Position numbers and translations under genes: made by a program
In this document: piece by piece, positions 1-64,000 of the stretch
How positions within the stretch are numbered: position 1 is the first letter of the stretch
Layout: each line of letters starts with the position of its first letter
Virus record (IMG/VR): IMGVR_UViG_3300026512_000002
Location: 124,001 to 188,000 of that record
Direction: 5' to 3' (one strand)
Length of the DNA: 64,000 nucleotides
The notes under the pieces: model-generated
What the model saw: only the letters and a program-made list of their open reading frames with translations
Database searches by the model: none
Told to the model about the DNA's origin: nothing

Positions 1-435
1 CATCATCCATTCACATTATTTGATATTGTTCAATTGGTGTTAGAGCGTGAGATTGAGAACAATCCTGGTTCTACGGCTTTCAACGAATATTATTTAGCCA
101 ATGATGTTATGGAGTTACATGCTAGTAATATGGTTGGTATGGTACCGTTGACAAAAACAATACACCAAGCATTTCATGCTGGAATGATAACTATTCCAAA
201 ATCCGAAGTTTATGGAGATGTTGACGCGTTTTATAACAAGTACCATAGATTCATGGATGATGTTTTATCAAATAAATATGCGTTTTATAACAGTACTGAT
301 AATATGAGCATATTTGATTTTGAAAACAACAGAACAGTATTAACAGTTAATAAACAAATTATTGAAACTGTTGGAACATTACCAATAAATAAAATATCTA
401 GTATTGATAATAACAATATTGAATTTTTAGAATAG
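1..435 (+). CDS. Hypothetical protein, 5'-truncated, with a His-rich HNH-like motif
   Basis: The frame is open from base 1 (HHPFTLFDIVQL...). The HHP...VGMVPLTKTIHQAFH pattern resembles a beta-beta-alpha-metal/HNH signature. Confidence 0.45.
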   Translation, partial: HHPFTLFDIVQLVLEREIENNPGSTAFNEYYLANDVMELHASNMVGMVPLTKTIHQAFHAGMITIPKSEVYGDVDAFYNKYHRFMDDVLSNKYAFYNSTDNMSIFDFENNRTVLTVNKQIIETVGTLPINKISSIDNNNIEFLE

Positions 436-445
436 GAGAGCAATT

Positions 446-949
446 ATGTTAAATGAATTTATTTTTACCACTGTTATGGTTGGTATAATAGCAGTTGTGT
501 CTATTATATTCAATGTGCTGTATGAGATTAATAAGCGTAAAATATTAAAAAATTTTGGAGATGTTTTAAAACATTTGGATAATCTTAATAAAACTATTTT
601 TTTTTCTGATACTAAGCATAATCTTTTAAATACTTTAGATAAACTTATCATGGATAGTGTATCATATGAACTTAAACAGCTTAAATATATTAACACTGGT
701 AAGTATTATAGTAGTGAAGATTTGGTAGAATTATCACACGTAATATTCAATAGAGTGGATATGTATATGACTGATGATTTTTTAAAAATATGCTATGTTA
801 TTATTAATGAAAATAGTTTTAACGATTATTTGGTTCGAAGAATATATCTTATATTACTAGATGTTATAAGGGAACTTAATAAAAAAAGTAGAGGTGGTGC
901 TTTAGACAACACTGTTGGTGTTCCAAATGTCTCACAAGTTGACGGTTAA
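446..949 (+). CDS. Hypothetical protein with an N-terminal transmembrane anchor
   Basis: RBS AGGAG upstream; hydrophobic FIFTTVMVGIIAVVSIIFNVLY followed by basic residues. Confidence 0.6.
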   Translation: MLNEFIFTTVMVGIIAVVSIIFNVLYEINKRKILKNFGDVLKHLDNLNKTIFFSDTKHNLLNTLDKLIMDSVSYELKQLKYINTGKYYSSEDLVELSHVIFNRVDMYMTDDFLKICYVIINENSFNDYLVRRIYLILLDVIRELNKKSRGGALDNTVGVPNVSQVDG

Positions 950-950
950 A

Positions 951-1517
951 TTATTTAAGTTTTCCTAATACTATTTTATGAAACCTTATTTCTTCTTTTT
1001 CAGATAGTTCATGTATATCAACTATGTTTTCATGTAACATTTGATTTCTAACTATACTTCTAAATGTATAATTTTCCATATTATCACTTGTTCTTTCTCT
1101 AAGAGCTTGTAGTTTTTCATTAACTTCTGGTTCGTTTATAAATGTTTCATCTAAACTTTCTTTATAGATACCTTTTTTTTCAGATGGTGATTGATATTCG
1201 TATTCAACCCCTTTAAGCAATTCAGACATTTGTTTTCCTGTCAACTTTGATTTAAGTTCACCAAAACTGTTCACCTCAACATCGAATTTTTTTTTAGCTA
1301 ATGCATACAATACTTTGTGATATTTATCGATGTTAGTAGGTTCTTTAGCTTTTTTAAAAGTTTCCAAAACGGATACATTTTCCGATATTTGTACATGTTC
1401 ATTTTCAATGGTTTCATATATACGATACAATGTGTTTTCATATATAGTATTTTGTAAAAATTCTAATTCTTCTTTTACTTCATCTAATTCTTTATAAAGT
1501 TTGTCTATCATATTCAT
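951..1517 (-). CDS. Hypothetical acidic protein, probable processed head protein
   Basis: RBS AGGAG; downstream of the neck and protease genes; many hydrophobic-x-E|N/S/T sites. Confidence 0.45.
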   Translation of the reverse strand: MNMIDKLYKELDEVKEELEFLQNTIYENTLYRIYETIENEHVQISENVSVLETFKKAKEPTNIDKYHKVLYALAKKKFDVEVNSFGELKSKLTGKQMSELLKGVEYEYQSPSEKKGIYKESLDETFINEPEVNEKLQALRERTSDNMENYTFRSIVRNQMLHENIVDIHELSEKEEIRFHKIVLGKLK

Positions 1518-1528
1518 GATTACTCCTA

Positions 1529-2242
1529 TTAATTATTTGTATGAAAAATTCTTTTTCTATGTGCTGATTTCCAGTAATTCTTTTTCCAATACTCTACTAT
1601 ATCTCTTCGTTTTTCAGCCATACCTTCAAATTGACTTAGATTAAGTTCTAATGAACCAAAAGCTGTTGTTATATTTTCATACTGTTTTCGTATATTATAA
1701 ATAGCATCTTTAACATCAACTAATGCTAATTCCTTAAACTCATCTTCCATATTTGTAGGTATAGTGTAAAATGTGTCTGGGTGTATAGTATGGAATGTCA
1801 CTTGCATTATATTACCAACATATGTTTTACGTGGATATATACGTAATATGTTTGGTCGTATAAATTCACTTGTAATTGGAGTTGTCATACCAGATGTTAT
1901 ATTATTTCTCAATTGTCGATTAACAACAGCACCGTCAAAAGCTAGACCTGGATAAAATTCCGAATTATCATGTGACATTACAAGTCTTCTAAGTGATAAT
2001 ATTTTAGCTGGGTTAACTGCGGTTGTGGGTATTATAAAATCACCTGCAGAGCCAGGAACTGTTAACGCATTAGTCCCAATTTTTAATTCTAATTCTAACT
2101 GATATGGGTAGTATTTAGAAAAAGTGACTAATGTATGATCCTTTATTATTTCCAATAAATATGCCATTTCCATTTCTAGATGTGCATGAGAAATACCCAA
2201 CTTACTTCCAATATACTTTGCCAATTTAGTTGTGTTAAGCAT
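1529..2242 (-). CDS. Neck / head-completion protein (T4 gp13-like)
   Basis: N-terminus LAKYIGSKLG..HLEMEMAYLLEIIKDHTLVTFSKYYP resembles the gp13 pattern (I.rrLG....vEl...qi...i..al..f..Y); C-terminal G.LELN; lies in the head gene cluster. Confidence 0.6.
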   Translation of the reverse strand: MLNTTKLAKYIGSKLGISHAHLEMEMAYLLEIIKDHTLVTFSKYYPYQLELELKIGTNALTVPGSAGDFIIPTTAVNPAKILSLRRLVMSHDNSEFYPGLAFDGAVVNRQLRNNITSGMTTPITSEFIRPNILRIYPRKTYVGNIMQVTFHTIHPDTFYTIPTNMEDEFKELALVDVKDAIYNIRKQYENITTAFGSLELNLSQFEGMAEKRRDIVEYWKKNYWKSAHRKRIFHTNN

Positions 2243-2252
2243 ATTTATCCAC

Positions 2253-3077
2253 CTATTGATCTTTTAAAGCCATTAACATATCTTTATACCTGTTGTGTTT
2301 AACAACATGTTCTTCTAATGGTGATATTATTGTATCTTCTTCATTTTTAACAATTATATCGTTATCAACAATAAATATTTTACTATCTTTAGTTAAAAGA
2401 TTTTCAGATACATCATACATATTTTCTGATAATATTGATAATTCTTTTATATCTGATTCTGTTATAGGATACACATTACCATATTTATGGTTATAATCAT
2501 CTATGTGTCCAGAATCATCATATTTTTCATTAATAATACCACCATCTAACATGTAGGCTATTTTATGACTAGGTGATAAAACATTATCATATGTTATTAA
2601 TCTAAAAGGTCTATTAACATATATAACACCACCTTTTCTTTTAATATTGCCTAAACCTCTCATACTAAAAGCTGCTTTATGTCCACGTAATATTTCACCT
2701 TTTAATTGTGGCCCAAAACCCATATTTGTTGTTTCCAATATCCCTTCAACGCGGTTATTAACAAAAAATAATTCTAGTATTGCATGGGTTGCTCTTTCAC
2801 GTAACACCATACTTTGTCTAGCAACCTGTTTGGTTAATGGGTGGTCTAGTTCACCATACCAACCATTAGTTGAAACAAGTTCTTGTATTCTTGGGTTATT
2901 ATAACCTTCTTTCAACATATCTTCATCATATATTCTATTATTTCTATTTTGTATAAAATCTTGTAATATTGCTCTGAACTTAATAGTGTTAGCTGTTTTA
3001 CTACCCACTACCTCAATTTCGTTATTGGTAGTCGAAGATTCGTGTATTATATGACCGATAATATTATTTTTACTCAT
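2253..3077 (-). CDS. Prohead maturation protease (T4 gp21-like)
   Basis: Motifs QNRNNRIY, GELDHP, ATH.I, FSMRGLG and LITYD.V.SPSH match the gp21 family. Confidence 0.9.
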   Translation of the reverse strand: MSKNNIIGHIIHESSTTNNEIEVVGSKTANTIKFRAILQDFIQNRNNRIYDEDMLKEGYNNPRIQELVSTNGWYGELDHPLTKQVARQSMVLRERATHAILELFFVNNRVEGILETTNMGFGPQLKGEILRGHKAAFSMRGLGNIKRKGGVIYVNRPFRLITYDNVLSPSHKIAYMLDGGIINEKYDDSGHIDDYNHKYGNVYPITESDIKELSILSENMYDVSENLLTKDSKIFIVDNDIIVKNEEDTIISPLEEHVVKHNRYKDMLMALKDQ

Positions 3078-3216
3078 AACAGTACCTATAGTTGTTTATA
3101 TAAGTGTTATTGTTAAAATGTTTCTAATGTAAAATAATCAACATTATTTTTAAACAATATTCAGTATATTTTCTATTTTTTTTTATAAAACATATATATA
3201 AGAATATGGAGGGTAT

Positions 3217-4056
3217 ATGATATTTAATACAGTTAAACCTATAAAAAATGAAAACAGTGCTATCACGATTAAAACTAATACTAGTTTTGGGTACTATGGT
3301 TCAAGTAAAAATGTGACTGTTGTTAATGAGAAAGGTTTAAGCGATGAGCTTAATGACAAATTAAATGGTAGTGACAATGTTGATGATACTACTAAACCTG
3401 ATAACAAACAGAAAAAACAACCTCAAACACAAGAATCTGATAAGCCTGATGATAAACAGGTGGAACAACCTCAAACACAAGAATCTGATAATAATGATAA
3501 TGATGATACTGGTTTAAGTGATGAGTTAGATAACAAGTTGGAAAATACTAAAGTTGCCGATAAACAGAACAATCAATCTCAAGCACAAGAACCTAATGTT
3601 ACTCCTGCTATATCGAATGATAATGATACTAAGAACCAAGTTAGTGGTAATTCTAGTACTAATAACGAACCTGTTAAAACAGAAGTTGATATTAAAAAAG
3701 ATAAAATTAGGAAAAAATTACTATTTGATAAATTTGTAAACATGCGAGATGCTATTAACAAATTGTCTTTAAAAATGAGTATTTTTAGAAATAGAAACGA
3801 TATTAACATAGAACGTAACGCCCAGGCTTTTAAATATATTGTCACTAAAGTAGATAATATGAAAACTAATATAGATATGGTTATATTGCATAGATATGGT
3901 ATGATGGATAATGGTAAATTAATGTTATTATACAATTCCATGACAACACAGTTTTTAATATTATCTGAAATGTTCTTAAGTTTATTCGTATCAGATGATG
4001 TCAAAAAAGAAATATCAACGATACGAAAAATACGTAAAAATCTAAAAAGTAGTTAA
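3217..4056 (+). CDS. Probable scaffold / prohead core protein with a low-complexity acidic middle
   Basis: Immediately upstream of the capsid gene; internal repeats QPQTQESD x2 and GLSDEL.[DN]KL x2; helical C-terminal domain; AACA-N6-TA upstream. Confidence 0.45.
   Translation: MIFNTVKPIKNENSAITIKTNTSFGYYGSSKNVTVVNEKGLSDELNDKLNGSDNVDDTTKPDNKQKKQPQTQESDKPDDKQVEQPQTQESDNNDNDDTGLSDELDNKLENTKVADKQNNQSQAQEPNVTPAISNDNDTKNQVSGNSSTNNEPVKTEVDIKKDKIRKKLLFDKFVNMRDAINKLSLKMSIFRNRNDINIERNAQAFKYIVTKVDNMKTNIDMVILHRYGMMDNGKLMLLYNSMTTQFLILSEMFLSLFVSDDVKKEISTIRKIRKNLKSS
3416..3491 (+). repeat. 28-bp intragenic direct repeat (aacaacctcaaacacaagaatctgataa)
   Basis: Copies at 3416-3443 and 3464-3491. Confidence 0.85.
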
Positions 4057-4064
4057 TATTACAT

Positions 4065-4076
4065 AACAATAGAATA
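4065..4076 (+). promoter_or_regulatory. Late promoter motif AACA-N6-TA (capsid gene; representative of about 16 copies)
   Basis: AACA-atagaa-TA, 57 nt before the capsid ATG; the same motif recurs before most structural genes. Confidence 0.75.
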
Positions 4077-4132
4077 AATTTATGTATAACTTAAATACAT
4101 GTATATTATGTTTATTTTTTTAGGAGAATAAT

Positions 4133-5938
4133 ATGGCTAGAGTAACGGTTGATAAAACTATACCAGCAGCACCAAGAGTTGAAGGAGCTAATGAGTATAT
4201 TAGGGAAGCTATCCATGGAATGAAAAGAGATTATAATGTTGATATGTTAACTGACTATGTTAATGTTAGCAGAAATAATCCAGAATTAATCAATGAGTAT
4301 ATCGATAGAATGGCGGGTAATTTGGACGTTGAAGATGTTGATATGATGAAAGTTAGTGCTAATAACCAAATGATAGATATGGTTACAGAATCAATGTTTG
4401 GTACTATCCAACCTATTGTATCTATGGTATTACCTATTTATCGTAAGTTTTTACCAAAACTTGTTGTTAAGCAGTCAATGCCTACACAACCAGCACCTGC
4501 ACCTACTTTTAAAATTCAGACAATGGAAGAAAAGTATGTTGATATTAGAGGAAAAGAGACAATTCTTAAAGAATATTTTAATGAAGAGTTTAAAAAAGAT
4601 CCATATACATTCGATACTGGGTTGCTTCCTATTTATAAGGATTTTTTACCTATTATAGCATTAGATGATTATAACCTTATTACAGCTAAAAGAAGTGATG
4701 GAACATATCATGCATCAACACCACTTGCTGCTCAATCTTGGTATGCTACTGAGTTAGCACCTAATGGTGTAACACCTCAAGATAGTTTGGGACCAAAATT
4801 ATATATCACTGAAGTTCAGATGGAATTAGGTATTGGAGCAGATGGTGCTGGCGCATATGACGCTACTAACAACGAAATTGTAACAGTTAGAGTTAATGCT
4901 ATTAAAAACCATGAAGGTACTATTTATGCTGATGTTGAATATGTTGCTGATAGTAGTTGGACAACTATGGTACCTAACCAACATTTAGCTGTTCCACAAG
5001 GTACTAAATTTAATGATATTATTATTGGTAAAGTTAACAATGTGACTGATCAAGTTACTATTACAACTGTTAACGATCAAGCTAACCTTGCACCAGTTGC
5101 TGGTGTTTTTAAAGCTGCTATTGTTTCAGCTAAATTCCAAGGACAAGTGTCTAATGAATTAAATAATGTTGTATCTCAAGCTAAACTTGAAATCAATCAT
5201 AAGGAATACACAGTTGGACATGGTGAACATGTTTCAACACCTACACCAATTGAATATATTAAAGATCTTAATGTTATGTATAGTATTGATGGTGCTTTAA
5301 AGTTAACTGATATTATGTCACATGCAATGGCTAATAGAACTGAACTTGAAGCATGGCATTTTCTTGGTAAATCATATGCTGAAAACAATATGGATCTTAG
5401 AGGTTTCCGTGGATGGTTTGATGTTTCACCTGATTCTAATTTTACAGGACTTCCAGTTCAATGGAAAGAAGAAATTAAAGAAATTATTGATAGAGTTGTT
5501 GTTACAATGACTAATGCTTCAGATCATAATATTGGTAAATTTGTTATTTATGGTAATATGATTGATATGAGTGTTATTAAAAATGTTAGTTGGGATGTTA
5601 GAGCTAATAGTGCTACTGAAATCGGTGGTGTTAAAACAGGATATTCTGTTGGTCAATATTTTGGTGCTGCTGGTAATTATGTTTTAGTTGCAAGTTCACA
5701 AATTCCTGATGGTGAAATCAGAATAGTTTACTACCCTGATGATTCAGAAATGTTAACTTATCAATATATGCCATACTCATTCAATATTGTTAATGATGCA
5801 GCATATAGAAATCCTCATGCACCAAACATTCCATCATTGGTTATGTTAAAAAGACATATCTTTGTTGAAGGTACACCTTATCAAGCAGTTATGGAAATTA
5901 AAAATAATACTGTTGATGGTACATTAACATATAGATAG
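4133..5938 (+). CDS. Major capsid protein (HK97 fold, T4 gp23-like), with N-terminal propeptide
   Basis: MVLPIYRKFLPKLVVKQSMPTQP matches the gp23-type start of the mature capsid. EYIKDLNVMYSIDG...LTDIMS matches the gp23 spine helix. Also YMPY near the C-terminus, strong RBS, biased codons, downstream terminator, and a candidate cleavage site VTE86|S. Confidence 0.85.
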   Translation: MARVTVDKTIPAAPRVEGANEYIREAIHGMKRDYNVDMLTDYVNVSRNNPELINEYIDRMAGNLDVEDVDMMKVSANNQMIDMVTESMFGTIQPIVSMVLPIYRKFLPKLVVKQSMPTQPAPAPTFKIQTMEEKYVDIRGKETILKEYFNEEFKKDPYTFDTGLLPIYKDFLPIIALDDYNLITAKRSDGTYHASTPLAAQSWYATELAPNGVTPQDSLGPKLYITEVQMELGIGADGAGAYDATNNEIVTVRVNAIKNHEGTIYADVEYVADSSWTTMVPNQHLAVPQGTKFNDIIIGKVNNVTDQVTITTVNDQANLAPVAGVFKAAIVSAKFQGQVSNELNNVVSQAKLEINHKEYTVGHGEHVSTPTPIEYIKDLNVMYSIDGALKLTDIMSHAMANRTELEAWHFLGKSYAENNMDLRGFRGWFDVSPDSNFTGLPVQWKEEIKEIIDRVVVTMTNASDHNIGKFVIYGNMIDMSVIKNVSWDVRANSATEIGGVKTGYSVGQYFGAAGNYVLVASSQIPDGEIRIVYYPDDSEMLTYQYMPYSFNIVNDAAYRNPHAPNIPSLVMLKRHIFVEGTPYQAVMEIKNNTVDGTLTYR

Positions 5939-5969
5939 AGGTATTATAATATAATTTAAAACCACATAT

Positions 5970-6007
5970 GGCTAATCATACTTTTTGTGTGATTAGCCTT
6001 TCTTTTT
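5970..6007 (+). terminator. Rho-independent terminator after the capsid gene
   Basis: GGCTAATCATAC-ttttt-GTGTGATTAGCC followed by a T-rich run. Confidence 0.85.
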
Positions 6008-6034
6008 CAATCACATTGTTAGGTGGGTGTTGAT

Positions 6035-6565
6035 ATGACAGATTTTAAAGCAATTAAATATGATATATATGGAATTATTTCAAATATAAATAATGTGCAT
6101 AACAGAGAAGAGTATATTCATATGTTAGAAAATGATATATGTGAAATATTTCAATTTAATAAAACTCATATATTTATATTAAATAGTAATGTTCCTATAG
6201 TTAATCTAATAATACCTGAAAAATTAACGCATACTATACTTGATATGATTAAAACAAATGTATTTGCAAGCATACCTAACATGTACTTATTAATAAGTGA
6301 CTATGTTTTTAAGAAGTATGATCATGATGAAATATTAGCTATTATATTACATGAGATTGGTCATTTAAAAAATTCTGAAAGAATAGAAAAAGATATATTG
6401 AATAATGTTAATGGTATTGTTAGTAAAGTAGATATTGATCATGAATACTTTGCTGATAGTTTTGCAGCTAAATTAGGTTATAAAAAAGCTCTTATAAGAT
6501 TTCTTAATAGATATGATGGTATTGATATTGGTTTACGTATTAATAAGTTAGTTAATTTAAAATAA
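6035..6565 (+). CDS. Zinc metallopeptidase (M48-like, HExxH)
   Basis: DEILAIILHEIGH...EYFADSFA...L...L matches the M48 signature; start placed at ATG 6035. Confidence 0.75.
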   Translation: MTDFKAIKYDIYGIISNINNVHNREEYIHMLENDICEIFQFNKTHIFILNSNVPIVNLIIPEKLTHTILDMIKTNVFASIPNMYLLISDYVFKKYDHDEILAIILHEIGHLKNSERIEKDILNNVNGIVSKVDIDHEYFADSFAAKLGYKKALIRFLNRYDGIDIGLRINKLVNLK

Positions 6566-6577
6566 GAGGTGCACTAT

Positions 6578-8491
6578 ATGTTAATAGATCTTAATACATC
6601 TAACACTAGTTTTTTAGAGATGGCGATATTGTTGAAAGAAAAATATGGTGTTAAAAATAATGTTTTTTTTCTTAAGTTATATGATGATAGTTTAGTAGGT
6701 GTCGATCCTAGAGACCCTAGTTTATCTATAGATACGAAAGCTAAAATAGTATATGAATGTTTAATAAACCCATGGTATTATTTCAGGGAGGTTGTACTTA
6801 TACCTGAAGATGGTGGTTCTGCTAGATTTAGGTTGGATATAGGTACATTGTCTCAAGTTTTTTTAACATTACATAATGTATCTATATTTAAATTACAGCC
6901 AAGACAAACTGGTAAAACAATAACAGCTGCTACAGTATATAGTTATTTTTATCAATTTATATTAAAAAATTCAGAAATACTATATATGAACAAGTCGCAT
7001 GGTGATAGTAAGAAAAATATAAAAAGGACTAGGGATATAATAGAAGCTTTGCCAAAATATTTGCAATTTAAACATAAGAAAAATAATACCGCTAAGGAAA
7101 CATTGTTTCTGCATTTACGAAATAATACTATTACTGCTAAACCTACTGCTACTAATCCAACTACAGCTGATCTACTAGGTAGAGGGTTAACAAGCCCAAT
7201 GTTATGGTTTGACGAATATGCTTTTCTCAAATATAATGATATTATTTATGATGCAGCTATTATGGCATTTTCAAAATCATCAGAAAATGCTGAGAAATAT
7301 GGTTCAGCATATGGTGTTGTTATTACAACCACACCTAATTCGGTAGATGTTAGTTCTGGCCATGAGGCATATACTACCATGCAGACATCAGCAAGATGGG
7401 ATATTAATATGTTAGATTGGAGTATTGAAGATATTAGAGAACATGTTAAAACAGGTCAAACTATATTTTTAACAATAGAATATGGTTATCGTGAGTTAAA
7501 TTTAGATGAAGAGTGGTTAGAAACACAAAAAAGATTTTTAAAATATAATATGCTTAAAATTAAACGTGAGATTTTATTAGAATGGCCACAATCTTTTGAT
7601 AATTCACCATTTAGTGAAGAAGAATTAGCTAACATATCGCAACATACTAAAGAAAGAATGAATACTCATCGTATAGATAAATATCTTTTTGAAATATATG
7701 AGACTATAGATCCTAATAAAGTATATGTATTAGGATCCGATGTTGGTGGTGGGTTAGGAGCTGATAGTTCAACCATAGTCGTATATGATCCTGATGATAA
7801 AAAAGTTGCAGCTACATTTGCATCAAATACTGAATCAGTAACAATACCTAAGTTTACAAAATTAATAATAAATGTTATGGATAATTGGTTACCATATTCG
7901 ATCATAGCTATAGAACGAAACAATTATGGGTTAGGGATTATACAAGAGATAATCGAAACTCGTCCTGATTTAAAAAGACGACTACTATATCATTATAAGA
8001 ATGAAATTAATGTTAGTAAAAATGGTGAAAAAATTAAAGATGTTCGTAAAAATAATAGTAATAAAAACGGATCAAGAATATATGGTGTCAATACAAACGG
8101 TACTAGTCGTGATGATATGATGGATGATTTATATGATATTATATTAAGCGAACCTACACGTTTAAGTGTTAGATCAATATATTCACAAATTAAAACATTA
8201 GAAATTAAGAAAACAAGTAGTGGTAAAGAGCGCATAGAACATATGACTGGAAAACACGATGATATACTATTTGGATTTTTAATATTAACATGGGCATTGA
8301 AACAACGTCCGACCAAAAAAATGATAGGCGAAATGAAACGGTTATCATATAAAAATAATATCAATAATCTTACAAAGAAAACAGTTAAAACTAATTCCAT
8401 ATTAGAACTTAATAAACGATATAATGATAATGTGATATATAATACTAAAAAAACAGGCTCTATATTTGATTTAAATAGACGTGACAGGTAA
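6578..8491 (+). CDS. Terminase large subunit
   Basis: Walker A PRQTGKT, Walker B WFDEYAF, motif III TTTP, nuclease motifs GSDVGGG.GADSS, IERN and HDD; RBS GAGGTG before ATG 6578. Confidence 0.93.
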   Translation: MLIDLNTSNTSFLEMAILLKEKYGVKNNVFFLKLYDDSLVGVDPRDPSLSIDTKAKIVYECLINPWYYFREVVLIPEDGGSARFRLDIGTLSQVFLTLHNVSIFKLQPRQTGKTITAATVYSYFYQFILKNSEILYMNKSHGDSKKNIKRTRDIIEALPKYLQFKHKKNNTAKETLFLHLRNNTITAKPTATNPTTADLLGRGLTSPMLWFDEYAFLKYNDIIYDAAIMAFSKSSENAEKYGSAYGVVITTTPNSVDVSSGHEAYTTMQTSARWDINMLDWSIEDIREHVKTGQTIFLTIEYGYRELNLDEEWLETQKRFLKYNMLKIKREILLEWPQSFDNSPFSEEELANISQHTKERMNTHRIDKYLFEIYETIDPNKVYVLGSDVGGGLGADSSTIVVYDPDDKKVAATFASNTESVTIPKFTKLIINVMDNWLPYSIIAIERNNYGLGIIQEIIETRPDLKRRLLYHYKNEINVSKNGEKIKDVRKNNSNKNGSRIYGVNTNGTSRDDMMDDLYDIILSEPTRLSVRSIYSQIKTLEIKKTSSGKERIEHMTGKHDDILFGFLILTWALKQRPTKKMIGEMKRLSYKNNINNLTKKTVKTNSILELNKRYNDNVIYNTKKTGSIFDLNRRDR

Positions 8492-8556
8492 TGTGAAATA
8501 ACACATAAAAAACACCAACAACATTTAATTAATAGAATGTAAATGGAGGTTGTTGT

Positions 8557-9396
8557 ATGAATGATATTTATGATGAAATGATAGAGAAATATATCGATGG
8601 TGATATACATGATGAAAACATATATGAGTATGATGGTAACTTTGATCATGACACATTTATTCAAAATTTGGAAATCGTTATAGGAAACAGAATGTCTGTT
8701 GACAGTAATGATATAAAAGATTTGTTTAGAATAATTAGAAATAGGTATGAGTTTTTAACAAAGCAAATGAATTTTGATGATACAGTAGAGTTGGCTGATG
8801 CTAAAAACGAATATGATGCTTTTGTCGATATCATTATTGAAAAAATTATTGAATTTTATAAATTGGAATATAATGATGATAGTATTGTAACTAATATGTT
8901 TGAACGTGATGAATTGGCTAATGTGTTATATCATTTTTTTATTAAAGATTTTTCAGATAATATGATTATGTTATTTCATGGATATTTAATAGATAATGAG
9001 AATATGATATTAGATAAATTTGAAGTTTCATCTAAAGTGAAAGATGTGACCACTATATCTGTAAGAGAAAAAATTGGCAAGGATCCTGTTGCATTAGCAA
9101 CTGTTTTAAATATGAGTGAGCTTATAGATATTGCTATTGGTGAATTTATGTCAAATCCTTCACGTATAATTAAAGATATTGTCAATTATGATCCTGACGC
9201 ATATTATAATTATAAAATGAAAGAATATTTTAAAATTGATAATGATACCGATAACAATGATTTAGAAGCACCATTACTTAGTGTTGGATCTGAATTTGCT
9301 GAAGTATTTTTTAGCGTGTTAGATGATCAAGATATGAAATTAAAAATAACATCGGATTTAATAAACTTAATTATGGAAGAATTCCTTGAAATGTAA
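8557..9396 (+). CDS. Hypothetical acidic protein (late)
   Basis: RBS GGAGG; AACA-N6-TA at 8520-8531. Confidence 0.6.
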   Translation: MNDIYDEMIEKYIDGDIHDENIYEYDGNFDHDTFIQNLEIVIGNRMSVDSNDIKDLFRIIRNRYEFLTKQMNFDDTVELADAKNEYDAFVDIIIEKIIEFYKLEYNDDSIVTNMFERDELANVLYHFFIKDFSDNMIMLFHGYLIDNENMILDKFEVSSKVKDVTTISVREKIGKDPVALATVLNMSELIDIAIGEFMSNPSRIIKDIVNYDPDAYYNYKMKEYFKIDNDTDNNDLEAPLLSVGSEFAEVFFSVLDDQDMKLKITSDLINLIMEEFLEM

Positions 9397-9404
9397 TTGG
9401 AGGT

Positions 9405-10547
9405 ATGATGAGGAAAAATAATGTTATAGCATTTTCAAATAGTGCTAAAAAAGTTAGAGCTAGAACAAAAGTTCATAAACGTACAAAAAAAATGTCTAAT
9501 GAATTGTTTACAGGTAATGATTTAGAAACAGTAGAATTTTTAAAAGAAATTTATAAAATGGGTGCTGTTGTTGAAAATAGTAGTACTGGAGACCTAGTAG
9601 GTGTTCTTAATAGTATTATATCTAAAATTGAAAGTGCTCCTGATAATATTAGAAATAATTTAACAGCACTATATAATCATTTCACAAATATGAGAGAATG
9701 GATATTGTTAGGTAGTAATATGGATATGTTGGCTCAGATACCAATATCTAAACAATATTTTGATGAAGAAACTGGTGAATTTAACATATCAGAAAGTATA
9801 AAACTTATTCTTAAAGTAAGAGAAAATGTTATCAAGTTTAAAAAACAAACCAATAATACAAAAATTATAGATCCTAAATTAATATTTAGTAAAGATATTG
9901 CTCATGTTGATTATATGACATATCTTAAAACTATGTTAAAAATATTTATTGCTTTTGATAATGTTACAATAACAAGTAATTCCATTAACTTTATAAACAT
10001 CATTGTTGCTAAATTAATTAGTATCCATCCGGATATTATTACACTTATTAATACAGTTGAAGAACTAGAACTCACTGGTGATAATATTTTTGAACACAGT
10101 ATATCTCATACACATACTAAGAAAACATTGGTTGTTGCTGGTTTTCCTGGTGTTGGTAAAACATATTTGACTAAACAGTATGATGAAAAAGAAGAAATTG
10201 TATTAGATAGCGATTCTAGTTTATTTGATAAAAAAGATTTTCCAAATAATTATATTGAACATATTAAAAGTGTTATAGGTAAAGCTGATGTTGTATTTGT
10301 ATCTACTCATGCTGATGTTTTAGCTAAATTAAAAGAAGAGAATGTTGATTTTAAGATAATCTGTCCTAAAAAAGAATTGAAAGAAGAATATTTGTCTAAG
10401 TATAAAGAACGTGGTAATGATGATGCTTTTATTAAGCTATTATCTGAGAATTGGGACATGTGGATTAGTGATATTGGTGACAAGTATGGTGACATCACAT
10501 TGTTTCTAAACAGTGGTGAAACTTTAATGGAACATGTACATATTTAA
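9405..10547 (+). CDS. Two-domain protein: unknown N-terminal domain plus C-terminal P-loop kinase-like domain
   Basis: VVAGFPGVGKTYL and LDSDSS in the last ~145 aa. Confidence 0.65.
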   Translation: MMRKNNVIAFSNSAKKVRARTKVHKRTKKMSNELFTGNDLETVEFLKEIYKMGAVVENSSTGDLVGVLNSIISKIESAPDNIRNNLTALYNHFTNMREWILLGSNMDMLAQIPISKQYFDEETGEFNISESIKLILKVRENVIKFKKQTNNTKIIDPKLIFSKDIAHVDYMTYLKTMLKIFIAFDNVTITSNSINFINIIVAKLISIHPDIITLINTVEELELTGDNIFEHSISHTHTKKTLVVAGFPGVGKTYLTKQYDEKEEIVLDSDSSLFDKKDFPNNYIEHIKSVIGKADVVFVSTHADVLAKLKEENVDFKIICPKKELKEEYLSKYKERGNDDAFIKLLSENWDMWISDIGDKYGDITLFLNSGETLMEHVHI

Positions 10548-10594
10548 ATATAAAAACAAACATTAGTATTAATATTATTCTTTTTATAGGAGTT

Positions 10595-11221
10595 ATGATG
10601 TTAACTAAAGACGCTAATGTTGTTTTATCAGAGTTCAACAAATATTTTACAAAACCGATAAAGGTTGTTGTGAAAAAAAATAAATTGTTTAAAAAAATCA
10701 CAAAAGGGTTCATAGTATCTATAATGTCAACAATAAAAATTGATAGTGATAGAACTTTAGTGAACACCGCCACTGTTGTCCATGAAATACAACACTATAT
10801 GGATAGATGTATTTATAAGGATGGTATTTTCAAACATAGTTATTTAAAAAGTATATGGTGGTATTTTAAATATATGATGCCACAATCTTTAGTATTGTTA
10901 GTGTTTCTATCATTTATATCATGGTGGTTCATGTTAGCATTAATATTTTTAATACCAAATCCATATATATTTAAATTTAGAAAAAATGCTGAATTAAGAG
11001 GATATTATTGGACATGGTTGTTAGGTGACTTTAAATTAGACTACCGTGACATATTTTGTAGTATGAAATACTTAAAAATGGATGTTGATAATAGTAATAA
11101 ATATTATGAGGTAATATTTTCTGAAACAAAACGGTATATGAGTATAAATAAACATGATAATATGTATAATATATACATCATATTAAAAAATATTATTGAT
11201 CGTATCAACAACACATATTAA
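10595..11221 (+). CDS. Membrane-associated HExxH protein (possible metallopeptidase)
   Basis: VVHEIQHYMD, a hydrophobic hairpin (SLVLLVFLSFISWWFMLALIFLIP), then AELRGY. Confidence 0.55.
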   Translation: MMLTKDANVVLSEFNKYFTKPIKVVVKKNKLFKKITKGFIVSIMSTIKIDSDRTLVNTATVVHEIQHYMDRCIYKDGIFKHSYLKSIWWYFKYMMPQSLVLLVFLSFISWWFMLALIFLIPNPYIFKFRKNAELRGYYWTWLLGDFKLDYRDIFCSMKYLKMDVDNSNKYYEVIFSETKRYMSINKHDNMYNIYIILKNIIDRINNTY

Positions 11222-11281
11222 TATACTACTATACCCTTAAATTCATATTTTATAAACAATTAATTAATTAGAGGGCAATAT

Positions 11282-12013
11282 ATGGATAAAAAATATTTTA
11301 TTAAGAAAAATGGTAAATTCTTAGTCAATGTACCTGTTATGAAATTATATGTGCCGGAAACATATTTTAAAAATAATATGGCCATGGAACAGGGTAGTGA
11401 TTTTAAGATATATGGTATTTTTAAATTTTCTATTCATGATAAGATAAGTGATAATAAAGCAACCAAGTACCACTTATTAAAATACCCTACATTTATAACT
11501 GTTAATTATGACAGTATCGTTAAAGCTGATCTAGATTTGGGAAACGGTATTGTTGATAAATATAGAGTTATTATATTGACAGAAGGTATGGTTTTTCTAA
11601 AATCCGATAAACATATACAGTCTGTTAAAGATGTTAAGATGTTTTTAGATTTACTTAATTATGGTAGATTAAACATTTTGAAATATAGCGAGTTGATAAA
11701 ATTATTTCATTTATCAACTCAGTTAAATAAAATTGATTTAGGTGTGCCGTCAGTGGTGTTGGAAATGATGGTTGCTGAGTTATGTAGAGTATATAATAAA
11801 TACGATACAGTGTTCCGAACCATAGCTGGTAAACCTAATGTTAGTGACGATCTCTTTTCGATGATTACATTGAAAGATTTAGCACATTTTAGTAGCACAT
11901 TTACATCACTAGCATTTGAAGATATGAATAAAGGTATACTAATGTCTGTAAAAAGACAAAAATTTGGCGATTCTGATAAAGTATCACCAGTTGAAAAACT
12001 AATACATTTTTAA
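11282..12013 (+). CDS. RNA polymerase beta' extreme C-terminal fragment (probable virion RNAP)
   Basis: VPSVVLEMMVAELCR...STFTSLAFED...SPVEKL aligns with the beta' C-terminus (HiEviv..M...S..a..SFe) and with the tail of ORF 25684..27519; late-type promoter upstream. Confidence 0.7.
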   Translation: MDKKYFIKKNGKFLVNVPVMKLYVPETYFKNNMAMEQGSDFKIYGIFKFSIHDKISDNKATKYHLLKYPTFITVNYDSIVKADLDLGNGIVDKYRVIILTEGMVFLKSDKHIQSVKDVKMFLDLLNYGRLNILKYSELIKLFHLSTQLNKIDLGVPSVVLEMMVAELCRVYNKYDTVFRTIAGKPNVSDDLFSMITLKDLAHFSSTFTSLAFEDMNKGILMSVKRQKFGDSDKVSPVEKLIHF

Positions 12014-12032
12014 TTTTTTAAGAGGTTGCGTA

Positions 12033-15000
12033 ATGGCTAATTATCTACATCCAACAATAACATCGTTTATTATTGATAAGTCCGAAACATTCTTTGAGAA
12101 CAATAGCGATGATACCACTAAAATATTTGGGGTTATAACATCTGATAAAGGTGAAGCTAATGTTATTAAAACATTTTACAACAGTGCTGACATGCTTGCT
12201 GAGTATGGTGAACCAGATTATACTAAACATGGTTACGTTTATTATAATTTATTAGATGCTGTTAAGAACGGTGCAGCTGTCAGTGTTATGAGAGTTGTTC
12301 CAATTGATAATCCTGATAGACCAGAAGTGTTATCAGGTTCATATGCTAATACATTTTTAGATATCCAAACTAAGTTAACTGCTGCTGTTCCTATGAATTT
12401 AGCAACACCACTTACAAATGGTGTTGATCATATTTCTGTATTCACAGATGATGTTGATTATACAGATGAAACTAAAGTTAGTGCTATAGATGGCGCATCA
12501 GCACCTACGCAGTTTTTAACAGTAGATCATATTAGGCCTGGTTCAACAGTTTATTTTAATGAAAATGTTTTTTCTGCAGGCAGTATGGATGTCAAAACAA
12601 TGTTTTGGGCAACATCTACTGATTTTTCAGTTGTTGGTCTATCTGTTGGATCACCAATTGATGTGAAAGCATCTGATGGTACTTTAATTGGCACAGCTAC
12701 TATTTCTGCTCAAAGTGGTACTGGTGGTATAAATAAGTATTCATTATTGTTAGAATCAACTTCAAATATTACTACAACTGATCAGGTGTTATTAGAATCA
12801 GCTGGTAATGTTGTTGGCTACGCATCATCAATCAAACTTATTGCTAGAGTATACGGTGCTAGTGAAGCTACTGCTACATACGATCAGGATTTAAGTAGTG
12901 TTACTGCTGGTAATGCTGGTGAAGCTGTTATCTTAAGAGTTAATGGTACTGATATAAATGTAGATTTGTCTACAGTTACAGCTAATGATGCCAATAGTGT
13001 TAAAACTTTATTTGATAATGCTATTAATAGTACAACATTCGATGGTACATGTACCACTTCTTTAAATGGTTCTAATCAATTAGTTATTGACACTACATCT
13101 GTTACACAAGTTAGTACTATTGATTTAGTTGACAATTCAGTAGCACCAGCTGGTGCCGATGATGGTTTACATAAAATTAATAGTGTTGTATCAAATATTA
13201 TAGGATCTGCTATTGATAGTATGACATCCATAGATAATATTAAAAATGATAGTTTAGTTACATTAACTGGTGGTAACTCTGGTGTATTTAGAATATTTTC
13301 TGGTAAAGCTGTTAAGCTTGCTGAATTCTATATTGAAGAAGTTCAAAGCGGACCAGCATTAGCAGATGATACTATTACGGGAATAGATGTTAGAGTTGAT
13401 ACTATTGTTACTGCTAGTAGAGACATTGATACCGATGGTTTTAATATTGTTTCTTTTAAGAATACACCAATTAATGGCACATTATTATTCTTTGAATTTG
13501 AAGGAACACCTGAAAGAGTCGAAGTTAGACCAACAACCATTTCTAAAAGAACTGATAGTGTTGAAGAACTTAAATCATTTTTATTGAATCCTACATCAGA
13601 TCCACTTATTAATGAAACCGATGATGGTTTTAAGAGACATATCTTTTTTGGTATAAGCAAGGGTATGTCTAAAAATGATAATGTATATGGTTTTAGATTG
13701 ACTAACAATAGTCAATATGATGAAGATAGTGAAGGTTTTAGATTCTATAATATTGAAATTCTTGAAAAAATTGGTAGCAATGAATCTGTTATAGACGGAC
13801 CATTTATAACATCATTTGATCCAAACGCTACTGATATATATGGTGGCTCTGTTTGGATCGAAAGTACATTGAGTAGAGATACTGATAAATTATCACACTA
13901 TTTTAATAAATCTGCTTATGATAAATTGTTAGAAGATTTAGGTGAAGCATCTGTTAATGCTGGTGAAACATTTGATCCGGGTAATTTTGATTTCATATTC
14001 GGTGCTGAAAGAGTGTTAAGAAGTAGAAGTGTTGATGAAGCTAGATATATTCATATTACAGATGAAAAATTTGTTGGTGGTGAAACTAGTAAAGTTATAG
14101 GTGGTACAGCAATAGCTCCTAAATATACTGAAACATTATTCATCACAAGATCATTTAGTGTTTCTGATGGTATTTTATATGAATCAGTTAACGGTAGTGG
14201 TTACACTACATCAGGAAGTTCAGGAAGTTTAGATGGTTATGATGCATTCGGTAATGTTTTATCATCATCAGATTATTTAACATTGCGTTCTGGTTTATTA
14301 GTTGATGCTTTCAACGGTGTTATTAATCCAGATATTTTTGATAAAAAATCATACCCATTCGATATTATTATTGATGGTAAAGAATCAACAGCGGTTAAAT
14401 TAGCAATTAATGATTTTGTAAACAATTCTTTAAGAAGTGACTGTATTGCTATGTTAGATACTGGTGAAAATAATAGAAACTATAGCAGTGAAATAGCATA
14501 TCGTAAAAATGAACTTGCTACAATCAATAGTTTCTATACTGCTATATTTGGACAAGGTTATCGTGTTTATGATACTTATACTGATTCAGTAATGAACCAG
14601 AGTATTATTAACGGTATTTGTAATAAAATAGCTCAACATGATAAAAACAATGGTACACATATACCTATGGCAGGACCAAGAGGTGTTATTGATGGTTATA
14701 TGGAAGATACATTAACATATTCTCCAAATGAAAATCAAATGGAAGAACTATATAATTCTAGAGTAAACTATATAAGTAAATCATCTAGTACTAGTGGTAG
14801 GTTGATGTCACAAAATACCTCACAATACAAAAACAGTGCGTTAACAAACATTAGTGTTGTTAGAACATTGTTACAAATGAAAAGAATGGTTGATAAGTTA
14901 GCTGAAAATTATCAGTGGTCAACATATAATGTTATTGCTAGTAACTTTCAAACTGAACTTAGTACCAAATTGGGTATGTTTGTAACTAATGGTGCATGTG

Positions 15001-15128
15001 AATATGTGAAACCTACAATATATGCTAGTGAATATGATAGAAGAACTAAGAAAGCTAGAATCAGAATTAAATTAAAATTCTCTGATTTAATAGAAAGTTT
15101 TATCATTAACTGGGAAGTAACATTCTAG
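12033..15128 (+). CDS. Contractile tail sheath protein with a large internal insertion
   Basis: N-terminal YLHPTI, SDKGEAN, EYGEP and VMRVV; C-terminal RSDCIAMLD, MAGPRGVI, LYNSRVNYI and SALTNISVVRTL are typical sheath motifs. Confidence 0.9.
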   Translation: MANYLHPTITSFIIDKSETFFENNSDDTTKIFGVITSDKGEANVIKTFYNSADMLAEYGEPDYTKHGYVYYNLLDAVKNGAAVSVMRVVPIDNPDRPEVLSGSYANTFLDIQTKLTAAVPMNLATPLTNGVDHISVFTDDVDYTDETKVSAIDGASAPTQFLTVDHIRPGSTVYFNENVFSAGSMDVKTMFWATSTDFSVVGLSVGSPIDVKASDGTLIGTATISAQSGTGGINKYSLLLESTSNITTTDQVLLESAGNVVGYASSIKLIARVYGASEATATYDQDLSSVTAGNAGEAVILRVNGTDINVDLSTVTANDANSVKTLFDNAINSTTFDGTCTTSLNGSNQLVIDTTSVTQVSTIDLVDNSVAPAGADDGLHKINSVVSNIIGSAIDSMTSIDNIKNDSLVTLTGGNSGVFRIFSGKAVKLAEFYIEEVQSGPALADDTITGIDVRVDTIVTASRDIDTDGFNIVSFKNTPINGTLLFFEFEGTPERVEVRPTTISKRTDSVEELKSFLLNPTSDPLINETDDGFKRHIFFGISKGMSKNDNVYGFRLTNNSQYDEDSEGFRFYNIEILEKIGSNESVIDGPFITSFDPNATDIYGGSVWIESTLSRDTDKLSHYFNKSAYDKLLEDLGEASVNAGETFDPGNFDFIFGAERVLRSRSVDEARYIHITDEKFVGGETSKVIGGTAIAPKYTETLFITRSFSVSDGILYESVNGSGYTTSGSSGSLDGYDAFGNVLSSSDYLTLRSGLLVDAFNGVINPDIFDKKSYPFDIIIDGKESTAVKLAINDFVNNSLRSDCIAMLDTGENNRNYSSEIAYRKNELATINSFYTAIFGQGYRVYDTYTDSVMNQSIINGICNKIAQHDKNNGTHIPMAGPRGVIDGYMEDTLTYSPNENQMEELYNSRVNYISKSSSTSGRLMSQNTSQYKNSALTNISVVRTLLQMKRMVDKLAENYQWSTYNVIASNFQTELSTKLGMFVTNGACEYVKPTIYASEYDRRTKKARIRIKLKFSDLIESFIINWEVTF

Positions 15129-15144
15129 AGTATTTTTTCAATAT

Positions 15145-15170
15145 GGGGTCTTAAATAGACCCCTTTTTTT
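15145..15170 (+). terminator. Rho-independent terminator between sheath and tube
   Basis: GGGGTCT-taaat-AGACCCC followed by T7. Confidence 0.85.
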
Positions 15171-15182
15171 AGGAGTAGTATT

Positions 15183-16094
15183 ATGATTAAAGCAGGGAAT
15201 TATAAGCAAAGATATAATAAAGAAAAACTGCAGTTCATGTCACCGTTAACTATAGGTGCTATTAAAGGTATTTCAAATCCATTTGTGGGTGGTTATGCAT
15301 TTTTCTTATTCATTTATGTACCAGATCAAATTAGAGCATTAACATCAAACCTTATAGGTCCTGATGAAGACAGATTATCAGCAACTGTTGTTAGTCATGC
15401 TGATAGAGATTTTTTCGATTTATGTGAAAAGACAGTTAAAGAAGTTCAAGGTATTCAAGATTGGACACTTGAAGTAACACAATTTAATGGTGGTTTTACT
15501 GGTAAAAACCATGCTATACCTACTGTTATGACTGACAGTACCGAATCCATTTCATTAAAATTTCAAGAATTATCAGGTGGTGTATATGGTACACCTGTTC
15601 AACAATGGGCTACAGCTATCAGTGATCCTAAAACTGGTGTTTCAACATTACTTAAAAGAGACAGTGTTGCTGACTATAGTGTTGAAGCAATTTATATTGT
15701 GACATCACCAAACGTTGCATCACCATCTAGAAAAGGTAGAGCTGAATCTTTAGAAAAAGCATTTTTCTTTGACAGTATGTTTCCTAAAAATGTTCCGCTA
15801 TCACATTATAACTATACTGCTGGTAGTCATGACTTAACAGAATTGACATATGAGTTTAATGCTGAAATGCATGTTGGTGCAGCAATTGATAAAAGAGCCA
15901 TGGAAATTCTATCTAGTGATTTCTTTTATGAAAACTATATTGTTTCTGGTGAAAAATATATTGCTAACAGAGTTAATAATAATAAATCACAATTATTTGA
16001 TGCTGATAATGAAGCTTTCGATGTATGGGGCGATAATGCTCAAGATGGTAGTTTTATTATTCGTGACGATAGTGTTGGTGAATCTATAGAATAG
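15183..16094 (+). CDS. Tail tube protein
   Basis: Directly follows the sheath; ISLKFQE...VQQW...I.DP.TG, YIVTSP, MFPKNV and LTYEF pattern of myovirus tubes. Confidence 0.75.
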   Translation: MIKAGNYKQRYNKEKLQFMSPLTIGAIKGISNPFVGGYAFFLFIYVPDQIRALTSNLIGPDEDRLSATVVSHADRDFFDLCEKTVKEVQGIQDWTLEVTQFNGGFTGKNHAIPTVMTDSTESISLKFQELSGGVYGTPVQQWATAISDPKTGVSTLLKRDSVADYSVEAIYIVTSPNVASPSRKGRAESLEKAFFFDSMFPKNVPLSHYNYTAGSHDLTELTYEFNAEMHVGAAIDKRAMEILSSDFFYENYIVSGEKYIANRVNNNKSQLFDADNEAFDVWGDNAQDGSFIIRDDSVGESIE

Positions 16095-17529
16095 TTCTCA
16101 TAAATAAAAGTAATTCAAACATACCTTCATCTATATTCTTATTAAGTTCAAGATATTCTTTATTATCCATAACACTAGGTGTTATTTTAAACTCATTATA
16201 ATTAGGCAGTACCCAAAATTTATTATTCAAATAATTGGCTAAGTTCAATATAGGGTTTTTACGCTCCATTAATTTAGATTTAATAAAACTGTACTTTGTA
16301 TTAACCAAATCTTGATATATTTTAGTATTATTTAATCGTTCTATAAAAGTTTTTTTCACAATAGAACGTCTAGCTTCTATATCAACATCACTTATTAGAA
16401 CTTTATGTAAATACTTAAATCTTTTATGTTGGGATAATGATTTATATAACATACCTAACATAAGGATATAATCACCTTTATTAATATCATAATTGTATGT
16501 TTTTAAATAATTGCTATAAAATAATGTTACCAGAGTAATTTGGAACTGGGTTATAGTAACATATTTGTCAAGATATCTTAATTCCTCCTTAGTTATAAGC
16601 AAACCACTGTTTTTAAAATTTTTAAAAACTGCTTTTAATTTAGCAACTTTATGAATATCGTTTAATATTAATAAACCTTCATCTTTATGTTTTAGAGCAT
16701 TTTCAACTTTTTCATATGCAGTAACACCATCAGCATCCCTATTATATGATTTGCTAACAGAAAATTGGACATTAAAGTTTTCTCTAAACTTATATTCAAG
16801 TTGTTTTTTAATTGCAGCATGTAATAGTGGTATGGGTGATATTCTAACATCAATCTTGTATAGTATTAGTGTTAAAATTTTTTCATACACTTCTATTAAT
16901 ACAACATTTTGAGTACTATTAGTGTGCTTTAGATACTCCCACATATTAGTGTTGTTACCTTGACTCATCATGATTCTAGAATTGATAAATGCATATAGTT
17001 TAGGTATAATTAAATTATTATTAAACAACTCCATGATATGAACAAACATATTGTAGAAAACAGTGTTGTTTCCAGCAACATCATTGTTAGCAACATAGTC
17101 ACCTATAATAGGTATCGTTAACTTTATAACAAAACTGATTTTATGTAAATCTTGTATTTGTTGATTATTTATATATAGATCTTCATTTATAACATCTGAG
17201 CTTTCGTTATTAAAAGCAACTTCTGGTGATGGGTGATAATGCTCCCTAACATATAAATCGGCTATATCAACTATACCTTCGTTTAATATACGTTCTTTAA
17301 ACAATATTGAAAATTCTTCTTCTGGTAATTCCTTTAAAGTATAAAATTTTTTAAGAGCTATATACTTTTTAATTAAAAATGGATCTTTTTGAAAAGCATA
17401 TCTCATCGATTGCTTTATAAATGGCAACACTTTTATGAATCTTTTTTTCAAAATATCATAATCGTATTTTTCCCGTTCATTAACCTCTAATTGTACAATT
17501 CTATTTTCTGAATTAATTTTAACACCCAT
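16084..17529 (-). CDS. Probable sigma-like promoter-specificity subunit of the non-virion RNAP (AR9 gp226 / phiKZ gp68-like)
   Basis: About 480 aa and alpha-helical. IQDLHKISFVIKLTIPIIGDYV recalls the conserved L..lS...k...Pi.g.y block of this family. It lies three genes downstream of the chaperonin (AR9 gp226 and chaperonin gp228 are neighbours) and shares the TTGACA promoter class with the nvRNAP genes. Confidence 0.55.
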   Translation of the reverse strand: MGVKINSENRIVQLEVNEREKYDYDILKKRFIKVLPFIKQSMRYAFQKDPFLIKKYIALKKFYTLKELPEEEFSILFKERILNEGIVDIADLYVREHYHPSPEVAFNNESSDVINEDLYINNQQIQDLHKISFVIKLTIPIIGDYVANNDVAGNNTVFYNMFVHIMELFNNNLIIPKLYAFINSRIMMSQGNNTNMWEYLKHTNSTQNVVLIEVYEKILTLILYKIDVRISPIPLLHAAIKKQLEYKFRENFNVQFSVSKSYNRDADGVTAYEKVENALKHKDEGLLILNDIHKVAKLKAVFKNFKNSGLLITKEELRYLDKYVTITQFQITLVTLFYSNYLKTYNYDINKGDYILMLGMLYKSLSQHKRFKYLHKVLISDVDIEARRSIVKKTFIERLNNTKIYQDLVNTKYSFIKSKLMERKNPILNLANYLNNKFWVLPNYNEFKITPSVMDNKEYLELNKNIDEGMFELLLFMRTIL

Positions 17530-17542
17530 AATAACCTCCTAA

Positions 17543-18274
17543 TTATTTTCTACGTTTTTTTATTTTTGTAATTTTGACAGTTCGTTTCACCTTTTTTTTA
17601 CTTTTCTTAGTTTTTTTAGACTTATGTTTTTTGACACTTGTAAGTATTTCATCAAAAGTAGCTATTTTGCTTAAAAGTGCACTTTTACTATATTTGATTC
17701 TATATTTTTTAACATCAACACTTTGTTTAACATTTAAAAGATCCATATATCGTAAATATCGTATCGCATAATATATACTTTTTATAAAACCTAGTGAACT
17801 TAGTGGGTTTTTTATTTTTGGCGAATTTTCTTTAGTCTTTTTATTCAATTTACCATATAATTCAGTTGGGATCTTATCATTAACATATAATACATTAGCA
17901 TAAGTGTATATGAAATGAGGATCGTTGCTGAAAAATTTAGCAGGTTCTTTTATAGTACTACCATTATCACTAGGGTTAACATCTATTACTACATCATAGT
18001 GCATTTTATTAAAAGTTTCACTGGGTACTTTAACATGATATAAGTATCTGTTCGATGACTCGTCCCAGAATATTCTAGTGGTAAAATTACGTTCTTTTAG
18101 TAATTTAACAAATTTCATATCCAACATTTCAATCATCATACCCCTATTAGCAACCATTGCACTATATTTACCAGTGGGGTTTGTGATCATCCTATACATA
18201 GATAATTTTTCAGATTGTAATCTGTTGTCTATTTCTAGTTTTTCGTGAAGTATGGGTTTTTTAAAAGATACCAT
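17543..18274 (-). CDS. Conserved jumbo-phage hypothetical protein with a Lys-rich C-terminal tail
   Basis: KVPSE...YDVVID...KFFSNDPHF.YTYA.V block; highly basic tail. Confidence 0.55.
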   Translation of the reverse strand: MVSFKKPILHEKLEIDNRLQSEKLSMYRMITNPTGKYSAMVANRGMMIEMLDMKFVKLLKERNFTTRIFWDESSNRYLYHVKVPSETFNKMHYDVVIDVNPSDNGSTIKEPAKFFSNDPHFIYTYANVLYVNDKIPTELYGKLNKKTKENSPKIKNPLSSLGFIKSIYYAIRYLRYMDLLNVKQSVDVKKYRIKYSKSALLSKIATFDEILTSVKKHKSKKTKKSKKKVKRTVKITKIKKRRK

Positions 18275-18301
18275 ATGAAATCCTATACAATATTAGTGTG
18301 T

Positions 18302-18331
18302 ATTATAACGACTATGTGTATAAAATGTCAA
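18302..18331 (-). promoter_or_regulatory. Consensus sigma70/sigmaA-type promoter
   Basis: Minus strand TTGACA-N18-TATAAT upstream of 18274. Confidence 0.75.
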
Positions 18332-18607
18332 TCTTTTTTTTTAACACATATATTAGGGTAGTTGCAATGTTGTATATGTGTGTGAATTAAGCATATATTT
18401 AATCAACACGATTGTGATTCTAATATCGAAGTTACGATATTTATTAGGAAGGAATACAAGTATTATGTCAATAGTAACAAAAAAAAAGAAAAAGTGGATC
18501 GATTATTAAAGCAACCAACACCACTCATGTTTTCAAAATCATTATAAGATAGTGATTTTAAAGATATGATGTGGTGAAAATTATTCTAGATTTCATCACA
18601 TTTTTTA

Positions 18608-19225
18608 TCAATATGCGGTATCGAAAAATTCGGATATTAACATATCTGAACTTTTCAATGTTGCATAATTGGCATCATCAATACCTTTTCTCATTATATT
18701 GTGATTAATCCCAATTGAATTTACGCTAACGCCTTCTATTAGCATATCTATATATGTTTCTAGTGTCTCAATTTTTTCTTTTATAAATCTATCAATGCCT
18801 TGGTCAACATACATTTTATTAAAATATAATTTATATTTCAAAAAAGTTTCTCTAAAATGATGTGTTAAATTATCTTTAACTGAATCAATACTAACAACTC
18901 TGATTATACTAACACATTTATCTATAACACTCATGATATTCGCATCAATCCTGTGATTTGTTTTCACATGTGCTTTGACGAGATCTAGACCAATAACTAA
19001 TAATCCTAGAAAATTATAAACTATTCGACCATCAGGTGAACCATCATTTGTTAAAATATTGGAATCTTGTCTTTTTTTCATATAATCGTCAACTAATTTA
19101 AAAAATTTATCTCTTTCAGAAGCTAGGTTATATATAGTAGTTTTACCAATCCCTATGGTGGATGCTTCTAGCATATCTTCCACAATTAAAGATAATTTCA
19201 TATTCATAACTGTTGTTTTATCCAT
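18608..19225 (-). CDS. Hypothetical protein
   Basis: ORF with AGGA RBS; AACA-N6-TA at 19246-19257. Confidence 0.6.
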   Translation of the reverse strand: MDKTTVMNMKLSLIVEDMLEASTIGIGKTTIYNLASERDKFFKLVDDYMKKRQDSNILTNDGSPDGRIVYNFLGLLVIGLDLVKAHVKTNHRIDANIMSVIDKCVSIIRVVSIDSVKDNLTHHFRETFLKYKLYFNKMYVDQGIDRFIKEKIETLETYIDMLIEGVSVNSIGINHNIMRKGIDDANYATLKSSDMLISEFFDTAY

Positions 19226-19319
19226 AATTCATCCTATATATTGTTTATATTTTTGTTAACATATGTGTTATGATAGATGTGTTTAAATAATTTGTTTGAT
19301 TTGAATTTTTAATTAATAG

Positions 19320-21101
19320 TTATCTAACAATGCTAGGAGTGTCGATAAGAATTTGTCCTGTTGTTAATAGTAGTCCAATAATACTAAAAGCACTTTCTAA
19401 TATAACCAATTCAGTTAATGTTGGGTTAATAACTGACCAATCTTTATCTTCATATTGCTCCGTCACCATATTATAAACTATATTTTTTTCAATATACATT
19501 TTTTTAATCTCATCGATTCTTGCTAATAACTTATTCTTCACTGGTGCAACACCAATGATATTATCATTCTCAACATGATCGATTGTTATATCATATGCAC
19601 CACTGTTTTCCAACATCATTTTATACGGTGTTGTAAAAGCTACTAACAACCTATTTAGAATATCATTTAATAACTCGTTTCCATCGTTCTTACATTTATC
19701 TATTAAAATAGTCAACGCTTTAATCATACTCAAGTTACCACCAGGAACAATACCTGATTTAACAGCAGCTCTAGTAGCCAATGCTGCATCTTCTACAAGA
19801 TATTCTCTAGCTGTTTTATCTTCAGTTGTGTCACCACCAATATAAATAATAGCAACTTTACCATGTAACTTTTTATAACGTTCTTTTAAATTACCTAAAA
19901 CTTCAGTATAATCAACTTCTTTATCAGTTCTATTAACAATTCTATCTATCTCATCTTGTATTAAATAAAGTCGCTCATCCATTACTTTTTGTTCATAATC
20001 ACCATCGATAAATCTTGCCTGTTTATTAGTTATAACAATTTTTCTACATGTTCCAAATCTATTACTACTCCATGATAGGTTTTTATTATTAGTTATAGAT
20101 CTTAATGGTACTGCATTTAAATAAATTGCTAAATCTTCAAAAATTTCTTTATAGTTAGGTGTCGCTGTTGACATTCTAATTGCAGCTATAGGTAGATTAG
20201 GATTAATGTTTTTATTATGCATCAGAAAATCATTAGTAAAATCATGAGCAAAACCATTAGCTATAAAAATAATAGGTTTTCTTAACCCACCATCTGGTTC
20301 TGTTTGATCATTAATAATATTATATATAAACTTAGTATCCGCACCACTAAAAGTTCCATCATACATAATTATCAATGGTTCATCAAACTCTACGGTTTTT
20401 TTCTTAATATTTGTTATAAAAACAGGGTGTAAATAGCCCATATCTGCAACATAGCCTTCTTTAGACTCATAGTGTGTATCCTTACCTATTGATTTAGTTC
20501 CCATCAATGTAACGCCATTTCCCAATTCTTCATATATTTTACCAATAACATCACCTATTTCAACATCATTGTTTGCTGATATCGTAGCAACATTTTTAAT
20601 ATCGTCAACAGTTACAGTTGGTTTAGATATTTCATTCATAATAGTTTCAGAAATTTCATCTTTTATCTCATTAAGTATTGATAATAACTTGTGGGTCGGT
20701 GTAGTATGTTTTGTTCTCAAATCTTTTAAACTATTATACAATGTGTTGGCAATTATAATTGCAGATGTTGTGCCATCGCCAACTTTAGACATTTGTAAAA
20801 ATGATATTTGTTTAATAGTTTGTAAAACTTTAGCTTCGCCAGGGTTAGCATATTTAATATTGGTTAAGATAGTGTAACCATCTTTAGTAAAATATGTTCC
20901 TTTTAATGGGTCTCCAACCATAGTGTTTAACCCGAATGGTCCTAGTGAACTACCTACACTTGTTGTTATCTCATTAAGAGATTTTTCAATAATGTCTGTT
21001 GATTGTTTATAATCTAAAATATTTGTTGTTAAACCTTCTTCTTTTAGCATATTTTTGTTTCTATCTAAAAAATCTTGACTATATGGTACTGCGTATGTCA
21101 T
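19320..21101 (-). CDS. groEL: GroEL-like phage chaperonin
   Basis: SLGPFG, TKDGYT, VGDGTTSA, ATISANND, EDAALATRAA and VPGG motifs; start MTYAVPY at 21101 with GGAGGT RBS; no GGM tail. Confidence 0.93.
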   Translation of the reverse strand: MTYAVPYSQDFLDRNKNMLKEEGLTTNILDYKQSTDIIEKSLNEITTSVGSSLGPFGLNTMVGDPLKGTYFTKDGYTILTNIKYANPGEAKVLQTIKQISFLQMSKVGDGTTSAIIIANTLYNSLKDLRTKHTTPTHKLLSILNEIKDEISETIMNEISKPTVTVDDIKNVATISANNDVEIGDVIGKIYEELGNGVTLMGTKSIGKDTHYESKEGYVADMGYLHPVFITNIKKKTVEFDEPLIIMYDGTFSGADTKFIYNIINDQTEPDGGLRKPIIFIANGFAHDFTNDFLMHNKNINPNLPIAAIRMSTATPNYKEIFEDLAIYLNAVPLRSITNNKNLSWSSNRFGTCRKIVITNKQARFIDGDYEQKVMDERLYLIQDEIDRIVNRTDKEVDYTEVLGNLKERYKKLHGKVAIIYIGGDTTEDKTAREYLVEDAALATRAAVKSGIVPGGNLSMIKALTILIDKCKNDGNELLNDILNRLLVAFTTPYKMMLENSGAYDITIDHVENDNIIGVAPVKNKLLARIDEIKKMYIEKNIVYNMVTEQYEDKDWSVINPTLTELVILESAFSIIGLLLTTGQILIDTPSIVR

Positions 21102-21111
21102 AACACCTCCT

Positions 21112-21375
21112 TTAATTTTGTTCGACACCATTTAATAATAATTTTTCATCATCTTCTGTTTTTTCAGGATGCTGTATTCTCATAAACGATTTATACATGT
21201 TATCTAACATGAACATATCGTATTTGTACATAATATCATTCAGCGGTACAGTTTTATCCATACCTAAATAGAAACCCATAATCTCATCCATAGTTGAGGC
21301 ATACTCTTCATTAACAGCTTCGCTTTTCTCAACATATGTTGTATCTAGATTAAAAGGTTTCATCGATGACCCCAT
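21112..21375 (-). CDS. Small ORF overlapping the chaperone gene; probable frameshift extension
   Basis: In the +1 frame relative to 21350..22771 and overlapping its stop at TTT-TAA. Confidence 0.5.
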   Translation of the reverse strand: MGSSMKPFNLDTTYVEKSEAVNEEYASTMDEIMGFYLGMDKTVPLNDIMYKYDMFMLDNMYKSFMRIQHPEKTEDDEKLLLNGVEQN

Positions 21376-22771
21376 CGAGGAGGCCTAAGACATTAATCCA
21401 CCTATTGCCTATGACCTCCCCGCAACTCCCACATTTAATTTCAGGTGTACCTATATGTACATCATATTTATTAGAAAACTCTTCAATAGCTACATCAATT
21501 TTATCAATATCGGTGGTGGATGTGATATTATGATAATAATTGTAAATTTCTTCAATATTTGTATCAGCTATAAATTCTAAGTCGCCAGTATTTTTTAATA
21601 ATTCTATATTTGGGTATAGAATGTTTTTAGTCATCATTGCTATTTGTAATATATGTGCATAATCAGCATATTGTTCATCAGTTGCAACACTAAGTATTTC
21701 TAACCTATCTTGTAATGAAGGTATTCTGATTTCTGAAACAACACCATCAGTTAATAGTATTTTCTCAGTCTGTGCCATTGGAGAATCCTTTAATAATTTA
21801 ACGGTATCTTTCTCACTATATAATAATTCTCTAAATTTATCATATGTCTCATCATTTTTTATTTGTAATAATTCATCTACTTTAAGTGACATTTCAGTTT
21901 CATTACCACAAACTTGTTTAATTTTCTGACCTTTATTATCAGGATCATCTTTTTCAACAATACTGTTACATGTTACTGTTATAGGTAGTTTATCAACAAT
22001 ACTGTTAACAATAAGACCATGTACCAACATAGGTTCATCTAGAAAACTAGTGATCTTTAACCAATCTTCAAAAGAAGGTTTACCGTTTTTATAACCAACA
22101 ATATTACTATTTACAATAGCATCCCAAATGATTTTGTATAGTATTTCTTTTTGATGATGTTCTGATTCGCTTCTAGCTGATTTAATTGTTAATTTTTCAG
22201 CAAATGTTATAGGTCTCACATCAACAACATACCCAGAATTAAATAACACTATTTTTTTTGTTTTAGTCATATATTTAATTTTAGTTTCTTTTACTCTTGA
22301 TAATATTTGTTTAGCTTTATCATCAATAGGGTTTTTAATAACCATATTATCAAGATTTAGTTTTTGTGCTATTAATTTAGATAAATCATCATTGGTAAAA
22401 GATCTTTCCTTTTTTATAATTGGTTTTGGTTGCTGTACATTACTTACTTCTTTTAAAGGGTTCTTTTTTTCAACAGCATGTGCCACATTTCGTTGTACTG
22501 TGGTGTTTTGAATATTGGCAGTATCTGGTTCGGTTACATGTTCTATTTTGGTATCATTGTCAGTACTAACTCCTAATGGTGACTCAATCTCTTGTCCAGG
22601 TTGTTGTTCTATTGTTGTTTTAATTGAGTCCAATCTTTCCCTACTACTAATTTCACCGGTGTTTTGGGTCTGTTCTTGTCGTGTTAACACAGGTGTGTTG
22701 GTCTCAATCACCTTATCCCAACCACTTACGCTTGTTGTTTCTTTCGCATTGTTTTTTTTAATTTCGTCCAT
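21350..22771 (-). CDS. Tail/baseplate assembly chaperone with Zn fingers (T4 gp26/gp51-like)
   Basis: VDVRPITFAEK; VTC...VCGNE; EIRIPS..D; KCGSCG near the C-terminus; lies downstream of the gp25-like gene. Confidence 0.6.
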   Translation of the reverse strand: MDEIKKNNAKETTSVSGWDKVIETNTPVLTRQEQTQNTGEISSRERLDSIKTTIEQQPGQEIESPLGVSTDNDTKIEHVTEPDTANIQNTTVQRNVAHAVEKKNPLKEVSNVQQPKPIIKKERSFTNDDLSKLIAQKLNLDNMVIKNPIDDKAKQILSRVKETKIKYMTKTKKIVLFNSGYVVDVRPITFAEKLTIKSARSESEHHQKEILYKIIWDAIVNSNIVGYKNGKPSFEDWLKITSFLDEPMLVHGLIVNSIVDKLPITVTCNSIVEKDDPDNKGQKIKQVCGNETEMSLKVDELLQIKNDETYDKFRELLYSEKDTVKLLKDSPMAQTEKILLTDGVVSEIRIPSLQDRLEILSVATDEQYADYAHILQIAMMTKNILYPNIELLKNTGDLEFIADTNIEEIYNYYHNITSTTDIDKIDVAIEEFSNKYDVHIGTPEIKCGSCGEVIGNRWINVLGLLDGVIDETF

Positions 22772-22792
22772 ATCACATACTCCTTTAAGATG

Positions 22793-23203
22793 TTATATTG
22801 TTTTATGTATAAATGCACTAATACCATTAGATATATTATTGTTGAATCTAAAATCAACCCCATATTGTGTAATATCATCTTTTACGTTATATACGATGCT
22901 CATTATAACCAAACCATTAATATTATCATCTTTTTTTATCGATATCGTAACTGTTCTCAATATTGGGATCTCATCCAAAAAAATATTAGAGATACTTCTA
23001 CTCAGTTCATCTAACACATCGTTTGTCAAGGTATTAAATTGATAATCTTGCAACCCTATACCGATAGAGCTAAACGGATATGCTTCACCAGCTAAAACTA
23101 TTATTATATGATACATTTGCACTAATGCTGTTTTAGCATGATTCAGAATGATACTGTTACCGTAATCATCTACATCTAGTGTCAATTCATTGTAAATATT
23201 CAT
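22793..23203 (-). CDS. Baseplate wedge / sheath-initiator protein (gp25-like)
   Basis: 136 aa; II...GEAYPF.SIGIGL.DYQF resembles the gp25 motif G.rpf.p.fG.gl..ylF. Confidence 0.65.
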   Translation of the reverse strand: MNIYNELTLDVDDYGNSIILNHAKTALVQMYHIIIVLAGEAYPFSSIGIGLQDYQFNTLTNDVLDELSRSISNIFLDEIPILRTVTISIKKDDNINGLVIMSIVYNVKDDITQYGVDFRFNNNISNGISAFIHKTI

Positions 23204-23215
23204 ACAACTCCATTA

Positions 23216-25636
23216 CTATACTATTAGAACATCAGGAGTGTCTAAAATACTATCTTTTTTAGGCACACTGTCAATATGACCAGCTATTATAAACTGTAAA
23301 TCATTATTATATATAATGTTATTTTGATATTTTATCTTCAAAATCTCAAATTTATGATATATGTCACCTATAGCTACATATATATGATCACTGGTTCTAT
23401 GTAATAAACTACCAGCATAATATGAGGCATAATTGTCCACACCATCCGATAATTTAAATATTATGATATCGCCAATACTGATGTCTTCTATGTTATCGAT
23501 TTTATTAAAATTGGTGGGTTTGTAGTATATGGTTCTATAATTACTAACTGACATTACTTGACCATATGTCAACACCATGTATATGTAGTATGGTGATAAC
23601 ATCCATGTTAACTGATATGAATCACGGATATCATTTCGAGTTAATGCTCCTGATTTCAACCATAACCAAACAATAATGATACTATCCCAACGTTTATTCA
23701 TATCAATTATATCTAAATTTTTTAAAATTGGTGTGATATCAGTTAGTTTATTTTGAAGCATACTGATACCTACGAATAGTTCTGGAATAGAACTTGTATG
23801 ATTTAAGTCTATTGGATATTTTGGATCCTCCCCTAATATGGGTGTTATCTCATTTTTTGATGTAGTCGATATTCTAATAGTACCACTATATATACTGATA
23901 TCAATATCAGTGTTATCATATAATATATTTTTACTCTCTAATATATCTTTATAGGCTACTAATGATGTACCGGTATTAATATAGTTTAAACCATAATTAG
24001 ATATAGTAATGTTTGATAGTTCAGGAATATTTTCTTTTAATTCATTTAATTTTACAAAAAGCCTATAATCTGATATTTTATTTATCTGATTCATTCTAAG
24101 GTTACTCATTAATAACATTGTAGGCTCATTATAACTGTTTGGGTTAAGTTGTAAATCCGATACTACTATTTGTTTATCAGCATTCTTGACAATTGTTTTA
24201 TTATCAATATAGTGTTGGTTAAATAACATTTCACGATGATCATATGTCAATTCTTCAACAACTTTTGTTAGTTTTAACATGACTCTTGGAATCAATGGTT
24301 TTATTTGATTAAATATATCATATAATAGAACCTTTTCAGTTATTTTATATTTACCATTATATAGTTTACCAATATTTTTATCATCATAATGAACATATAC
24401 ATGTTTGTTAAATGAAAACATATCCATATCAACATTTTCAACATTGATCAACATATTAAATGTTTTATCATTATATTCAGATATTATTCTAGTTTCAAAA
24501 AAAATACTATCATTTTGTTTCAATATTGTTTTTTTACGAAACGCTTTTTTACTAAGATTATATTCTTGTAGGTTTTTAGGTAAACGAACATCTACGACAT
24601 ATCCTTTATATGATACTTCTAAGCTATCACCATACAATTCTTTTGTAGAAGCTATTGTATTTATAATCTGAACACTATCTTCTGCTATAGGACAATATAT
24701 AGGTTTATTTGTTGTTGTCGTAACATCCCCTATTAAAAAACCTCTAGGGATTTTATATGTTGCAGCAGTATCCTTGCTCATTATTTCGAAATGGATATCA
24801 TAATCATCACGCCCTAATTCTTTTTGACTATCACATAATGTTAAATATTTACCATCAACATAATATTTATGTCCAAATATATATGTTCCTACATTGTTTT
24901 GTAGCTCGTTTAGCATATTATTAAAGTCACTATTATATAAATTTATAGTGGGTTGTCTGTTAGTGTTATCTACTGGTTGAGTTTTAATAACTAATTCGTT
25001 TAACTTATACGAACATTTTTTCACAACATCTTTAATAACCTCACCAACAGTAACAGCATTTCTATTAACAGAAAACGTTTTACGGTTATATAATAAAGCA
25101 TCTTTAACAACTAGCGATAAACTCAACATATAGCTATATGAATTATCGTCCACAATATTAGAAACTACAACATCTTGCTCATTGATAGGGTTTATGTTTA
25201 TCAAATCAACTAATACTAACTTAACATCATTATATGGTTTCTTTCCAAATATTCTAGTTGTACTATCAGAAGTTGTATTCAGGATATCATATATTGAACC
25301 ATACCCTATGGGTAAGTTTTGTTTATTTACAATATTTCGATCTATGTTTAGTTCAAAATATAAACTATCTTTCATAGTTGTATATGAACGATATACATCA
25401 TGTGCTATTTTATTAGACGTTCTGAGTTTAATATTAATAAGACTCATAAATGATGTACTATAATTATTAGTAATCTGAATTGAATCCAGATATTTTGTTA
25501 AATCAACATACTTGTTAGTATGTGGGTTAAAATATTTGAAACGTATATCATCGTTAGCAGCATATGCTTTTAATGATGATATATTTGGTATACTATTATT
25601 TATTTTAGAATAATCAATTAATTGTATTGGTTTCAT
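23216..25636 (-). CDS. Baseplate hub protein (gp27/gpD-like) with a degenerate C-terminal CHAP-like domain
   Basis: Hub-type TVGEVIKDVV...PVDNT...LNELQ..VGTY and LYNGKYKITEK; C-terminal W-D-S...W....SG and GDIIIF...; adjacent to the gp25-like gene. Confidence 0.55.
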   Translation of the reverse strand: MKPIQLIDYSKINNSIPNISSLKAYAANDDIRFKYFNPHTNKYVDLTKYLDSIQITNNYSTSFMSLINIKLRTSNKIAHDVYRSYTTMKDSLYFELNIDRNIVNKQNLPIGYGSIYDILNTTSDSTTRIFGKKPYNDVKLVLVDLININPINEQDVVVSNIVDDNSYSYMLSLSLVVKDALLYNRKTFSVNRNAVTVGEVIKDVVKKCSYKLNELVIKTQPVDNTNRQPTINLYNSDFNNMLNELQNNVGTYIFGHKYYVDGKYLTLCDSQKELGRDDYDIHFEIMSKDTAATYKIPRGFLIGDVTTTTNKPIYCPIAEDSVQIINTIASTKELYGDSLEVSYKGYVVDVRLPKNLQEYNLSKKAFRKKTILKQNDSIFFETRIISEYNDKTFNMLINVENVDMDMFSFNKHVYVHYDDKNIGKLYNGKYKITEKVLLYDIFNQIKPLIPRVMLKLTKVVEELTYDHREMLFNQHYIDNKTIVKNADKQIVVSDLQLNPNSYNEPTMLLMSNLRMNQINKISDYRLFVKLNELKENIPELSNITISNYGLNYINTGTSLVAYKDILESKNILYDNTDIDISIYSGTIRISTTSKNEITPILGEDPKYPIDLNHTSSIPELFVGISMLQNKLTDITPILKNLDIIDMNKRWDSIIIVWLWLKSGALTRNDIRDSYQLTWMLSPYYIYMVLTYGQVMSVSNYRTIYYKPTNFNKIDNIEDISIGDIIIFKLSDGVDNYASYYAGSLLHRTSDHIYVAIGDIYHKFEILKIKYQNNIIYNNDLQFIIAGHIDSVPKKDSILDTPDVLIV

Positions 25637-25683
25637 TACAAATCCCTATATATACTTATTATATTGTTTTAAAGGTATTTTTC

Positions 25684-27519
25684 TTATTCGTATAATGATT
25701 CTATCATTGACGGTTTTTTATTCATATAGAAACGAGGATCATCTAATTGTTTTTTCAATTTCTCAAAACTGAAGCCAACAAACTGAGATTTGGTTTTAAT
25801 AGCTTCTGATAATCTTAATATACTATAGTCGTCAACAGTTATGTCTGGACTACTTAAATCTATATCACGATATATGTCACCACTATCCCTAATCATCATA
25901 CTGACTAACAATTCAACATGTGAGCTAACAATATCAATACCGTTCAATTCTATTAATTGTAGCAAATTGTTATAGTATGTCGAAAAATCTCCATCTAATA
26001 AATCGTTTTTACGATCAAATAAATATAACAACATATCTAGTGATTCTGATATTTCTTGATTATGAACTATAAATGTGAAAACAATTTTATTTAAAGTATC
26101 ACCGGTTATCACAATATCTTCATGTTCTATTGTGTCAAATTGGATATTTGCTGTTAATTTGACTGGTAAAACTATTTCCTCTTCAACATCTCCATTATGT
26201 AATGAGATAGTCATTGATACAATTTCCATGTGTTCTCGGCCTCTAGCAACATCTTCATTTGTAATAGTTATTGTGAAATCATTGTTATTTGGTATGATGG
26301 TATTATTATCTATATTGAAGTTATTTTTAATGATATCCGGCCATTCAATTTCATTAACATTAATCTTAGACATATGTTTGGTAGACAATATTGTTTGTGT
26401 AAACGGCTCCGTAGTACTTAAAGTTGAAACTATACCAACATGATAATCTTTTGTAACTTCATACATTTTCTTATTACCAAAACATTTTGAGCATACTTTA
26501 TTTTTTGTTTTGTAAGCACATGTGATAGGTGATCTAACACCAACAGTTGTGCCTATTAAATCGGTATCATCCATAGTAATATGTTTATCGGTACCTATAA
26601 TATTCTTACCAACTATTGTTTTTAAAATGTTCTCATTTTTCACAAAAATGTTTAAAGGCGTTTCACTACCACAATCACCATAAATAATACTCTCAGTATC
26701 CAATGATAATAGCTCAAATTTCCTTGTTAAATAACCAGCCTTACTAGTACCACCGAATATTAATATTGCGGCTTTACGAGCTGTTTCTGATGCTATATAT
26801 AAATCGCTAGCTGATCTCAGTCCACGTATAAGGGAAGTATTAACAGGTGTCGGTATAACACCCCCCATCATATTGGTTTTGAAACCTTCAACTAAAAAGG
26901 TCTCTTGCAACTGTTTAGGTTTGATACCAACACCACTATGGAGAAAATTCTTTAAACAAGTATCTTCGCTGTTTAAAATACTCAACATTCTATCTAACGC
27001 TATTTTAATTTTCTTTTCAGCTGTGTCTACAGGTTCGTTTGGATCTATATGATAGTCTAGTAGTTTTTTAAATTCTTTATTTCTAAAAGATAAATGTATT
27101 ATATCATATATATTTATAGTTGAACCTATATAGGTATTGGCTTTAGCTGCTAAAGTAGTCAATTCTTGTATTGCTTCTGCTATCAGTTTCTTAACAATAT
27201 ATCTATCTATATCTAAATCTAATAATGGTTGAAGTATATTTTGATCAATATGTTTATCCAATTCTTTAACAGTTGTATCTGTCATAATATTTGTATCAGA
27301 TATACTGATATTGAAATATATAAATGGTTTTAATATTATTAAATTCACATAGTATTGTGATTCTGTTAATTCTAATGTAACATTTTCATTTATTTTTACA
27401 GATACGATGTTGTTCCTTGTTTTAAAATCAATCTGTTTTAAAAATGATTTTATAGTTAGCGTGTACTCATCGTACGTGTCAAACATTAATGATTTTTCGA
27501 TTGGTTTACTGGTAGACAT
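25684..27519 (-). CDS. RNA polymerase beta' subunit, C-terminal half (probable non-virion RNAP)
   Basis: Bridge helix ETARKA...SKAGYLTRKF, DCGS, Zn site VRSPITC...VCSKCFG, trigger loop VGIVS...TEPFTQTILSTKH, SHVELLV and FSFEK; start at 27519 with GGAGG RBS. Confidence 0.92.
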   Translation of the reverse strand: MSTSKPIEKSLMFDTYDEYTLTIKSFLKQIDFKTRNNIVSVKINENVTLELTESQYYVNLIILKPFIYFNISISDTNIMTDTTVKELDKHIDQNILQPLLDLDIDRYIVKKLIAEAIQELTTLAAKANTYIGSTINIYDIIHLSFRNKEFKKLLDYHIDPNEPVDTAEKKIKIALDRMLSILNSEDTCLKNFLHSGVGIKPKQLQETFLVEGFKTNMMGGVIPTPVNTSLIRGLRSASDLYIASETARKAAILIFGGTSKAGYLTRKFELLSLDTESIIYGDCGSETPLNIFVKNENILKTIVGKNIIGTDKHITMDDTDLIGTTVGVRSPITCAYKTKNKVCSKCFGNKKMYEVTKDYHVGIVSTLSTTEPFTQTILSTKHMSKINVNEIEWPDIIKNNFNIDNNTIIPNNNDFTITITNEDVARGREHMEIVSMTISLHNGDVEEEIVLPVKLTANIQFDTIEHEDIVITGDTLNKIVFTFIVHNQEISESLDMLLYLFDRKNDLLDGDFSTYYNNLLQLIELNGIDIVSSHVELLVSMMIRDSGDIYRDIDLSSPDITVDDYSILRLSEAIKTKSQFVGFSFEKLKKQLDDPRFYMNKKPSMIESLYE

Positions 27520-27546
27520 GATGACCTCCATGGTTAAATAATAACC

Positions 27547-27576
27547 ATTAAATCATATTGTACTACTAAATGTCAA
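27547..27576 (-). promoter_or_regulatory. sigma70-like promoter upstream of beta'-C
   Basis: Minus strand TTGACA-N18-TTTAAT with TG at the extended -10 position. Confidence 0.5.
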
Positions 27577-27586
27577 GATAGGTTTT

Positions 27587-27964
27587 TTAATTTTTATGTT
27601 GTTTTCTATTTAAAGCAGCTTTTCTAGCTAAAGCAATACCTTGTGATCTATACTTTTCTCTTAATTCATTTCTAAGGGCAATATACTTTCTTCTAAATAT
27701 AATCATTTTCTTATACTTTATATCACCAGACGCTTTTGCTGCTAATAAAGCTGATCTTAAATTAGAAATTTGTAATTGAGTATTTTTATCAAACCTAACG
27801 ATATTGACTTCATTAATAATATCTTCATATGATACTTCATTGAATATGTTAGGATTTGTTGCTAAAATATCATCAACGATATTTTCCAAGTGAACTATAG
27901 AACCAGTATCAGTAACATTACTATACATTTCTTCTATACTTTTAATAAATTTTTCTTTTTCCAT
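27587..27964 (-). CDS. Small late protein with a basic C-terminal helix (probable virion protein)
   Basis: AACA-N6-TA at 27989-28000; acidic N-half with xxE sites and an Arg/Lys-rich C-half. Confidence 0.55.
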   Translation of the reverse strand: MEKEKFIKSIEEMYSNVTDTGSIVHLENIVDDILATNPNIFNEVSYEDIINEVNIVRFDKNTQLQISNLRSALLAAKASGDIKYKKMIIFRRKYIALRNELREKYRSQGIALARKAALNRKQHKN

Positions 27965-28050
27965 TGTTAACCTCATAAATACATTTATTAATGTAGTGTT
28001 TATCTAGCAATAACCAATGAGGACAATAATATAAATAATGTGGAGATATC

Positions 28051-28761
28051 ATGTACAATAAGACCAAACTCATAACAACACTAGATAATATTTTGTATTT
28101 AACAAATTGGAAACACTACATTTCTTTAATAGATTCTGGATTAACTGACCCAAATTTATTAAAGAAGAGTTTTAAAGATTTCTTAAACACTGATAATGGG
28201 GTGTTAGCCAATTTATATGATTTGAACGAATTAGGTTTAACTCATATGGAATTTATGTCTGTTATGGGAGATGACAACTTTTATAATGACATCGATATGT
28301 TTGCATACAACACTATTGATTTCATAAATCATATAAATGGTAAAGGTGTAAGTGAAGTGATTATTGTAGAATCAATACCGGTGAAATCTATTCGTGACAA
28401 TATTGTTGAGATATTTTCAAACATGATAACAGGTACTGTTAAATTTAGATTTTTCAATACCATTGAACGTAAATTAGATTATATCAAAGCAAATATAAGT
28501 ACTGGTGATATAGTTATGCTTTCAGAACCAATAATCATAGACAGTGTTATAGAAGATATATATGATATAAAACATAGTTTGTTTATACCTATATGGGGTT
28601 GGACTAATAAATATTTAGATACAGTTACCACTAATTCTAATGATACAGATGTTGTTATTCAGATGATTCACGGATATTCATATATAACAGCTGATGCTCC
28701 AAAAACTATAGATGAATATGTGGATGATATAATGGGTGAAAAACCATCAACTATAATATAA
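28051..28761 (+). CDS. Hypothetical protein
   Basis: GGAG RBS; GACA-N6-TA variant at 28022-28033; likely co-transcribed with beta'-N. Confidence 0.6.
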   Translation: MYNKTKLITTLDNILYLTNWKHYISLIDSGLTDPNLLKKSFKDFLNTDNGVLANLYDLNELGLTHMEFMSVMGDDNFYNDIDMFAYNTIDFINHINGKGVSEVIIVESIPVKSIRDNIVEIFSNMITGTVKFRFFNTIERKLDYIKANISTGDIVMLSEPIIIDSVIEDIYDIKHSLFIPIWGWTNKYLDTVTTNSNDTDVVIQMIHGYSYITADAPKTIDEYVDDIMGEKPSTII

Positions 28762-28780
28762 CTATAATAATGGAGTTTAT

Positions 28781-30382
28781 ATGATAATAGATATTAATGA
28801 AATTACGAAAATTGTTGATTACAATAACATTAAAGAAGTATATGATCCCATATACTTAAATATGGATATGATGCCTACAGCAGGTGGTGTGTTTTCATAT
28901 GAAATATTTGGTAAATCACCATATGATCGTAAAAATACTTTCGCATATATAAATTTAGGTAAAAAATATATGCAACCAGTGATATATACTATGTTAAAAG
29001 TTATGAAACGTAATATTGTAAAATGTTTAGATTCTACAGGTAAGTTTAATATAATTGATGGTGAAATGGTTAAAGATCCTAATGGTATTAGTGGTGTTGA
29101 TTTTGTATATAAAAATTGGAATAAGTTAAGATTCGAATATGGTGAAAATCCGAGTCCTGTTAAAAAAACTAAAGTTGACCTAATAAATAAAATGACACGA
29201 GATGAAATATTTACAGATAAGTGGTTGGTGATACCACCCTTCTATAGAGATTTAAACATGTCTGATGTTGCTAGTGGTAAATTATTCATAGATGATTTAA
29301 ATAAATATTACATAAAATTAATAAACCTAACACGTAATAATATCAACAACGCTACTATGGATTTGGATTTTGTATCTAATAAAGTTGATGCGTTAATCAA
29401 TGCACAATTACTTATAATATACCAATATTTTCAAGGTAAATTGGCGAAAAAGAAGGGTATTATAAAAGATAAACTTCTTAAAAAGGTTATTGATTATTCT
29501 AGTAGAGGTATTTTATCAGTAGCATCTAAGACTCATAACAAGCCAACGGATGTACCTGTCACATATGATACTACAGGATTACCATTACCACATGTAATAT
29601 CATTATATTTTCCCATATTAGTTTCATTAATACATGATGTTATACACGCTTATATCAAATCACATGTACATAAAATGTATGTTCTTAATTCTAAAAATGA
29701 ACTAGTGTCAAGAGATATATCAAATGATGAAATAATAAACATCGAAAACAATTACACTCACGATAAAATAGAATTGGTTCTTAAAAAACTTATTAGGGAT
29801 CATGATTTTAGGTTGAGCTATATAGAATTTAAGTATAATAAAAAAGATGTAGCATATCTAGCATATGATTTTAAAAACGACATTCTACCGGAGGAATCCC
29901 TAGTGAATGTTCAAGGAAAACCAATTAGACTTACATGGTTAGAATTATTATCAAAAGTTGCTCACGCTAACCTACTTCCTGGTAAAATGATAGTGTTGAC
30001 CAGATATCCTATGGAACATTTTCACAACATCCTATTTAGTAGAGTTAGAATGTTAACTGTTGATAATATAACTAATTTTGCAGGTTGTTTAACATTTCCA
30101 ATATTGGTGCGTGAAAAAGATGGTACAATAAATAAACACAATGTACAACATATGGATACTATACAAGTTGCATCTGCTTACTTAAAGGATATTGGTGGGG
30201 ACTTTGATGGTGACTCAGTTAGCGTAAGATCATTATATTCTAAAGAAGCTAATATCGAAGCTGAACAATTAATGAAAAAGAAAATAGGTATGCTCAATGT
30301 TGATGGTTCTGGTGCTAGACATGTTATAAACGAAGGTGTTCTAGGACTATATCTTTTAACTAAACGACAACCTAAAAAATAA
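28781..30382 (+). CDS. RNA polymerase beta' subunit, N-terminal/catalytic part (probable virion RNAP)
   Basis: GVFSYEIFG, LVIPPFYRD, DLNKYY, KKGII...LLKKVIDYSSRGIL, VLTRYP, catalytic GGDFDGD, EA..EA..LM and VLGLYLLT. Confidence 0.95.
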   Translation: MIIDINEITKIVDYNNIKEVYDPIYLNMDMMPTAGGVFSYEIFGKSPYDRKNTFAYINLGKKYMQPVIYTMLKVMKRNIVKCLDSTGKFNIIDGEMVKDPNGISGVDFVYKNWNKLRFEYGENPSPVKKTKVDLINKMTRDEIFTDKWLVIPPFYRDLNMSDVASGKLFIDDLNKYYIKLINLTRNNINNATMDLDFVSNKVDALINAQLLIIYQYFQGKLAKKKGIIKDKLLKKVIDYSSRGILSVASKTHNKPTDVPVTYDTTGLPLPHVISLYFPILVSLIHDVIHAYIKSHVHKMYVLNSKNELVSRDISNDEIINIENNYTHDKIELVLKKLIRDHDFRLSYIEFKYNKKDVAYLAYDFKNDILPEESLVNVQGKPIRLTWLELLSKVAHANLLPGKMIVLTRYPMEHFHNILFSRVRMLTVDNITNFAGCLTFPILVREKDGTINKHNVQHMDTIQVASAYLKDIGGDFDGDSVSVRSLYSKEANIEAEQLMKKKIGMLNVDGSGARHVINEGVLGLYLLTKRQPKK

Positions 30383-30494
30383 ACCCACCTAAAAAACTAA
30401 TATCATTTCAAATACAAATTAATATAACGTACATGTATATAGTATAATTCATATCAAATATATGCCATGATTAATAAAAAAAACATAATAAATA

Positions 30495-30530
30495 TTTACA
30501 AACCATATTATAAATATTATAATATGGTTT
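30495..30530 (+). promoter_or_regulatory. sigma70-like promoter overlapped by a 14-bp perfect inverted repeat
   Basis: TTTACA-N17-TATAAT (30495-30523); AAACCATATTATAA-ata-TTATAATATGGTTT (30500-30530). Confidence 0.6.
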
Positions 30531-30547
30531 TTTAAAGGAGGGTTAAT

Positions 30548-33205
30548 ATGCGTATTAGGAAATTAGTATTAGAAAACTTTATCGGCTTATCCAAACTAGA
30601 TAACAATAGATTTGAACTCAATTTTTATGAAAAAGGTGAGACTAGTAATAGATTGATTTTATTTAAAGGCGATAATGGTTCTGGTAAAACAACAGCTATG
30701 TCCCATGCTCAACCTTTTCCACATTCTAATGATGGTAGAGGTAATCCTATAATTGAGGGTGAAGATGGGTATAAGCAAGTTATTATTGATAATGATGAAA
30801 ATGAATATGATTGTAGAATATATTATAAAAAAGGTAAAAGAGGTACAACAAAATGTTATGTGTCTAAAAATGGTATTGAATTAAACGAACCAGGGCATGT
30901 AAAATCTTACTATAGTATATTGGAACAAGAACTTGGTCTAACTAAAGATTATTTTAAATTAGGAGCAATTGGTTCAACAGTAGATAATTTCATAACATTA
31001 TCTAAAGCTGAGCGCAAAACATATATTAGTAAATTGTTACCTGATATAAGTAAATATATGAAAGCTTTTACTATAGTTAGTAGTAGATATAAAGTACTGA
31101 AATCTAAAATAGATATGTATACGAATATGTTGAACGATATACCCGATAATGATACTATACTTGAACATATTGATACTATCGAAGGTTCAATAAAAACATA
31201 TAGTGAAAATAGGGATAGTATTGTAACTAAATTAAGTAAACTTAATGATAGTTATAAATCGGTTGATTCTAAGTTAAATGATATCAAGCTTAATAAACCT
31301 GAAGTTTTAAAAGTGCCTAAAGATATAGATATGAGAATGGGAATATTAAACGAAGATTTGGATAATTTGAATGATATAATAGGAGATATTAATAGGGAAA
31401 CATGTGTCGCAAATATAGATAGTGTGACAAAAAATGGTAAAATTATTAAAAAACAATTAGAATTATTAAATATTCAACTAATAGATTATAATGATAAAAT
31501 GGACTCTACTAAAGCCAAAATATCTGAATTAAATGGAGAAGATAGCGATATAGATCAAAGGATAGTAGAAATTGAAAAAGAAATATCTAGTATAAAATCT
31601 GATATAGATTATGACTCTGAATTAACCCAGTCATTGTTACAATATACTGATAATTTGAATGAATTAATTAATGTTTTCAAATATATTAAGAAAATATTGA
31701 AATTTAAAAATAATAACTTATCACATGGTTTGGGTATATATGATGATAAAACAGTGGATAAACATATTAAGAATATTGAAGATTCTATCAATGAGGTAGT
31801 TAAAACTATTGAAAAAAGAAATAAACGATATAGTGAAATAGATAGCAACTTTGGCAATATTGAATTATTGGATAGTAGACCAACTGATTGTGTTATAGAT
31901 ACATGTCCTTTCATCAAAAATGCTATACATGTTATTGATAAATATGACCTTAAAAATGGTAAAACTGAACTTGAAGAAATTAAAGAAAAATTGATAGATG
32001 ATAAAAATAGTCTTGATGAATTAAACAAAGAGTTATTGTCTTTAAAAACAATTAAATTTAATATAAATAACTTTAATCAATTAATTGAAGACTTAAGTAA
32101 CTCTGATAGCGATATAGTATCATTTGTACTTAATATACTTAATATTGAAAAAGAAAATATTATTAAAATAAGTTCGTTAGATATTAACAACATTACTGTG
32201 TTTATTGATGATGTTTTAGCTAAGACTAATTATATTAAAACATATGTGAAATTATCCAATAAATTAGATTCACTGATAATCATTAAAAACAAAAATTCTG
32301 ATAATACTGAGCTATTGAACCATTTAAACACTACTCTAGTGGAATATAAAACACAACATAAGAACATCAAAACTAGTATAAATAGTTACAATCTTAATAT
32401 TAATGAATTAAGAAGCGAATTGATTAAATATAAAAATGTTTTAAGTAATCTGGATAAACGCGATGAGTTGATAATTAGTAAAGATAAGTATATTGATATT
32501 AAAGAAACTTTTGATTTATATAAATTACTTAAAGATGAGTATAACTCAATTAAGAACGATATATATACTTTTGAAACTGAATTGAATAATATAAATAATA
32601 AATTACATTCATTAAATTCTAAGTTAACCAAGTATAAAATAATGCTTGATAAAAAAAATAGTTATACAGATACTAAAAATGAACTTGAGAAAAATTATAC
32701 AAAAATTAAAATAGTTAAAGATTCTCTTGATATTAAGAAAGGAATACCTCTTGTATATACTCGTTCATATTTAGAATCTATTAGAGTTAATATTAATAAG
32801 TTATTGGATATAGTTTATGATGGTATGGTTATTGATTTCAATGTTACAGAAAAAGAATTTGATATAGTTTTGCGTAATGCTGAATTAAATAGATCGTTTG
32901 ACATATTATCTGATGGTGAAAAAGCGATTATTAAATTAACTGTATCTATGGGTATGTTAGCTGAAATAATAAAGAAAAATAAGTATAAAATAATGTACTT
33001 AGATGAGGTTGATGCTACACTTGATAGTGGTAAACGAAGAATATTTTTAGACATTCTAAACGCTCAATGTGATCTATTGGGAATAGATCAAGTTTTTATC
33101 ATATCTCATAATGATGCTCTTGACAATATAAACAGTGATATTGTATTATTAAGTAATAGACCAGATGAGTATGTTATTAATGGTAAAATACTTTATTCTG
33201 TTTAA
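30548..33205 (+). CDS. SbcC/Rad50-like SMC ATPase (recombination nuclease subunit)
   Basis: GDNGSGKTT, long coiled coils, central hook-like CVIDTCPF, signature LSDGEK, Walker B YLDEVD and IISHN. Confidence 0.93.
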   Translation: MRIRKLVLENFIGLSKLDNNRFELNFYEKGETSNRLILFKGDNGSGKTTAMSHAQPFPHSNDGRGNPIIEGEDGYKQVIIDNDENEYDCRIYYKKGKRGTTKCYVSKNGIELNEPGHVKSYYSILEQELGLTKDYFKLGAIGSTVDNFITLSKAERKTYISKLLPDISKYMKAFTIVSSRYKVLKSKIDMYTNMLNDIPDNDTILEHIDTIEGSIKTYSENRDSIVTKLSKLNDSYKSVDSKLNDIKLNKPEVLKVPKDIDMRMGILNEDLDNLNDIIGDINRETCVANIDSVTKNGKIIKKQLELLNIQLIDYNDKMDSTKAKISELNGEDSDIDQRIVEIEKEISSIKSDIDYDSELTQSLLQYTDNLNELINVFKYIKKILKFKNNNLSHGLGIYDDKTVDKHIKNIEDSINEVVKTIEKRNKRYSEIDSNFGNIELLDSRPTDCVIDTCPFIKNAIHVIDKYDLKNGKTELEEIKEKLIDDKNSLDELNKELLSLKTIKFNINNFNQLIEDLSNSDSDIVSFVLNILNIEKENIIKISSLDINNITVFIDDVLAKTNYIKTYVKLSNKLDSLIIIKNKNSDNTELLNHLNTTLVEYKTQHKNIKTSINSYNLNINELRSELIKYKNVLSNLDKRDELIISKDKYIDIKETFDLYKLLKDEYNSIKNDIYTFETELNNINNKLHSLNSKLTKYKIMLDKKNSYTDTKNELEKNYTKIKIVKDSLDIKKGIPLVYTRSYLESIRVNINKLLDIVYDGMVIDFNVTEKEFDIVLRNAELNRSFDILSDGEKAIIKLTVSMGMLAEIIKKNKYKIMYLDEVDATLDSGKRRIFLDILNAQCDLLGIDQVFIISHNDALDNINSDIVLLSNRPDEYVINGKILYSV

Positions 33206-33215
33206 GTTCAATTAC

Positions 33216-33246
33216 GAGCCGTTATAATTGATAGCGGCTCTTTTTT
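33216..33246 (+). terminator. Rho-independent terminator
   Basis: GAGCCGTTAT-aattg-ATAGCGGCTC followed by T6. Confidence 0.85.
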
Positions 33247-33260
33247 ATAGGAATTAAATT

Positions 33261-33671
33261 ATGCATAGTATTAAAAAGAGTATATTACAGTCGCGTAAAC
33301 AAATTATGACTGCAAGAAAAAATATGAAAAGTATAATTGATGTTACCGGGTATAATGCTAGTGAAATATTGTTAAGTTATAAAAACACATTTAATAAAAC
33401 TGATACAACTAATTACGCATACGCATATATCATGTCTTTTACAAAAGGTGTTGTAGCATATAAAAATATTAATATGGAACATGTTACTAAAGAAATAATA
33501 TCAACAATATTTGATATCGATTTTATTATAAATTTTATTATAGATAACAAAATATTTGAACCAAAGGCACCTATACCACTCAACATATATGATATGTATT
33601 ATAGAGAGCTAGAGCTCAAACAGGGATTGGTTATTGAGAATGGTGATGTTATATTTGTTAATGTTAGTTAA
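33261..33671 (+). CDS. Hypothetical protein
   Basis: ORF with AGGA RBS. Confidence 0.55.
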   Translation: MHSIKKSILQSRKQIMTARKNMKSIIDVTGYNASEILLSYKNTFNKTDTTNYAYAYIMSFTKGVVAYKNINMEHVTKEIISTIFDIDFIINFIIDNKIFEPKAPIPLNIYDMYYRELELKQGLVIENGDVIFVNVS

Positions 33672-33682
33672 TAGGAGGGTTG

Positions 33683-35353
33683 ATGAAATCTAAAGTTATT
33701 ATACATCCTAATAGGATCGAAATACAAAATTATGATATGTTTGAAAATACCGATAGTTTGGTTAAACTAACATCTGTATTTGATCATATATATCACAATT
33801 TAAAGAACACACTAATGGTTTATGAAGATAATAATACTGTAATCATACCTAGGTATTTTTCAAAAAACAAATTAGCACCAGTAATTGAGAAATGTGATAT
33901 TGAGTACAATAATGATTTTATGCCACATGTTGTTGGTATAGATTATAAGTGGAAACATAATATCAAACCTCGTGATGACGAACAGTGGAGAATAACAAAC
34001 TTCTTGAGAAAGGCTAAATATAATAATAATGTTTTAAATCTACATACTGGGGCTGGTAAAACTTTTCTATCGTTATATTATGCAAAATACTTAGGTGTTA
34101 AAAGTGTCATAATTGTTGATAGTCAAAAATTAGTAGATCAATGGTTGCGTGATATAAAAACATATACTAATTTGAAATATGATCAATGTGTATACATTAA
34201 ACAAAAAAAAGGTGTGCAAAAGGTGATAGATGATGATCAAACTAATGTAGTATTGTATATATTACAACATGCGACAATACGAAATGTTATGAAAAAGGAT
34301 AGAAATATAGCTATAAAACTTTTTAATAAAATGGGTGTTGGTTTAAAAATTATTGACGAAGCTCATACTAATTATATTAATACCTTTAAAATAGATTCAT
34401 TGGTTGATATTAAATACAACTTATATTTAACAGCAACTATTAGTCGTAGCGATTATATAGAAGCATATATGTTAAAAAATGTGCTACCTCGTTCAACATT
34501 TATAGATAAGGAAAACACTATTAATAAAAATATTGTTTTCTATTTAGGTGTATATAATACATATCCTGATGAATATATTGATAAAAAAATATCTGATGGT
34601 AAAAAATATGGTTTCGATTTAAATGGTTGGAGCAATTATATATATAGTGATATTAATAATTGGGAGACATATTTAACTACTATTGAAAAAATGTTAAAAA
34701 TGATTATTAAAAAAACAAACCGAAAAATAGCAATAGCTATACCTAGAATCAATATGATTAATGATACATTGGAATATTTAAAAAGTTTAGAAGTTTTTAA
34801 ACATAAAACATTTACATGTTTACATAGCAAATGTAAACATATGGATATTACTGGTTCTGATATAATTATAGGTACTAATAAGATATTGGGTAAAGGTATG
34901 GATATTGAGAATTTGGGAGCGATGTTAAATATGGGACCATATACATCAGATCCCAATATTGCCAACCAAATAAGTGGGAGACTGAGGCCTCTGCCTAATG
35001 GTGAACTTAGCTATTATATTGAGATGGTTGATATTGGATTTTCAAAATCTTTAAAACAACGTAAAGCTAGGTTAAAAGGTTTTAAAGATAAAGCTGTTAA
35101 AATAATTGTAGCAACAGAACCATTGTCTGATACAAAACTCACTAAATGTGATATCGATAACTGTCAAGGTTATGATTCAAAAAAAGATAAATTATATCGT
35201 ATCAATAGTGAGGTTGATAATGTTCTTAAAAGTGTTATAGGTGATAACGCCCGCAATATATGTAGTGTATGTTTTGATAAACTGGTACGAGATGATGTTG
35301 TTTTAGATAGTTTGGTACAAATTGAAAAAGATGTTGTTAAATTACGAAATTAA
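33683..35353 (+). CDS. Superfamily 2 helicase (UvsW-like)
   Basis: PRDDEQ, LHTGAGKT, IIDEAH, TAT, GKGMDI and QISGRLR; Cys cluster at the C-terminus. Confidence 0.9.
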   Translation: MKSKVIIHPNRIEIQNYDMFENTDSLVKLTSVFDHIYHNLKNTLMVYEDNNTVIIPRYFSKNKLAPVIEKCDIEYNNDFMPHVVGIDYKWKHNIKPRDDEQWRITNFLRKAKYNNNVLNLHTGAGKTFLSLYYAKYLGVKSVIIVDSQKLVDQWLRDIKTYTNLKYDQCVYIKQKKGVQKVIDDDQTNVVLYILQHATIRNVMKKDRNIAIKLFNKMGVGLKIIDEAHTNYINTFKIDSLVDIKYNLYLTATISRSDYIEAYMLKNVLPRSTFIDKENTINKNIVFYLGVYNTYPDEYIDKKISDGKKYGFDLNGWSNYIYSDINNWETYLTTIEKMLKMIIKKTNRKIAIAIPRINMINDTLEYLKSLEVFKHKTFTCLHSKCKHMDITGSDIIIGTNKILGKGMDIENLGAMLNMGPYTSDPNIANQISGRLRPLPNGELSYYIEMVDIGFSKSLKQRKARLKGFKDKAVKIIVATEPLSDTKLTKCDIDNCQGYDSKKDKLYRINSEVDNVLKSVIGDNARNICSVCFDKLVRDDVVLDSLVQIEKDVVKLRN

Positions 35354-35368
35354 CCATAAGGAGTCGTA

Positions 35369-35926
35369 ATGATAGATAAGAAAAGTACTAATAGTATTAA
35401 ACGAAGTGTGTTTATTATAGGAACTTTTAAAGTAGCTATAAGGGTTAGTTTTAATAACAGACCTGATGATTATGATTTAGGTTTAAGCCGATACAAGTAT
35501 AACCATCATAAAACAGGAATTGTAACATCAACACTAATGCTAACACATTTTACTAATCTTGAAATCACTATAGATAAGGATGTTAGGTTTGTATTTGATA
35601 TGATTGGTATGGAAGTATTAATAGCAGTTATAAATAAAATGTATAATGATGCTGCTGAACATTTTAAAATTGTTGATAATATATTAATGGTTCGTAATAA
35701 TTTAAATAAAAGTATGTCAACATATGCTGGATTTCAAGAAAAAATGGTTATAGAATACACTGTTTATGAAAACAGTAAAGGTGTTAAAATATATAGTTCT
35801 ACTAACAACAGAGTTTACGCTTTACTTAAAATCCACCAACTTAAAATAATTTCAAATATTTTAACTAAACTAGATATTGAGAATATTGGTATAAACATGA
35901 TTAATAATATATTGATCAGGAATTAA
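35369..35926 (+). CDS. Hypothetical protein
   Basis: AAGGAG RBS; followed by a terminator. Confidence 0.6.
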   Translation: MIDKKSTNSIKRSVFIIGTFKVAIRVSFNNRPDDYDLGLSRYKYNHHKTGIVTSTLMLTHFTNLEITIDKDVRFVFDMIGMEVLIAVINKMYNDAAEHFKIVDNILMVRNNLNKSMSTYAGFQEKMVIEYTVYENSKGVKIYSSTNNRVYALLKIHQLKIISNILTKLDIENIGINMINNILIRN

Positions 35927-35938
35927 CTAGTTAACTAT

Positions 35939-35969
35939 AACAGGGTAAACTCTACCCTGTTTTTTTTTT
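35939..35969 (+). terminator. Rho-independent terminator
   Basis: AACAGGGTA-aactc-TACCCTGTT followed by poly-T. Confidence 0.85.
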
Positions 35970-36013
35970 CTTGTTTATTAATATTAGATATGTTAATATA
36001 GGGTATATTTTAT

Positions 36014-36508
36014 ATGAGGTATTTAATGGTCGTTGATATTTTTGATAGAGAAATTGAAGTTCCTGAAGAATTTTACACAGATATTATTGATAAATTTAAA
36101 GTTAAAGAAATGTTTACAAAACCCGATCCATCGGAAATTAAACAAGTTGTTAATGATAAAATTGTAAAATATGATATATCTGATGATGATGACGATGATA
36201 TTAAGCTTATCAAATATTTAATAAATATTAATAATATCAGAGTCCAAGATTTTGCAAACCATTTTGGGAATAGTGTGGGATATAATACATATAATTCCCT
36301 TAAACATAGACATACTATACAAACCAATACATTGAGAAGATTAACATGGATGTTGGGTATTAGTAGAATTGTAGGCGCTGTAGACGTCCCAACATCTGAA
36401 GATATATATAAAGGGGCGAAACATGTTATTGTAGTAGATAACAAAACCCTCAATACACTTGATTCGGTTAATGTTAAATATGAAAAAGTTACAACGGTCA
36501 TAGAATAA
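36014..36508 (+). CDS. Possible XRE-like helix-turn-helix protein
   Basis: IKYLININNIRVQDFANHFG...YNSLK..HTI.TNTLRRL..MLGI pattern. Confidence 0.45.
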   Translation: MRYLMVVDIFDREIEVPEEFYTDIIDKFKVKEMFTKPDPSEIKQVVNDKIVKYDISDDDDDDIKLIKYLININNIRVQDFANHFGNSVGYNTYNSLKHRHTIQTNTLRRLTWMLGISRIVGAVDVPTSEDIYKGAKHVIVVDNKTLNTLDSVNVKYEKVTTVIE

Positions 36509-36565
36509 GTTTTAATAAAATCCACATAATAAACTATATACAACTATTATAAAATTAAAAATACA

Positions 36566-36595
36566 TTGACATGTTTCTATATGATATGTTAACAT
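36566..36595 (+). promoter_or_regulatory. sigma70-like promoter upstream of RNAP beta-N
   Basis: TTGACA-N18-TAACAT with TG extension. Confidence 0.55.
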
Positions 36596-36622
36596 TTCAT
36601 CATATTATTTATGAGGGTTATT

Positions 36623-38179
36623 ATGAAACATGTTAACAACATTTACAAACTTATTCAAGACGATGTGTCTAAACGAGAACCGTTTAATAACGATTTTTTA
36701 AAATTAAAAGCTAACGATAACTTATTACAATATATTGACGTTATAGCTGGTACTCTTGAAAAAATTGATGGTATAACATATTTGGGTTCAGAGATACGTC
36801 CTGAAAAAGAAGTTATTGAGAGCAGGAAGTTTAAAAATATAGAAGAATCTAGATTGATATTGATAAATCTTAAATTCAGAATCAGAGGTGTTATAGATCA
36901 GAATAAAGAATATAAAGAAGAAGAATATACTTTACCATTATTTTTCTTTAAATTGATTAATGATAATTATTTTATATACAACGGTGTTAAGTATGTTCCT
37001 ATATATCAAATAGTTGACAAATTCTATAAATTAAACAATGTCTTAGTTCTTAAAACTTTAATGATGGGTGTTTTTTTACGTGGTAATAAAACATCTATAG
37101 AATCAATGACAGGGGCAATATACAATGGTCGTGAATATAAAATACATCTGTTTAAAAAGAAAATACCAACATTGCTTTATTACTTAGCTAAATTTGGAAT
37201 GGCTAAAACATTAGAGTTTTTTGATTTAACAACCGATGATATTAAAATATTACATAGTAAAAATAATGCTGCAGAATACAATGAAGCTTTAATAAATCAA
37301 AATATAGATGTGTTTGAATTGCAAAAAAATACATATTTGTTAGTTAAAAAAGACAGTATAACAGATCAACTTAAAACCGATGTGGTTATATCTCTACACA
37401 CTCTTTTTTCTAAAATGCCTAAATTTAGATATAGTTCTCTTAAATCACCTGACTATTATTTTAAGAAATTCACTAACTCGTTTACAACTAATCCAAATAA
37501 TACTAAAAAAGGTGAAAAAGTTCTAATTTCTTTTGAAAAAATATTTGATGAACAAACAAAATTTGTGTTAAACATAGACGATAAAGACAAAGAAGATGTT
37601 TATCATATTGTAAAATGGATGATGAAAAATTTTAATAAATTGATGAAACAAGACAATATGGATTTAGGTAATAAGAGATTGCGTTTCTATGAATATATGC
37701 TTATACCACTTATAGTTAAATTTAACAGTTCTAACAATAGATTGTTTAATGATAAAGGTACTGTGACATTTAGTCAACTTCAAACTATATTTAAAAGAAT
37801 TAGTCCTAGTTTTTTATTGAAATCAATTATATCTAGTAATAGTTCAACCATATCAGAATTAATACGTTATGATAACACATCGTTCAACAACATTGATCTG
37901 TTTAGTATGCTTAAAGCGTCTATTAAAGGCCCACAATCTATAGCTAGTAAAGGTGCTAGTGGTAGAACGGAAATACCACTAAGATATAGAAACATACATC
38001 CAAGTTACCTAGGTAGAGTTTCTATAACATATGCTCCTAGTAACGATCCAGGTTTAAATTTCATATTAACACCTTTTGTAGAAGTTGATGATAGAATGTA
38101 TTTTAAAAAATTAAGACCTGAATTACAAGAAGAAGTTGATAAACTGTCATCAAATGTAGGTGAAATAATAAATGTATAA
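36623..38179 (+). CDS. RNA polymerase beta subunit, N-terminal part (probable non-virion RNAP)
   Basis: YFIYNGVKYVPIYQ (cf. FIING.ERV...Q), NKRLR, GPQS, and RNIHPSYLGRV....PSNDPGL (cf. RDVHPSHYGR.CP.ETPEG.N.GL). Confidence 0.88.
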   Translation: MKHVNNIYKLIQDDVSKREPFNNDFLKLKANDNLLQYIDVIAGTLEKIDGITYLGSEIRPEKEVIESRKFKNIEESRLILINLKFRIRGVIDQNKEYKEEEYTLPLFFFKLINDNYFIYNGVKYVPIYQIVDKFYKLNNVLVLKTLMMGVFLRGNKTSIESMTGAIYNGREYKIHLFKKKIPTLLYYLAKFGMAKTLEFFDLTTDDIKILHSKNNAAEYNEALINQNIDVFELQKNTYLLVKKDSITDQLKTDVVISLHTLFSKMPKFRYSSLKSPDYYFKKFTNSFTTNPNNTKKGEKVLISFEKIFDEQTKFVLNIDDKDKEDVYHIVKWMMKNFNKLMKQDNMDLGNKRLRFYEYMLIPLIVKFNSSNNRLFNDKGTVTFSQLQTIFKRISPSFLLKSIISSNSSTISELIRYDNTSFNNIDLFSMLKASIKGPQSIASKGASGRTEIPLRYRNIHPSYLGRVSITYAPSNDPGLNFILTPFVEVDDRMYFKKLRPELQEEVDKLSSNVGEIINV

Positions 38180-38262
38180 AAAATATATATAAACAATCAC
38201 ATCTCATACCCTACTCTGTTTTTTGTAAAACAACTATATAATATTTATAATCAAGGAATTGT

Positions 38263-39660
38263 ATGAATAATAATTTATTTAACACAGCATTTATGAAAGT
38301 TTTATTTGAACAACAGAATTATTGTTATCTGAAAAAAAACGCAATTAAAATTAAGCGAGATAGAAATATATCATGGGATTTATTATCGTTAACGAATACA
38401 TCAGAAGAAATAATTATCCTATTTACAAATGAATTGAATTGGAAGTTATTAGGTTACAATACTAAGTTAACAAATAGTTTTATTATAAATAACCATGACA
38501 AACTTAACCCTAAAATTATTTCTAGATATCAAGAATTGGATAGGGTAACCATAGATATATTACGAGAGTGGTTATATTGGCCGTATATCGTTAAATATCA
38601 AGACAGTATATGTAGTGCTACTGATATGAATTTTATAGCTACACACATAGCGTATATTGATATTGATATACTATGTCAATATCGAGAAATTAACTCTAAT
38701 TGGATAGATACCAATTGGTTAGCTTTAAATATAAATGGTGATATAGTTAGTAGATATCAGAAATTAACATCAGCAACAATTAATAATCATATAGGATCTC
38801 TTAATTTCACATCATTGTTAATATCAACTAGTGTAGATTCCGAGACAATGGTCAATACATATTTGTCACATATTAATATAAACATAGCATTGGAATTTAT
38901 TCAATTTTCAGAATCTTTCTTAGAGTTACATTATAACGAGTTGAATAAATCTAGAATCTCCAGATATCAACATACTTTAACAGATCAATTTTTATCTAAC
39001 CATGCTGATGATTTAAATTGGACTCTTTTAAGTAAATATGCTTATCTAACCGAATCACAAATTACAACATATTTTAACAGATTAGATAAACGTTTAATAT
39101 CTAAATATCAAGTTTTATCTGAAACAGTGATTAGGGATAATATATATAAACTAGATACCACGTATCTATCTAAATATCAGACATTTACAGATGCATTTAT
39201 GATTGAAATGGCAGGGTTTTTAGATCCAAAAGCATTATGTGTTAATCAAAATATTAGTGATACTATTTTAAATAGTAGATTAGTATATGTATTAGATTTA
39301 GCTGTGTTATCTAAATATCGTTCATTTACAGAAACTCAAATATTGAAATACAAAAGTCGTTTAAACATGACATATGTTTCACAATATTCTCTAATGAGTG
39401 AAGGTTTTATACTATCACATTATATGGAATTTAAATTTAATAGCTATAAAATTTCTAGATACCAAACATTGTCACCAACTACAATGGAGCTAATGTTTGA
39501 TTGGTTAGATATAGATACAATTACTAAATACCAAACCCTTGATGAGAACATCATTAACAATCATAAAGATATGTTTAATATAGATTTGATTAAAAGATAT
39601 CAAATAACATTAAACCCAGCGTTTATAGATAACTTATTAAGTTATTGTGCCAATAATTGA
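38263..39660 (+). CDS. Tandem ~23-aa repeat (solenoid) protein, tryptophan-repeat-like
   Basis: Repeated L[DN]x..[IL]S[KR]YQ.L[ST]E.FI unit through most of the protein; late promoter at 38229-38240. Confidence 0.75.
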   Translation: MNNNLFNTAFMKVLFEQQNYCYLKKNAIKIKRDRNISWDLLSLTNTSEEIIILFTNELNWKLLGYNTKLTNSFIINNHDKLNPKIISRYQELDRVTIDILREWLYWPYIVKYQDSICSATDMNFIATHIAYIDIDILCQYREINSNWIDTNWLALNINGDIVSRYQKLTSATINNHIGSLNFTSLLISTSVDSETMVNTYLSHININIALEFIQFSESFLELHYNELNKSRISRYQHTLTDQFLSNHADDLNWTLLSKYAYLTESQITTYFNRLDKRLISKYQVLSETVIRDNIYKLDTTYLSKYQTFTDAFMIEMAGFLDPKALCVNQNISDTILNSRLVYVLDLAVLSKYRSFTETQILKYKSRLNMTYVSQYSLMSEGFILSHYMEFKFNSYKISRYQTLSPTTMELMFDWLDIDTITKYQTLDENIINNHKDMFNIDLIKRYQITLNPAFIDNLLSYCANN

Positions 39661-40667
39661 TTTTTCTTTATTTCGATTTGTTCTAGAATACCTTCTAATA
39701 GATTAATGGAATCATCTAGATCGTTATCTATTGTAGTATTATAAAACTCTAATGTCCAACCTATAGGATCGACTATTTTAGTATTATATAAATGCGTACC
39801 ATTTTCCATAGATGTTCTAATTCTTTTAATATCTTCTTCAATGGACATTATTTTACCTGGAGTATTGGCTTCGTTCAACATTTCAGTTACACCTATTTTA
39901 AAATCATCAACATATTCACCTAAGTTATAATTTTCTATCAATGTATCAATATCTACAAGTTTTATAGATGCCATTGTATTATGAATATCTGAGGTTAACT
40001 CAACTCCTTCTTTTAAAACATTTAAAGTGTTACATGTTTCATATATAGTATATATCAAACATGTTTCATTAAAAACATCTAAAACATTATCACCTGTTGT
40101 AGCAGCAGTAACAGAATACGATATATTCTCAAATAAGGATGGGTTACTTCTACGTACAAGTATTTCAGTTTTCACAGCATCTGATATATCTTCTAATGAT
40201 TCAGATATGTAATCTATAGACATATCCTTCATTTCATCTAATACAACTTTTACAACTTTTTCATATATTACATCTGGAATATCCATTGCTTCGTTTTTAA
40301 CAAATTCATCATATTTAATAGTAGTTTGATATATTCCTTCAGCATCCGTTATATCTTCATTCATCAATTTAGAATACTTGCTAGATAATGTTTTGTAAAC
40401 ATCTTCGCATTCTATAATAAAGTTAGTGGATTTATCTGTTGTTTTAATATATCCTTCTGATATGAGTTTTTTAAATCTACTCATAGCTACTGCTTTTATA
40501 TCATTGTAATAATTATCCACATACCCATCATCTAACACTAACGATTCCATGAATACATTAGTAAGTGTTCTGGTTAGAAAACTATTACTAATATTATGTA
40601 TCATCTCAAATCTATTAGACACATCATGTTGTCCATATAATCCTGTCTTATTAAAAATATTGTTCAT
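39642..40667 (-). CDS. Acidic probable internal head protein
   Basis: Many xxE|S/N/A sites; LFEN...ET.LIYTIYET.NTL module shared with neighbours. Confidence 0.5.
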   Translation of the reverse strand: MNNIFNKTGLYGQHDVSNRFEMIHNISNSFLTRTLTNVFMESLVLDDGYVDNYYNDIKAVAMSRFKKLISEGYIKTTDKSTNFIIECEDVYKTLSSKYSKLMNEDITDAEGIYQTTIKYDEFVKNEAMDIPDVIYEKVVKVVLDEMKDMSIDYISESLEDISDAVKTEILVRRSNPSLFENISYSVTAATTGDNVLDVFNETCLIYTIYETCNTLNVLKEGVELTSDIHNTMASIKLVDIDTLIENYNLGEYVDDFKIGVTEMLNEANTPGKIMSIEEDIKRIRTSMENGTHLYNTKIVDPIGWTLEFYNTTIDNDLDDSINLLEGILEQIEIKKNQLLAQ

Positions 40668-40685
40668 TTATTCACCTCATCAATA

Positions 40686-41351
40686 TTATATAGTATGAGT
40701 ACTGTTATCTTTATATACAAATGTTGGTTTATCATGGGGATTATCTTCAAGCAACTCATTTAAGCCCAATGACCAATACTCAACATCGTTTCCTATAAAT
40801 GCCTTAATAGTTTCATTTATAAGATATTTATCTAAACTATTATTATATAATTCCTTAATAACAAGATTCTCATTTATATTTATTTTATATTCATTGATTA
40901 TACTTTTTTCTAATATATGTGACTTTTCTTCTAATTGTTCTAATTTTGCTTGATATTTAAGTTTATCCAACTCACTCATATTATCAGTATTTTCTAATAC
41001 GATGTTATTAGAATAATATTCGGTTAAATCGTACACATGTTTATTGATACGATCTATATCATCTGTTAAGAAAATATCTATGTTTTCATTAATATTTATA
41101 TCAATATCACGCATATTGTTACTTTCTACAACATACCCTTTAACAACATCCATACATTGATTAAAACTTTCATTAAAAACGTTTGAAATGTTCATGTTTT
41201 TATTTTTCAATTTCACATATATATGTGATGGTGTTTCAGTAATATCAGATTTTATTCTTCTAACAGCCTCATATATAACGTGTGACGCTATAGCTAATTC
41301 TAGTTTCTCAAAACTATCATTTTTAGCACTAATTATATTGATATCGTACAT
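40686..41351 (-). CDS. Acidic probable internal head protein
   Basis: Start MYDIN at 41351 with AAGGA RBS; FNE|S, VVE|S, INE|N and VLE|N sites. Confidence 0.5.
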   Translation of the reverse strand: MYDINIISAKNDSFEKLELAIASHVIYEAVRRIKSDITETPSHIYVKLKNKNMNISNVFNESFNQCMDVVKGYVVESNNMRDIDININENIDIFLTDDIDRINKHVYDLTEYYSNNIVLENTDNMSELDKLKYQAKLEQLEEKSHILEKSIINEYKININENLVIKELYNNSLDKYLINETIKAFIGNDVEYWSLGLNELLEDNPHDKPTFVYKDNSTHTI

Positions 41352-41363
41352 AATAATCCTTAT

Positions 41364-41407
41364 AAAAAAAAAGAAGGTTATACCCATTATGTTAGATATA
41401 ACCTTCT
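41364..41407 (-). terminator. Rho-independent terminator (minus strand)
   Basis: AGAAGGTTATA...TATAACCTTCT inverted repeat with an A-run on its left (U-tract on the minus strand). Confidence 0.75.
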
Positions 41408-41433
41408 AGTAGTATAAACAGGTCTATTGATTA

Positions 41434-42510
41434 CTATTTACTTTTTTTAAGAACAGATACTAAACCTTTTTTCTTTTTAGTTTCTGGTTCTTTTTTAAGT
41501 TTTGGTAATGAACTTGTTACGAGCTCACCCATTTTACTTATAGCTTTATCAGCCATTTCATTTAATTTTTTATCTTTTTTAGCTATAATTTTCTTAGCAC
41601 ATTTAGCAGCTTTACCATGTTTTGTTCTAGCTTTAATGGGTTCTACTGTATCATCATCACCGTCACCGTCATCATCACCGTCTCCAACATCTGCTGCTAG
41701 TTTGGCAACTTCTTCATCTAAAATATATTCATCATCATTAATACCAATTGATTCAGCCAAGTTCATAATTTGTTCATTAACAGGTACTTTATTACTAGTG
41801 TTTTCTTCTTCAATAACATTATCATCAGTAACAACTAATGTTTCAAATACATATTCCATTTCCATTTTCATATCTTTGTCGTTATCCATCGTTGGGTTAT
41901 AACCCATGTTTTCAACAATATATTCACCTGTACTTTCTTCACTATTGATAGCTTCTTTAAGCCCATAAATATATTCTACGAACAATTCAAGGTTTTTACT
42001 ATTACTATAGTCTTCAGTTAATGCATCTGTAAATTCTTTTAATAACTTATTATTGCTATTAAATAAACTAGCATTTTCTGTAAAAATTGTAGGTAGTTTA
42101 AAAGTATCACCTTGTGTACTCATTACAATTTCACCACCACCCATAACATTAAACATTTCATATAACACCAACTTACTTTCAGTATAAACTTTAAGTTCTT
42201 CATTGTCGTTAACATTTTCAATTAAGATACTTTCAGCAATAGTTGTATCTTTATTAATGTTTTCTTGGATTTTTTCACTTAATGCATTCAAATCTTCTTG
42301 ATTCAATTCATTATCATAATCTTGTTCAGCATAATATTTCATATGCTCAATACCTGTTTCATCAATAGCAACGTTTCTGAAATAATCTTCAAATGTTTCA
42401 AATGCTTCTGTAGTAATAGTTTTACCAATTTCACCATTAACATCCTCTGTTAATAAGTTAACGTATAATACTGTAGCATTATATGCTGCTTTAGTTATTA
42501 ATCTTTCCAT
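41434..42510 (-). CDS. Very acidic probable scaffold/internal head protein with a basic C-terminal tail
   Basis: Own late promoter (42530-42541) and terminator; dense xxE sites; Lys-rich C-terminus. Confidence 0.55.
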   Translation of the reverse strand: MERLITKAAYNATVLYVNLLTEDVNGEIGKTITTEAFETFEDYFRNVAIDETGIEHMKYYAEQDYDNELNQEDLNALSEKIQENINKDTTIAESILIENVNDNEELKVYTESKLVLYEMFNVMGGGEIVMSTQGDTFKLPTIFTENASLFNSNNKLLKEFTDALTEDYSNSKNLELFVEYIYGLKEAINSEESTGEYIVENMGYNPTMDNDKDMKMEMEYVFETLVVTDDNVIEEENTSNKVPVNEQIMNLAESIGINDDEYILDEEVAKLAADVGDGDDDGDGDDDTVEPIKARTKHGKAAKCAKKIIAKKDKKLNEMADKAISKMGELVTSSLPKLKKEPETKKKKGLVSVLKKSK

Positions 42511-42552
42511 GTCAAATCTCCTATATAATTATTTAATTGTTAATACTTGATA

Positions 42553-43671
42553 TTATTTCAATTCACGAAGTAAATTTTCTTTAACTGTTTTTATATCGAT
42601 ATTATCATTACTAATGTCATCATCGTCAGTATCACCACCTATCAATGAATCTTTTATCACATCATCTACATCATCATTAGGGTCCTTTTTCTTTTCATCC
42701 AATACGTTTAATAATTTTTCATACTTATTGTTCATATTATCATCAATTGATGCTGTTGCAAACGTTTCGGCAATAATACTAATATTATCATCATATTCAT
42801 ACTCATATGACTCAACAACACCTTTGTTTAGTATACCTTCAGCAACTCTTCTTATATTACCATAAAACTTAATATATAAACTCATAAGCTTTTTCACTTC
42901 ACCTATTATAATTGTACTAGCTAATTTATAAGCTTGTGTAGCAGCAACCATACCGTTTTGGTTTCTAGGTTTAGTTATACTACCTTTTCCAATATATTTG
43001 AATTCAAGATTTCTATTAGCTATTTTAGTCCCAGTTGTTTTATTTTTAGCAATTAGAAATGTTTCAGCATCATTCATAATATTATCCATTTTACTATACA
43101 TTGATCTGAGCAATATAATGTCACCGTTACCATTGGTAATAGCATCAGTAATATCTTTCATATATTTGTTAGCTTTTTTAGTGGTGTAATGTTTTTTCAA
43201 ATATTCTGGATCAGTTAATTTGATAAACACATTATGTCTTTTACGAATAAGACTTATATGTTTATCCGGATTAGTTGCAATTACTTTCATTTTACCATCA
43301 ATCAATATTTTAATATTATCGGCAACACTATTCTTAGCATCTTTTATATACTTATAATCTAATGACACTATTTTTTTATCTGAATTTTTTAAACCCGTAA
43401 TAATTGTATTAAGATTACTCTTTAACATATTAACAGTACTTTCCAACTCACTCAATGTATCACCTAAATTTTCTTTAAGACCACCTAATAATTTTTTAAA
43501 AAACTCGATAATACTATCAATGATACCTTCATTAATAACATCATAAAGTTGGTCTAATGCAACATAATCTTCTGATAAGATTAAATCGCGTTCAATAGCA
43601 TAGTGCTCTTCCAAAAAATCGGCTATTTCTATTTCAGATTCTAAATATAAAACCCTATCTTGATCTGTCAT
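42553..43671 (-). CDS. Internal head protein family member
   Basis: Acidic propeptide, INE|G followed by amphipathic GIIDSIIEFFKKLL, basic core, acidic tail after VVE|S. Confidence 0.55.
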   Translation of the reverse strand: MTDQDRVLYLESEIEIADFLEEHYAIERDLILSEDYVALDQLYDVINEGIIDSIIEFFKKLLGGLKENLGDTLSELESTVNMLKSNLNTIITGLKNSDKKIVSLDYKYIKDAKNSVADNIKILIDGKMKVIATNPDKHISLIRKRHNVFIKLTDPEYLKKHYTTKKANKYMKDITDAITNGNGDIILLRSMYSKMDNIMNDAETFLIAKNKTTGTKIANRNLEFKYIGKGSITKPRNQNGMVAATQAYKLASTIIIGEVKKLMSLYIKFYGNIRRVAEGILNKGVVESYEYEYDDNISIIAETFATASIDDNMNNKYEKLLNVLDEKKKDPNDDVDDVIKDSLIGGDTDDDDISNDNIDIKTVKENLLRELK

Positions 43672-43680
43672 ATTATACTC

Positions 43681-44790
43681 CTATATTAAAATCAAATTAT
43701 CATCAATTTTCTTTTTAACATGTACACCAGTCATATCTGTAACATCTCCAACAGCATCAGAATGTGTATCTATGTTAGGTATATCACTACCCGTTTTAAT
43801 TGCAGGTACTCGTTTATCTATTTTTCTTTCAACTATTTCAGCGGTCATAATTTTATTTTCTTCAGCAATATCGTCTTCGACTTGTTTGCTTATCGTTTTC
43901 TCTTTTACTTCTAAAAATTTAGCCCATTTCTTCAATCGCTCAGTCCATTTTTTTTCTTTAAATGCAACTGAACGGTTGTATCTAGCATCAATACCAGTAC
44001 TTAATGATACATAGCTAGATTTTGTAAACATTGCAACATCTTCTAAATAATCAGATACGTTTTGTTTTATATGAAAAAAAAACCATGTAACTTTTCTCAA
44101 CAAATATATTGCTGTTAAAATAGCCCCACCCATAATAAGAGCAGGTGCTGCTTCGACTATGATATTACTATCGTCTATGCTGCTACTCTGATCTATTATA
44201 ACGCTTTCATCTAATATAACTAAAGATTTAATTGTTTTTTCATTCATGGTATTTAAAATCGTTTTAGCCGCTTTTAAATAAGTTTCAATAATAATACCTC
44301 TATTGATCACACTAAAACCATTCGCTCTACGACCCACAAACTTAAACCCTGAAATATTATCATTCATTCTAATTGTTGTGCTCAATATATATCTACTAAT
44401 AAATAATATAACTATAATAATAGTTAAATATAATGTTTTAATATTTTCATTATGGAAATTACTTTTAAACATATTTTTATAAGCCAACACGCGTTTATAT
44501 AACTGTTCACCTGTATGTATCAGATCTATAGTTAATTCATCAGCAACCTTGTCATTCCCAAATGCTAAATGACGCATTATTGTAAATAAATTTCCCTCTA
44601 ATCCTTCTATTTTAGTAATATCACCTTTACTATTTTCAATTTCAGAACTAGAAACATATTCAGACGATACTCTTAAATTTTTCAATACACTAGTTAGTAA
44701 CCTAAGATTAGTATCATCATTATGGCTATTTTCTACAATATAATCATATAGTTTATTATCATTTACTATCTCTTTAATATTATTAATCAT
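43681..44790 (-). CDS. Probable virion protein with hydrophobic segments
   Basis: SKGDITKI; hydrophobic TLYLTIIIVILFIS and IVE|AAPALIMGGAILTAIYLL. Confidence 0.55.
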   Translation of the reverse strand: MINNIKEIVNDNKLYDYIVENSHNDDTNLRLLTSVLKNLRVSSEYVSSSEIENSKGDITKIEGLEGNLFTIMRHLAFGNDKVADELTIDLIHTGEQLYKRVLAYKNMFKSNFHNENIKTLYLTIIIVILFISRYILSTTIRMNDNISGFKFVGRRANGFSVINRGIIIETYLKAAKTILNTMNEKTIKSLVILDESVIIDQSSSIDDSNIIVEAAPALIMGGAILTAIYLLRKVTWFFFHIKQNVSDYLEDVAMFTKSSYVSLSTGIDARYNRSVAFKEKKWTERLKKWAKFLEVKEKTISKQVEDDIAEENKIMTAEIVERKIDKRVPAIKTGSDIPNIDTHSDAVGDVTDMTGVHVKKKIDDNLILI

Positions 44791-44792
44791 AT

Positions 44793-46547
44793 CTACCTTC
44801 TACTATTCGTATAATCTATTAAACTTTTAATTATTTTATTTTGACTTGAGTCATTTTCATTTTTGATATCACTAAACATGTACGTGTCAAATGTCTTATC
44901 ATCAACATCATACATGTCAACAGTTTCATTAGCTTGATCAACAATTAAAAAATTGGTAATCAATAATTTGGAAAACAACATATTTGTGTATCTACTATTT
45001 CTAATATCTATTCCATATTTTTCATTTAGTACAAAAACATCATCAGTTGATAGAATTAAACTAGAAACAGGTAAAGTTACAGGTCTTTTAAATGTCTTAC
45101 GTATAATATTATCTGAATGACCATCAAATATCTTTTTCCATAATTTAGGTATGCGACTATTTCTATCTCTAGCAATTGTTTTAATACCATTATTTATACC
45201 TAATAAGATGTCTTTAAATAAAGATATTTCTCCAGAACTCCATTTAATAAAATTAAGTAAAACAGATTTATTTTTAACAGCATTTGCAATTTGATCAAGC
45301 ATCTCAGATTGTTTAATAAAATGTGATTTGGTCTTAATGGCTAACATTTTTCGCATATTTAAGCTTTTACCATCACTAGTAGTAACTACGACTTCAAACT
45401 CAACAAGTGTTGGTTGTAACGAATTGTATTTTTTAACAACTTGATCTAATAATCTACCACCATTTTGTACAACACCTAACACTTTTGGGGTATCACCAAT
45501 ATTATCAGATGTGATATCAGATATTGCTTTTTCCCAATTTTTACCATCCATATCACCTATAATATCTTCTGGTCTAGCATATTTTTTTAACAAATCTTTT
45601 TTATTAGCATAATATTGGCCTCTAATAGTGGAAGCTAGTTCTTTACCAAGTTCTTCCTTAGTGGCTAATTGTATATCTAATTTACGATTAATGTCAACAA
45701 TATCTTTTCGTATAGCATTATACCTAGCACTGTCTTGTGGTATCGAATTTAATTCATTTTGCAATATCTCTCTGTTGTGTAACATACCTTTGATATCTCG
45801 CGATACATTATTATAGTTCTTTTTCACATCATCTATTAACTTAACAGATACATTGTTTTTATTAGTTGAATTTTTATTGTTTTCATCATTGTTGTTGTTT
45901 TCATTTCTATTATTAGCATTTCTATTATTGTTGTTGTTGTTTTCATTTCTATTATTAGCATTTCTATTATTGTTGTTGTTGTTTTCATTTCTATTATTGT
46001 TATTTCTATTATTAGCATTTCTATTATTATTATTTCTATTATTATTATTATTATTTCTATTATTAGCATTTCTATTATTGTTATTTCTATTATTAGCATT
46101 TCTATTATTGTTATTTCCATTTCTTCTAGTAGCTTCATTTAATATAGCTAAATTTATATCATGAGACACATTCATATATTCTAGGATATATGACCAATTT
46201 TTAATATAATGAATCGTATTAACAGATCCTTTATTTAAGTCTAATAACATTGATTCATTTTGATAAGTTAACCCAATGTGTTTTTTAATAGAGTCTTTAA
46301 CATCTATCGCTTGATGCGCTGACATTATTATCTGTATATATGATACATATTCACGTTCCAAACCCTTCATTAATAAAGATGCTACATCATAATCAATACC
46401 ATCTGTAAAAATAAGTGGAAAAACAAGAGTATCTTTATTTGCCATTTGTCTAAAAGTTGGAACTTTTGACATTGGATTACCTATAATGAGTTTCTTAACC
46501 TCATCGAATGATGCGTTAGCAAATTGTACTATATCTGAAATAGCCAT
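44793..46547 (-). CDS. Probable virion protein containing an Asn/Arg low-complexity repeat
   Basis: Late promoter at 46570-46581; repeat begins right after ILNE|A. Confidence 0.6.
   Translation of the reverse strand: MAISDIVQFANASFDEVKKLIIGNPMSKVPTFRQMANKDTLVFPLIFTDGIDYDVASLLMKGLEREYVSYIQIIMSAHQAIDVKDSIKKHIGLTYQNESMLLDLNKGSVNTIHYIKNWSYILEYMNVSHDINLAILNEATRRNGNNNNRNANNRNNNNRNANNRNNNNNNRNNNNRNANNRNNNNRNENNNNNNRNANNRNENNNNNNRNANNRNENNNNDENNKNSTNKNNVSVKLIDDVKKNYNNVSRDIKGMLHNREILQNELNSIPQDSARYNAIRKDIVDINRKLDIQLATKEELGKELASTIRGQYYANKKDLLKKYARPEDIIGDMDGKNWEKAISDITSDNIGDTPKVLGVVQNGGRLLDQVVKKYNSLQPTLVEFEVVVTTSDGKSLNMRKMLAIKTKSHFIKQSEMLDQIANAVKNKSVLLNFIKWSSGEISLFKDILLGINNGIKTIARDRNSRIPKLWKKIFDGHSDNIIRKTFKRPVTLPVSSLILSTDDVFVLNEKYGIDIRNSRYTNMLFSKLLITNFLIVDQANETVDMYDVDDKTFDTYMFSDIKNENDSSQNKIIKSLIDYTNSRR
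45860..46126 (-). repeat. Imperfect tandem repeat encoding (RNANNRN[N/E]NNN)n
   Basis: Recurrent tttctattattagcatttctattatt units on the + strand. Confidence 0.9.
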
Positions 46548-46632
46548 ATAACCTCTATTGTATAATATTTATACTATTGTTTATAAAAAAAAATAACAGG
46601 GATGTGTGTGTAATATTTTTAATTATCTATAG

Positions 46633-47259
46633 TTAATCCATATCTCTAACCTTATTTTTACCATAGACATATGTTAACAAATCCCACATATTTGAAGATT
46701 GTTCCCCGTTATTTTTACTACTACTTTCATTATTTTTATCGACATAACTATTAGTATAATTACTATTACTATTGTTTCTGTTGGCATTTTTTTTGTTCTT
46801 ATAATTATTATTATTATTATTATTTCTCTTACCACCATTAACATAGTTATTATTAACATAATAATGATTATTTTCAATCACATAACTATCATCTCTTATC
46901 CTATTAGAGTTATTAGTTTTCTTTTTCTTATAAGGTTTCTTACCATGATAACAATTATTTTTCTTTGATTTAAAACCCTTATTAGTTTCACTAAAACTTA
47001 TGAATAACCAAATACCCTTGGTTCTCATAAGAACAACTTTCTGCATCATATAGATCTTAGAAGTTTCAATAAGTGTTCTTAGCGATTTCTTATCGAATAT
47101 TTTACCTCTAACAGTACAGTATTTATTTTTTTTTAAGTCGATATTCTTGTATTCTTGCTTAAAAGTTTTTAGAAATACTTGACTACGATCTAATATGATA
47201 AAATTATTCTCACCACCCATATTTATGGCTGATAAAACTTTTTTATACATATTAGTCAT
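46633..47259 (-). CDS. Hypothetical basic protein with an Asn-rich C-terminal half
   Basis: GAGGAG RBS; N/K/Y-rich low-complexity region. Confidence 0.6.
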   Translation of the reverse strand: MTNMYKKVLSAINMGGENNFIILDRSQVFLKTFKQEYKNIDLKKNKYCTVRGKIFDKKSLRTLIETSKIYMMQKVVLMRTKGIWLFISFSETNKGFKSKKNNCYHGKKPYKKKKTNNSNRIRDDSYVIENNHYYVNNNYVNGGKRNNNNNNNYKNKKNANRNNSNSNYTNSYVDKNNESSSKNNGEQSSNMWDLLTYVYGKNKVRDMD

Positions 47260-47363
47260 AATCTCTCCTCATATTACACACACACAAATATAATATATTA
47301 TCGAATATATTGTTAAATAATAGTATGTATAACAATGTATTAAAGATAAATATAGGATTCAAT

Positions 47364-49076
47364 ATGACCGAATTTAACAATACAAACACAATTTTTAAAA
47401 AACTACAAAAAGAATCTAGTACCAATTTACAAGAATTGTTAGATAAAATAAAAGCAGGTGTTCATAAAGACAATGTTAGTACAACAAATTCCAATCTTGA
47501 TTGGTTTAATAAAAGTAATAGTAATACAACTAGAGATGAGTTTGATAAAATTGTATCAGAAACATTAAATGTAACATTGAAAAGACTGATGGAACCTTCA
47601 ACTCAAACATATAAAGGTGATGTTGAACATATGATATCCAAACATAACACTGATGGAATATATTTCCAAACAGCTCCGTTCACTTTTCTATATTTTGTTC
47701 CACCAGATTTAGCAGGTATTGACTACGATTATTTTTCCATAAAAAAAGAAAGGGGTTTTAATGATGTTATATCCGAAGTCTCTAAACAACAAACAGTCAT
47801 AAATGCTGATGCAAATCAACAACATTATGAATTAGCCATTCTTCCAGATGAACTTAAAGGTGTAAATATAGGTTTAAGACAGATGTTGAAACAAGATGTT
47901 GATTACTATCCTATGGCTGATCGACCGACTGGATATAATAATAAAATTTTATTTAATCGTAATACAACTATACCTATACTTAATAATTTTGCAGTACCAT
48001 CTAGTATAAATACTATCGATGGGCAAATGAGTACATTTGATTCCTCTGAAAATGTTATTCTAGTTAAACAGGTTTTGCCTAAAACAATTATAGATAGCTA
48101 TGCTACAAACCAAGTAACAGTTACCTTTAACGAAATAGGTTCTGCAAAATATGGTACAGCTATGATAACGAATCTACATAAAGCGTGGATAAAATACATG
48201 GAGTATGTGGTAAACGGTCAATTAAATCCAACAGCTAAATATACATCAGGTATCAATTATAGAATAAACGAAGAAACTAGAGCATTAGAAGTCAATGTTG
48301 ATGATGACAATGGAACAGCCCAAATAGGTAAAAGTAAAGAATATAGAAGAGCTATAAATTATTTCGGAGCATTATATTATTTTAAATTAGAACCTGATGG
48401 TAAAACATTAGTACATTGGGGTAAATGGACAGGTTTATTTCCTACTCAAATAACATCAAGTACATTTAATAGTGAAAACGGTCATCCTAAAATACAGGTA
48501 CAATACCAAAGTCAATTTTTTGAGGAAAATAATATACAAACACTTATTGAGTTCAACATGTTAAATGTTGTATATAATATCAAATTTAATAAAAATAGTG
48601 CTAATGATGCATATAAGAAGTTGACAGAGTTTTCAGAATTAGATCGAAATATTGCCCTCATAACATATAAAGATACCCAAAAATCTAACACTATTGATCG
48701 CAGATATCAGTTATATGTTGGTAATGAAGTTGAAGAATTATTAACAAAAATTGAACAGAGTAATGATACTGAGAAGCGTGCAAATATTTCAGAATTGGAT
48801 GATAATTCCGGACACTTTTCATTAGTAACCATGGATTCTTTAGATTATCATGATGTTGATACGAAAGACATGGAGCCAGCTACTTTTGATAAAATATTGA
48901 TGAGTAAAAACAATGGTGTCGAATATGTGAAATTCACCGAAGAAGAGATGAATGCTAAAGTTTTTAGTGGTATTGATAATATTATATCTAAAATTGAAAA
49001 TATTAAAGTTAATTCAGCCGATGCGGAAAAAGGTAGAAGTTTAGACAATACCAATACCGATGGTGCAACTAATTGA
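47364..49076 (+). CDS. Tail-tube-like baseplate protein (gp48/gp54-type)
   Basis: F.YF.PPD, VTVTFNE...W..Y...V, YYFKL.PDG...W.K.TGLFP parallels the tube protein 15183..16094; precedes the gp6-like gene; late promoter at 47331-47342. Confidence 0.55.
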   Translation: MTEFNNTNTIFKKLQKESSTNLQELLDKIKAGVHKDNVSTTNSNLDWFNKSNSNTTRDEFDKIVSETLNVTLKRLMEPSTQTYKGDVEHMISKHNTDGIYFQTAPFTFLYFVPPDLAGIDYDYFSIKKERGFNDVISEVSKQQTVINADANQQHYELAILPDELKGVNIGLRQMLKQDVDYYPMADRPTGYNNKILFNRNTTIPILNNFAVPSSINTIDGQMSTFDSSENVILVKQVLPKTIIDSYATNQVTVTFNEIGSAKYGTAMITNLHKAWIKYMEYVVNGQLNPTAKYTSGINYRINEETRALEVNVDDDNGTAQIGKSKEYRRAINYFGALYYFKLEPDGKTLVHWGKWTGLFPTQITSSTFNSENGHPKIQVQYQSQFFEENNIQTLIEFNMLNVVYNIKFNKNSANDAYKKLTEFSELDRNIALITYKDTQKSNTIDRRYQLYVGNEVEELLTKIEQSNDTEKRANISELDDNSGHFSLVTMDSLDYHDVDTKDMEPATFDKILMSKNNGVEYVKFTEEEMNAKVFSGIDNIISKIENIKVNSADAEKGRSLDNTNTDGATN

Positions 49077-49091
49077 TTGTGAGGATAACTT

Positions 49092-51899
49092 ATGGATAAT
49101 ATATTTACAGGTAAATCAACTTATGATATAGAATCATATATTTATGAACTTTCGACTAAATTTTTTAAAAACCAAGATGGTACAAATATACCTGTTAATA
49201 AATTACGTAATGGTCTATATGGTTGGTTGTCAGAAACTCAGAGTAATTTAGCTTTCAACAGTATATCTACGAAATCAGGATTATATGAGGAAAATTTTAT
49301 AAACACAGCTAAATTACCTCAAACCATATACAATAATGCTATTATGTATAATTTTAATGTCAATTTAGCAGAACCGGCGATACTACCAGTTAAATTAAAT
49401 ATTAAATTCGTAGATATTATTAACATCAGTAGGCGTAGCGAACAAGTTTTTAGAATAAGTAATAGTACTGTATTTCAAACTAACGGTATGAATTTTAAGC
49501 TAAGATATGATATTATCATAGAATATAAATTGATAGGTTCCAATATAACTGATGGATCATTATCAGCGACATATGATAAATCTACTGAACAATTTGACAC
49601 ATTTGATACATATGATAAACTAATACCTATCAATTACAACCCAGATACTGGCATGGTAACATTAGTTGTGGATCTATATCAATTGGAAAAAACTGTTACT
49701 ACTTTTGAGTATATTGAACAAGATTCATTTTTAAATAAATCATTTAAAGTTAATTTTTTTGACCAATTATCTAAATTCAGAGTTTTTTATAAGGAAACAC
49801 CTTATTCCGAAAGAATTGAATTAAACACATATTTGGGTTCCGAAGAAGTTAATTTTAATCCAAATGAAAAAAAATGTAATTATGAATATAATGGCACGAA
49901 TAGTTTAAATATATTATTTGTTAGTAATACAGGATTTCGACCTAGTAATAATTCGATAATAGAAGTAGAAACATATACTACAGTAGGTTCATCAGGTAAT
50001 ATTAATTATAATGGGTCTCTCATACCTGTATTTGACAATAAATTTTACTATGATTTAAATATTACTACTACTCCAATAGGTGTGGGTTCTGGTGGATTAG
50101 ATAAACCATCACCAAATGAAATAAAAGCAAGACTATTAGCATGGATACAATCTAAAGGTGAAATGATAACAGATACTGATATTGATAATTATATTAAAAG
50201 TATACAATCACAATATTTGAAAAACAATAGTAAATTTACTATGACTAAAGACCAAAACGATTTATTAAGTCGTTCATATAAATCATATGTATTACTAAAA
50301 GATAACGATAATATAGTTATACCTACTACAACAGTTGATTTGTCATTAAGTTACACAATAATCGAAAGTAATGATATGGATTATTTTAAAAAATCTATGG
50401 ATGGTTCAAAAGTATTGATACCATCCGGTAGTTATATAGTTTTAAAAAAAACCGTGCAAACAAATATGGAAGGTTATGTTATAGCATATAACTATAGCGA
50501 TTATACTGTCTCACAATATCCTGAAGAAAACCTTTTTAATGAAAATGATATGTTACGGGGTAGTGATAACTGGTTATCATATTATAGAAAATATCCTGAC
50601 GCATATACTGTTTATAAAACACCATATGATATATTAATAGATTCCGTACCGTTTTTAAGAGCAGTGTATTATCGAACATCATTAGATGATACATATCAAG
50701 TTAATAAATATAATATGAACCATTTATTTGGAAAAAGTTTCACAATTACTGAATTTGATATATATAGAAATTCTATGAATGGTACGGATAATGATACTTA
50801 TACATTATCATTTGAACTAAACACTAATGTTAATAAAAAATATATCAATAACAATATATTGTCTGGACCCGACAGAAACCAAATAAATGCAATAATATTA
50901 TTTTTCACCAAAGATGATGATGGTAATAGAACATATTATGGTTTTAAAAACTGTGTGTTTGACGAATCTTCTAACGGTAATCCGTATAAATTCTATTCCG
51001 AATTTAAAACATTGTATAAAATGGATGAATATGATTCAACATATCTAAAGTTATTTAAAATAGATAGTGAAACTTCTACAGTTGTTAGTAATACATTACA
51101 AGAAGTTAAAGTGCCTCGTGACGTAAACATATCAATTTTAGTTAACTATGATCCAAATGATGGTAATTCTATAGAAAGCTATTTTCAACCAACTAGTGAT
51201 AATCAACTACAATACGCTTCTAATACAACAGCACCGGATTTATATGATACTGCTATAGATGGTTCTGGAACAACAATAGGGTTAGTAAATATAATAAATG
51301 TTTTAGAAGTTGAGTCTGTTGAACCTGTTAAGATTTTCGTATCATTAGGCAACGTAGTATCATCAAACATAACATATACTGGTCAATCTTATGTGATAAA
51401 GGAATTACCATTAATAACAGCTGATTATATAGAAAATGATGAACGGTTTCAATTCTTTATAAATGCAATAACTAACTATGAAAATATGTTTAAAACAATA
51501 CTATCAAGAATAGATGGTAGTAGTTCACTTAATTTAAAATATTTTAACACTTGTGGTAAATCTAGTAATTTTACAATTAATAATACTGATATAAATATTT
51601 CTTGTGTTATAGGTTTACGAGAACAATATACCCCAATATTAGAAAAAAATATAATTAAACACATAGTATCGTTTATGAATAACATTAATGATATTGATAT
51701 AAATAGATTTTCATTTTCTAATTTATCAACATCATTAGAAAATAATTTTCCACAAATATCAAGCGTTTTCTTAAATGATATAAACGGTCTTAGAGTATAT
51801 GAAATTGATGAAAAAAATGTTAGTGATATTCCGGAATATTTGAATATAGGATATGATTATATAAACAAAAAATTTAAAGTTAAATTAATTTTTAAATAA
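49092..51899 (+). CDS. Baseplate wedge protein (T4 gp6 / P2 gpJ-like)
   Basis: E.FINTA..P.TIY..A......A.PA; RP.NNS.IEV..YTT.GS.GN; GGLD.PS..EIK; ITDTD. Confidence 0.8.
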   Translation: MDNIFTGKSTYDIESYIYELSTKFFKNQDGTNIPVNKLRNGLYGWLSETQSNLAFNSISTKSGLYEENFINTAKLPQTIYNNAIMYNFNVNLAEPAILPVKLNIKFVDIINISRRSEQVFRISNSTVFQTNGMNFKLRYDIIIEYKLIGSNITDGSLSATYDKSTEQFDTFDTYDKLIPINYNPDTGMVTLVVDLYQLEKTVTTFEYIEQDSFLNKSFKVNFFDQLSKFRVFYKETPYSERIELNTYLGSEEVNFNPNEKKCNYEYNGTNSLNILFVSNTGFRPSNNSIIEVETYTTVGSSGNINYNGSLIPVFDNKFYYDLNITTTPIGVGSGGLDKPSPNEIKARLLAWIQSKGEMITDTDIDNYIKSIQSQYLKNNSKFTMTKDQNDLLSRSYKSYVLLKDNDNIVIPTTTVDLSLSYTIIESNDMDYFKKSMDGSKVLIPSGSYIVLKKTVQTNMEGYVIAYNYSDYTVSQYPEENLFNENDMLRGSDNWLSYYRKYPDAYTVYKTPYDILIDSVPFLRAVYYRTSLDDTYQVNKYNMNHLFGKSFTITEFDIYRNSMNGTDNDTYTLSFELNTNVNKKYINNNILSGPDRNQINAIILFFTKDDDGNRTYYGFKNCVFDESSNGNPYKFYSEFKTLYKMDEYDSTYLKLFKIDSETSTVVSNTLQEVKVPRDVNISILVNYDPNDGNSIESYFQPTSDNQLQYASNTTAPDLYDTAIDGSGTTIGLVNIINVLEVESVEPVKIFVSLGNVVSSNITYTGQSYVIKELPLITADYIENDERFQFFINAITNYENMFKTILSRIDGSSSLNLKYFNTCGKSSNFTINNTDINISCVIGLREQYTPILEKNIIKHIVSFMNNINDIDINRFSFSNLSTSLENNFPQISSVFLNDINGLRVYEIDEKNVSDIPEYLNIGYDYINKKFKVKLIFK

Positions 51900-51932
51900 T
51901 AAACAATATATTAAAAACTATAAGGTGATACT

Positions 51933-52697
51933 ATGAATAATGATATTGAACATGCAACAGATATTAAAAAAATTGATAAAGTCATATTAGACGAACTCAA
52001 TGAACAAGTATCGGAAAATTTAATAGAAGTTGTTAATATACTAGATGATATTGGGTATCTTTATGAAGAATATCAAAACAGTGTTAGTGAAAGTGAGTTT
52101 ATTGATAAAACTTCTAAAAAAATCAACTCATATGGTATTAATAATAAAACATATGTTGAATTAGCTAAATATATTGAAAAAAGATATAATGATATTAGAA
52201 ACCTAGATGATTTATTAATACTTGAAAAAGAACTATCGGCTTTACATAAAGCAACATTGGATGTTTTGAAACAAGTTGATGATAAAACACGTGAAATATT
52301 AAGTAAACAAAATAAGAAAATACCTAATGCTGTTAATAAAAGTAGTATTATACAGGGTGCGTTAATAAGTGCTAGTGCTGCTATATTGAATAAAGAAAGA
52401 TTAATGAAATTAGCATTGTCCACAATGAGTGGTAGTGTCGGTAGTGCATTTTTTTTATATACCTCAAGTAGAGGTATTGTGCGTAGTATGAAAGGTTTAA
52501 AAAAAATGGTCAATATAATGTCAAAAACAAATAATATACCAGATACAAGAAAATCGTTAATGCTAATTGCTAGAACATATAAACTATTAAAAAATATAGA
52601 ATCGCATACAAAAAAAAATGAAAAACCAAATATAGGTGAATATAAAAACATGGTCAATATTGATAATAATTATGAGTTTAAAAAATCAAGAGTTTAA
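51933..52697 (+). CDS. Late protein with an acidic propeptide-like N-terminus and a hydrophobic hairpin
   Basis: AACA-N6-TA at 51902-51913; IIQGALISASAAIL and ALSTMSGSVGSAFFLY. Confidence 0.55.
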   Translation: MNNDIEHATDIKKIDKVILDELNEQVSENLIEVVNILDDIGYLYEEYQNSVSESEFIDKTSKKINSYGINNKTYVELAKYIEKRYNDIRNLDDLLILEKELSALHKATLDVLKQVDDKTREILSKQNKKIPNAVNKSSIIQGALISASAAILNKERLMKLALSTMSGSVGSAFFLYTSSRGIVRSMKGLKKMVNIMSKTNNIPDTRKSLMLIARTYKLLKNIESHTKKNEKPNIGEYKNMVNIDNNYEFKKSRV

Positions 52698-52719
52698 TAA
52701 CAATTAATAGAGGTGTATA

Positions 52720-53556
52720 ATGAGTAAACAACTTTTAAATGAAAAAATGTCAAAAGGAAAAGCTTTAAAATTATATAATTCGGTAAAAACCGAATTTTGT
52801 AACATGTCCAATGATGTTGAAAAACGAACATTGCTAAATAACTTAGATAAGATTGAAAAAGCTATGACTAAAGGTTCTGCTGGGAAAATTGGTCTAGCAC
52901 TAGGTTTATTAGCAGCAGCTGGTGGAGCTTATGCTGCTTACAGTGCTCATGTACATGGTTCTGATGCTGAACATGAAATGTCAGGTATACGTGATATGGA
53001 TCAAATTGAAAACCCTGTAACTGATCAACTGGAACCTGAAGCAACAGCTAAAACTGTTCCAGTTTTCAAAAATAGAGAAACTGGTAAATATTTCTTAAAT
53101 CCTAAAGATTATACTATGGATAAATATAAAAAAATCAAAGCATATAGAGCTGATGGTAAGTGGGTTGGTAGAGAACAATTTGAGAAAATTTCTAAAAATC
53201 TTAAAGGTATAAATACCCAACGTGCTTTAAATAATGCTAGGATAATGAAACAAGGTATCCAATATGATCAAGCCGCAAAAAGAATTAAAGAATACAATCA
53301 AAATAATATTATTAAGCGAGATATGTTATCTAATTTAGTTAATAAATATCATAATAAACAAAATGCTGGTATCGCTACTGGTGTAATTGGTGGTATTATA
53401 GCTGCTGGTAGCAACTTGTTAAAAGGTGGCGATCGTACCGAAATAACTAAAGCTAAAGCAATCGTAGGTTCAATGAAAAAATATATCTCAAAAGTAAAAC
53501 CAGGTAAACAAAAGTGTGCTGATTTTGATAAAAAATTTAAACATTACTTCATATAG
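52720..53556 (+). CDS. Cassette-family membrane-hairpin protein (one module)
   Basis: LLNE|...FCNM...KG.AGKI.L (TM1) [variable] (TM2)...KVKPGKQKC.DFDKKF. Confidence 0.7.
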   Translation: MSKQLLNEKMSKGKALKLYNSVKTEFCNMSNDVEKRTLLNNLDKIEKAMTKGSAGKIGLALGLLAAAGGAYAAYSAHVHGSDAEHEMSGIRDMDQIENPVTDQLEPEATAKTVPVFKNRETGKYFLNPKDYTMDKYKKIKAYRADGKWVGREQFEKISKNLKGINTQRALNNARIMKQGIQYDQAAKRIKEYNQNNIIKRDMLSNLVNKYHNKQNAGIATGVIGGIIAAGSNLLKGGDRTEITKAKAIVGSMKKYISKVKPGKQKCADFDKKFKHYFI

Positions 53557-53562
53557 GAGAAT

Positions 53563-55326
53563 ATGATGATACATACACTTAGTGAAAATTCTAGTAGTAA
53601 ATTATTAAACGAAGGTTTTTTTGAAAATAAAAGACTTAGGTTATATAATTCAATAAAAATAAGTTTTTGTAACATGGATACAGCTGTTGATAAACAAGTG
53701 TTAATAGACACATTGAAACAATCATCTACAGCATTAACAAAAGGTAAAGCTGGTAAAATTGCGTTAGGATTAGCTGGACTAGCGATAGGTGGTATTGGTG
53801 CATACGCTTCTTATAAAGCTGGTATGGATGTTGATTCCCTTAATAAGGATTTAGATGCAATACCGACTACCGCAAATGATGGTAGTAATAGTTTAGCTAA
53901 TATGGCTAATGCTACTGCACGATCATTATATGGTAGACATGTAGCTGATGCTACAAATATAGAAAATGGTGGCAAATTGGCAATAGGTGTAGGTGCATTA
54001 CTAAGTATTGTATCCACTGTAATAAGATCTGGAAATAGTTCCGATATCAGTAGATCTAAAGCAATAATAGACACTATTATTCAATATATTTCAAAAGTAA
54101 AACCAGGTAAACAAAAGTGTGTTGAGTTTGATAAAAAATTTAAACAATTTTTTATTAATGAAAGTTATAATAGTGATATCAGCAATAGTGATGATAATGT
54201 TGTGGTAGAAATGGATGTTGTAAGTGAAGGGATATCTAATCTATTAGCCCTATATAATGATGCGTTACCAGAGTCTATCTCAGATAATATTCTTAATGAA
54301 CTATTAACAGACGCATTGTTTTTGTTCAACGAAACAGTTAATTTTGAAAATGTTAGTGAGTTTACAACACCTACATTCATAGAGGATTATGCTTTTATGA
54401 CAGAAGGTGGAGTGTTATCTGAAAACACCAAAGACACTATTACAAATACAGGTGAATTGGCAACATATAAGAAAAACATCGTATCAGCAATATTTGAAAA
54501 TACTTCAGACAACGATAGTGTCGAAATCAACTCCTTTACTGTTAGTAAAATTATATTAGTGGAGATGTTAGATGGTTTAGGTTTACTACAAAACATATCT
54601 GAGTCTAACCCACAAATTATCACAGATACTGTGTGTAAAATGAGTTTATTAGATGAAGCTAGTAAAAGCAAACCATTCAGATTGCTCGGTTCTATTAGAA
54701 AAGAATTTTGTCATATGAAAACTACAAAAGATAAAGAAAAATTATTGAAACGACTAGATGGGTCTGTTAAAGCTTTAAGTAAAGGTAAAGCTGGTAAAAT
54801 TGCTTTAGGATTAGCTGGACTAGCAGCGTTAGCAGGCGGGGCATATATGGCCTATGATGCAATGAAAAATGGTGAAAATATAAAAGATTCTGAAAATGGG
54901 CTTTTAAGCACACTTAAGAATGCGCATACTAGAGCAGGATTTACTCAACAAGAAACATCTAATGGTAAAACTATTACTAAACATTTTTTAACTAAAATGG
55001 GTGGTGTTGCTGAACCTACAACTAAACTTGGTTACGAGGCCAATAACCTTAGTAATAAAGCGATATCACACTTATCTGCTAATAAAGATAATATAAAGAA
55101 AGCTTTTTCGGGAGCTATAAAAGATGAAGAAAATAGAGCACTTACTGGAAAAACAATAGCGAAAGCAGGTGCTATTGTTGGACTAACATCACTGTTATTA
55201 AAATCCGGTAATAAGAAAGATATATCTGAATCTGAAAAAGTTATCAAAAACGTAATATCTTATGTTAAGTCAGTAAAACCTGGTAAACAAGATTGTGTTG
55301 ACTTTGATAAAAAATTTCTAATATAA
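53563..55326 (+). CDS. Cassette-family polyprotein (two modules separated by an acidic spacer)
   Basis: Two further copies of the module in 52720..53556, linked by a Glu-site-rich spacer. Confidence 0.7.
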   Translation: MMIHTLSENSSSKLLNEGFFENKRLRLYNSIKISFCNMDTAVDKQVLIDTLKQSSTALTKGKAGKIALGLAGLAIGGIGAYASYKAGMDVDSLNKDLDAIPTTANDGSNSLANMANATARSLYGRHVADATNIENGGKLAIGVGALLSIVSTVIRSGNSSDISRSKAIIDTIIQYISKVKPGKQKCVEFDKKFKQFFINESYNSDISNSDDNVVVEMDVVSEGISNLLALYNDALPESISDNILNELLTDALFLFNETVNFENVSEFTTPTFIEDYAFMTEGGVLSENTKDTITNTGELATYKKNIVSAIFENTSDNDSVEINSFTVSKIILVEMLDGLGLLQNISESNPQIITDTVCKMSLLDEASKSKPFRLLGSIRKEFCHMKTTKDKEKLLKRLDGSVKALSKGKAGKIALGLAGLAALAGGAYMAYDAMKNGENIKDSENGLLSTLKNAHTRAGFTQQETSNGKTITKHFLTKMGGVAEPTTKLGYEANNLSNKAISHLSANKDNIKKAFSGAIKDEENRALTGKTIAKAGAIVGLTSLLLKSGNKKDISESEKVIKNVISYVKSVKPGKQDCVDFDKKFLI

Positions 55327-55347
55327 TATTTTATAATATTTAATAAA

Positions 55348-55400
55348 ATCGATAATAGTAGTGGATGATCATATATATGTCATCCGCTATTATTATCGAT
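55348..55400 (+). other. 21-bp intergenic RNA hairpin without a U-tract
   Basis: ATCGATAATAGTAGTGGATGA / TCATCCGCTATTATTATCGAT with two G-U pairs. Confidence 0.7.
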
Positions 55401-55462
55401 CATTACACTAATAAGATCATGTTAATTAACAATGGATTAAATAACTATTATAAGGACACATA

Positions 55463-56278
55463 ATGTATACAGAATCAAATATAGAAACATTATCTAATAC
55501 CATATTAAAAGAATCATCAATAGCTAGATCTACTTTTAATGTGTTAACACCAACTATAGATTATAAAGCACTACATAGCTATAATTCAGCTTTAGTTGAG
55601 CCTAGTCAAGGTGTTTTGGATAGAACAGTAGAAGCTATTATGCGCTTTATTGAAAATATTGTTAAAAAAATGAATAATTTATGGTTCAATAGAGCTAAAT
55701 TTGTTAAAAACAATGAGCGTATAATAGTAAATGGGTATGATAAAATGATGGGTGATAGAGATGTTGTTGTTAGATTGGAACCTATAAATGTAGTGAATCG
55801 TAAATATATAAAAGATTTACGCAATCTACGAAATCGTATCTTGAAACAAGTTGATCGTAAATTTATAGTCGGTCATAATTTACCTAGAAACTTTAATAGT
55901 GTATCTGTAAGACGAATTGAGTTTATGGATATTATGACTAGAATCAACGAATACCCACTTTCTATAGAACCTCAAGATTGGATCGATTTCATAGATCATA
56001 TAAAAAGGTTTTATAGAAGTGATTTAGAGAATATTGAAAATGGTAAAAAAGAAATTATGTTAAGATATAAATATATTAGACATGAAGTTGAAACAGGTGA
56101 ACGAACAATACTAGCTTTGCCAAAAGCTAAACAACCAACTGTTGATAAAACAGTTACACTTATAAGATCTAAATTGAGTTTAATTATGGACATTTATAAT
56201 GCTGAACTAGAAGCATTGGAACATATGTATCTTGCCATGTATAGAGCATTGAGAATATTTTATGATTATGGTAAGTGA
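55463..56278 (+). CDS. Internal head protein family member
   Basis: Late promoter at 55428-55439; GVLDRTVEAIMRFIENIVKKM...FVKNNERIIVNG similar to 42553 and 58530. Confidence 0.55.
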   Translation: MYTESNIETLSNTILKESSIARSTFNVLTPTIDYKALHSYNSALVEPSQGVLDRTVEAIMRFIENIVKKMNNLWFNRAKFVKNNERIIVNGYDKMMGDRDVVVRLEPINVVNRKYIKDLRNLRNRILKQVDRKFIVGHNLPRNFNSVSVRRIEFMDIMTRINEYPLSIEPQDWIDFIDHIKRFYRSDLENIENGKKEIMLRYKYIRHEVETGERTILALPKAKQPTVDKTVTLIRSKLSLIMDIYNAELEALEHMYLAMYRALRIFYDYGK

Positions 56279-57256
56279 TTAATTACGTCTACCGTTTCTA
56301 TTACCGTTTCTATTATTATTATTCTTATTCTTTTTTTTGGTGACACCAGCATCTGGATTTTTAGCTACAAACCCCATATTTTTTAAATTATTTTTTAAAC
56401 TTGCATCAGATCTACTATAAGCACCTTCCAACTCGCGAAGTCTTGTACCAACTAATATCGTCACCTTATCCATTATACTTGCAAGTAACGATACACTCTT
56501 TTTCAATAAAATTTTTAATTTACTAAAAAGATTTTTAGTTATTTTTGTTTTAAATATATGTGCTCTTTTAATTTTAGCTCCAGTATTTGCATTTTCTCTG
56601 CTCTGAATAACCTTGTTTCTATCAATAAATCTTTTAAGTAAATCTCTATCAGCTTGTAAACTATCTTCGATATTATCTATCCCACCATTAATATTTTTCA
56701 AATTGCCGTATATTGTAGCAACTCCTGTTATATCGTATGGTGACTTAGGAATATTGTTTATAGCAATTAATGAATTTTCTCTAAGAATTTCTTCGTACTT
56801 TTTATAAATACTATCAATAGCTGATAACCCACTATTAGTATCACCTCCTTCAGCAATATCTAATAATTTTCTAGTGAAATCAAAAACGGTTTTTTTAAGT
56901 TTAAAAAGTTTAGTTAAACTTGTGGTGAACCTAGCATCGTTCATAAGTAAATATGTTTTATTTTTTAATGTTTCTGTTGCTTTAGCACCACTTGTATCTT
57001 CACTAGCATATTGTATAGTATCTCCTAAAGCCGACATACGTTCACTCCACTTATCTGTACTATCTTTATTAGCTTCAATTTTTTTTAATATAGCACCAAT
57101 GAAACCAGTTATAGCAGAACCAATACCCAGTGCTAATGCACCTTCTTCTAACATTATTTCTTTTACAATATCCGCAGTATCGTCATCGAGATTACTTAAT
57201 ATATTTCTATCTACATATTCTTCAATTAACATATTTTTATACAATGAATCATTCAT
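56279..57256 (-). CDS. Internal head protein family member with an R/N-rich tail
   Basis: Start MNDSLY at 57256; LEE|GALALGIGSAITGFIGAILKKI; C-terminus NNNNRNGNRNGRRN. Confidence 0.55.
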   Translation of the reverse strand: MNDSLYKNMLIEEYVDRNILSNLDDDTADIVKEIMLEEGALALGIGSAITGFIGAILKKIEANKDSTDKWSERMSALGDTIQYASEDTSGAKATETLKNKTYLLMNDARFTTSLTKLFKLKKTVFDFTRKLLDIAEGGDTNSGLSAIDSIYKKYEEILRENSLIAINNIPKSPYDITGVATIYGNLKNINGGIDNIEDSLQADRDLLKRFIDRNKVIQSRENANTGAKIKRAHIFKTKITKNLFSKLKILLKKSVSLLASIMDKVTILVGTRLRELEGAYSRSDASLKNNLKNMGFVAKNPDAGVTKKKNKNNNNRNGNRNGRRN

Positions 57257-57275
57257 ATCATACCCCATATTTTTA

Positions 57276-58520
57276 TTACAATCTAATAGCTGTATTATCG
57301 ATTTGTTTATTTTTATTTTTAACAACTTTAGCTATAGCATTTCTCAAATTAGCTATTGTTGGATCAGTACTATCGAGAACATATTCAACTATTTTATTAA
57401 ACCTATTATCAACTAAATCATACAAACTAGTTAATACACTGCCTTGATAACTAGATGCTTTTTGCACATAATTAACATAACTAGTTAATAACCTCGCACC
57501 AGTTTCACCTGATTCAGCTTTTTTAGTAGCATCTTTTTTATTATTAATTCTCACATTGGTAATAGCTTTATCACCAGTTTTTTTAAAAAACTTTTCTTTC
57601 GCAGCATATATCTGCCTACGCATTTCTATTGTTGATAATGTTTTATTATTTCTAATTTTCATTTCAATATCAGTTGGTAATTCAACATCATCAACAGTTT
57701 CCTGTTTCTTAGCATACTTCTTACCATGTGCTAATAACTTATCATAACCTATTTCTAAGTTTTCCATACTTTTTGGTAGCTCAGTAAAAATCTTACTCAT
57801 ATTAGTATAAAATTGACTGATACGTACACCATTCAACTTGTTATATCTTGCTTTACCAATACCTGTGAATTCACTGAGAATATTTTTACCAGTAGCAACA
57901 CTTTTTATAGGTGTTGTAAAATTACATAATTTTTTAGTAACAATTACCAGTTCAGCACCACTATAGTTTGTAAAGTTATTTTTATCAGTAGCTTTAGTTT
58001 TAGCTTCCGTGACTAATTTATAATTAGCTGATAATGTTTTTTTCATATCAGTTAAATTCATATCACCTATCATATATAATGGATTAGCATCATTTAATAT
58101 TTTAGAAGTTAGTTTGGACATAGTATCGTAATCATACTCTTTTAAAAACTTAATATATTCGCCACCTATTTCAGAATACACATCTTGTTTCAACAACGAA
58201 ACCTCACCTTGACTTTTTATCACTTTTAGTTGCTCAATATTATTACTTAATATTTCAGCAGTATTGGTTCTAGCAGCAGCTTTGTTAGCACCTTTACCAA
58301 ATATTGCTTTGATAGCATCAAGAATGAGTTTAAAACTATTACCCACACCGCTATCTCCAGTAATATCCCCTATAGTTTCTATCACAACATTATCTAAATA
58401 TTCCTTCAGATCCTCAAATTGTTCTAACAAATTTATAATATCAGCAGATTCTTGTGTTTTTTGCTCTATAAACAATAATTCATCATTAAGCTGATCATAT
58501 AACGTATTGTACATATTCAT
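57276..58520 (-). CDS. Internal head protein family member
   Basis: Acidic N-terminus, VIE|T, amphipathic SFKLILDAIKAIFG, basic body. Confidence 0.55.
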   Translation of the reverse strand: MNMYNTLYDQLNDELLFIEQKTQESADIINLLEQFEDLKEYLDNVVIETIGDITGDSGVGNSFKLILDAIKAIFGKGANKAAARTNTAEILSNNIEQLKVIKSQGEVSLLKQDVYSEIGGEYIKFLKEYDYDTMSKLTSKILNDANPLYMIGDMNLTDMKKTLSANYKLVTEAKTKATDKNNFTNYSGAELVIVTKKLCNFTTPIKSVATGKNILSEFTGIGKARYNKLNGVRISQFYTNMSKIFTELPKSMENLEIGYDKLLAHGKKYAKKQETVDDVELPTDIEMKIRNNKTLSTIEMRRQIYAAKEKFFKKTGDKAITNVRINNKKDATKKAESGETGARLLTSYVNYVQKASSYQGSVLTSLYDLVDNRFNKIVEYVLDSTDPTIANLRNAIAKVVKNKNKQIDNTAIRL

Positions 58521-58529
58521 ACCACACCC

Positions 58530-59387
58530 CTATTTTGAATCTTCGGCAATAACATTATCCTTTTTCATTTCCTTAGTTTTAAAAGATTTAGCTGTTTCAA
58601 ACAATTTTACATATTCCATAGCTATAGCAATCGCAACAGTATCAATAGTCTTGGAAACAATAAATATTGATTTTAAAAACAATATAACCTGTTTCACCAA
58701 CTTATTTACATCTGGTAAATGCTCATTACTACTTATATCCATGTTTTTTAACATAGGTATATTTTTATGTATACTAGAAATAAAATCATTCATATCATTA
58801 ACACTGTCACCTAGACCATTAGTAATATCTACTAACGTAATAACATATTTTCTCAATTCTGAGGATTTATCGATAACTTTATTAGTTACACTACATATAT
58901 TACCAACATGCTTAGAAATCTCTTTGGTTGATAATTTCTTTTTATCATTAAGTAGTTCTTTAATAATATCAGTATATTTGTCAACATCAGTGTTTTTCAA
59001 TGCATCAAGAGTAATATTTTTTACAAACTTATCCAGTGATTCTGTTAGATCGGAAGCGACTTTTAATAAATCATCTAATCTATCGATATTAACAATTAAT
59101 GTATCCTTGTCCATCTTTTTTAATCCCAATATAATATTACTTTTATTAGTTTTGATAAACTTACATTTCTGTTCAAATTTACTATATTCTTCACCACTAT
59201 CTTTAAAAGTTTTTTTAATGTCATTAAACACTTTTTCAATACCTGATAAGAAACTTCTAAATAATGCTGGTGATACGCTTTCAAGAGTGACATTTTCAAG
59301 CAACATTACCCTATTAACATTAGTAGTGTATGTGTTGGCCAATCTTTGTAATTCTAAAATACTTTCATCAAATATAAAATTATGCAT
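58530..59387 (-). CDS. Internal head protein family member
   Basis: AGGAG RBS; late promoter at 59415-59426; TLE|S...FRSFLSGIEKVF...IKTNKSNIILGLKK. Confidence 0.55.
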   Translation of the reverse strand: MHNFIFDESILELQRLANTYTTNVNRVMLLENVTLESVSPALFRSFLSGIEKVFNDIKKTFKDSGEEYSKFEQKCKFIKTNKSNIILGLKKMDKDTLIVNIDRLDDLLKVASDLTESLDKFVKNITLDALKNTDVDKYTDIIKELLNDKKKLSTKEISKHVGNICSVTNKVIDKSSELRKYVITLVDITNGLGDSVNDMNDFISSIHKNIPMLKNMDISSNEHLPDVNKLVKQVILFLKSIFIVSKTIDTVAIAIAMEYVKLFETAKSFKTKEMKKDNVIAEDSK

Positions 59388-59553
59388 TTTATGTTCTCCT
59401 TAAACCTATTAATTTAATATATTGTTAAACTTAAAAAAAATGAAACTATGATATATTATAAACTAAACTTGTTTTCATTAATATATTATGATAATGTGTC
59501 TCAAATTAATCTTATCCCATATTGATAAGATTAAACAACTAATAGGAGGAATT

Positions 59554-59877
59554 ATGATTGATCGAGCATTAGTCAAACATCATGCTAGTGATGCTATTTT
59601 ATTCAACATTGAACATTTTGAATCTTATATCGGATATTTACAATATAAGGATAAATGTATGATTATACCAATTACCATTGACGAATTTAAGAAACAACTG
59701 TGCGACTATAATGATGATTGCGGTTTATTAAAATTTAACAATTTAGAAGAACTAAAAAAAAGCGATATGTTTTTACATCAAAATAAATCGGATCAGTATT
59801 ATATAGATACGATGTTTGCTCGTAGTAGTATATATGATATATTTATAGATAAAGGTACTATACTCATACATAAGTAA
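59554..59877 (+). CDS. Hypothetical protein
   Basis: AGGAGGA RBS before ATG 59554. Confidence 0.6.
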   Translation: MIDRALVKHHASDAILFNIEHFESYIGYLQYKDKCMIIPITIDEFKKQLCDYNDDCGLLKFNNLEELKKSDMFLHQNKSDQYYIDTMFARSSIYDIFIDKGTILIHK

Positions 59878-59985
59878 ATTATCTTTCAACAAAATGTGTT
59901 ATAAGATAATAGTTGAGTATATTATAACAAACATTAAATTACATAGTAAATATTATCTAAATTAACATATTGTGAAGGAGATTCT

Positions 59986-61098
59986 ATGTTATTAAAAAAA
60001 TTATATTTAGCGAGACAAACCCGATATGATACATTGCTGGACATATCTAATAAATATATTAACAATATAATTGGAGACGAGATAAACATTCTTATTGATA
60101 TGAATAGTGTGTTTAACACTATATGGCAACCAAGCATTGTTACTAAATTTGAAGATGATGATAGTCCGGATAATGTAGACCCATATGGTTTAAGTTTAGC
60201 GATTTTAAATTTCATTGCACATTATCGTAATTTTTTCTGGACAAGATATCGAAAACATACAAATATATATCTGTATGATAATATGGTACCAGATAAATGG
60301 ATAATGGATATGTATGGTGATGATTTTAAAAAAAATTTCTATATACACCGAATAGGTGGTGATGGAGTTGTTATATTAGCACAAAATTATTATAAAAAAA
60401 ACATAAGTATAGTAAGAGATATAATAACACATGTCCCGTCAGCATATTATGTAAATATGAATGGTATAGATGAATTACTTTTCCCATATATGTTTATGAG
60501 AGATATAAATCAATCAGAAACACCTACAATTATAATCAGTAATAGGCAACTAACTTTAATTAACAGGTACTACTTTAAAAACATATCGGTATTATCATGT
60601 AAAAAAGAAAAATCCATATTAGCACATGATTATAAAACAACAACAATGATGATGTTAAATAAGAACAAAGTACCTAACAAAATGGCTATTGAATATATAG
60701 AGTTGTATATACCATTTATATATGGTTTAGCTGGTTACGAATCTTTTAATATAAAAAATAAAGTAGGTATGCGTGAAAGTAAAGCTATCAAAATGATAGC
60801 TAACGCTATCGATAAAGAAATATTACCAGAATATAAAACATCTATTAGTGAGGTTGCTAAAACATTATATACTAACAAAATAGTTACATTAGATGATTTA
60901 AAACTACTATATAATAATTTAAACATATTGTTATACAATAATCTATATTTTAAAAGATTTAGTATACAAAAAATAAAATCTTTTAAAGACAAACTAATAG
61001 ATATCAGCGATGATCAAATATTAATAGATGCTAATTATAGATATTATAATAGTTTATTAAAAGTTGATCAACTTTTAAAAACAAAACAATACAATTAG
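59986..61098 (+). CDS. Degenerate FEN/5'-3' exonuclease (PIN + H3TH)-like protein
   Basis: ILIDMNS, IIISN, and LAGYESFNI...VGMRESKAIKMI (cf. L.GD.SDNI.GV.G.GEKTA.KL). Confidence 0.5.
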   Translation: MLLKKLYLARQTRYDTLLDISNKYINNIIGDEINILIDMNSVFNTIWQPSIVTKFEDDDSPDNVDPYGLSLAILNFIAHYRNFFWTRYRKHTNIYLYDNMVPDKWIMDMYGDDFKKNFYIHRIGGDGVVILAQNYYKKNISIVRDIITHVPSAYYVNMNGIDELLFPYMFMRDINQSETPTIIISNRQLTLINRYYFKNISVLSCKKEKSILAHDYKTTTMMMLNKNKVPNKMAIEYIELYIPFIYGLAGYESFNIKNKVGMRESKAIKMIANAIDKEILPEYKTSISEVAKTLYTNKIVTLDDLKLLYNNLNILLYNNLYFKRFSIQKIKSFKDKLIDISDDQILIDANYRYYNSLLKVDQLLKTKQYN

Positions 61099-61106
61099 AG
61101 GTTAAT

Positions 61107-62144
61107 ATGAGATATAAACAAACATTTGAAGAGTTCTATTTTTTAAAAAACAATGATGATTATCTTATTAAAAAAACGGAACATGGTTATCTTGATCAAC
61201 AAAACCCATATCATATGGAAGGTAGTGTATACAATCACATTAAAATGGTTTATGACGAAATGTCTAAATTAACAGATGATGAAACATTATTAAAAGCAGC
61301 CATACTACATGATATTGGAAAATATGTGTGTAGAAAAGAAGATCATGTAAAAAAACGAGTTTATTTTAGAGGACATCCCGGTGTTTCAGCATATATGAGT
61401 TTGAATTACGCTGATGATTTCAACAAAGAAATATTATTCAAATTAGCAGCATTACATTCAATATTGTTCAAGTATCCAAACACTGAAGTGATAACACAAT
61501 CGTTTTCAAAAGATTTTTGGAATAAATTAAGATTACTAATAAAAGCAGATGTTATAGGTCGTATATCATCACAAAATAGTTCAAAGAATGATATATTAGG
61601 GTTGTTGAAAACAAATGTAATTACCGATCCAAAGCCCAAACCAGTAGATAAGAATAAACCAACTTTAACATTGTTAATAGGTCCACCGGGTGCTGGTAAA
61701 AGCTCATATATTAAGAATACTCTTAAAGATCATAATAGTAGTATTATTTCAAGAGATGATGCTGTTATGGAAATTGCTGGTACGGATAACTATACAGATG
61801 CTTTTAACATACTGTCCAAAACAAATAAACAACGATTAGTTGATGAACATATAGATCGGAAAATGTCCAAATATGTGAAATCGGAAGCATCTATAATCAT
61901 AGATATGACAAATATGACATATGGGTCTAGAAAGAGATGGGTTAGTCAAACTAAAGGTGATTACAATATAAAGTACACTATGTTCCTAACAAAATTTAAT
62001 GACATAATGTTGCGTAATGTGACTCGTTCAGATAAAACGTTACCAATAGAAGCTCTTATCAGCTTTATGAGTAGATTCCAATATCCGTTACTATATAATG
62101 AAAATTATAATACTATAGAACATGTTGCGAATTACAATAGTTAA
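61107..62144 (+). CDS. HD-domain phosphohydrolase fused to a P-loop polynucleotide-kinase-like domain (HD-Pnk-like)
   Basis: YHMEGSVYNH, LHDIGK, F.GH...S and AD..GR; then LIGPPGAGKS, ISRDD and IIDMTN. Confidence 0.85.
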   Translation: MRYKQTFEEFYFLKNNDDYLIKKTEHGYLDQQNPYHMEGSVYNHIKMVYDEMSKLTDDETLLKAAILHDIGKYVCRKEDHVKKRVYFRGHPGVSAYMSLNYADDFNKEILFKLAALHSILFKYPNTEVITQSFSKDFWNKLRLLIKADVIGRISSQNSSKNDILGLLKTNVITDPKPKPVDKNKPTLTLLIGPPGAGKSSYIKNTLKDHNSSIISRDDAVMEIAGTDNYTDAFNILSKTNKQRLVDEHIDRKMSKYVKSEASIIIDMTNMTYGSRKRWVSQTKGDYNIKYTMFLTKFNDIMLRNVTRSDKTLPIEALISFMSRFQYPLLYNENYNTIEHVANYNS

Positions 62145-62145
62145 A

Positions 62146-62524
62146 ATATTATAAAAAGGAGAATATTATGAAAAATTATTCAGATAGTATATTAAATGTG
62201 TTAAAAAAATATGAATCTAAAATGACAAGAGATGATTATGAAAATTTCAAACATGAGATTGAAATAATTACAAATAACATGGACAAAGTAATGACAATGG
62301 TGAATATAGTTCCTTCTAAAAAATGTATCGAATTAATTGAAGATGAATTGTATCCAGTATATATTGATAGCGAAGATGGTGGAGGTTGTAATCTATATGA
62401 TTCAAATGAGGTATATGATGTGTTAGATAAACATAAATTGTTAACAAATAGACCGTCATACCAAAATTTAGCCAATACTGATTTATGTCAAATTATATTA
62501 TAAAAAGGAGAATATTATGAAAAA
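62146..62524 (+). repeat. 30-bp identical direct repeat spanning the RBS and start codon of two consecutive genes
   Basis: atattataaaaaggagaatattatgaaaaa at 62146-62175 and 62495-62524. Confidence 0.9.
62168..62503 (+). CDS. Hypothetical protein
   Basis: AAGGAG RBS. Confidence 0.65.
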   Translation: MKNYSDSILNVLKKYESKMTRDDYENFKHEIEIITNNMDKVMTMVNIVPSKKCIELIEDELYPVYIDSEDGGGCNLYDSNEVYDVLDKHKLLTNRPSYQNLANTDLCQIIL

Positions 62525-63641
62525 AGATTTAGAAAACATAAACGATTATATTGAAACATTATATGATTTAAAAGATTCAACATATGATGTACTTAAAAAA
62601 CAAATAAACATAATCGATAATGAAATTCATAAATTAACTAAACTACAATCAAACAGTGTGTCTAATGACAATATATTGACACTGAGACAAACAATGCTAA
62701 AAGATCCAACCTTAGATTTATACTATGATGATTTTAGGGGTATTGATGACACTCTACATATTAGATGTAAACCAGGTGTTTGGGAATGGTTATTAGCTAA
62801 TAAAATAAACTATCCCAAAATAACCCAAGAACTTGATGATTCAGAATGGAGTGGTGGTGAAAAATTCATTGAAATACCAGAAGCTTATGAAGAGGTAAAC
62901 TTTACTCAACATGAGGATATGGTTAGAAATATAATATATTTATTAAAACAATCAGGATACTGGTATGATGATATTGCGATACGTTTTGAAGATGGTGATT
63001 TCTATCCAGGTCAGAATACGAATGGTTGTTTAGGATTACCGACAATCGCTTGTAATGATGAATTATTTAATGATATAATGAACGACACTAGAATCGTAGA
63101 CGATTTAACAAATTTGTTAAACGATTATGGTTATAGATATGAAACAGAAGAGGATGAATTAAACTTAGTACTAAAACCATTATATAAACATATACCATAC
63201 AAATTATCACTAACATATATTGATAGTAACAATGTGCCAGTTGAAATACCGGATGCTTATGATGTATTAAAAGATTTTACACTTAAACGTTCATTCATAG
63301 ATAAGTTAAATAAAGAATATGATATTAAATATGATTTACCATTAGAGTATAATTCACATGTTATTGATAACAGTTATACCACCACCCATAAGCTTTCAGA
63401 TGAAATAACACGCTTAGAATATTATTTTATCCCTAGCACTATTAATGAGGAACATGAGGAGTATGAGGACACACATATTATATCAATACCTATAACATGT
63501 GGTGATAAGACATATAATGTAAATGTTGATTTTTGTTGTGTTGAATATGATGATTATCGGGAATATGTGTGGTCAAGTATATATAATTGGGGACATGAAT
63601 TTTTAAAAACTAAACAATTAAAAGTTATCAATTTAGCATAA
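62517..63641 (+). CDS. Hypothetical acidic protein
   Basis: AAGGAG RBS. Confidence 0.65.
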   Translation: MKKDLENINDYIETLYDLKDSTYDVLKKQINIIDNEIHKLTKLQSNSVSNDNILTLRQTMLKDPTLDLYYDDFRGIDDTLHIRCKPGVWEWLLANKINYPKITQELDDSEWSGGEKFIEIPEAYEEVNFTQHEDMVRNIIYLLKQSGYWYDDIAIRFEDGDFYPGQNTNGCLGLPTIACNDELFNDIMNDTRIVDDLTNLLNDYGYRYETEEDELNLVLKPLYKHIPYKLSLTYIDSNNVPVEIPDAYDVLKDFTLKRSFIDKLNKEYDIKYDLPLEYNSHVIDNSYTTTHKLSDEITRLEYYFIPSTINEEHEEYEDTHIISIPITCGDKTYNVNVDFCCVEYDDYREYVWSSIYNWGHEFLKTKQLKVINLA

Positions 63642-63728
63642 TATGATAAAGTGTATATGTTGTGTATAAACATATACACTTTTATCATACAATAGGAGCA
63701 CTATGTTAAATGTTAAAGTAGGTATTAT

Positions 63729-64000
63729 ATGAATATACGTATCATAGTTTTCACAAACAATAGCAATGGTTACATTATATCTAAAACATCCAATATCGTA
63801 AAAATAAGTGATGGTGAAGATATTTACCATAAATGGCACGATTATATATCACATACAATATTTGAAGATATTGAAGATATTTATAAAATGTTTATTAAAT
63901 TGGGTGTCAATGAGTTGAAATTTACAGAATTTAATAAAGAAACATTATTATATGATAATGATGAAGAGTTTCCACCTGATATAGAAATTTATGTTAATTT
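63729..64000 (+). CDS. Hypothetical protein, 3'-truncated (not in the ORF track)
   Basis: ATG 63729 (MNIRIIVFTNNSNGY...) stays open to the window end; AGGT upstream. Confidence 0.55.
   Translation, partial: MNIRIIVFTNNSNGYIISKTSNIVKISDGEDIYHKWHDYISHTIFEDIEDIYKMFIKLGVNELKFTEFNKETLLYDNDEEFPPDIEIYVN

What the first reader, a model, noticed from the sequence alone, without database searches (positions are those of the whole stretch)
3097..59941. Genome-wide AACA-N6-TA motif upstream of structural genes, matching the AR9-type late promoter (uracil-dependent in AR9)
Seen: exact AACA-N6-TA, correctly oriented and within about 60 nt of a start, at 3097-3108(-), 3189-3200(+), 4065-4076(+), 8520-8531(+), 11255-11266(+), 19246-19257(-), 25657-25668(-), 27989-28000(-), 38229-38240(+), 42530-42541(-), 46570-46581(-), 47331-47342(+), 51902-51913(+), 55428-55439(+), 59415-59426(-) and 59930-59941(+). 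Near-variants occur at 22791-22802(-) and 28022-28033(+). Rough chance is about 0.1% per position, so this is clearly enriched. Known: Bacillus phage AR9 late promoters have this consensus, and its nvRNAP reads deoxyuridines in the template strand. Inference: this phage uses the same late regulon and may have dU-substituted DNA.
Basis: partly seen in the sequence, partly recalled or inferred. Interest (0 to 1): 0.7.

Follow-up and report, generated by a model that had tools for sequence, protein, structure and literature searches.

The report
AR9-type late promoters, probably thymine DNA
This 228-kb phage genome from a hydrothermal-vent metagenome carries about 40 late promoters of the kind read by the Bacillus phage AR9's own RNA polymerase, but its genes indicate ordinary thymine DNA, not the uracil DNA that AR9's enzyme needs.

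Summary

The motif is not enriched across the window as a whole (130 found, 127 expected). It is strongly enriched by position and orientation. Genome-wide there are 36 sites 10-35 nt before starts, against 4.0±2.0 simulated and 3-18 at other spacings. Anchoring on a proximal TAA gives AACA at -11..-8 in 39 cases against 2.8 expected.

The real motif is longer: AACA-W-t-n-n-W-W-T-A(+1)-A(+2). The A at +2 is present in 35 of 36 sites, although it was never part of the search pattern.

The genome encodes homologues of all five AR9 nvRNAP subunits, including the promoter-specificity subunit gp226. So the 'same late regulon' reading is supported.

The dU inference is not supported:
- The genome encodes ThyX, dTMP kinase and a dUTPase.
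- It lacks the dCMP deaminase, deoxyribonucleotidase and Ugi of AR9.
- Five known or presumed dU relatives have no ThyA, ThyX, dUTPase or Tmk.
- The gp226 valine that excludes thymine in AR9 is an asparagine here.

Transcription start sites could not be mapped, because no RNA data exist for this genome.

The parts
3097..3108 (-). Late promoter AACACTTATATA|aac, 19 nt before the head-maturation protease gene 2253-3077(-), an AR9 g114 homologue
   Evidence: (PWM 13.1)
3189..3200 (+). Late promoter AACATATATATA|aga, 16 nt before 3217-4056(+), function unknown. It is divergent from the promoter at 3097-3108.
4065..4076 (+). Late promoter AACAATAGAATA|aat, 56 nt before the major capsid gene 4133-5938(+), an AR9 g117 homologue. 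AR9 g117 also has the motif, 36 nt upstream.
8520..8531 (+). Late promoter AACATTTAATTA|ata, 25 nt before 8557-9396(+), function unknown
11255..11266 (+). Late promoter AACAATTAATTA|att, 15 nt before the virion-protein gene 11282-12013 (g125-like). The tail sheath gene 12033-15128 and the g127-like gene 15183-16094 follow.
19246..19257 (-). Late promoter AACAAAAATATA|aac, 20 nt before 18608-19225(-). The relative L013 has AACAACACAATA|aac at the orthologous position.
25657..25668 (-). Late promoter AACAATATAATA|agt, 20 nt before the 806-aa gene 23216-25636(-)
   Evidence: (PWM 16.0)
27989..28000 (-). Late promoter AACACTACATTA|ata, 24 nt before the virion-protein gene 27587-27964(-), g153-like. 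AR9 g153 has the motif too.
38229..38240 (+). Late promoter AACAACTATATA|ata, 22 nt before 38263-39660(+)
42530..42541 (-). Late promoter AACAATTAAATA|att, 19 nt before 41434-42510(-)
   Evidence: (PWM 16.6)
46570..46581 (-). Late promoter AACAATAGTATA|aat, 22 nt before the virion structural gene 44793-46547(-), g214-like
47331..47342 (+). Late promoter AACAATGTATTA|aag, 21 nt before the virion structural gene 47364-49076(+), g213-like. The g212-like gene 49092-51899 follows.
51902..51913 (+). Late promoter AACAATATATTA|aaa, 19 nt before 51933-52697(+)
55428..55439 (+). Late promoter AACAATGGATTA|aat, 23 nt before 55463-56278(+)
59415..59426 (-). Late promoter AACAATATATTA|aat, 27 nt before the ATG ORF 58530-59387(-)
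59930..59941 (+). Weaker candidate AACATTAAATTA|cat (C at +2), 44 nt before 59986-61098(+), g220-like
   Evidence: PWM score below 11.
22791..22802 (-). One-mismatch variant AACAATATAACA (C at -1), 19 nt before 21350-22771(-). Doubtful.
28022..28033 (+). One-mismatch variant GACAATAATATA|aat, 17 nt before 28051-28761(+), which is followed by the virion-RNAP beta'N-like gene 28781-30382. AR9 g145 has a late motif.
16084..17529 (-). Homologue of AR9 gp226, the sigma-like promoter-specificity subunit of the nvRNAP. Asn195 stands at the position of AR9 Val206.
25684..27519 (-). nvRNAP beta' C-terminal subunit (AR9 g154 homologue, 31% identity)
36623..38179 (+). nvRNAP beta N-terminal subunit (AR9 g105 homologue, 38% identity). 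Arg363 of the -10U pocket is kept (Arg377); Lys375 is Gln389.
18302..18331 (-). Perfect sigma70-type promoter TTGACA-N18-TATAAT, 27 nt before the g227-like/gp226-like operon
27547..27576 (-). TTGACA-N18-TTTAAT with TGn, 27 nt before the nvRNAP beta'C gene
36566..36595 (+). TTGACA-N18-TAACAT with TGn, 27 nt before the nvRNAP betaN gene

Best explanation
The motif is the late-promoter element of this phage's own non-virion multisubunit RNA polymerase (nvRNAP), the same kind of system as in Bacillus phage AR9.

Inferred sequence of events:
1. The genes for the four split beta/beta' subunits and for a gp226-like sigma-like subunit are expressed first. They are driven by sigma70-type TTGACA-N18-TAnnnT promoters.
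2. The assembled holoenzyme melts AT-rich DNA. By analogy with AR9, it reads the template-strand complement of AACA at -11..-8.
3. It starts at the A of the T-A step, here almost always as A-A (+1, +2). This gives leaders of about 16-27 nt that run straight into the Shine-Dalgarno sequence of capsid, protease, sheath-operon, other virion and unknown late genes.

Unlike AR9, the template is most probably thymine DNA. The phage makes dTMP (ThyX), phosphorylates it (Tmk) and destroys dUTP (Dut). The residue that sterically excludes the thymine methyl group in AR9 gp226 (Val206) is an asparagine here.

Shown: the motif, its position and orientation specificity, its extension, and the presence of the gene sets. 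Inferred: the TSS position, which enzyme reads the motif, the timing, and the DNA chemistry.
For: Motif statistics:
- 36 proximal sites against 4.0±2.0 simulated, and 3-18 at other spacings.
- AACA at -11..-8 of a proximal TAA in 39 cases against 2.8 expected (z 21); no one-mismatch 4-mer is enriched, and the peak is at N6.
- PWM score at or above 13: 39 hits genome-wide, 36 of them intergenic and 30 within 60 nt of a same-strand start.
- Positions outside the search pattern are conserved: A at +2 in 35/36, W at -3 and -2 in 36/36, A at +5 in 28/36.

Controls and relatives:
- AR9 run through the same pipeline gives 41 proximal sites at N6, against 0-18 at other spacings.
- The AR9 consensus and TSS are experimental (PMC5312081).
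- Five metagenomic relatives' contigs carry 11 proximal AACA-N6-TAA, against 0-5 at other spacings, over 92 annotated genes. One orthologous site is conserved.

Enzyme and target genes:
- All five nvRNAP subunit homologues are present, with g228-g227-g226 synteny.
- Motif-bearing genes are enriched for homologues of AR9 virion proteins: 11/15 against 9/34, Fisher p 0.004, using manual classes.
- The nvRNAP and DNA-polymerase genes lack the motif.

Thymine DNA:
- ThyX 122.6 bits, Tmk 160.8 bits and Dut 146.7 bits are all above curated cut-offs. The ThyX RHR-x2-S-x4-S-x-R motif and dUTPase motif V are intact.
- These enzymes are absent from five dU relatives.
- Val206 aligns to Asn in four independent alignments.
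Against: - No transcript data exist for this uncultured phage, so neither the TSS nor the late timing is shown.
- Promoter presence at individual orthologues is not correlated with AR9 (Fisher p 0.54).
- Half of the motif-bearing genes have no known function.
- All characterised members of the clade have dU DNA.
- In AR9, thymine at -11 is excluded by the conformation of the DNA itself, not by Val206. One substitution therefore does not explain T tolerance.
- Asn keeps a C-beta, so it might still clash with a 5-methyl group.
- The record is estimated 89% complete, so absences are not final.
Confidence: 0.72

Rival explanations
1. One reading: the same AR9-type late promoters, and the genome is dU-substituted, so recognition is uracil-dependent as in AR9.
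For: The phage belongs by protein similarity to the AR9 / PBS1 / phiR1-37 / S6 / LPJP1 group, whose characterised members have or are presumed to have dU DNA. The AACA element is as strictly required here as in AR9. In AR9, thymine at -11 or -10 of the template abolishes activity.
Against: ThyX, Tmk and a dUTPase with all motifs are encoded, and a dUTPase would remove the precursor needed for dU DNA. None of these enzymes, nor ThyA, occurs in five dU relatives. No dCMP deaminase, NT5C or Ugi homologue was found, whereas AR9 and the Staphylococcus jumbo phages carry a dCMP deaminase. Val206 is not conserved.
Confidence: 0.17
2. The conserved element is not a promoter. It would instead be a leader or processing signal, or the binding site of another regulator, placed at a fixed distance from the ribosome-binding site.
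For: The distance to the start codon is narrow (mostly 15-27 nt). No RNA 5' ends are available.
Against: The element matches an experimentally mapped promoter class in sequence, spacing and position. The cognate specificity subunit is encoded. The element often follows T-runs at the boundaries of transcription units and sits back-to-back in divergent intergenic regions, for example 3097/3189 and 46570/47331.
Confidence: 0.07
3. A chance product of AT-rich composition.
For: The whole-window count equals the shuffle expectation. AACA-N6-TA is short and the genome is 72% A+T.
Against: The orientation, position and spacing controls and the Markov simulations all reject chance. An unselected position (+2) is conserved in 35/36 sites.
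Confidence: 0.02

Closest known systems
Late promoters of Bacillus phage AR9 / PBS1, read by the gp226-containing nvRNAP (Lavysh 2017, PMC5312081; Sokolova 2017, PMC5449584; Fraser 2022, PMC9209446)
   Same: The AACA tetranucleotide, the 6-nt spacer and the T-A at the presumed start are the same. So are the position 15-30 nt before start codons of virion genes, the absence of the motif before nvRNAP and replication genes, and the five-subunit enzyme gene set with g228-g227-g226 synteny.
   Different: A at +2 is nearly invariant here (35/36) but not in AR9 (18/50), and leaders are about 5 nt shorter. gp226 is only 24% identical and has Asn in place of Val206. The genome carries ThyX, Tmk and Dut instead of dCMP deaminase, dNMPase and Ugi. 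The nvRNAP genes sit behind sigma70-type promoters rather than AR9-type early promoters.
Engineered AR9 gp226 V206G holoenzyme, which accepts thymine at -10 (PMC9209446)
   Same: A change at the same residue of the 2.1bis helix; the rest of the helix is kept (Trp208/Trp197, Tyr210/Tyr199).
   Different: Here the change is natural and to Asn, not Gly. Its effect is unknown, and the exclusion of thymine at -11 in AR9 does not depend on this residue.
phiKZ nvRNAP with gp68 and its TATG-type late promoters
   Same: A split beta/beta' phage RNAP with a distant sigma-like fifth subunit, acting on thymine DNA.
   Different: The promoter consensus differs (TATG, with G as the TSS). gp68 shares only its C-terminal domain fold with gp226. 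The protein here is a sequence-level homologue of gp226, not of gp68.

Membership tests
AR9-type late (nvRNAP) promoter | Consensus AACA-(6N)-T-A/G with a strict 6-nt spacing | tested here: met
   Spacing scan peaks at N6. AACA is required at all four positions: 39 cases against 2.8 expected, with no one-mismatch variant enriched.
AR9-type late (nvRNAP) promoter | Lies shortly upstream of late (virion) genes and is absent before nvRNAP and replication genes | tested here: met
   Virion-homologue enrichment p 0.004, using manual classes.
AR9-type late (nvRNAP) promoter | Transcription starts at the last A/G of the motif, late in infection | not testable with these tools
   The only runs holding the sequence are DNA assemblies of metagenomes; there are no RNA runs.
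AR9-type late (nvRNAP) promoter | A cognate five-subunit nvRNAP, including a gp226-like subunit, is encoded | tested here: met
   tblastn and BLASTP to AR9 g105, g089, g154, g270 and g226. PDB 7S01_A is hit at E 2e-14.
AR9-type late (nvRNAP) promoter | Recognition depends on deoxyuridine at -11 and -10 of the template strand | tested here: inconclusive
   Not measurable here. Indirect evidence points against it: Val206 is Asn and the thymidylate pathway is encoded.
gp226-like sigma-like specificity subunit | Sequence homology over the sigma2-like, finger and C-terminal regions | tested here: met
   BLASTP 24% identity over 314 residues, E 3e-19. HMMER match to 7S01_A over residues 57-443.
gp226-like sigma-like specificity subunit | 2.1bis helix D-x-V-(I/M)-W-x-(Y/F), with the valine invariant in the dU phages | tested here: not met
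   The window protein reads N-T-N-M-W-E-Y. Trp and Tyr are kept; Val is Asn and Asp is Asn. Across 147 family members this column is Val in 77 and other residues in 70.
dU-DNA jumbo phages (PBS1/AR9, phiR1-37, S6 group) | No thymidylate synthesis and no dUTP removal. In AR9 and the Staphylococcus jumbo phages, a dCMP deaminase and other dUTP-pool functions are present, and AR9/PBS2 has Ugi. | tested here: not met
   ThyX, Tmk and Dut are present. PF00383, PF06941 and an AR9 Ugi homologue are absent. Five relatives lack ThyA, ThyX, Dut and Tmk.
dU-DNA jumbo phages (PBS1/AR9, phiR1-37, S6 group) | Deoxyuridine replaces thymidine in virion DNA | not testable with these tools
   This needs nucleoside analysis or native-DNA sequencing of the phage.

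The most novel reading that the evidence does not exclude
This phage, and perhaps a large uncultured part of the gp226 family, runs AR9-style template-strand promoter recognition on ordinary thymine DNA. That would make it a natural thymine-tolerant version of an enzyme thought to be tied to uracil genomes. Residue 206 of the sigma-like subunit (Asn here; Val in only 77 of 147 family representatives) would be one of the adapting positions. The enzyme's own genes would be switched on from host-type sigma70 promoters rather than by an injected virion polymerase.
Probability: 0.55. Interest if true: 0.7.

Novelty: new variant of a known kind. Interest (0 to 1): 0.55.

Why it matters
AR9-type promoter recognition is currently presented as a uracil-dependent mechanism that lets dU phages tell their own DNA from the host's (PMC9209446; 2026 review PMC13282480).

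A close functional copy of the promoter and enzyme in a genome equipped to make dTTP and to destroy dUTP would show that the AACA template-strand mechanism is not intrinsically tied to uracil. It would provide a natural test case for how the -10 and -11 pockets accept a 5-methyl group. It would also warn against inferring dU DNA from the promoter motif or from nvRNAP homology alone.

On the practical side, the extended motif (AACA-N6-TAA about 20 nt before the start codon) gives a usable late-gene predictor for the many uncultured relatives. The family has 149 representatives at 50% identity.

Tried and rejected
- Megablast of 12 kb of the window against the phage collection found no match. 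The nearest cultured relatives are at only about 30% protein identity.
- The whole-window motif count against shuffles shows no enrichment, so 'enriched' holds only for oriented, start-proximal positions.
- RNA runs for TSS mapping: none. The only runs are the source hydrothermal-vent metagenome and one weak holder, both DNA contigs.
- Promoter presence compared orthologue by orthologue with AR9 is not correlated: 2x2 table 18/16/6/9, p 0.54.
- A covariation test between residue 206 and thymidylate genes across the family was not feasible. Four IMG/VR scans found no relatives, or the alignment was unusable. The metagenomic relatives sit on contigs of 3-94 kb, and tblastn with either protein finds only the cultured clade members, all six of those aligned having Val.
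- TTGACA as a plain word is only mildly over-represented and not strongly intergenic: 20 of 147 occurrences. The generic sigma70 scan is uninformative in this AT-rich DNA: 209 found against 175±13.5. Only the geometry-restricted subset is meaningful.
- The near-variants at 22791 and 28022 cannot be called functional, because one-mismatch tetramers are not enriched genome-wide.
- No UDG gene was found, so that argument is unavailable either way.
- Structure prediction and complex prediction were not run. They would not have reported residue-level contacts or given a verdict for protein-DNA complexes.

Full report
**Context.** The window is bases 124001-188000 of a single 227,696-bp contig with 27.9% G+C. 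IMG/VR classes the contig as a linear virus record, about 89% complete. The only sequencing run that fully holds it is a 2018 hydrothermal-vent metagenome.

The window has no near-identical relative in the phage collection. Its tail sheath is 30-34% identical to those of phiR1-37, the Staphylococcus jumbo phages (S6, PALS_2, MarsHill, Machias), AR9/PBS1, BpSp and Listeria phage LPJP1. PHROGs and tblastn against the AR9 genome (fetched) identify these genes in the window:
- a head protease, the major capsid protein and the large terminase;
- a g125-like virion protein, the sheath and a g127-like virion protein;
- a GroEL-like protein;
- g153-, g213- and g214-like virion proteins, and a virion-RNAP beta'N-like gene;
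- three of the five nvRNAP genes.

**The observation.** All 16 exact AACA-N6-TA sites are present at the stated coordinates and strands. Each lies upstream of a same-strand start codon. Fourteen are 15-27 nt away, the capsid promoter is 56 nt away, and the 59930 site is 44 nt away. The two near-variants each carry one mismatch.

The motif as written is weak. It occurs 130 times in the window, against 127±10 in dinucleotide shuffles. The real signal is positional:
- In oriented upstream intergenic DNA of the whole genome, N6 gives 66 hits, against 35-59 at other spacings and 25.5±4.9 in Markov simulations.
- Within 10-35 nt of a start codon it gives 36 hits, against 4.0±2.0 simulated (maximum 12) and 3-18 at spacings N2-N11.
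- In the window alone, the 72 nt upstream of 53 genes hold 21 hits, against 5.0±2.3 simulated, 4 on the antisense strand and 1 in the first 72 nt of genes.
- A blind scan of all 4-mer + gap + 2-mer words in the 70 nt before genes ranks AACA-N7-AA and AACA-N6-TA directly after Shine-Dalgarno and T-run words.
- Anchoring only on a TAA 12-40 nt before any start, the tetramer ten bases upstream is AACA in 39 cases against 2.8 expected (z 21). No other tetramer exceeds z 5, one-mismatch variants are not enriched, and the offset scan peaks at N6.

**The extended motif.** Aligning the 36 proximal sites shows conservation at positions that were not part of the search:
- A at +2 in 35/36;
- A or T at -3 and -2 in 36/36;
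- A at -7 in 25/36;
- A at +5 in 28/36.

A weight matrix from these sites, at a score of 13 or more, finds 39 places on both strands of the genome. Of these, 36 are intergenic (intergenic DNA is 9.6% of the genome) and 30 lie within 60 nt of a same-strand start. The matrix was trained on the proximal sites, so only the near-absence of coding hits is independent information.

**Comparison with AR9.** The AR9 late consensus is AACA-(6N)-TA/G with the last base as the TSS. It was found at 94 of 118 non-early TSSs (PMC5312081). Running my pipeline on the AR9 sequence gives the same picture: 41 proximal hits at N6, against 0-18 at other spacings, with a modal distance of 25-30 nt (15-25 nt here). 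In AR9, however, +2 is not conserved (A in 18/50).

Promoter presence is not conserved gene by gene (Fisher p 0.54). Both genomes do have the motif before the capsid, g125-, g153-, g213- and g214-like, portal and tape-measure genes, and both lack it before all nvRNAP and DNA-polymerase genes. Among genes with an AR9 homologue, motif-bearing genes are enriched for AR9 virion or morphogenesis proteins: 11/15 against 9/34, p 0.004. The classes were assigned by hand from the AR9 annotation.

**Metagenomic relatives.** Five metagenomic contigs encode gp226-like proteins at 30-47% identity. Using their independent gene calls, they carry 11 proximal AACA-N6-TAA, against 0-5 at other spacings, over 92 genes. 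In contig L013, the orthologue of window gene 18608-19225 keeps AACA-N6-TAA 21 nt before its ATG, although the spacer sequence has diverged.

**The enzyme.** tblastn with AR9 proteins finds homologues of all five nvRNAP subunits:
- g105 (beta N; 38% identity; window 36623-38179);
- g089 (beta C; genome 117705-119681);
- g154 (beta' C; window 25684-27519);
- g270 (beta' N; genome 96930-98258);
- gp226 (window 16084-17529; 24% identity over 314 residues, E 3e-19).

The gp226-like protein hits only PDB 7S01/7UM0/7UM1 chain A, which is AR9 gp226 (E 2e-14). The gene order GroEL-like, g227-like, gp226-like matches AR9 g228-g227-g226.

**The dU question.** Fraser et al. (PMC9209446) describe how AR9 discriminates uracil from thymine:
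- The -10 U sits in a pocket between gp226 Ile207 and gp105 Arg363.
- A 5-methyl group would clash with gp226 Val206.
- The V206G enzyme accepts thymine.
- The valine is invariant in gp226 homologues of dU phages.
- Thymine at -11 is excluded by the packing of the DNA backbone itself.

In BLASTP, two MAFFT alignments (10 and 147 sequences) and the HMMER alignment to 7S01_A, Val206 aligns with Asn195 of the window protein. Trp208, Tyr210 and gp105 Arg363 are kept, Ile207 is Met, and gp105 Lys375 is Gln. The closest homologue (P0002, 47% identity) and P0006 also have Asn. AR9, BpSp, LPJP1, Machias, S6 and phiR1-37 all have Val. Across 147 family representatives the column is Val in 77 and varied in the rest.

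Nucleotide metabolism points the same way. The genome encodes three relevant enzymes:
- ThyX (genome 190039-190668; TIGR02170, 122.6 bits against a cut-off of 87.9; RHR-x2-S-x4-S-x-R motif intact);
- an adjacent dTMP kinase (TIGR00041, 160.8 bits against 83.25);
- a dUTPase (genome 7890-8528; TIGR00576, 146.7 bits against 102.55; C-terminal GFGSTG motif present).

It has no ThyA, dCMP deaminase, NT5C-type nucleotidase or UDG, and no tblastn match to AR9 Ugi, g151 or g221. AR9, phiR1-37, S6, LPJP1 and Machias contain none of ThyA, ThyX, dUTPase or Tmk. AR9 and the Staphylococcus jumbo phages do carry a dCMP deaminase.

A phage that hydrolyses dUTP and makes dTMP and dTDP is expected to build thymine DNA. 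I put this at roughly 0.75-0.8. It is an inference from gene content, not a measurement.

**Mechanism.** The steps below are mine, and each is marked as shown or inferred.
1. The nvRNAP genes are transcribed from a different promoter class (shown as sequence; function inferred).
2. The five-subunit holoenzyme recognises the template complement of AACA at -11..-8 and starts at A(+1)A(+2) (by analogy with AR9).
3. Short leaders of 16-27 nt carry the Shine-Dalgarno sequence of late genes (shown as geometry).
4. Recognition works on thymine templates, with Asn195 as one adaptation (inferred). How thymine at -11 is tolerated is open.

**Other promoter classes, noticed in passing.** All five nvRNAP transcription units begin 25-27 nt after a TTGACA-N18-TAnnnT element. 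One of these is a perfect TTGACA-N18-TATAAT, three have a TGn extension, and several have upstream A-tracts. Only 11 of 204 genes have TTGACA in that geometry, so five out of five has a hypergeometric probability of about 2e-7. L013 has TTGATT-N17-TACAAT at the corresponding place.

In AR9 the same genes are driven by the virion RNAP's early promoters. The AR9 early consensus AAATATATATTAT also occurs here: 8 perfect copies, 6 of them intergenic, against about 1.3-1.5 expected. These lie mostly outside the window, and a one-mismatch copy with N6-G sits 21 nt before a DNA-polymerase gene. Homologues of the virion-RNAP genes g264, g145 and g078 are present, but none of g189 was detected.

**Verdict.** The dU inference is probably wrong.

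The system is a new variant of a known kind: AR9-type late promoters and enzyme in an uncultured vent phage whose genes predict thymine DNA. It differs from AR9 in the extended TAA start, the altered uracil-discriminating residue, and the host-type promoters before the polymerase genes.

Noticed in passing
window 18302-18331(-), 27547-27576(-), 36566-36595(+); genome 96875 and 117650: All five nvRNAP transcription units start 25-27 nt after a sigma70-type TTGACA-N18-TAnnnT promoter. One is a perfect consensus, three have a TGn extension, and several have A-tracts upstream. Only 11 of 204 genes have this geometry. This suggests that host RNAP, not an injected virion RNAP, switches on the nvRNAP genes, unlike in AR9.
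   Followed up: partly
genome 13.7 kb, 68-70 kb, 102.7 kb, 216.5 kb and 226.5 kb (outside the window): The AR9 early (virion-RNAP) consensus AAATATATATTAT occurs 8 times perfectly, 6 of them intergenic, against about 1.4 expected. ACATATATATTAT-N6-G lies 21 nt before a DNA-polymerase gene. The phage may therefore have a third, AR9-like early promoter class.
   Followed up: partly
genome 189381-190668 (2 kb past the window end) and genome 7890-8528: A tmk-thyX gene pair and a dUTPase with a 70-residue N-terminal extension are embedded among phage genes. These enzymes are absent from AR9, phiR1-37, S6, LPJP1 and Machias.
   Followed up: yes
window 58507-59403(+) and 58530-59387(-): Two long ORFs overlap on opposite strands. 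The late motif at 59415-59426(-), an ATG start and a Shine-Dalgarno sequence favour the minus-strand ORF. The TTG plus-strand ORF is probably spurious.
   Followed up: partly
whole genome against AR9 149146-155764: No homologue of the AR9 virion-RNAP beta N-terminal subunit (g189) was detected by tblastx, although g264-, g145- and g078-like genes are present. It may lie in the missing 11% of the genome, be too diverged to detect, or be absent.
   Followed up: no
protein family of window 16084-17529(-): The gp226-like family is far larger than the cultured dU phages suggest: 149 representatives at 50% identity in metagenomes. Trp208 is almost invariant (145/147), but the 'critical' Val206 column is Val in only 77 of 147.
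   Followed up: partly
genome 104.7-108.2 kb and 1.07-1.84 kb (outside the window): Extensive internal tandem repetition at 71-76% identity over about 3 kb, and at 88% identity over about 0.7 kb. Probably repeat-rich coding sequence.
   Followed up: no
window 9844-9855(+), 14421-14432(+), 40714-40725(-), 61080-61091(+): Additional motif copies lie inside genes or at gene ends. Two of them have high matrix scores. They could be internal late promoters of the kind reported for AR9, or chance matches.
   Followed up: no

What the first reader, a model, noticed from the sequence alone, without database searches (positions are those of the whole stretch)
16084..38179. Putative non-virion RNAP genes carry host sigma70-type promoters, while putative virion RNAP pieces carry late promoters
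Seen: TTGACA-N18-[TATAAT / TAACAT / TTTAAT] precedes the 18274-17529 operon (sigma-like subunit), beta-N (36566) and beta'-C (27576), and TTTACA-N17-TATAAT precedes SbcC. In contrast, the short beta'-C piece (11282) and the operon with the DFDGD beta'-N (28051/28781) have AACA/GACA-N6-TA. Inference: promoter class sorts the scattered subunits into two enzymes. It also suggests nvRNAP genes are started by host RNAP, whereas phiKZ and AR9 development is reported to be largely independent of host RNAP. This could be a hybrid transcription programme.
Basis: partly seen in the sequence, partly recalled or inferred. Interest (0 to 1): 0.65.

Follow-up and report, generated by a model that had tools for sequence, protein, structure and literature searches.

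The report
Host-type promoters before phage RNA-polymerase genes
In this uncultured AR9-like giant phage, all five genes for its second (non-virion) RNA polymerase carry a bacterial-style TTGACA/TATAAT promoter instead of the phage's own early promoter, so the host polymerase may be needed to start the late programme of a phage group thought to be independent of it.

Summary
The sites exist as described. Loose sigma70 matches are at chance level in this 28% GC DNA (201 found, 181±13 in shuffles). Exact TTGACA is different: 8 of the 16 copies within 150 nt upstream of genes lie 54-63 nt before a start codon (p≈2e-7). Five of those eight head the five non-virion RNAP (nvRNAP) transcription units, assigned by homology to AR9 g270, g089, g226, g154 and g105 (Fisher p≈1.5e-7). 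Two of these units lie outside the window. The sites have an N17/18 spacer, a TAnnnT -10 and often a TGn extended -10.

The genome also holds about 20 intergenic copies of AR9's virion-RNAP early consensus AAATATATATTAT, none before an nvRNAP gene. It also holds AR9's late motif AACA-N6-TA, sharply peaked 30-39 nt before start codons, including before the three virion-RNAP genes found.

In AR9 the orthologous nvRNAP genes sit behind early promoters. Only the two closest metagenomic relatives share a sigma70-like promoter before beta-N; about 50 more distant relatives do not.

Gene 11282 is a virion protein (AR9 g125-like), not an RNAP piece. The SbcC "promoter" is a one-mismatch match inside a terminator-like hairpin.

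Host-RNAP reading is the best inference but is untested.

The parts
18302..18331 (-). Sigma70/sigmaA-type promoter TTGACA-N18-TATAAT (12/12 match). It lies 57 nt before the ATG of the g227-like/gp226-like operon.
   Evidence: positional class
17543..18274 (-). Homologue of AR9 g227 (hypothetical protein), first gene of the operon.
   Evidence: tblastn E 2e-27; phrog_20045
16084..17529 (-). nvRNAP fifth, promoter-specificity subunit (AR9 gp226 homologue). It starts 13 nt after the g227-like gene. AR9 V206 aligns with Asn195.
   Evidence: phrog_25005; PDB 7S01_A E 2e-14; BLASTP
27547..27576 (-). Sigma70-type promoter TTGACA-N18-(TGa)TTTAAT, 57 nt before the ATG at 27519. AR9 has an early promoter at the orthologous g153/g154 junction.
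   Evidence: AR9 annotation
25684..27519 (-). nvRNAP beta' C-terminal subunit (AR9 g154 homologue). The longest ORF starts at 27531; the start at 27519 has a GGAGG ribosome-binding site.
36566..36595 (+). Sigma70-type promoter TTGACA-N18-(TGt)TAACAT, 57 nt before the ATG at 36623.
36623..38179 (+). nvRNAP beta N-terminal subunit (AR9 g105 homologue, 38% identity).
28022..28033 (+). Variant late promoter GACAATAATATA (G instead of A at -11), 29 nt before the ATG at 28051. It scores 9.5 bits on the late PWM.
28051..28761 (+). 236-aa ORF of unknown function, first gene of the operon that holds the vRNAP beta'N gene.
   Evidence: no Pfam or PHROG hit
28781..30382 (+). Virion RNAP beta' N-terminal subunit (AR9 g145 homologue), with DFDGD at residue 474.
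30495..30535 (+). TTTACA-N17-TATAAT (11/12 match) overlapping a perfect 14-bp AU-rich hairpin (30500-30530) with a T-run. It looks like a terminator for the 28051-30382 operon. Promoter function is doubtful.
30548..33205 (+). SbcC-like ATPase (AR9 g139 homologue).
11255..11266 (+). Late (nvRNAP-type) promoter AACAATTAATTA, 27 nt before the ATG at 11282.
11282..12013 (+). Virion protein (AR9 g125 homologue), just upstream of the tail sheath gene as in AR9. It is not an RNAP subunit.
   Evidence: phrog_2926; tblastn E 1e-40; no PDB hit
27989..28000 (-). Late promoter AACACTACATTA for 27587-27964 (AR9 g153 virion-protein homologue).
25657..25668 (-). Late promoter AACAATATAATA for the 806-aa ORF 23216-25636.
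19246..19257 (-). Late promoter AACAAAAATATA for 18608-19225.

Best explanation
The window belongs to a 228-kb, 28% GC, AR9/PBS1-like jumbo phage from a hydrothermal-vent metagenome. The phage uses three promoter classes.

(i) AR9's virion-RNAP early consensus AAATATATATTAT sits before DNA polymerase and many small genes.

(ii) A bacterial sigma70/sigmaA-type promoter has this form: A-tract, TTGACA, N17/18, often TGn, then TAnnnT, about 25-27 nt before the ATG. It sits before all five non-virion RNAP transcription units and before a few 'cellular-type' replication genes (RNR, SSB and a C39-like peptidase; more loosely HU).

(iii) AR9's late motif AACA-N6-TA(A) sits before structural genes and before the virion-RNAP subunit genes.

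The most likely mechanism is that class (ii) is read by the host's primary-sigma RNA polymerase holoenzyme. Host RNAP would then make the nvRNAP. The nvRNAP with its gp226-like subunit would read the late promoters. Those late transcripts include the genes for the virion RNAP packaged for the next round.

Shown: the three motif classes, their positions, their segregation by gene set, and the replacement of AR9's early promoter at orthologous junctions.

Inferred: which enzyme reads class (ii), and when.
For: - All five nvRNAP units carry exact TTGACA 55-57 nt before the ATG. Only three other genes share that geometry. Fisher test 5/5 against 3/132, p=1.5e-7. Positional enrichment p=2e-7.
- The spacer is 17-18 nt and the -10 is TAnnnT in 9 of 10 sites. 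G at -14 occurs in 9 of 13 sites including relatives, p=1.5e-5. A-runs lie directly upstream of the -35.
- The phage's own early consensus is abundant elsewhere: 8 exact 13-mers against about 0.8 expected, and about 21 intergenic sites with up to one mismatch. It lies before the g152-like DNA polymerase but is absent within 150 nt upstream of any nvRNAP unit.
- Two nvRNAP genes (beta'N, beta-C) follow divergent neighbours, so their promoter must lie in the gap that holds the TTGACA site.
- In AR9 the orthologous genes are served by annotated early promoters.
- An AR9 control shows no positional peak for TTGACA.
- Relative L008 (46% identity) has TTGACA-N17-TATCAT before beta-N, HU and one other gene, alongside an AR9-type early motif and late motifs. 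Relative L007 (55% identity) has TTGTTT-N17-TGaTATAAT before beta-N.
- No sigma70-family gene was found in the phage.
- ThyX and dUTPase are present here and absent from AR9. This suggests ordinary thymine DNA, a normal template for host RNAP.
Against: - There are no transcript, TSS, host or enzyme data, and no RNA runs.
- Generic sigma70-like matches are at chance level in this AT-rich DNA, so the case rests on one exact hexamer plus geometry.
- Six of the eight core sites use N18, while N17 is the usual sigmaA optimum.
- Several -10 hexamers are weak (TTTAAT, TAACAT, TATTCT).
- The established paradigm for AR9 and phiKZ is that the injected vRNAP transcribes the nvRNAP genes (PMC5312081, PMC7598289).
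- Conservation could be tested for only one subunit (beta-N), in two relatives.
- The contig is about 89% complete, and the large vRNAP beta piece was not found.
Confidence: 0.55

Rival explanations
1. The TTGACA class is a phage-specific 'middle' or second early class. It would be read by a phage enzyme: the virion RNAP with a second specificity or an unknown factor, or a phage RNAP core borrowing a sigma. Its resemblance to sigma70 promoters would be convergent.
For: The -35-like hexamer is invariant while the -10 is loose, and N18 predominates. That is atypical for a set of ordinary host promoters. In AR9 the same genes are vRNAP-dependent early genes (PMC5312081). The factor that gives vRNAP its promoter specificity is unknown (PMC5312081).
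Against: AR9 vRNAP is reported to be very sensitive to deviations from AAATATATATTAT (PMC5312081), and that consensus is kept unchanged in this genome at other genes. The TTGACA sites share no such core. The TGn extended -10 and the 17/18 spacing are hallmarks of sigma70-family recognition. No sigma-like gene was found other than the gp226 homologue.
Confidence: 0.25
2. TTGACA is the binding site of a regulatory protein that times or couples expression of the nvRNAP regulon. It would be an operator or activator site rather than a -35 element, and the true promoter would be something not yet recognised.
For: One exact, non-degenerate hexamer lies at a fixed distance in a functionally coherent regulon.
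Against: The site is not palindromic or repeated. It always comes with a TAnnnT hexamer at 17/18 nt, usually with G at -14. No alternative promoter motif was found in these gaps.
Confidence: 0.1
3. The sites are chance matches in AT-rich DNA with no function.
For: Loose sigma70 matches and total TTGACA counts are at expectation. A full scan of all hexamers can throw up p≈2e-7 by repeats, as with CTTCAA in AR9.
Against: The hexamer was specified in advance. The positional peak is p=2e-7, or about 3e-5 after correcting for window choice. The association with all five nvRNAP units is independent of that, at p=1.5e-7. The flanks of the sites are unrelated. The promoter is conserved before beta-N and HU in L008.
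Confidence: 0.05

Closest known systems
Bacillus phage AR9 / PBS1 (Takahashivirus) two-RNAP transcription programme (PMC5312081, PMC7598289, PMC9209446)
   Same: - It has the same split subunits: homologues of g270, g154, g105, g089 and g226 for nvRNAP, and of g145, g264 and g078 for vRNAP.
- Local synteny is kept: GroEL-g227-g226, g153-g154, g145-SbcC and g125-tail sheath.
- The early consensus AAATATATATTAT and the late consensus AACA-N6-TA are the same.
- The vRNAP genes are in the late class.
   Different: - Protein identity is only about 24-38%.
- The nvRNAP genes carry TTGACA-N17/18-TAnnnT instead of the early consensus found at orthologous AR9 positions.
- The phage encodes ThyX and dUTPase, so it probably has thymine rather than uracil DNA.
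- The U-specificity valine of gp226 (V206) aligns with Asn.
- The late logo has an extra conserved A at +2.
Bacterial sigma70/sigmaA housekeeping promoters, as used by early genes of host-RNAP-dependent phages
   Same: -35 TTGACA, a 17-18 nt spacer, a TAnnnT -10, a TGn extended -10, an upstream A-tract, and a short leader to a GGAGG ribosome-binding site.
   Different: Here they sit in a phage that also carries an injected RNAP with its own promoters. N18 predominates. Recognition by any holoenzyme is untested and the host is unknown.
Ralstonia jumbo phages RSL2/RSF1 (phiKZ-related, rifampicin-sensitive; PMC5468394)
   Same: They encode full vRNAP and nvRNAP sets, yet show dependence on host RNAP.
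   Different: They belong to a different, phiKZ-related clade. Their dependence was shown physiologically without a promoter-level explanation. Here there is a promoter-level prediction without physiology.
Coliphage N4 three-polymerase programme (as summarised in PMC5312081)
   Same: It uses an injected virion RNAP, a second phage RNAP and host sigma70 RNAP in one infection cycle.
   Different: N4's RNAPs are single-subunit-type enzymes, and host RNAP reads its late genes. Here host RNAP would make the second polymerase.

Membership tests
sigma70/sigmaA-dependent promoter | -35 hexamer TTGACA | tested here: met
   The hexamer is exact at all five nvRNAP units and three other genes at the same geometry.
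sigma70/sigmaA-dependent promoter | Spacer of 17±1 nt to a -10 hexamer with A at position 2 and T at position 6 | tested here: met
   The spacer is N18 (6 sites) or N17 (the RNR site is ambiguous). The -10 is TAnnnT in all but TTTAAT at 27552-27547.
sigma70/sigmaA-dependent promoter | Extended -10 TGn (common in Gram-positive hosts) | tested here: met
   G at -14 occurs in 5 of 9 own sites and 9 of 13 with relatives, p=1.5e-5. T at -15 occurs in 8 of 13. Caveat: the spacer was chosen to optimise the -10.
sigma70/sigmaA-dependent promoter | Initiation by host primary-sigma holoenzyme about 7 nt downstream of the -10 | not testable with these tools
   No host is known and no RNA data exist.
AR9-type virion-RNAP early promoter (AAATATATATTAT-N6-G) | 13-nt AT-rich consensus upstream of the gene | tested here: not met
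   No match with up to one core mismatch lies within 150 nt upstream of any nvRNAP unit. About 21 intergenic matches lie elsewhere in the genome.
AR9-type late promoter (AACA-N6-TA/G) read by nvRNAP+gp226 | AACA, exactly 6 nt, then T[AG], at a fixed short distance before late genes | tested here: met
   There is a peak of 29 sites 30-39 nt before ATG, with no peak at N5 or N7. The motif lies before homologues of the portal, prohead protease and virion proteins, and before the operons of two vRNAP genes.
AR9-type late promoter (AACA-N6-TA/G) read by nvRNAP+gp226 | A at -11 (template U/T), at the 28022 site before the vRNAP beta'N operon | tested here: inconclusive
   The site reads GACA. The class as a whole is not enriched. 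The site scores 9.5 bits at the canonical distance. In AR9, position -11 is strictly required (PMC7598289).
AR9-type late promoter (AACA-N6-TA/G) read by nvRNAP+gp226 | Deoxyuridine in the template strand, with the conserved gp226 Val206 | tested here: not met
   ThyX and dUTPase are present and absent from AR9. V206 aligns with Asn195. The base composition of the virion DNA itself cannot be tested here.
AR9/phiKZ-type jumbo phage with two multisubunit RNAPs | Five nvRNAP subunit genes | tested here: met
   Homologues of g270, g154, g105, g089 and g226 were found with E values from 1e-16 to 1e-115. Also Pfam and PHROG hits and PDB 7S01.
AR9/phiKZ-type jumbo phage with two multisubunit RNAPs | Four vRNAP subunit genes | tested here: inconclusive
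   Homologues of g145, g264 and g078 were found. No g189-like large beta piece was found. The contig is about 89% complete and ends in repeats.
Intrinsic (rho-independent) terminator, at 30500-30535 | Stable stem-loop followed by a T-run, downstream of a gene | tested here: inconclusive
   The 14-bp perfect stem has dG -12.6 and z -4.1, followed by T-rich sequence. It has only 2 G-C pairs, so the consensus scan did not call it.

The most novel reading that the evidence does not exclude
A lineage of AR9-like jumbo phages has rewired the early-to-late switch. The injected virion RNAP still reads the conserved AAATATATATTAT promoters, but production of the whole non-virion RNAP (all five subunits) has been handed to the host sigmaA holoenzyme. 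These phages would then be obligately host-RNAP-dependent (rifampicin-sensitive) despite encoding two polymerases. The same lineage has returned to thymine DNA while keeping the AACA-N6-TA late promoter, so its gp226 homologue (Asn in place of the U-selecting Val206) reads T where AR9 strictly needs U.
Probability: 0.4. Interest if true: 0.72.

Novelty: new variant of a known kind. Interest (0 to 1): 0.6.

Why it matters
AR9- and phiKZ-type phages are the textbook case of phage transcription that is fully independent of the host polymerase. The injected enzyme is thought to bootstrap synthesis of the second one. Whether host RNAP contributes at all has stayed open: AR9 yield drops in rifampicin, and RSL2 and RSF1 are rifampicin-sensitive.

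This genome gives a concrete, testable promoter-level prediction. One defined regulon, made up of every nvRNAP subunit plus RNR and SSB, carries host-type promoters at positions where AR9 has vRNAP promoters. If confirmed, it would show that the two-polymerase cascade is evolutionarily plastic. It would also explain host-RNAP dependence in some jumbo phages. And it would provide a natural thymine-reading version of the template-strand promoter recognition solved for AR9 gp226.

Tried and rejected
- Megablast of 22 kb against the phage collection found no match.
- The search for related loci with the single beta-N protein in IMG/VR found nothing.
- The profile search in IMG/VR gave 40 loci at up to 38% identity. 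None has TTGACA-N16-19-TAnnnT within 450 nt upstream of beta-N, and about 12 have the ATATATTAT early core.
- The JGI metagenome scan gave 11 relatives at 30-43% identity. Most have early-like motifs and none has a sigma70 pair.
- Word searches for beta'C and beta-C found no relative closer than 34%. Conservation could therefore be tested only for beta-N.
- The sequencing-run search found one DNA run, which is probably the source sample, and no RNA. Read laying was not used because contig-level DNA cannot show transcript starts.
- Searches for Sigma70_r2 and ThyA in the genome found nothing.
- The AR9 g189-like vRNAP beta piece was not found by Pfam PF00562, tblastx or PHROG scans of large window ORFs.
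- Rfam and tRNA scans of the window found nothing.
- I considered whether the TTGACA sites hide a degenerate AR9-type early core. Only the beta-C site contains ATATATTAT, with 3 mismatches to the 13-mer; the others do not.
- I rejected SbcC as a secure class member. One-mismatch -35 variants have no positional signal, and the site is a hairpin.
- The large representative protein search, structure prediction and complex prediction were not needed and were not run.


Full report
**What the window is.** The window is bases 124001-188000 of a 227,696-bp linear virus contig. The contig has about 28% GC, is rated 89% complete, and comes from a hydrothermal-vent metagenome. It has no near relative in the phage collection. 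Its proteins match AR9/PBS1-like jumbo phages at about 24-38% identity, and blocks of synteny are conserved: GroEL-g227-g226, g153-g154, g145-SbcC and g125-tail sheath.

**Subunit assignment, made independently of promoters.** I ran tblastn of all ORFs against the AR9 record. Its annotation labels each piece as virion or non-virion. Each hit was unambiguous, with no cross-hit to the paralogue at E≤1e-5.

Non-virion RNAP (nvRNAP):

| Position | AR9 homologue | E value |
|---|---|---|
| window 16084-17529(-) | g226 promoter-specificity subunit (also PDB 7S01_A, E 2e-14) | 1.5e-16 |
| window 25684-27519(-) | g154, beta'C | 9e-66 |
| window 36623-38179(+) | g105, beta-N | 8e-95 |
| genome 96930-98258(+) | g270, beta'N (carries DYDGD) | 2e-53 |
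| genome 117705-119681(+) | g089, beta-C | 9e-115 |

Virion RNAP (vRNAP):

| Position | AR9 homologue | Note |
|---|---|---|
| window 28781-30382(+) | g145 | beta'N, with DFDGD at residue 474 |
| genome 52273-53487(-) | g264 | |
| genome 113934-114662(+) | g078 | |

The large vRNAP beta piece (g189-like) was not found. The contig ends in tandem repeats and is incomplete.

**Checking the observation.** Every quoted string is present at the stated place. A generic sigma70 scan carries no signal in this AT-rich DNA. It finds 201 matches in 20 kb against 181.5±13.5 in shuffles, many of them inside genes. TTGACA occurs 147 times genome-wide against 149 expected. Versions with one mismatch show no positional preference.

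What is not chance is where exact TTGACA lies. Sixteen copies sit within 150 nt upstream of start codons, and eight of them are 54-63 nt from the ATG. About 0.6 would be expected (Poisson p=2e-7, or about 3e-5 allowing for the choice of window). In an unbiased scan of all hexamers, TTGACA is the second most position-constrained one, after the late-promoter core AACAAT. A control run on AR9 shows no such peak.

Five of the eight sites head the five nvRNAP transcription units, at distances of 55, 55, 57, 57 and 57 nt. That is 5 of 5 nvRNAP units against 3 of 132 other transcription-unit heads (Fisher p=1.5e-7). The other three sites head these genes:
- a ribonucleotide reductase large subunit that contains an intein;
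- a bacterial-type SSB;
- a C39-like peptidase.

HU and a 59-aa ORF carry TTGACA a little further upstream, at 76 and 69 nt.

**Anatomy of the class.** I aligned the sites on the -35 and on the -10.
- The spacer is 18 nt at six sites. It is 17 nt at the peptidase, HU and 59-aa sites, and the RNR site is ambiguous.
- The -10 hexamers are TATAAT, TTTAAT, TAACAT, TATTCT, TATGAT, TATAGT and TATATT.
- G at -14 occurs in 5 of 9 own sites and in 9 of 13 when the relatives are included (p=1.5e-5 against about 15% G). It is usually preceded by T, which makes a TGn extended -10.
- Several sites have an A-run immediately upstream of the -35.
- The -10 lies 25-27 nt before the ATG. This predicts leaders of about 20 nt that contain a GGAGG-type ribosome-binding site.

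These are the canonical elements of primary-sigma promoters. This is established knowledge of sigma70/sigmaA recognition; it was not tested enzymatically here.

**The two other promoter classes.**

*Early class.* k-mer enrichment in intergenic DNA recovered AAATATATATTA(T). This is exactly the AR9 early (vRNAP) consensus AAATATATATTAT-N6-G (PMC5312081).
- There are 8 exact 13-mers against about 0.8 expected.
- About 21 of the 45 sites with up to one mismatch are intergenic, although intergenic DNA is only 9% of the genome.
- One of them lies 40 nt before the g152-like DNA polymerase, a gene that also has an early promoter in AR9.
- None lies within 150 nt upstream of an nvRNAP unit.

*Late class.* AR9's late motif AACA-N6-T[AG] peaks sharply 30-39 nt before start codons. 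There are 29 sites against a background of about 4, and there is no peak with N5 or N7. The logo is AACA-W-T-n-n-W-W-T-A-A. It precedes the following:
- homologues of the portal, prohead protease and virion proteins;
- window genes 11282, 27964, 25636 and 19225, among others;
- the genes just upstream of the g264-like and g078-like vRNAP pieces.

The vRNAP beta'N operon (28051-30382) has GACAATAATATA at the canonical distance. GACA is not enriched as a class, and AR9 strictly needs position -11. The site still scores 9.5 bits on the late PWM, a level reached at only about 40 positions per strand genome-wide. I treat it as a probable weak late promoter.

So promoter class and homology agree. 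The nvRNAP genes belong to the TTGACA class, and the vRNAP genes belong to the late class.

**Comparison with relatives.** In AR9 the orthologous nvRNAP genes are served by annotated early promoters. These lie directly before g154 and g226, and before the g104-g105 and g087-g089 operons. At the conserved g153/g154 junction, and in the g227/g226 region, the promoter type has therefore been exchanged. Two nvRNAP genes here (beta'N, beta-C) follow divergently oriented neighbours. Their promoter must therefore lie in the 184-220-nt gap that holds the TTGACA site.

| Relative | Identity of beta-N | What lies upstream of beta-N |
|---|---|---|
| L007 (ENA contig) | 55% | terminator, then TTGTTT-N17-TGaTATAAT |
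| L008 (Logan contig) | 46% | TTGACA-N17-TATCAT |
| 40 IMG/VR loci | ≤38% | no TTGACA pair; about a dozen have the ATATATTAT early core |
| 11 JGI metagenome loci | 30-43% | no TTGACA pair; most have early-like motifs |

L008 also carries the same promoter type before HU and one other gene. It has an exact AAATATATATTAT and AACAAT-type late motifs too, so all three classes are present in it. The sigma70-type promoter before beta-N is therefore a derived trait of a small lineage. Closer relatives for the other subunits were not found.

**Who reads the TTGACA class?** The most economical answer is the host primary-sigma holoenzyme.
- All recognisable sigma70 elements are present.
- The phage's own early consensus is intact elsewhere but missing at these genes.
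- AR9 vRNAP is reported to tolerate little deviation from its consensus (PMC5312081).
- No sigma70-family gene is encoded by the phage.

The phage encodes ThyX and dUTPase. AR9, which has uracil DNA, has neither. No homologue of AR9's Ugi or dCMP deaminase was found. The DNA is therefore probably ordinary thymine DNA, a normal template for host RNAP.

Against this:
- nothing has been measured;
- N18 predominates, and some -10 hexamers are weak;
- the host is unknown;
- the AR9/phiKZ paradigm is that vRNAP makes the nvRNAP mRNAs.

A phage-specific "middle" specificity, or a regulator site, cannot be excluded. I put host-RNAP reading at about 0.55. The existence of a distinct, functional promoter class dedicated largely to the nvRNAP regulon I put at about 0.9.

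Precedents for host-RNAP involvement exist only as physiology. RSL2 and RSF1 are rifampicin-sensitive (PMC5468394), and AR9 yield falls about 10-fold in rifampicin, an effect attributed to host damage (PMC5312081, PMC7598289). A full-text search found no paper linking TTGACA-type promoters to nvRNAP genes.

**The SbcC site.** TTTACA-N17-TATAAT (30495-30523) has the right geometry, 53 nt before the ATG. Its -35 is imperfect, however, and 11/12 matches occur about seven times in 20 kb. Its TATAAT is the 3' arm of a perfect 14-bp hairpin (30500-30530) followed by Ts, with dG -12.6 kcal/mol and z=-4.1. It looks primarily like a terminator for the vRNAP beta'N operon. A dual role is possible but unsupported.

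**Side observation on late-promoter chemistry.** AR9 gp226 Val206 excludes the methyl group of thymine at -10 and is invariant in dU phages, and a V206G mutant accepts T (PMC9209446). In the gp226 homologue here, that position aligns with Asn195. The neighbouring W, Y, L and K of helix 2.1bis are conserved. Together with ThyX and dUTPase, this suggests a natural thymine-reading version of the AACA promoter system.

**Verdict.** Two details were wrong: 11282 is not an RNAP piece, and SbcC is not a secure member. Sorting the subunits by promoter class is supported by homology. The hybrid host/phage programme is the best reading but remains an inference. This is a new variant of the known AR9-type system.

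Noticed in passing
genome 190138-190656 (ThyX) and 8136-8519 (dUTPase), outside the window; window 16084-17529: The phage encodes ThyX and dUTPase, and AR9 has neither. The residue aligned with AR9 gp226 Val206 (the uracil-specificity residue) is Asn195. This suggests thymine DNA read by an AR9-type AACA-N6-TA late system.
   Followed up: partly
window 30500-30535: A perfect 14-bp AU-rich hairpin with a T-run (dG -12.6, z -4.1) lies between the vRNAP beta'N gene and SbcC. It overlaps the sigma70-like match on both strands.
   Followed up: yes
genome-wide; window examples 11255-11266, 25657-25668, 51902-51913: The late-promoter logo here is AACA-W-T-n-n-W-W-T-A-A, with an additional conserved A at +2 (36 of 40 sites) that is not part of the published AR9 consensus.
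   Followed up: partly
whole contig; ends at genome 1 and 227696: No homologue of the large vRNAP beta piece (AR9 g189) was found. The 3' end of the contig runs into tandem repeats and the contig is rated 89% complete, so the gene may lie in missing sequence.
   Followed up: partly
genome 4035-7037 (outside the window): The ribonucleotide reductase large subunit is interrupted by an intein (with an HNH-like segment). It is one of the few non-RNAP genes with a TTGACA promoter.
   Followed up: no
genome 91651-91700 (outside the window): The SSB gene has an AR9-type early motif (AAGTATATATTAT) immediately overlapping a TTGACA-N18-TATAGT promoter. It may be a dual-class ('continuous') gene.
   Followed up: no
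window 18275-18607: This unusually long 330-nt gap upstream of the g227/g226 promoter contains a second TTGACA (18471-18466, minus strand) with a poor -10. It has no Rfam match, and its function is unknown.
   Followed up: partly
window 23216-25636 (-): This 806-aa ORF has no Pfam, PHROG or AR9 match. It is preceded by a consensus late promoter and is probably a lineage-specific virion or late protein.
   Followed up: no
L008:1-14433: This Logan contig (beta-N 46% identical, 33% GC) shows all three promoter classes. Its sigma70-type sites share the -10 context GATATCAT/GATATCCT with N17.
   Followed up: partly
window 19320-21101 (-): A phage GroEL-like chaperonin (PF00118, phrog_5725) is syntenic with AR9 g228, upstream of the gp226 operon.
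   Followed up: no

Follow-up and report, generated by a model that had tools for sequence, protein, structure and literature searches.

The 64,000 nucleotides analysed here (the window) contain a gene for a 473-residue protein whose last codons overlap, in the +1 frame, a small open reading frame. The locus raises the question of whether the two products are made separately, or whether some ribosomes change frame just before the stop codon and so make a longer, fused form of the first protein. An earlier note, made from the sequence alone, proposed a +1 slip on a terminal UUU-UAA, stimulated by hairpins 5' of it. All the features described below lie on the minus strand. Family counts come from 22 non-redundant loci, referred to where necessary by their labels (L005 and so on; the window is WIN).

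The two reading frames and their neighbours

The 473-residue protein (21350..22771) belongs to the AR9 g231 family (phrog_18873, E 7.6e-31), and tblastn matches it to AR9, PBS1, BpSp and LPJP1 at E 1e-15 to 1e-18. A phmmer search gave 169 homologs, and the C-terminus of every one falls no more than about 20 residues from a single shared column. The protein has the four cysteines of the family (C268, C288, C447 and C450) and its C-terminal CxxC...LL[F] tail, and it ends at the same column, with LLD replacing LLF; its C-terminus reads ...LLDGVIDETF*.

A structure model of the protein, with a core pLDDT above 85, was compared with BFVD using Foldseek. The matches (E 3e-9 to 1e-5, probability 1.0, TM-score by target 0.55-0.66) are T4-like entries of approximately 250 residues that are named baseplate hub assembly protein, chaperone or hub subunit, names which are automatic annotations. 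The commonest weak match across the family is Pfam T4_baseplate (PF12322), found in 3 of 25 members with a best E of 4.7e-4; there was no match to it in the 473-residue protein itself, and the family profile did not reach threshold. A fold search of the PDB gave nothing significant, the sole hint being the HK97 chaperone 2ob9 (E 0.9, probability 0.25), and a search of AlphaFold Swiss-Prot gave no match, probably for want of phage entries there. In its modelled fold the protein resembles T4 gp26/51-like baseplate-hub assembly proteins. The earlier note had suggested this identity, and the BFVD and Pfam matches and the gp25-like gene upstream all agree with it.

That upstream neighbour is a gp25-like baseplate wedge gene (22793..23203; BLASTP to AR9 g232, E 4e-7), whose homologs give weak GPW_gp25 matches. 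Directly downstream is a phage GroEL-like chaperonin gene (19320..21131; phrog_5725, E 2e-102; Pfam Cpn60_TCP1). The window therefore has the family's gene order of gp25-like gene, large gene, small ORF and GroEL-like chaperonin, and the order with the GroEL-like gene downstream is also found in AR9, BpSp, L005, L006, L009, L010 and L028. The related-locus search, made with the single protein against viral contigs or with alignment A4, added no new close relatives. A word-indexed protein search found only two distant relatives of the large protein, and none of the 87-residue ORF. The phage is known from metagenomes only (hydrothermal vent).

The small ORF, a candidate g230-family domain, occupies an open stretch of the +1 frame at 21112..21384, with a TAG at 21387-21385 just upstream. 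The frame is open across both of the candidate shift sites described below (21384..21115), and encodes a conserved polypeptide. The small ORFs in L005 and L006 are clear homologs of it. Against a profile of the AR9-like small domain it scored a probability of 45% (P 2e-4), in the expected register; the pattern used for g230-type domains was hh-x-LF-x-GK-h-S-xx-E-h. Its possible products are a free protein of 83-87 residues or a C-terminal extension of roughly 80 residues.

The gene end, its hairpins and the candidate shift sites

The earlier note observed that the end of the large gene is unusually GC-rich, and this is borne out: the last 25 or so codons are 55% GC, compared to 28% for the genome. 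GC content in 60-nt windows peaks here at 0.55 (21370-21429), the mean across the genome being 0.279 ± 0.067, and values of 0.50 or above occur in only 23 regions of the 227.7 kb. G or C is found at 16 of the last 27 third codon positions, where genome codon usage predicts 5.1 (z-score 6.4, ranking third of 199 ORFs). The codons include GGG three times, GGC twice, GTC three times and CTC twice, each of which accounts for 2-8% of the usage of its amino acid. This third-position excess rules out the GC-richness as a by-product of Gly, Cys and Arg content, and is so extreme that selection must be acting on the nucleotides. Foreign origin of the gene end is unlikely, because the tail aligns with its homologs to the final residue.

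The GC-rich end contains a hairpin (21376..21422), in which an outer 10-bp stem is formed by pairing of CGGGGAGGUC (21422-21413) with GGCCUCCUCG (21385-21376), and an inner AGGCA/UGUCU stem by pairing of 21410-21406 with 21392-21388. Both stems had been described in the earlier note, and the calculated fold supports them: for 86 nt its energy is -28.1 kcal/mol (z -2.1 relative to dinucleotide-shuffled sequence), and the 60-nt window has -25.2, against a genome mean of -6.0 ± 3.6, placing it at about the 15th strongest locus and thus among the most stable local hairpins of the genome. It is specific to the sense strand (-28.4 vs -18.4 kcal/mol), because it contains two G-U pairs. The further hairpin noted previously, UCGAUG-GGGU-CAUCGA (21363..21378, with the SD-like GGGG as its loop), can be read from the sequence, but is weak: the base of the main stem competes with it, and the minimum-energy fold contains only part of it.

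Perfect +1 re-pairing is possible at two positions, UUU_U (21355-21352) and GGG_G (21373-21370). The first is part of UUU_UAA (21350..21355), the site originally proposed. The gene end reads GAA ACC TTT TAA, and the Phe-tRNA would re-pair on UUU at 21354-21352, with AAU as the next codon. The resulting frame, CCT TTT AAT CTA, does lead into ORF 21112..21375 as stated. The second, GGG_G (21370..21373), is the positional homolog of UUU_CGG in L005 (alignment A6, columns 61-64) and is common to L006; its bases double as the SD-like GGGGU (21373-21369) of a possible start for the small ORF, considered below. The hairpin had been placed at TTT-TAA, but the conserved stem abuts GGG-G, with its 3' end 2 nt from this site and 20 nt upstream of TTT-TAA.

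The codon in the A site would be the stop UAA after UUU, and after GGG it would be GUC, which makes up 6% of Val codons. Against a slip at UUU_UAA, a UAA with U after it is a strong context for termination, and genes ending in TTT-TAA are nothing unusual here (8 of 199 ORFs). GGG_G occurs 0.87 times per 1000 codons of the genome. The UUU_Y / UUU_Ynn class is documented as prone to +1 shifting (PMC5009743); for GGG_G, no natural bacterial case of +1 shifting was found in the same review. What is conserved is the arrangement, in 22 of 22 loci, and not the exact site: UUU_UAA is peculiar to the window, and L006 is the one other locus with GGG_G.

The junction in related phages

In every one of the 22 loci, no stop interrupts the frame of the small ORF between its domain and a slippery site, which lies at the conserved Leu-Phe motif of the large protein's C-terminus. 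The probability of this in shuffled sequence is 0.03-0.25 per locus, the product over 19 loci being 1e-18. In 18 of the 22 the small ORF has no start preceded by an SD sequence, and in eight there is no ATG, GTG or TTG at all before the small domain. The overlap that the earlier note required of homologs is therefore present, generally with no independent start for the downstream ORF; the window, with its ATG at 21363, is different in this respect. Published annotations begin the small ORF at CTG, at an internal TTG or at an internal ATG, all of them lacking an SD sequence.

The loci fall into a -1 group, with the site CUU-UUU, and a +1 group, with UUU-CGR. All 14 motif-bearing members of the -1 group use CTT for the Leu that precedes Phe, although CTT is about 11% of Leu codons in the window genome. 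Of the +1 members, five have the motif, and in each of them its UUU is followed by CGG or CGA. UUU_CGG is present in L005, L004 and L012 (in L012 followed by UUU_UAG) and absent from the window, in whose genome CGG is the rarest codon, at 0.39 per 1000. L026 is an exception, with LLN and a canonical heptamer U_UUA_AAG, followed by a GSGSD linker. LF is nearly invariant in the family, and the 0-frame tail beyond it is short (mostly 4-15 residues) and unconserved. In-frame fused 'Rosetta stone' homologs were not found among 150 representatives or in phage records, and no strong structure was evident among the family loci 3' of the -1 sites or 5' of the other +1 sites. Literature searches, whose coverage did not extend to the AR9 genome paper with its virion proteome, found no report of a family-wide frameshift and nothing linking AR9, PBS1 or phiR1-37 with programmed frameshifting.

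On this sequence evidence, the relatives almost certainly fuse the large gene to the small next gene by ribosomal frameshifting. At the Leu-Phe motif, only a few codons ahead of the stop, a fraction of ribosomes would change frame, and by translating the small ORF (AR9 g230 family) they would add about 60-90 residues to the C-terminus, giving a short and a long form of the protein as in lambda gpG/gpGT. Most members would shift -1 on C-UUU-UU, and a minority, including the closest relatives of the window, +1 on UUU before a rare CGG or CGA codon.

The window forms a clade with L005 and L006, and all three have the +1 relation. The +1 direction suggested for the window is thus shared by its nearest relatives, but the exact UUU-UAA site is not, since the gene ends differ: ACA-TAA in L005, ATA-TAG in L006 and TTT-TAA in the window alone. 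The hairpin is strong throughout the clade (z -4.1 in the window, -3.7 in L005 and -6.1 in L006), and is absent from +1 members outside it. Its stems, in which the earlier note had recommended a search for covariation, have an identical pairing register in the three genomes: compensatory changes affect 4 of 10 pairs, and 96.7% of alignment cells are paired, compared to 50% or less when the register is slid; the comparison consists of these three sequences. The 3' edge of the hairpin lies 0-2 nt from UUU_CGG in L005 and from GGG_G in the window and L006.

In this clade the hairpin is formed by codons 4/5-7 and 17-19/20 past the CxxC motif, and its 3' end would fall exactly at the shift position. 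It is plausibly a 5' stimulator, which would refold behind the ribosome and pull the mRNA forward; from its position and covariation, we infer such a role in the window. The window has lost UUU-CGG (LLF to LLD) while keeping the hairpin, the +1 frame relation and two re-pairing sites. We lean slightly towards the view that the locus is a recoding cassette, and that the window phage still makes a +1 fusion, at GGG_G or UUU_UAA, with the small ORF perhaps also started independently at ATG 21363. A fuller proposal, made tentatively and with confidence a little short of even, is that AR9/PBS1-like jumbo phages and their metagenomic relatives make their gp26/51-like baseplate-hub chaperone in two forms by a frameshift on a single conserved pair of Leu and Phe codons, that this frameshift has flipped in evolution between -1 (C_UUU_UU) and +1 (UUU_CGR), that a covarying 5' hairpin drives the +1 shift in this clade, and that the slippery codon of the window has moved to GGG_G or UUU_UAA.

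Other explanations and known recoding systems

The two may instead be ordinary overlapping genes. The small ORF would be translated alone from ATG 21363 (21361..21363; MKPFNLD...), or by termination-reinitiation coupling over the 14-nt overlap between this start and the upstream gene, an ancestral frameshift having been lost with the Phe codon. The hairpin would then act in coupling, by blocking free ribosome entry such that only ribosomes from the upstream gene open the start, or in mRNA stability. This alternative carries appreciable weight, although we consider it somewhat unlikely. The SD sequence of ATG 21363 (GGGGU, 6-nt spacing) has a duplex energy of -5.9 kcal/mol, a value equal to the median over the starts of this genome, whereas -5 kcal/mol or lower is found at only 7% of random positions. 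The region around this ATG (-70 to +30) is the most structured of 198 start regions in the genome, which counts against initiation there, but the SD sequence itself sits in a hairpin loop, and the accessibility of SD and AUG is not extreme, because it falls at the 21st percentile. The upstream ATG chosen by the gene caller (21373..21375, giving the 87-residue form) has no SD sequence (-2.4 kcal/mol). The earlier note had treated initiation at either ATG as fatal to its proposal; a typical SD sequence is thus found for one and not for the other. Overlap as such is ordinary, occurring by 1-20 nt at 14 of 147 same-strand junctions, and in the same relative frame at 7 of 147.

The relatives provide evidence in both directions. 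SD-preceded starts occur also in L012 and L030, and the two clade members that lack UUU at the motif, the window and L006, are the ones with an ATG at the junction. Loss of the Phe codon in these two lineages is consistent with a switch to independent or coupled initiation, and their ATGs, in the window with its genome-typical SD sequence and in L006 just past the stop, are among the points against a +1 fusion. On the other hand, a small ORF with no start is the family default, and L005, which belongs to the same clade and has the hairpin, has no plausible start near the junction. The ATG of L006, 1 nt past the stop, has no SD sequence within 17 nt. An ATG alone is in any case weak evidence of initiation, because 4 of 15 other loci have ATGs in their linkers. 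Plain initiation also leaves unexplained the conserved GGG_G and the placement of the hairpin at the old shift site in L006.

It is improbable that the hairpin is a transcript-level element apart from decoding, for instance an attenuator or terminator, a site of RNase processing, or a structure that stabilises a 3' end before the chaperonin operon. It is stable enough, and lies upstream of a GroEL-like gene in three related phages, but there is no U-tract after it, no terminator-like pattern there on the minus strand and no match to it in Rfam, and AR9-like members keep the gene order with no such hairpin. It lies inside the coding region, and its 3' edge stays at the same codon column in all three genomes despite their divergence, which a translational role fits better. 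Finally, an artefact (an assembly indel in the GGGG or TTTT homopolymer), or RNA polymerase slippage restoring a single frame, is very improbable despite the candidate sites being short homopolymers: the 151 nt at 21298-21448 have the same sequence, with no indels, in the source contig (depth 21) and in an independent run of 2025, so that the frame relation is not an assembly indel, the two-frame layout recurs in 22 independent genomes in both -1 and +1 forms, and runs of 3-5 bases are too short for known transcriptional slippage.

The preferred reading, a +1 fusion, can be compared with several known systems. In lambda gpG/gpGT-type frameshifts the arrangement is conserved across very diverged phages and the sequence is not (PMC5009743). 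The present family is similar in being a tail-morphogenesis chaperone with a predicted shift a few codons before the stop, and a C-terminal extension carrying a small second domain. It differs in being a zinc-ribbon, T4 gp26/51-like protein of 400-480 residues, rather than a gpG fold of about 140, and in lying between gp25-like and GroEL-like genes rather than between the tube and tape-measure genes, so that it falls outside the lambda-type definition. In place of a tandem X_XXY_YYZ heptamer, it would rely on the slippage of one tRNA, to +1 or to -1, at a Phe codon, L026, L010 and BpSp being exceptions. The closest analogue of the -1 branch is gene 10 of T7 and T3 (10A/10B), which has a non-canonical -1 site that ends with a U-run read by tRNA-Phe, and a short C-terminal extension (PMC5009743). 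It too is near the 3' end of a structural gene, but it encodes a capsid protein and shifts -1, whereas the family encodes a baseplate-hub assembly protein and the window is in the +1 branch.

For the +1 branch, the comparison is with UUU_Y / UUU_CGN sites, as in E. coli argI, Yersinia YopN-TyeA and influenza PA-X with its UCC_UUU_CGU (PMC5009743, PMC4914553). The mechanism would be alike, with peptidyl-tRNA-Phe re-pairing from UUU to UUY while a slow codon occupies the A site; that codon is a rare sense codon in these cases, whereas the window would have the stop UAA there. A conserved 5' hairpin, as seen in the window clade, is present in none of the three. In YopN-TyeA, a shift close to the gene's 3' end fuses a small downstream protein that is also made alone, and this layout of fusion and free small protein matches that of the window. 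Stop-adjacent +1 shifts are known at prfB (CUU_UGA_C) and in tsh of the Listeria phages PSA, A118 and A500 (CCC_UGA), which are phage tail genes in low-GC hosts (PMC5009743). The slip at UUU_UAA would similarly be on the last sense codon, with a stop codon in the A site as its stimulus. The analogy to prfB drawn in the earlier note nevertheless breaks down: a prfB-type model was rejected because the SD-like GGGGU is 13 nt upstream of UUU and not about 3 nt, and in addition the stop is UAA-U rather than UGA, at a site that is unconserved among homologs.

Hairpins acting from the 5' side are represented by the stem-loop 'motor' of bypassing in T4 gene 60, and by the SARS-CoV hairpin that stimulates +1 shifting in synthetic constructs, the only setting for which the review (PMC5009743) describes 5' stimulation of +1. 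As in these, the ribosome would still contain the 3' arm of the window hairpin while its P site is occupied by the shift codon, and zipping of the hairpin behind it would pull the mRNA forward. They differ from the clade in that T4 gene 60 undergoes bypassing, and the SARS-CoV hairpin is an attenuator of -1 shifting.

Literature searches gave no reported two-form frameshift case for the T4 gp26/51-like hub proteins of jumbo myoviruses. If the proposal is true, the rule that tailed phages make a two-form chaperone by frameshifting would extend to these proteins, and the gene annotation of AR9, PBS1, phiR1-37 and Staphylococcus jumbo phages, which now have CTG, TTG or truncated starts, would be corrected. 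The clade would provide a candidate for a natural 5' hairpin that stimulates +1 shifting, for which the 2016 review cites synthetic constructs only (PMC5009743). It would also be possible to compare shifts of -1 with shifts of +1 on one and the same pair of codons within one protein family, the AR9 and PBS1 members of which are directly amenable in Bacillus subtilis.

Identity and setting of the large gene

The window spans bases 124001-188000 of a viral contig (G000, 227.7 kb) that comes from a hydrothermal vent metagenome and has a GC content of 27.9%. ARAGORN found no tRNA genes along the whole contig, an unusual result for a jumbo phage. Contigs of 151-153 nt from two sequencing runs of a different study in 2025 (X2 and X3) correspond to the window at 21298-21448, 21492-21642 and 21618-21770; they are identical to it, so the phage or a near-identical relative is present outside the vent sample.

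The local gene order, all on the minus strand, is an 806-aa ORF (23216-25636), a gp25-like baseplate wedge gene of 136 aa (22793-23203; E 4e-7 to AR9 g232), the large gene of 473 aa (21350-22771), the small ORF (21112-21375) and a GroEL-like chaperonin (19320-21131; phrog_5725, E 2e-102). In most relatives with contigs reaching that far, a chaperonin gene lies just 3' of the cassette, directly or with one small ORF between.

The large protein matches phrog_18873 and is homologous to g231 of Bacillus phage AR9/PBS1 and relatives; an exhaustive profile search gave 169 homologs. Its AlphaFold model has a confident core (residues ~130-473, pLDDT mostly above 85), and the model matched no solved structure. 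The best BFVD matches were AR9-like and phiKZ-like homologs, followed, at E 1e-9 to 1e-5, probability 1.0 and TM by target about 0.6, by proteins of ~250 aa named 'baseplate hub assembly protein, T4-like', 'baseplate hub assembly chaperone' and 'baseplate hub subunit'. Among Pfam families, T4_baseplate is the one that g231-family members hit most frequently, though weakly. With the gp25-like gene just 5', these matches make 'gp26/51-like', the label used in the earlier note, a reasonable one.

A probable frameshift in the g231/g230 family

We compared 22 non-redundant loci from AR9, BpSp, PALS_2, AH12 (Staphylococcus), phiR1-37 (Yersinia), and metagenomic and IMG/VR contigs; MarsHill and SA1 were not counted, being near-identical to PALS_2 at the junction of large gene and small ORF. 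In all 22 the large gene is followed by a small ORF with the motif hh-x-LF-x-GK-h-S-xx-E-h (alignment A7), whose frame stays open upstream into the large gene's 3' end, spanning that gene's near-invariant C-terminal Leu-Phe. The overlap described for the window is thus kept in homologs. When the intervening sequence was shuffled the frame was open in 3-25% of trials per locus, a product of 1e-18 over 19 loci. No ATG, GTG or TTG precedes the conserved domain in 8 of the 22 loci, and no SD-preceded start in 18.

At the Leu-Phe motif nucleotides are fixed as well as residues. Among the 14 -1 members that carry it, the Leu codon is CTT without exception and the Phe codon TTT or TTC (C-UUU-UU). In the five +1 members that carry it, a CGG or CGA codon comes after UUU, and in three of these the base before UUU is not U, so that a -1 slip is blocked. 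In the family member L026 the Phe is gone (LLN); one codon 3' there is instead a canonical -1 heptamer, U_UUA_AAG, beyond which the -1 frame encodes a Gly-Ser linker (GSGSD) and then the small domain (within 2484-2744). In most members the 0-frame continues past Leu-Phe for only 4-15 unconserved residues. A family-wide programmed frameshift is the simplest reading of the open frames, absent starts and fixed motif nucleotides, and on this comparative evidence the pair very probably yields two products, one short and one extended at the C terminus. No mention of it was found in the literature searched.

Small-ORF starts annotated in published genomes are inconsistent and lack an RBS: CTG in AR9, TTG within the conserved motif in PALS_2, MarsHill and phiR1-37, and an internal ATG that cuts the domain short in BpSp, AH12 and SA1. 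The frame is open in these genomes back to the CUU-UUU run of the upstream gene, and the small ORFs of AR9 (L001, 5759-6061), BpSp (L002, 5777-6070), phiR1-37 (L018, 2313-2606) and the Staphylococcus jumbo phages (L014-L017) look like missed programmed -1 frameshifts. In AR9-like members (L001 5820-5850, and the equivalent in L020, L021 and L007) the 0-frame stop lies within a conserved UAAAAGG(U/A), which encodes (L/V)-K-G in the -1 frame and has an SD-like appearance; in the AR9 minimum-energy fold it pairs with the shift-site U-run.

These site types have precedents. T7 gene 10 uses a -1 shift on a non-canonical U-run; bacterial ribosomes shift +1 unusually readily at UUU_Ynn, the likely site in YopN-TyeA; the influenza +1 cassette is UCC_UUU_CGU; and stop-adjacent CCC_UGA is found in Listeria phage tail genes (PMC5009743).

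The GC-rich tail and its hairpin

The last ~25 codons of the window's large gene are GC-rich, as the earlier note had remarked, with a peak of 0.55 (21370-21429) where the genome averages 0.279 ± 0.067; values of at least 0.50 occur at only 23 places genome-wide. G or C ends 16 of the last 27 codons, compared to 5.1 expected from the amino acids and genome codon usage (GC3 excess z 6.4, third of 199 ORFs), with stacked codons that each represent 2-8% of their amino acid's usage. Because the excess is at synonymous sites, it shows selection on nucleotides, not protein. Elsewhere in the contig, G000 109040-109269 reaches 62% GC, partly outside any ORF, and the strongest codon-usage outlier is an ORF at the contig end, outside the window (G000 227322-227690, minus strand; GC3 about 82% in a 28% GC genome).

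The main hairpin with its inner stem is likewise present: 21422-21413 pairs with 21385-21376 around an inner 5-bp stem (minus strand; -28.1 kcal/mol over 86 nt). A 60-nt stretch here folds at -25.2 kcal/mol, where the genome averages -6.0 ± 3.6, which places it within the ~15 strongest loci, and two G-U pairs make the structure specific to the mRNA strand. A second hairpin proposed beside it exists in the sequence but is marginal in folding. A terminator or known RNA family was excluded. The genome's most stable local structures are very long near-perfect hairpins of -27 to -33 kcal/mol per 60 nt (window 55346-55405, plus strand; G000 29632-29691, 109006-109175 and 71086-71145), probably terminators or structured RNAs.

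The window's nearest relatives, L005 and L006 (about 30% identity), both have the +1 relation. The L005 junction reads ...UUC UUU CGG... and lacks a usable start nearby, the only ATG being 56 nt upstream, buried within a stem. All three have a strong hairpin between CxxC and the Leu-Phe motif (z -4.1, -3.7 and -6.1 for window, L005 and L006), and a comparable one is absent from other family members. The tails align without gaps, with stems in the same columns. In the 10-pair helix 29 of 30 cells are paired and four pairs have changed on both sides; sliding the register gives at most 50% pairing, and 2 of 500 shuffles were equally good. This is suggestive, rather than conclusive, of a hairpin conserved by compensatory change in three sequences.

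The 3' edge of the helix is 0 nt from UUU_CGG in L005, 2 nt from GGG_G in the window (21373-21370) and 0 nt from GGG_G in L006. With the shift codon in the P site the hairpin would be partly inside the ribosome, and its zipping up could pull the mRNA forward and favour a +1 shift. Such a pull was proposed for the T4 gene 60 5' stem-loop, and +1 stimulation by a 5' hairpin has been shown with synthetic constructs only (PMC5009743).

Possible fusion and independent initiation in the window

The window has lost the ancestral UUU_CGG (LLF to LLD); the dicodon occurs in no G000 ORF of 150 codons or more, and CGG is the rarest G000 codon (0.39 per 1000). The +1 frame opens at 21384, and from there to the stop there are two +1-competent sites. 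GGG_G, on the minus strand, adjoins the hairpin and recurs in L006; as a quadruplet it is rare in this genome (0.87 per 1000 codons). UUU_UAA, the large gene's stop on the same strand and the site originally proposed, is of a well-documented shift-prone class, has the correct +1 geometry into the small ORF, and is mirrored in the family member L012, where UUU_CGG is followed immediately by UUU_UAG. It is not conserved among relatives, and taken alone this ending with overlap is ordinary in the genome (TTT-TAA in 8 of 199 ORFs; the same relative frame at 7 of 147 same-strand junctions). Judged from sequence, a functional +1 fusion is somewhat probable in this phage; as the particular site, UUU_UAA is rather unlikely, and GGG_G slightly more so.

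Two overlapping genes would win on window evidence alone, and translation of the small ORF by independent initiation only is a serious, if less probable, alternative. ATG 21363 has a typical SD (GGGGU, 6-nt spacer, -5.9 kcal/mol, the genome median for starts), to which the GGGG of the candidate shift site itself belongs; L006 has an ATG 1 nt past the stop, though without SD, and the Phe codon is lost in exactly these two lineages, which is consistent with a change to independent or coupled translation. Of 198 start regions in the genome the one around ATG 21363 is the most structured, but its SD and AUG are themselves moderately accessible; L005 has no such start near its junction. A prfB-type mechanism is excluded, the SD-like run being 13 nt rather than 3 nt from UUU, as is an assembly indel, since the source contig (depth 21) equals the independent 2025 run across 21298-21448.

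The earlier note sensed a recoding cassette in a gp26/51-like gene correctly but placed it at a site that relatives do not keep; the strongest evidence for the cassette comes from the relatives and not from TTT-TAA. Overall, the observation is confirmed and its interpretation as a frameshift partly supported. YopN/TyeA produces both a fusion and a free small protein, and by analogy frameshift fusion and independent initiation may coexist in the window. It is conceivable that the small domain and the chaperonin (19320-21131) are functionally linked.

What the first reader, a model, noticed from the sequence alone, without database searches (positions are those of the whole stretch)
52720..55326. 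Three-copy 'conserved frame + swappable insert' membrane-hairpin cassette, partly encoded as a protease-cleavable polyprotein
Seen: one module occurs three times, once in 52720..53556 and twice in 53563..55326. Each copy starts after an LL[ND]E site, then has K.L[KR]L..S[VI][KR]..FC.M...K..L...L......[LM][TS]KG.AGKI.L, a Gly/Ala-rich hydrophobic helix (TM1), an unrelated insert (about 140, 50 and 95 aa), a second Gly-rich hydrophobic helix (TM2), and Y[IV]..VKPGKQ.C..FDKKF. Each module has exactly one conserved Cys near each end, possibly a closing disulfide. The DNA flanking the inserts is near-identical (53740-53783 vs 54781-54824, 43/44 nt; 53488-53518 vs 54091-54121, 31/31 nt) while the inserts share nothing. 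Inference: head-packaged proteins, freed by the gp21-like protease, that insert as hairpins into the host membrane on ejection and display a variable loop. They could form an injection channel or early-infection membrane compartment, or act as anti-defence/exclusion effectors, with loops exchanged by recombination between the conserved frames.
Basis: partly seen in the sequence, partly recalled or inferred. Interest (0 to 1): 0.85.

Follow-up and report, generated by a model that had tools for sequence, protein, structure and literature searches.

The report
Repeated hydrophobic-hairpin module, jumbo phage
Two adjacent genes of an uncultured giant phage carry three copies of a protein module found nowhere else: two glycine-rich greasy helices around a variable loop, each copy preceded by a likely cutting site for the phage's head protease. 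They are probably packaged proteins freed by cleavage, but no experiment has tested this.

Summary
ORF A (52720-53556) and ORF B (53563-55326) hold exactly three copies of one module: a basic N-frame, a Gly/Ala-rich helix, an unrelated insert (141, 53 and 101 aa), a second Gly-rich helix, and a basic C-frame. Each copy follows an LL[ND]E site.

The host genome is a 227.7-kb AR9/PBS1/phiR1-37-like jumbo phage. An exhaustive profile search found no relative of the module.

Support for the cleavable-precursor reading:
- The window encodes a gp21-like S77 prohead protease.
- The clade's capsid protein is cut after hydrophobic-x-Glu. This site was measured in phiR1-37 and is conserved in the window.
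- An I-N-E site after module 2 would give it the same C-terminus as modules 1 and 3.
- The ORF B spacer is very acidic (pI 4.1) and enriched in such sites.
- The genes sit in an operon with homologues of virion proteins.

Weaknesses:
- The site motif is common.
- The "TM" helices are only marginally hydrophobic.
- Nothing shows packaging, ejection or loop swapping. Codon bias explains most of the DNA identity.

Best reading (about 0.4): these are head-internal precursors, like T4 internal proteins or SPN3US gp47. This is a new variant of a known kind.

The parts
52720..53556 (+). ORF A, 278 aa (31.0 kDa, pI 9.8): one module. RBS GAGGTG lies upstream.
52720..52743 (+). ORF A leader of 8 aa ending L-L-N-E. 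Candidate capsid-targeting and cleavage leader.
   Evidence: inference from the MCP site
52744..52887 (+). Module 1 N-frame (basic, net +6; Cys27).
52888..52944 (+). Module 1 first Gly/Ala-rich helix (58% Gly+Ala).
52945..53367 (+). Module 1 insert, 141 aa, unrelated to the other two inserts.
53368..53421 (+). Module 1 second Gly-rich helix (GxxxGxxxGxxxA pattern).
   Evidence: read from the sequence
53422..53553 (+). Module 1 C-frame (net +9; Cys266; VKPGKQ.C..FDKKF).
53554..53562 (+). TAG stop of ORF A plus two codons. ORF B follows in the same reading frame, and its AGGAG RBS overlaps the TAG.
53563..55326 (+). ORF B, 587 aa (63.3 kDa): leader, module 2, acidic spacer, module 3.
53563..53613 (+). 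ORF B leader of 17 aa ending L-L-N-E.
53614..54162 (+). Module 2 (183 aa, 19.5 kDa, pI 9.5), ending at the candidate site F-I-N-E|S. The AF2 model is all-helical (pLDDT 71, pTM 0.68).
54163..54657 (+). Acidic spacer (165 aa, pI 4.1, net about -26) rich in hydrophobic-x-Glu motifs and ending L-L-D-E. Candidate pro-region.
54658..55323 (+). Module 3 (222 aa, 23.8 kDa, pI 9.9).
55348..55400 (+). Stem-loop directly after ORF B (-31.1 kcal/mol, z -8.7). Likely end of the transcription unit 47310-55326.
2253..3077 (-). gp21-like prohead serine protease (Peptidase_S77), the presumed processing enzyme.
4133..5938 (+). Major capsid protein. M-V-T-E86|S87 aligns with the measured maturation site of phiR1-37 g135.
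47310..51899 (+). Upstream genes of the same cluster: homologues of AR9 g213 (virion protein) and g212.

Best explanation
ORF A and ORF B encode a lineage-specific family of late, virion-associated proteins, most likely head-internal, in an AR9/PBS1-like jumbo phage. They are made as precursors.

Proposed steps:
1. A short N-terminal leader (8 or 17 aa) and, in ORF B, a 165-aa acidic spacer carry the modules into the prohead core. This is analogous to T4 capsid-targeting sequences and the propeptides of giant-phage head proteins.
2. The gp21-like S77 protease cuts after hydrophobic-x-Glu: LLNE8 in ORF A, and LLNE17, INE200 and LLDE365 in ORF B. It probably also cuts several times inside the spacer.
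3. Three basic all-helical proteins of about 30, 20 and 24 kDa (pI 9.5-9.9) remain with the DNA.
4. In each protein the two marginally hydrophobic Gly/Ala-rich helices are probably buried between the frame helices while the protein is soluble.
5. On ejection those helices could insert into the host membrane, with the variable insert between them.

Shown: the module anatomy, the protease gene, the clade's cleavage specificity at the capsid protein, the charge and motif pattern, and the synteny.
Inferred: packaging, cleavage at these sites, ejection, and membrane insertion. Membrane insertion is the least certain step.
For: - Three modules with conserved frames and unrelated inserts.
- About 40% of identical residues use different codons, so conservation acts on the protein.
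- Strong RBSs precede both ORFs.
- S77 protease is present in the window.
- phiR1-37 MCP has its mature N-terminus at Ser87, after L-Q-E. The site is conserved as V-T-E|S in the window MCP.
- A conserved LL[ND]E precedes each module.
- I-N-E|S after module 2 reproduces the natural C-termini of modules 1 and 3.
- The spacer has pI 4.1 and is enriched in the motif (P 0.003-0.005).
- Mature parts have pI 9.5-9.9.
- Gaps of 15, 33, 22 and 6 nt link the genes to homologues of AR9 g213 (virion protein) and g212. Homologues of virion proteins (AR9 g214, phiR1-37 g208-g210) lie next to them.
- In the closest relative (L006) the same position holds a g211-family protein, a family whose phiR1-37 member g206 is annotated structural. 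That protein carries two Gly/Ala-hydrophobic repeats, each starting after [LI]-x-E and ending [LV]-[NT]-E|S.
- Precedent: SPN3US gp47 is a protease-processed head ejection protein whose mature part begins with a predicted TM helix, and it sits at a fast-diverging locus (PMC5694885).
- Multiple motif copies inside propeptides are also seen in SPN3US (PMC10052503).
Against: - The motif is frequent: [LIV]xE occurs once per 64 aa, and the four-residue form occurs in the first 40 aa of 20 of 53 ORFs, including GroEL and terminase.
- The mature modules are not significantly depleted of it.
- No homologue exists anywhere, so there is no proteomic or genetic evidence.
- The neighbouring structural genes are not shown to be head rather than tail genes.
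- AR9 g212 itself is not annotated as a virion protein.
- Homology between the window modules and the L006 repeats is unproven. hhalign gives E 7e-4 and probability 26%, and a control does not single them out.
- Charge distribution also fits an ordinary N-in/C-in membrane protein.
- Four of the five AF2 models of module 2 are poor.
Confidence: 0.4

Rival explanations
1. These are ordinary phage-encoded membrane proteins of the infected cell. They are not packaged and not cleaved. ORF A would be a 2-helix hairpin and ORF B a 4-helix protein, both N-in/C-in. The basic frames and the acidic spacer would face the cytoplasm and the variable inserts would face the outside. Possible roles are superinfection exclusion, lysis timing or a membrane anchor for assembly.
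For: - The positive-inside pattern fits: frames are +3 to +11 and flank uncharged helices.
- The first helix is preceded by K-G-K-A-G-K.
- GxxxG-type motifs are typical of membrane helix packing (read from the sequence).
- There is a weak Pfam DUF1206 match to a membrane-helix model.
- The LL[ND]E motif is too common to prove cleavage.
Against: - The helices are marginal for translocon insertion, at +2.2 to +6.7 kcal/mol. That is the same range as a hydrophobic stretch of the soluble GroEL homologue.
- The best AF2 model is one compact helical fold (pTM 0.68).
- This reading does not explain why the conserved LL[ND]E sits exactly at each module start, why INE|S sits at the module 2 end, or why the spacer is motif-enriched.
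- PHROG and PADLOC-independent scans give no holin or exclusion family.
- At 278 and 587 aa the proteins are far larger than holins.
Confidence: 0.27
2. These are packaged or scaffold-associated soluble helical proteins with no membrane step. The Gly/Ala-rich helices are simply the buried core of a helical bundle. The proteins would serve as DNA-condensing internal proteins or as prohead-core components.
For: - The helices are only marginally hydrophobic.
- The model is compact and all-helical.
- The mature parts are very basic.
- The acidic, motif-rich spacer resembles the scaffold and core proteins that T4-type proteases degrade (background in PMC5694885).
Against: - Uncharged stretches of 16-19 residues with 44-58% Gly+Ala and GxxxG spacing, conserved in all three copies, are unusual for soluble cores.
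- They resemble SAR domains or fusion-peptide-like segments. The best PDB sequence hit is a paramyxovirus F fusion-peptide region, at E 0.019, which is not significant.
Confidence: 0.15
3. These are virion proteins of the tail or baseplate lumen (pilot or channel proteins delivered with the tape measure). They would be outside the reach of the prohead protease, so the LL[ND]E sites would be irrelevant.
For: - In AR9 the syntenic block (g204 tape measure, g205, g212-g216) lies in a tail-proximal structural region.
- In L007 the gene upstream of the 935-aa homologue carries a tail-tube-like Pfam domain.
Against: - This reading gives no explanation for the acidic, motif-rich spacer or for the conserved boundaries.
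- There is no similarity to any tail protein family.
Confidence: 0.1

Closest known systems
SPN3US gp47 (positional counterparts phiKZ gp86 and 201phi2-1 gp148): essential head ejection protein processed by the prohead protease (PMC5694885)
   Same: - A giant phage with a gp21-like protease.
- An N-terminal pro-region removed at an x-x-Glu site.
- A predicted hydrophobic helix in the mature part.
- The gene is nested among conserved virion genes at a locus that diverges beyond recognition between relatives.
- The window locus is likewise a variable island between conserved anchors.
   Different: - No sequence similarity.
- gp47 has one helix at the mature N-terminus, no repeated module, no two-module precursor and no variable insert between helices.
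- Its protease prefers A/S/G-x-E, whereas here the motif is L/I/V-x-E.
T4 internal proteins (IPI-III, Alt) with capsid-targeting sequences cut by gp21 after L/I-x-E (established knowledge; summarised in PMC5694885)
   Same: - Short N-terminal leaders (8 and 17 aa here, 10-20 aa in T4) ending in hydrophobic-x-Glu.
- An S77 protease is encoded.
- The mature products are basic.
   Different: - No homology.
- T4 internal proteins have no hydrophobic helices and are not multi-module precursors.
- Packaging is shown for T4 and only inferred here.
phiKZ/SPN3US inner-body or paralog-family-A proteins (PF12699)
   Same: - Paralogous head-internal proteins with long propeptides that contain several cleavage motifs.
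- Copy number varies between phages.
   Different: - Pfam PF12699 is not detected.
- Different fold features, and the phage belongs to a different clade (AR9-like, not Chimalliviridae).
L006 620-aa protein (Logan SRR31655982 contig), a g211-family protein with two internal hydrophobic repeats
   Same: - Same genomic position, directly after the 935-aa protein homologue (42% identity).
- Repeated Gly/Ala-rich hydrophobic units with a K-rich helical lead-in.
- Each unit is bracketed by [LIV]-x-E.
- It shares the 'NESYN' junction with the end of module 2.
   Different: - Homology is not demonstrable.
- There is no long insert between the helices.
- The repeats are embedded in a g211-like protein, whereas the window's g211 homologue lies at 39642-40667(-) and has no such repeats.
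Pfam DUF1206 (PF06724), described as a pair of transmembrane helices repeated within bacterial proteins (description from memory)
   Same: A Gly/Ala-rich helix preceded by basic residues. Full-length ORF B scores 28.1 bits against a cut-off of 26.2.
   Different: Only one 38-residue stretch matches, covering half of the model. The separate modules score 14.6-17.7 bits, below the cut-off. This is similarity of one helix, not membership.

Membership tests
Substrates of T4-type (S77) prohead protease / CTS-bearing internal head proteins | The phage encodes a gp21-like S77 protease. | tested here: met
   Peptidase_S77 at 41.6 bits against a cut-off of 27, plus PHROG head maturation protease, at 2253-3077(-).
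Substrates of T4-type (S77) prohead protease / CTS-bearing internal head proteins | A cleavage motif of the kind this clade's protease uses, placed at the end of a short N-terminal leader or pro-region. | tested here: met
   LLNE8, LLNE17 and LLDE365. The clade's MCP site L/V-x-E|S comes from the phiR1-37 annotation plus the alignment. Caveat: the motif is common.
Substrates of T4-type (S77) prohead protease / CTS-bearing internal head proteins | The protein is present in virions with an N-terminus created by the protease. | not testable with these tools
   The phage is known only from a metagenome. No relative has proteomics.
phiKZ-like internal head proteins (PF12699) | A match to the family profile. 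| tested here: not met
   No Pfam hit even at E <= 5.
AR9 g211 / phiR1-37 g206 family | A profile match to the conserved N- and C-terminal motifs. | tested here: not met
   hhalign of A3 against ORF B gives E 0.64. The window's true member is 39642-40667(-).
DUF1206 (PF06724) | A domain-level match over the model at or above the gathering score. | tested here: inconclusive
   Whole ORF B scores 28.1 bits against 26.2, but through one 38-residue half-model stretch. The modules alone score 14.6-17.7 bits.
Holins (two-TMD classes) | A small protein (usually under 150 aa) with clearly hydrophobic TMDs, a holin family match, and a lysis-gene neighbourhood. | tested here: not met
   The proteins are 278 and 587 aa. 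There is no PHROG or Pfam holin hit. The helices are marginal. The neighbours are structural-gene homologues.
Glycine-zipper Pfam families (Gly-zipper_Omp/OmpA/YMGG, Rick_17kDa_Anti) | A profile match. | tested here: not met
   Not among the Pfam hits at E <= 5.
Any solved or predicted fold family | A significant Foldseek or sequence match. | tested here: not met
   Best E is 1.4 for PDB and 0.8 for BFVD. PDB sequence search gives best E 0.019, on a Gly/Ala-rich fusion-peptide stretch.

The most novel reading that the evidence does not exclude
The most novel reading not excluded is a previously unrecognised class of capsid-packaged, protease-released amphitropic proteins. Each would be a basic helical bundle hiding a marginally hydrophobic glycine-zipper helix pair. 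After ejection the pair would open into the host membrane, forming a channel or seeding an early-infection membrane structure, and would display a lineage-variable loop.

The same design (tandem Gly/Ala-helix units separated by cleavable acidic spacers, encoded in virion modules) may have arisen repeatedly. Candidate examples are the window, the L006 620-aa protein, and P0003 in the head module of L013.
Probability: 0.2. Interest if true: 0.75.

Novelty: new variant of a known kind. Interest (0 to 1): 0.5.

Why it matters
Giant phages with virion RNA polymerases must deliver many proteins along with their DNA. How the first minutes of infection are organised at the membrane is an open question; the EPI vesicle of phiKZ-like phages is one example. 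Almost nothing is known about this for the AR9/PBS1 clade, which infects Gram-positive hosts.

If this reading is right, the family would give a sequence-defined, synthesisable candidate for a membrane-active ejected protein. It would also be an example of a multi-module precursor cut by a T4-type head protease.

The practical value is limited. The family exists in a single metagenomic contig, and every functional step is inferred.

Tried and rejected
1. Homologue searches all returned only the source contig. These were the word-indexed search of 5.8e9 proteins with ORF A, the exhaustive profile search of 1.84e9 representatives with the three-module alignment, the IMG/VR and JGI metagenome pattern scans, and phage DNA blastn. 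Three weak Gly-zipper hits also appeared.

2. PHROGs, Pfam, PDB sequence search and Foldseek against PDB and BFVD gave no family.

3. I tested whether the ORF B spacer is the displaced AR9 g211-like domain ('LYNDALPES', 'ILVEMLDGLGLL'). This is rejected: hhalign gives E 0.64. The real g211 homologue is 39642-40667(-).

4. I tested whether the L006 repeats are homologous to the window modules. Profile-profile comparison gives E 7e-4 and probability 26%. A control against all window ORFs does not rank ORF A or B first, and BLASTP is not significant. I keep this as an analogy only.

5. I tested whether the mature modules are depleted of cleavage motifs. They are not significantly depleted (0 against 1.27 expected; 3 against 5.15).

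6. I tested for stop-codon recoding or read-through of the in-frame TAG between ORF A and ORF B. TAG ends 13 of 53 ORFs, including those for the capsid and sheath proteins, and the window has no tRNA.

7. AF2 of whole ORF A was too poor to use (pLDDT 45).

8. AR9 g211, g214 and g215 were compared with the flanking window ORFs. Only the g213, g212 and g214 relationships hold.

9. The AR9 genome paper (PMC13189113) is not held in the library.
Full report
**Source genome.** The window is AT-rich (about 27% G+C). It covers bases 124001-188000 of a 227,696-bp IMG/VR contig, IMGVR_UViG_3300026512_000002, which is the same as Ga0256842_1000004. It encodes:
- a major head protein (4133-5938);
- a large terminase;
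- a tail sheath;
- a GroEL homologue;
- split RNA-polymerase beta-type subunits.

The capsid protein is 25-29% identical to those of Bacillus phages AR9, PBS1 and BpSp, Yersinia phage phiR1-37 and the Staphylococcus jumbo phages. The source is therefore a distant, uncultured member of the AR9-like jumbo phages. Shine-Dalgarno sequences are strong (GAGGTG, AGGAG).

**The observation.** ORF A (52720-53556, 278 aa) and ORF B (53563-55326, 587 aa) contain three copies of one module.
- HMMs of the N-frame and the C-frame find exactly these three places in the six-frame translation (domain E 1e-35 to 1e-44). Nothing else scores below E 0.2.
- No other paralogues exist among 53 window ORFs.
- The LL[ND]E sites, the Cys pairs and both DNA identities (43/44 and 31/31) are as stated. 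One extra Cys lies in the spacer.
- The three inserts (141, 53 and 101 aa) are unrelated by Smith-Waterman against shuffles.

Three corrections apply:
The corrected pattern matches all three copies.
- The frames are only 40-52% identical in protein and 56-66% in DNA. The same-codon rate among identical residues equals what the genome's codon bias predicts (z <= 1.8).
- Only the two short patches exceed that expectation, and modestly (P 0.0065 and 0.03).

So these are old duplicates conserved at the protein level. They may have had short-tract homogenisation, but they are not near-identical DNA frames.

**An orphan family.** No relative was found by any of these searches:
- the word-indexed search of 5.8e9 proteins;
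- the exhaustive profile search of 1.84e9 cluster representatives;
- pattern scans of IMG/VR and JGI metagenomes;
- blastn against phage genomes.

PHROGs, Pfam, PDB sequences and Foldseek gave no family. The only formal Pfam hit is DUF1206 at 28.1 bits. It rests on one 38-residue helix and falls below the cut-off when the modules are scanned separately.

**Evidence on cleavage.**
- The window has a Peptidase_S77 (gp21-like) head maturation protease at 2253-3077(-).
- phiR1-37 g135 is annotated 'mature N-terminus at Ser87', so it is cut after M-L-Q-E. The aligned residues are M-V-T-E|S in the window capsid protein and I-L-Q-E|S in AR9. The clade's protease therefore cuts after hydrophobic-x-Glu, like T4 gp21. 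L-L-N-E|K, L-L-N-E|G and L-L-D-E|A fit this.
- Module 2 is followed by F-I-N-E|S (B197-200). Cutting there would leave a C-terminus two residues beyond the point where modules 1 and 3 end naturally (…FI stop, …LI stop).
- The 165-166-aa spacer between modules 2 and 3 has net charge -26 and pI 4.1. It contains 10 [LIV]xE motifs (4.6 expected, P 0.005) and 6 four-residue motifs (1.56 expected, P 0.003). The predicted mature modules have pI 9.5-9.9.

Acidic pro-regions with several cleavage motifs, removed from basic mature parts, are what T4 and the phiKZ/SPN3US group show (PMC5694885 and PMC10052503).

Against this:
- The motif is common, at one [LIV]xE per 64 aa.
- The four-residue form occurs in the first 40 residues of 20 of 53 ORFs, including GroEL and terminase.
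- The modules are not significantly depleted of it.

**Genomic context.** Genes 47310-55326 are on one strand with gaps of 15, 33, 22 and 6 nt. They end at a strong stem-loop (55348-55400, -31.1 kcal/mol, z -8.7).

| Window gene | Homologue |
|---|---|
| 47310-49076 | AR9 g213 'virion protein' (E 4e-19) |
| 49092-51899 | AR9 g212 |
| 44793-46547(-) | AR9 g214 'minor virion structural protein' |

In phiR1-37 the corresponding genes g203-g206 and g208-g210 are annotated as structural proteins.

The closest relative is L006, a 77.9-kb Logan contig with 42% identity on the 935-aa protein. Comparison with it shows conserved anchors (43681, 44793, 47310, 49092, 59986) around a variable island. In L006 the island holds a 620-aa protein with these features:
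- Its C-terminal part belongs to the AR9 g211 / phiR1-37 g206 family (hhalign 88%, E 3e-6).
- Its middle carries two repeats of a K-rich helical lead-in plus a Gly/Ala-rich hydrophobic stretch.
- Each repeat begins after [LI]-x-E and ends …VKSIK-[LV]-[NT]-E|S.
- Its first repeat ends with the same 'NESYN' as window module 2. A shared 5-mer somewhere is expected by chance with P 0.37, so only its position is suggestive.

Homology of these repeats to the window modules is not established. I treat them as a positional and architectural analogue. The L006 protein is also a singleton.

**The hydrophobic helices.**
- They contain 22-58% Gly+Ala and carry GxxxG-type spacing.
- They are uncharged or, in the second helices of modules 2 and 3, net +2 from Lys/Arg near their ends. 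Basic residues flank them.
- Kyte-Doolittle peaks are 1.35-2.0.
- An additive translocon-scale estimate, with scale values recalled from Hessa et al. 2005, gives +2.2 to +6.7 kcal/mol. Clear TM segments in three other window ORFs give -3.9 to 0.0, and a stretch of the soluble GroEL homologue gives +3.2.

AF2 of mature module 2 gives one compact all-helical model with eight helices (pLDDT 71, pTM 0.68). The other four models are poor. ORF A as a whole is poorly predicted, except for the frame helices.

'Membrane hairpin' is therefore a hypothesis. The helices could equally be a buried core that inserts only on a trigger, or never inserts.

**Synthesis.** The best-supported reading (confidence about 0.4) is that these are precursors of head-internal proteins. 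They would be targeted by short leaders and an acidic spacer, and freed by the S77 protease as three basic proteins of 20-30 kDa. The membrane step after ejection is the weakest link.

The rivals are:
- ordinary N-in/C-in membrane proteins of the infected cell (0.27);
- packaged or scaffold proteins with no membrane role (0.15);
- tail-lumen proteins (0.10).

Loop exchange by recombination, a closing disulfide, and any channel, compartment or anti-defence role remain untested.

The nearest known things are SPN3US gp47 and its positional counterparts, T4 internal proteins with capsid-targeting sequences, and the multiply cleaved phiKZ inner-body paralogues. None is homologous. The repeated 'frame + insert' module and the two-module precursor are new features, so I rate this a new variant of a known kind.

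The stop between ORF A and ORF B was respected, and the pieces were searched apart.

Noticed in passing
window 53545-53575: ORF A and ORF B are in the same reading frame, separated only by TAG plus two codons. '…HYFI-stop-EN' lines up with module 2's '…QFFI-N-ES', so the stop sits at the middle position of the candidate I-x-E site. This suggests a former three-module precursor. TAG is a normal stop here (13 of 53 ORFs), the window has no tRNA, and in-frame placement has a 1-in-3 chance.
   Followed up: partly
window 55348-55400: A 24-pair stem-loop lies directly after ORF B (-31.1 kcal/mol, z -8.7 against shuffles). It has no U-tract. It probably marks the end of the 47310-55326 transcription unit.
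   Followed up: yes
window 56279-57325 (-): This 348-aa ORF has an acidic N-terminal region, then M-L-E-E followed at once by a Gly-zipper helix (GALALGIGSAITGFIGAIL, the fourth most hydrophobic stretch among the 53 window ORFs at about +1.1 kcal/mol). It ends in an Asn/Arg/Lys-rich tail. It looks like an SPN3US gp47-type protein, with a cleavage site next to a hydrophobic N-terminus. It has no family hit.
   Followed up: partly
window 51933-52697 (+): This 254-aa ORF lies between the 935-aa protein and ORF A. Its first 40 residues are acidic (-8, with ILDE/LNE motifs). Its C-terminal half is basic and has two weakly hydrophobic Ser/Ala/Gly-rich stretches. It has no homologues in PHROGs or Pfam.
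   Followed up: partly
L006:8379-10241: The 620-aa protein of the closest relative is a g211-family protein with two inserted Gly/Ala-hydrophobic repeats. Each repeat is bracketed by [LIV]-x-E. The protein is also a database singleton.
   Followed up: yes
L013:4082-5518 (protein P0003): This 478-aa protein has four tandem repeats. Each repeat has an 'AGKIGVGVGG…GYGLY' Gly-zipper helix between acidic stretches. It is encoded between the large terminase and a protein with a head-maturation-protease-like domain, upstream of the major head protein. It may be an independent example of tandem hydrophobic-helix units in a head module.
   Followed up: partly
window 39642-40667 (-): The window's homologue of AR9 g211 / phiR1-37 g206 lies about 12 kb from its usual position after the g212 homologue. 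It is very acidic (net -30).
   Followed up: yes
window 51900-59985: The content between the conserved anchors 49092-51899 and 59986-61098 differs completely from that of the closest relative: about 8 kb and 8 ORFs here, against about 2.4 kb and 2 ORFs in L006. This is a variable island inside the structural region.
   Followed up: partly
window 4133-5938: The major capsid protein (601 aa) carries roughly 70-80 extra residues relative to AR9 and phiR1-37, in two insertions (alignment columns about 190-300 and 325-337).
   Followed up: no
window 6023-6565; 19320-21131; 61107-62144: A small M48-like zincin lies next to the capsid gene, as with the AR9 g118 'zincin protease'. The window also has a GroEL homologue and an HD-domain plus polynucleotide-kinase-like protein.
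   Followed up: no
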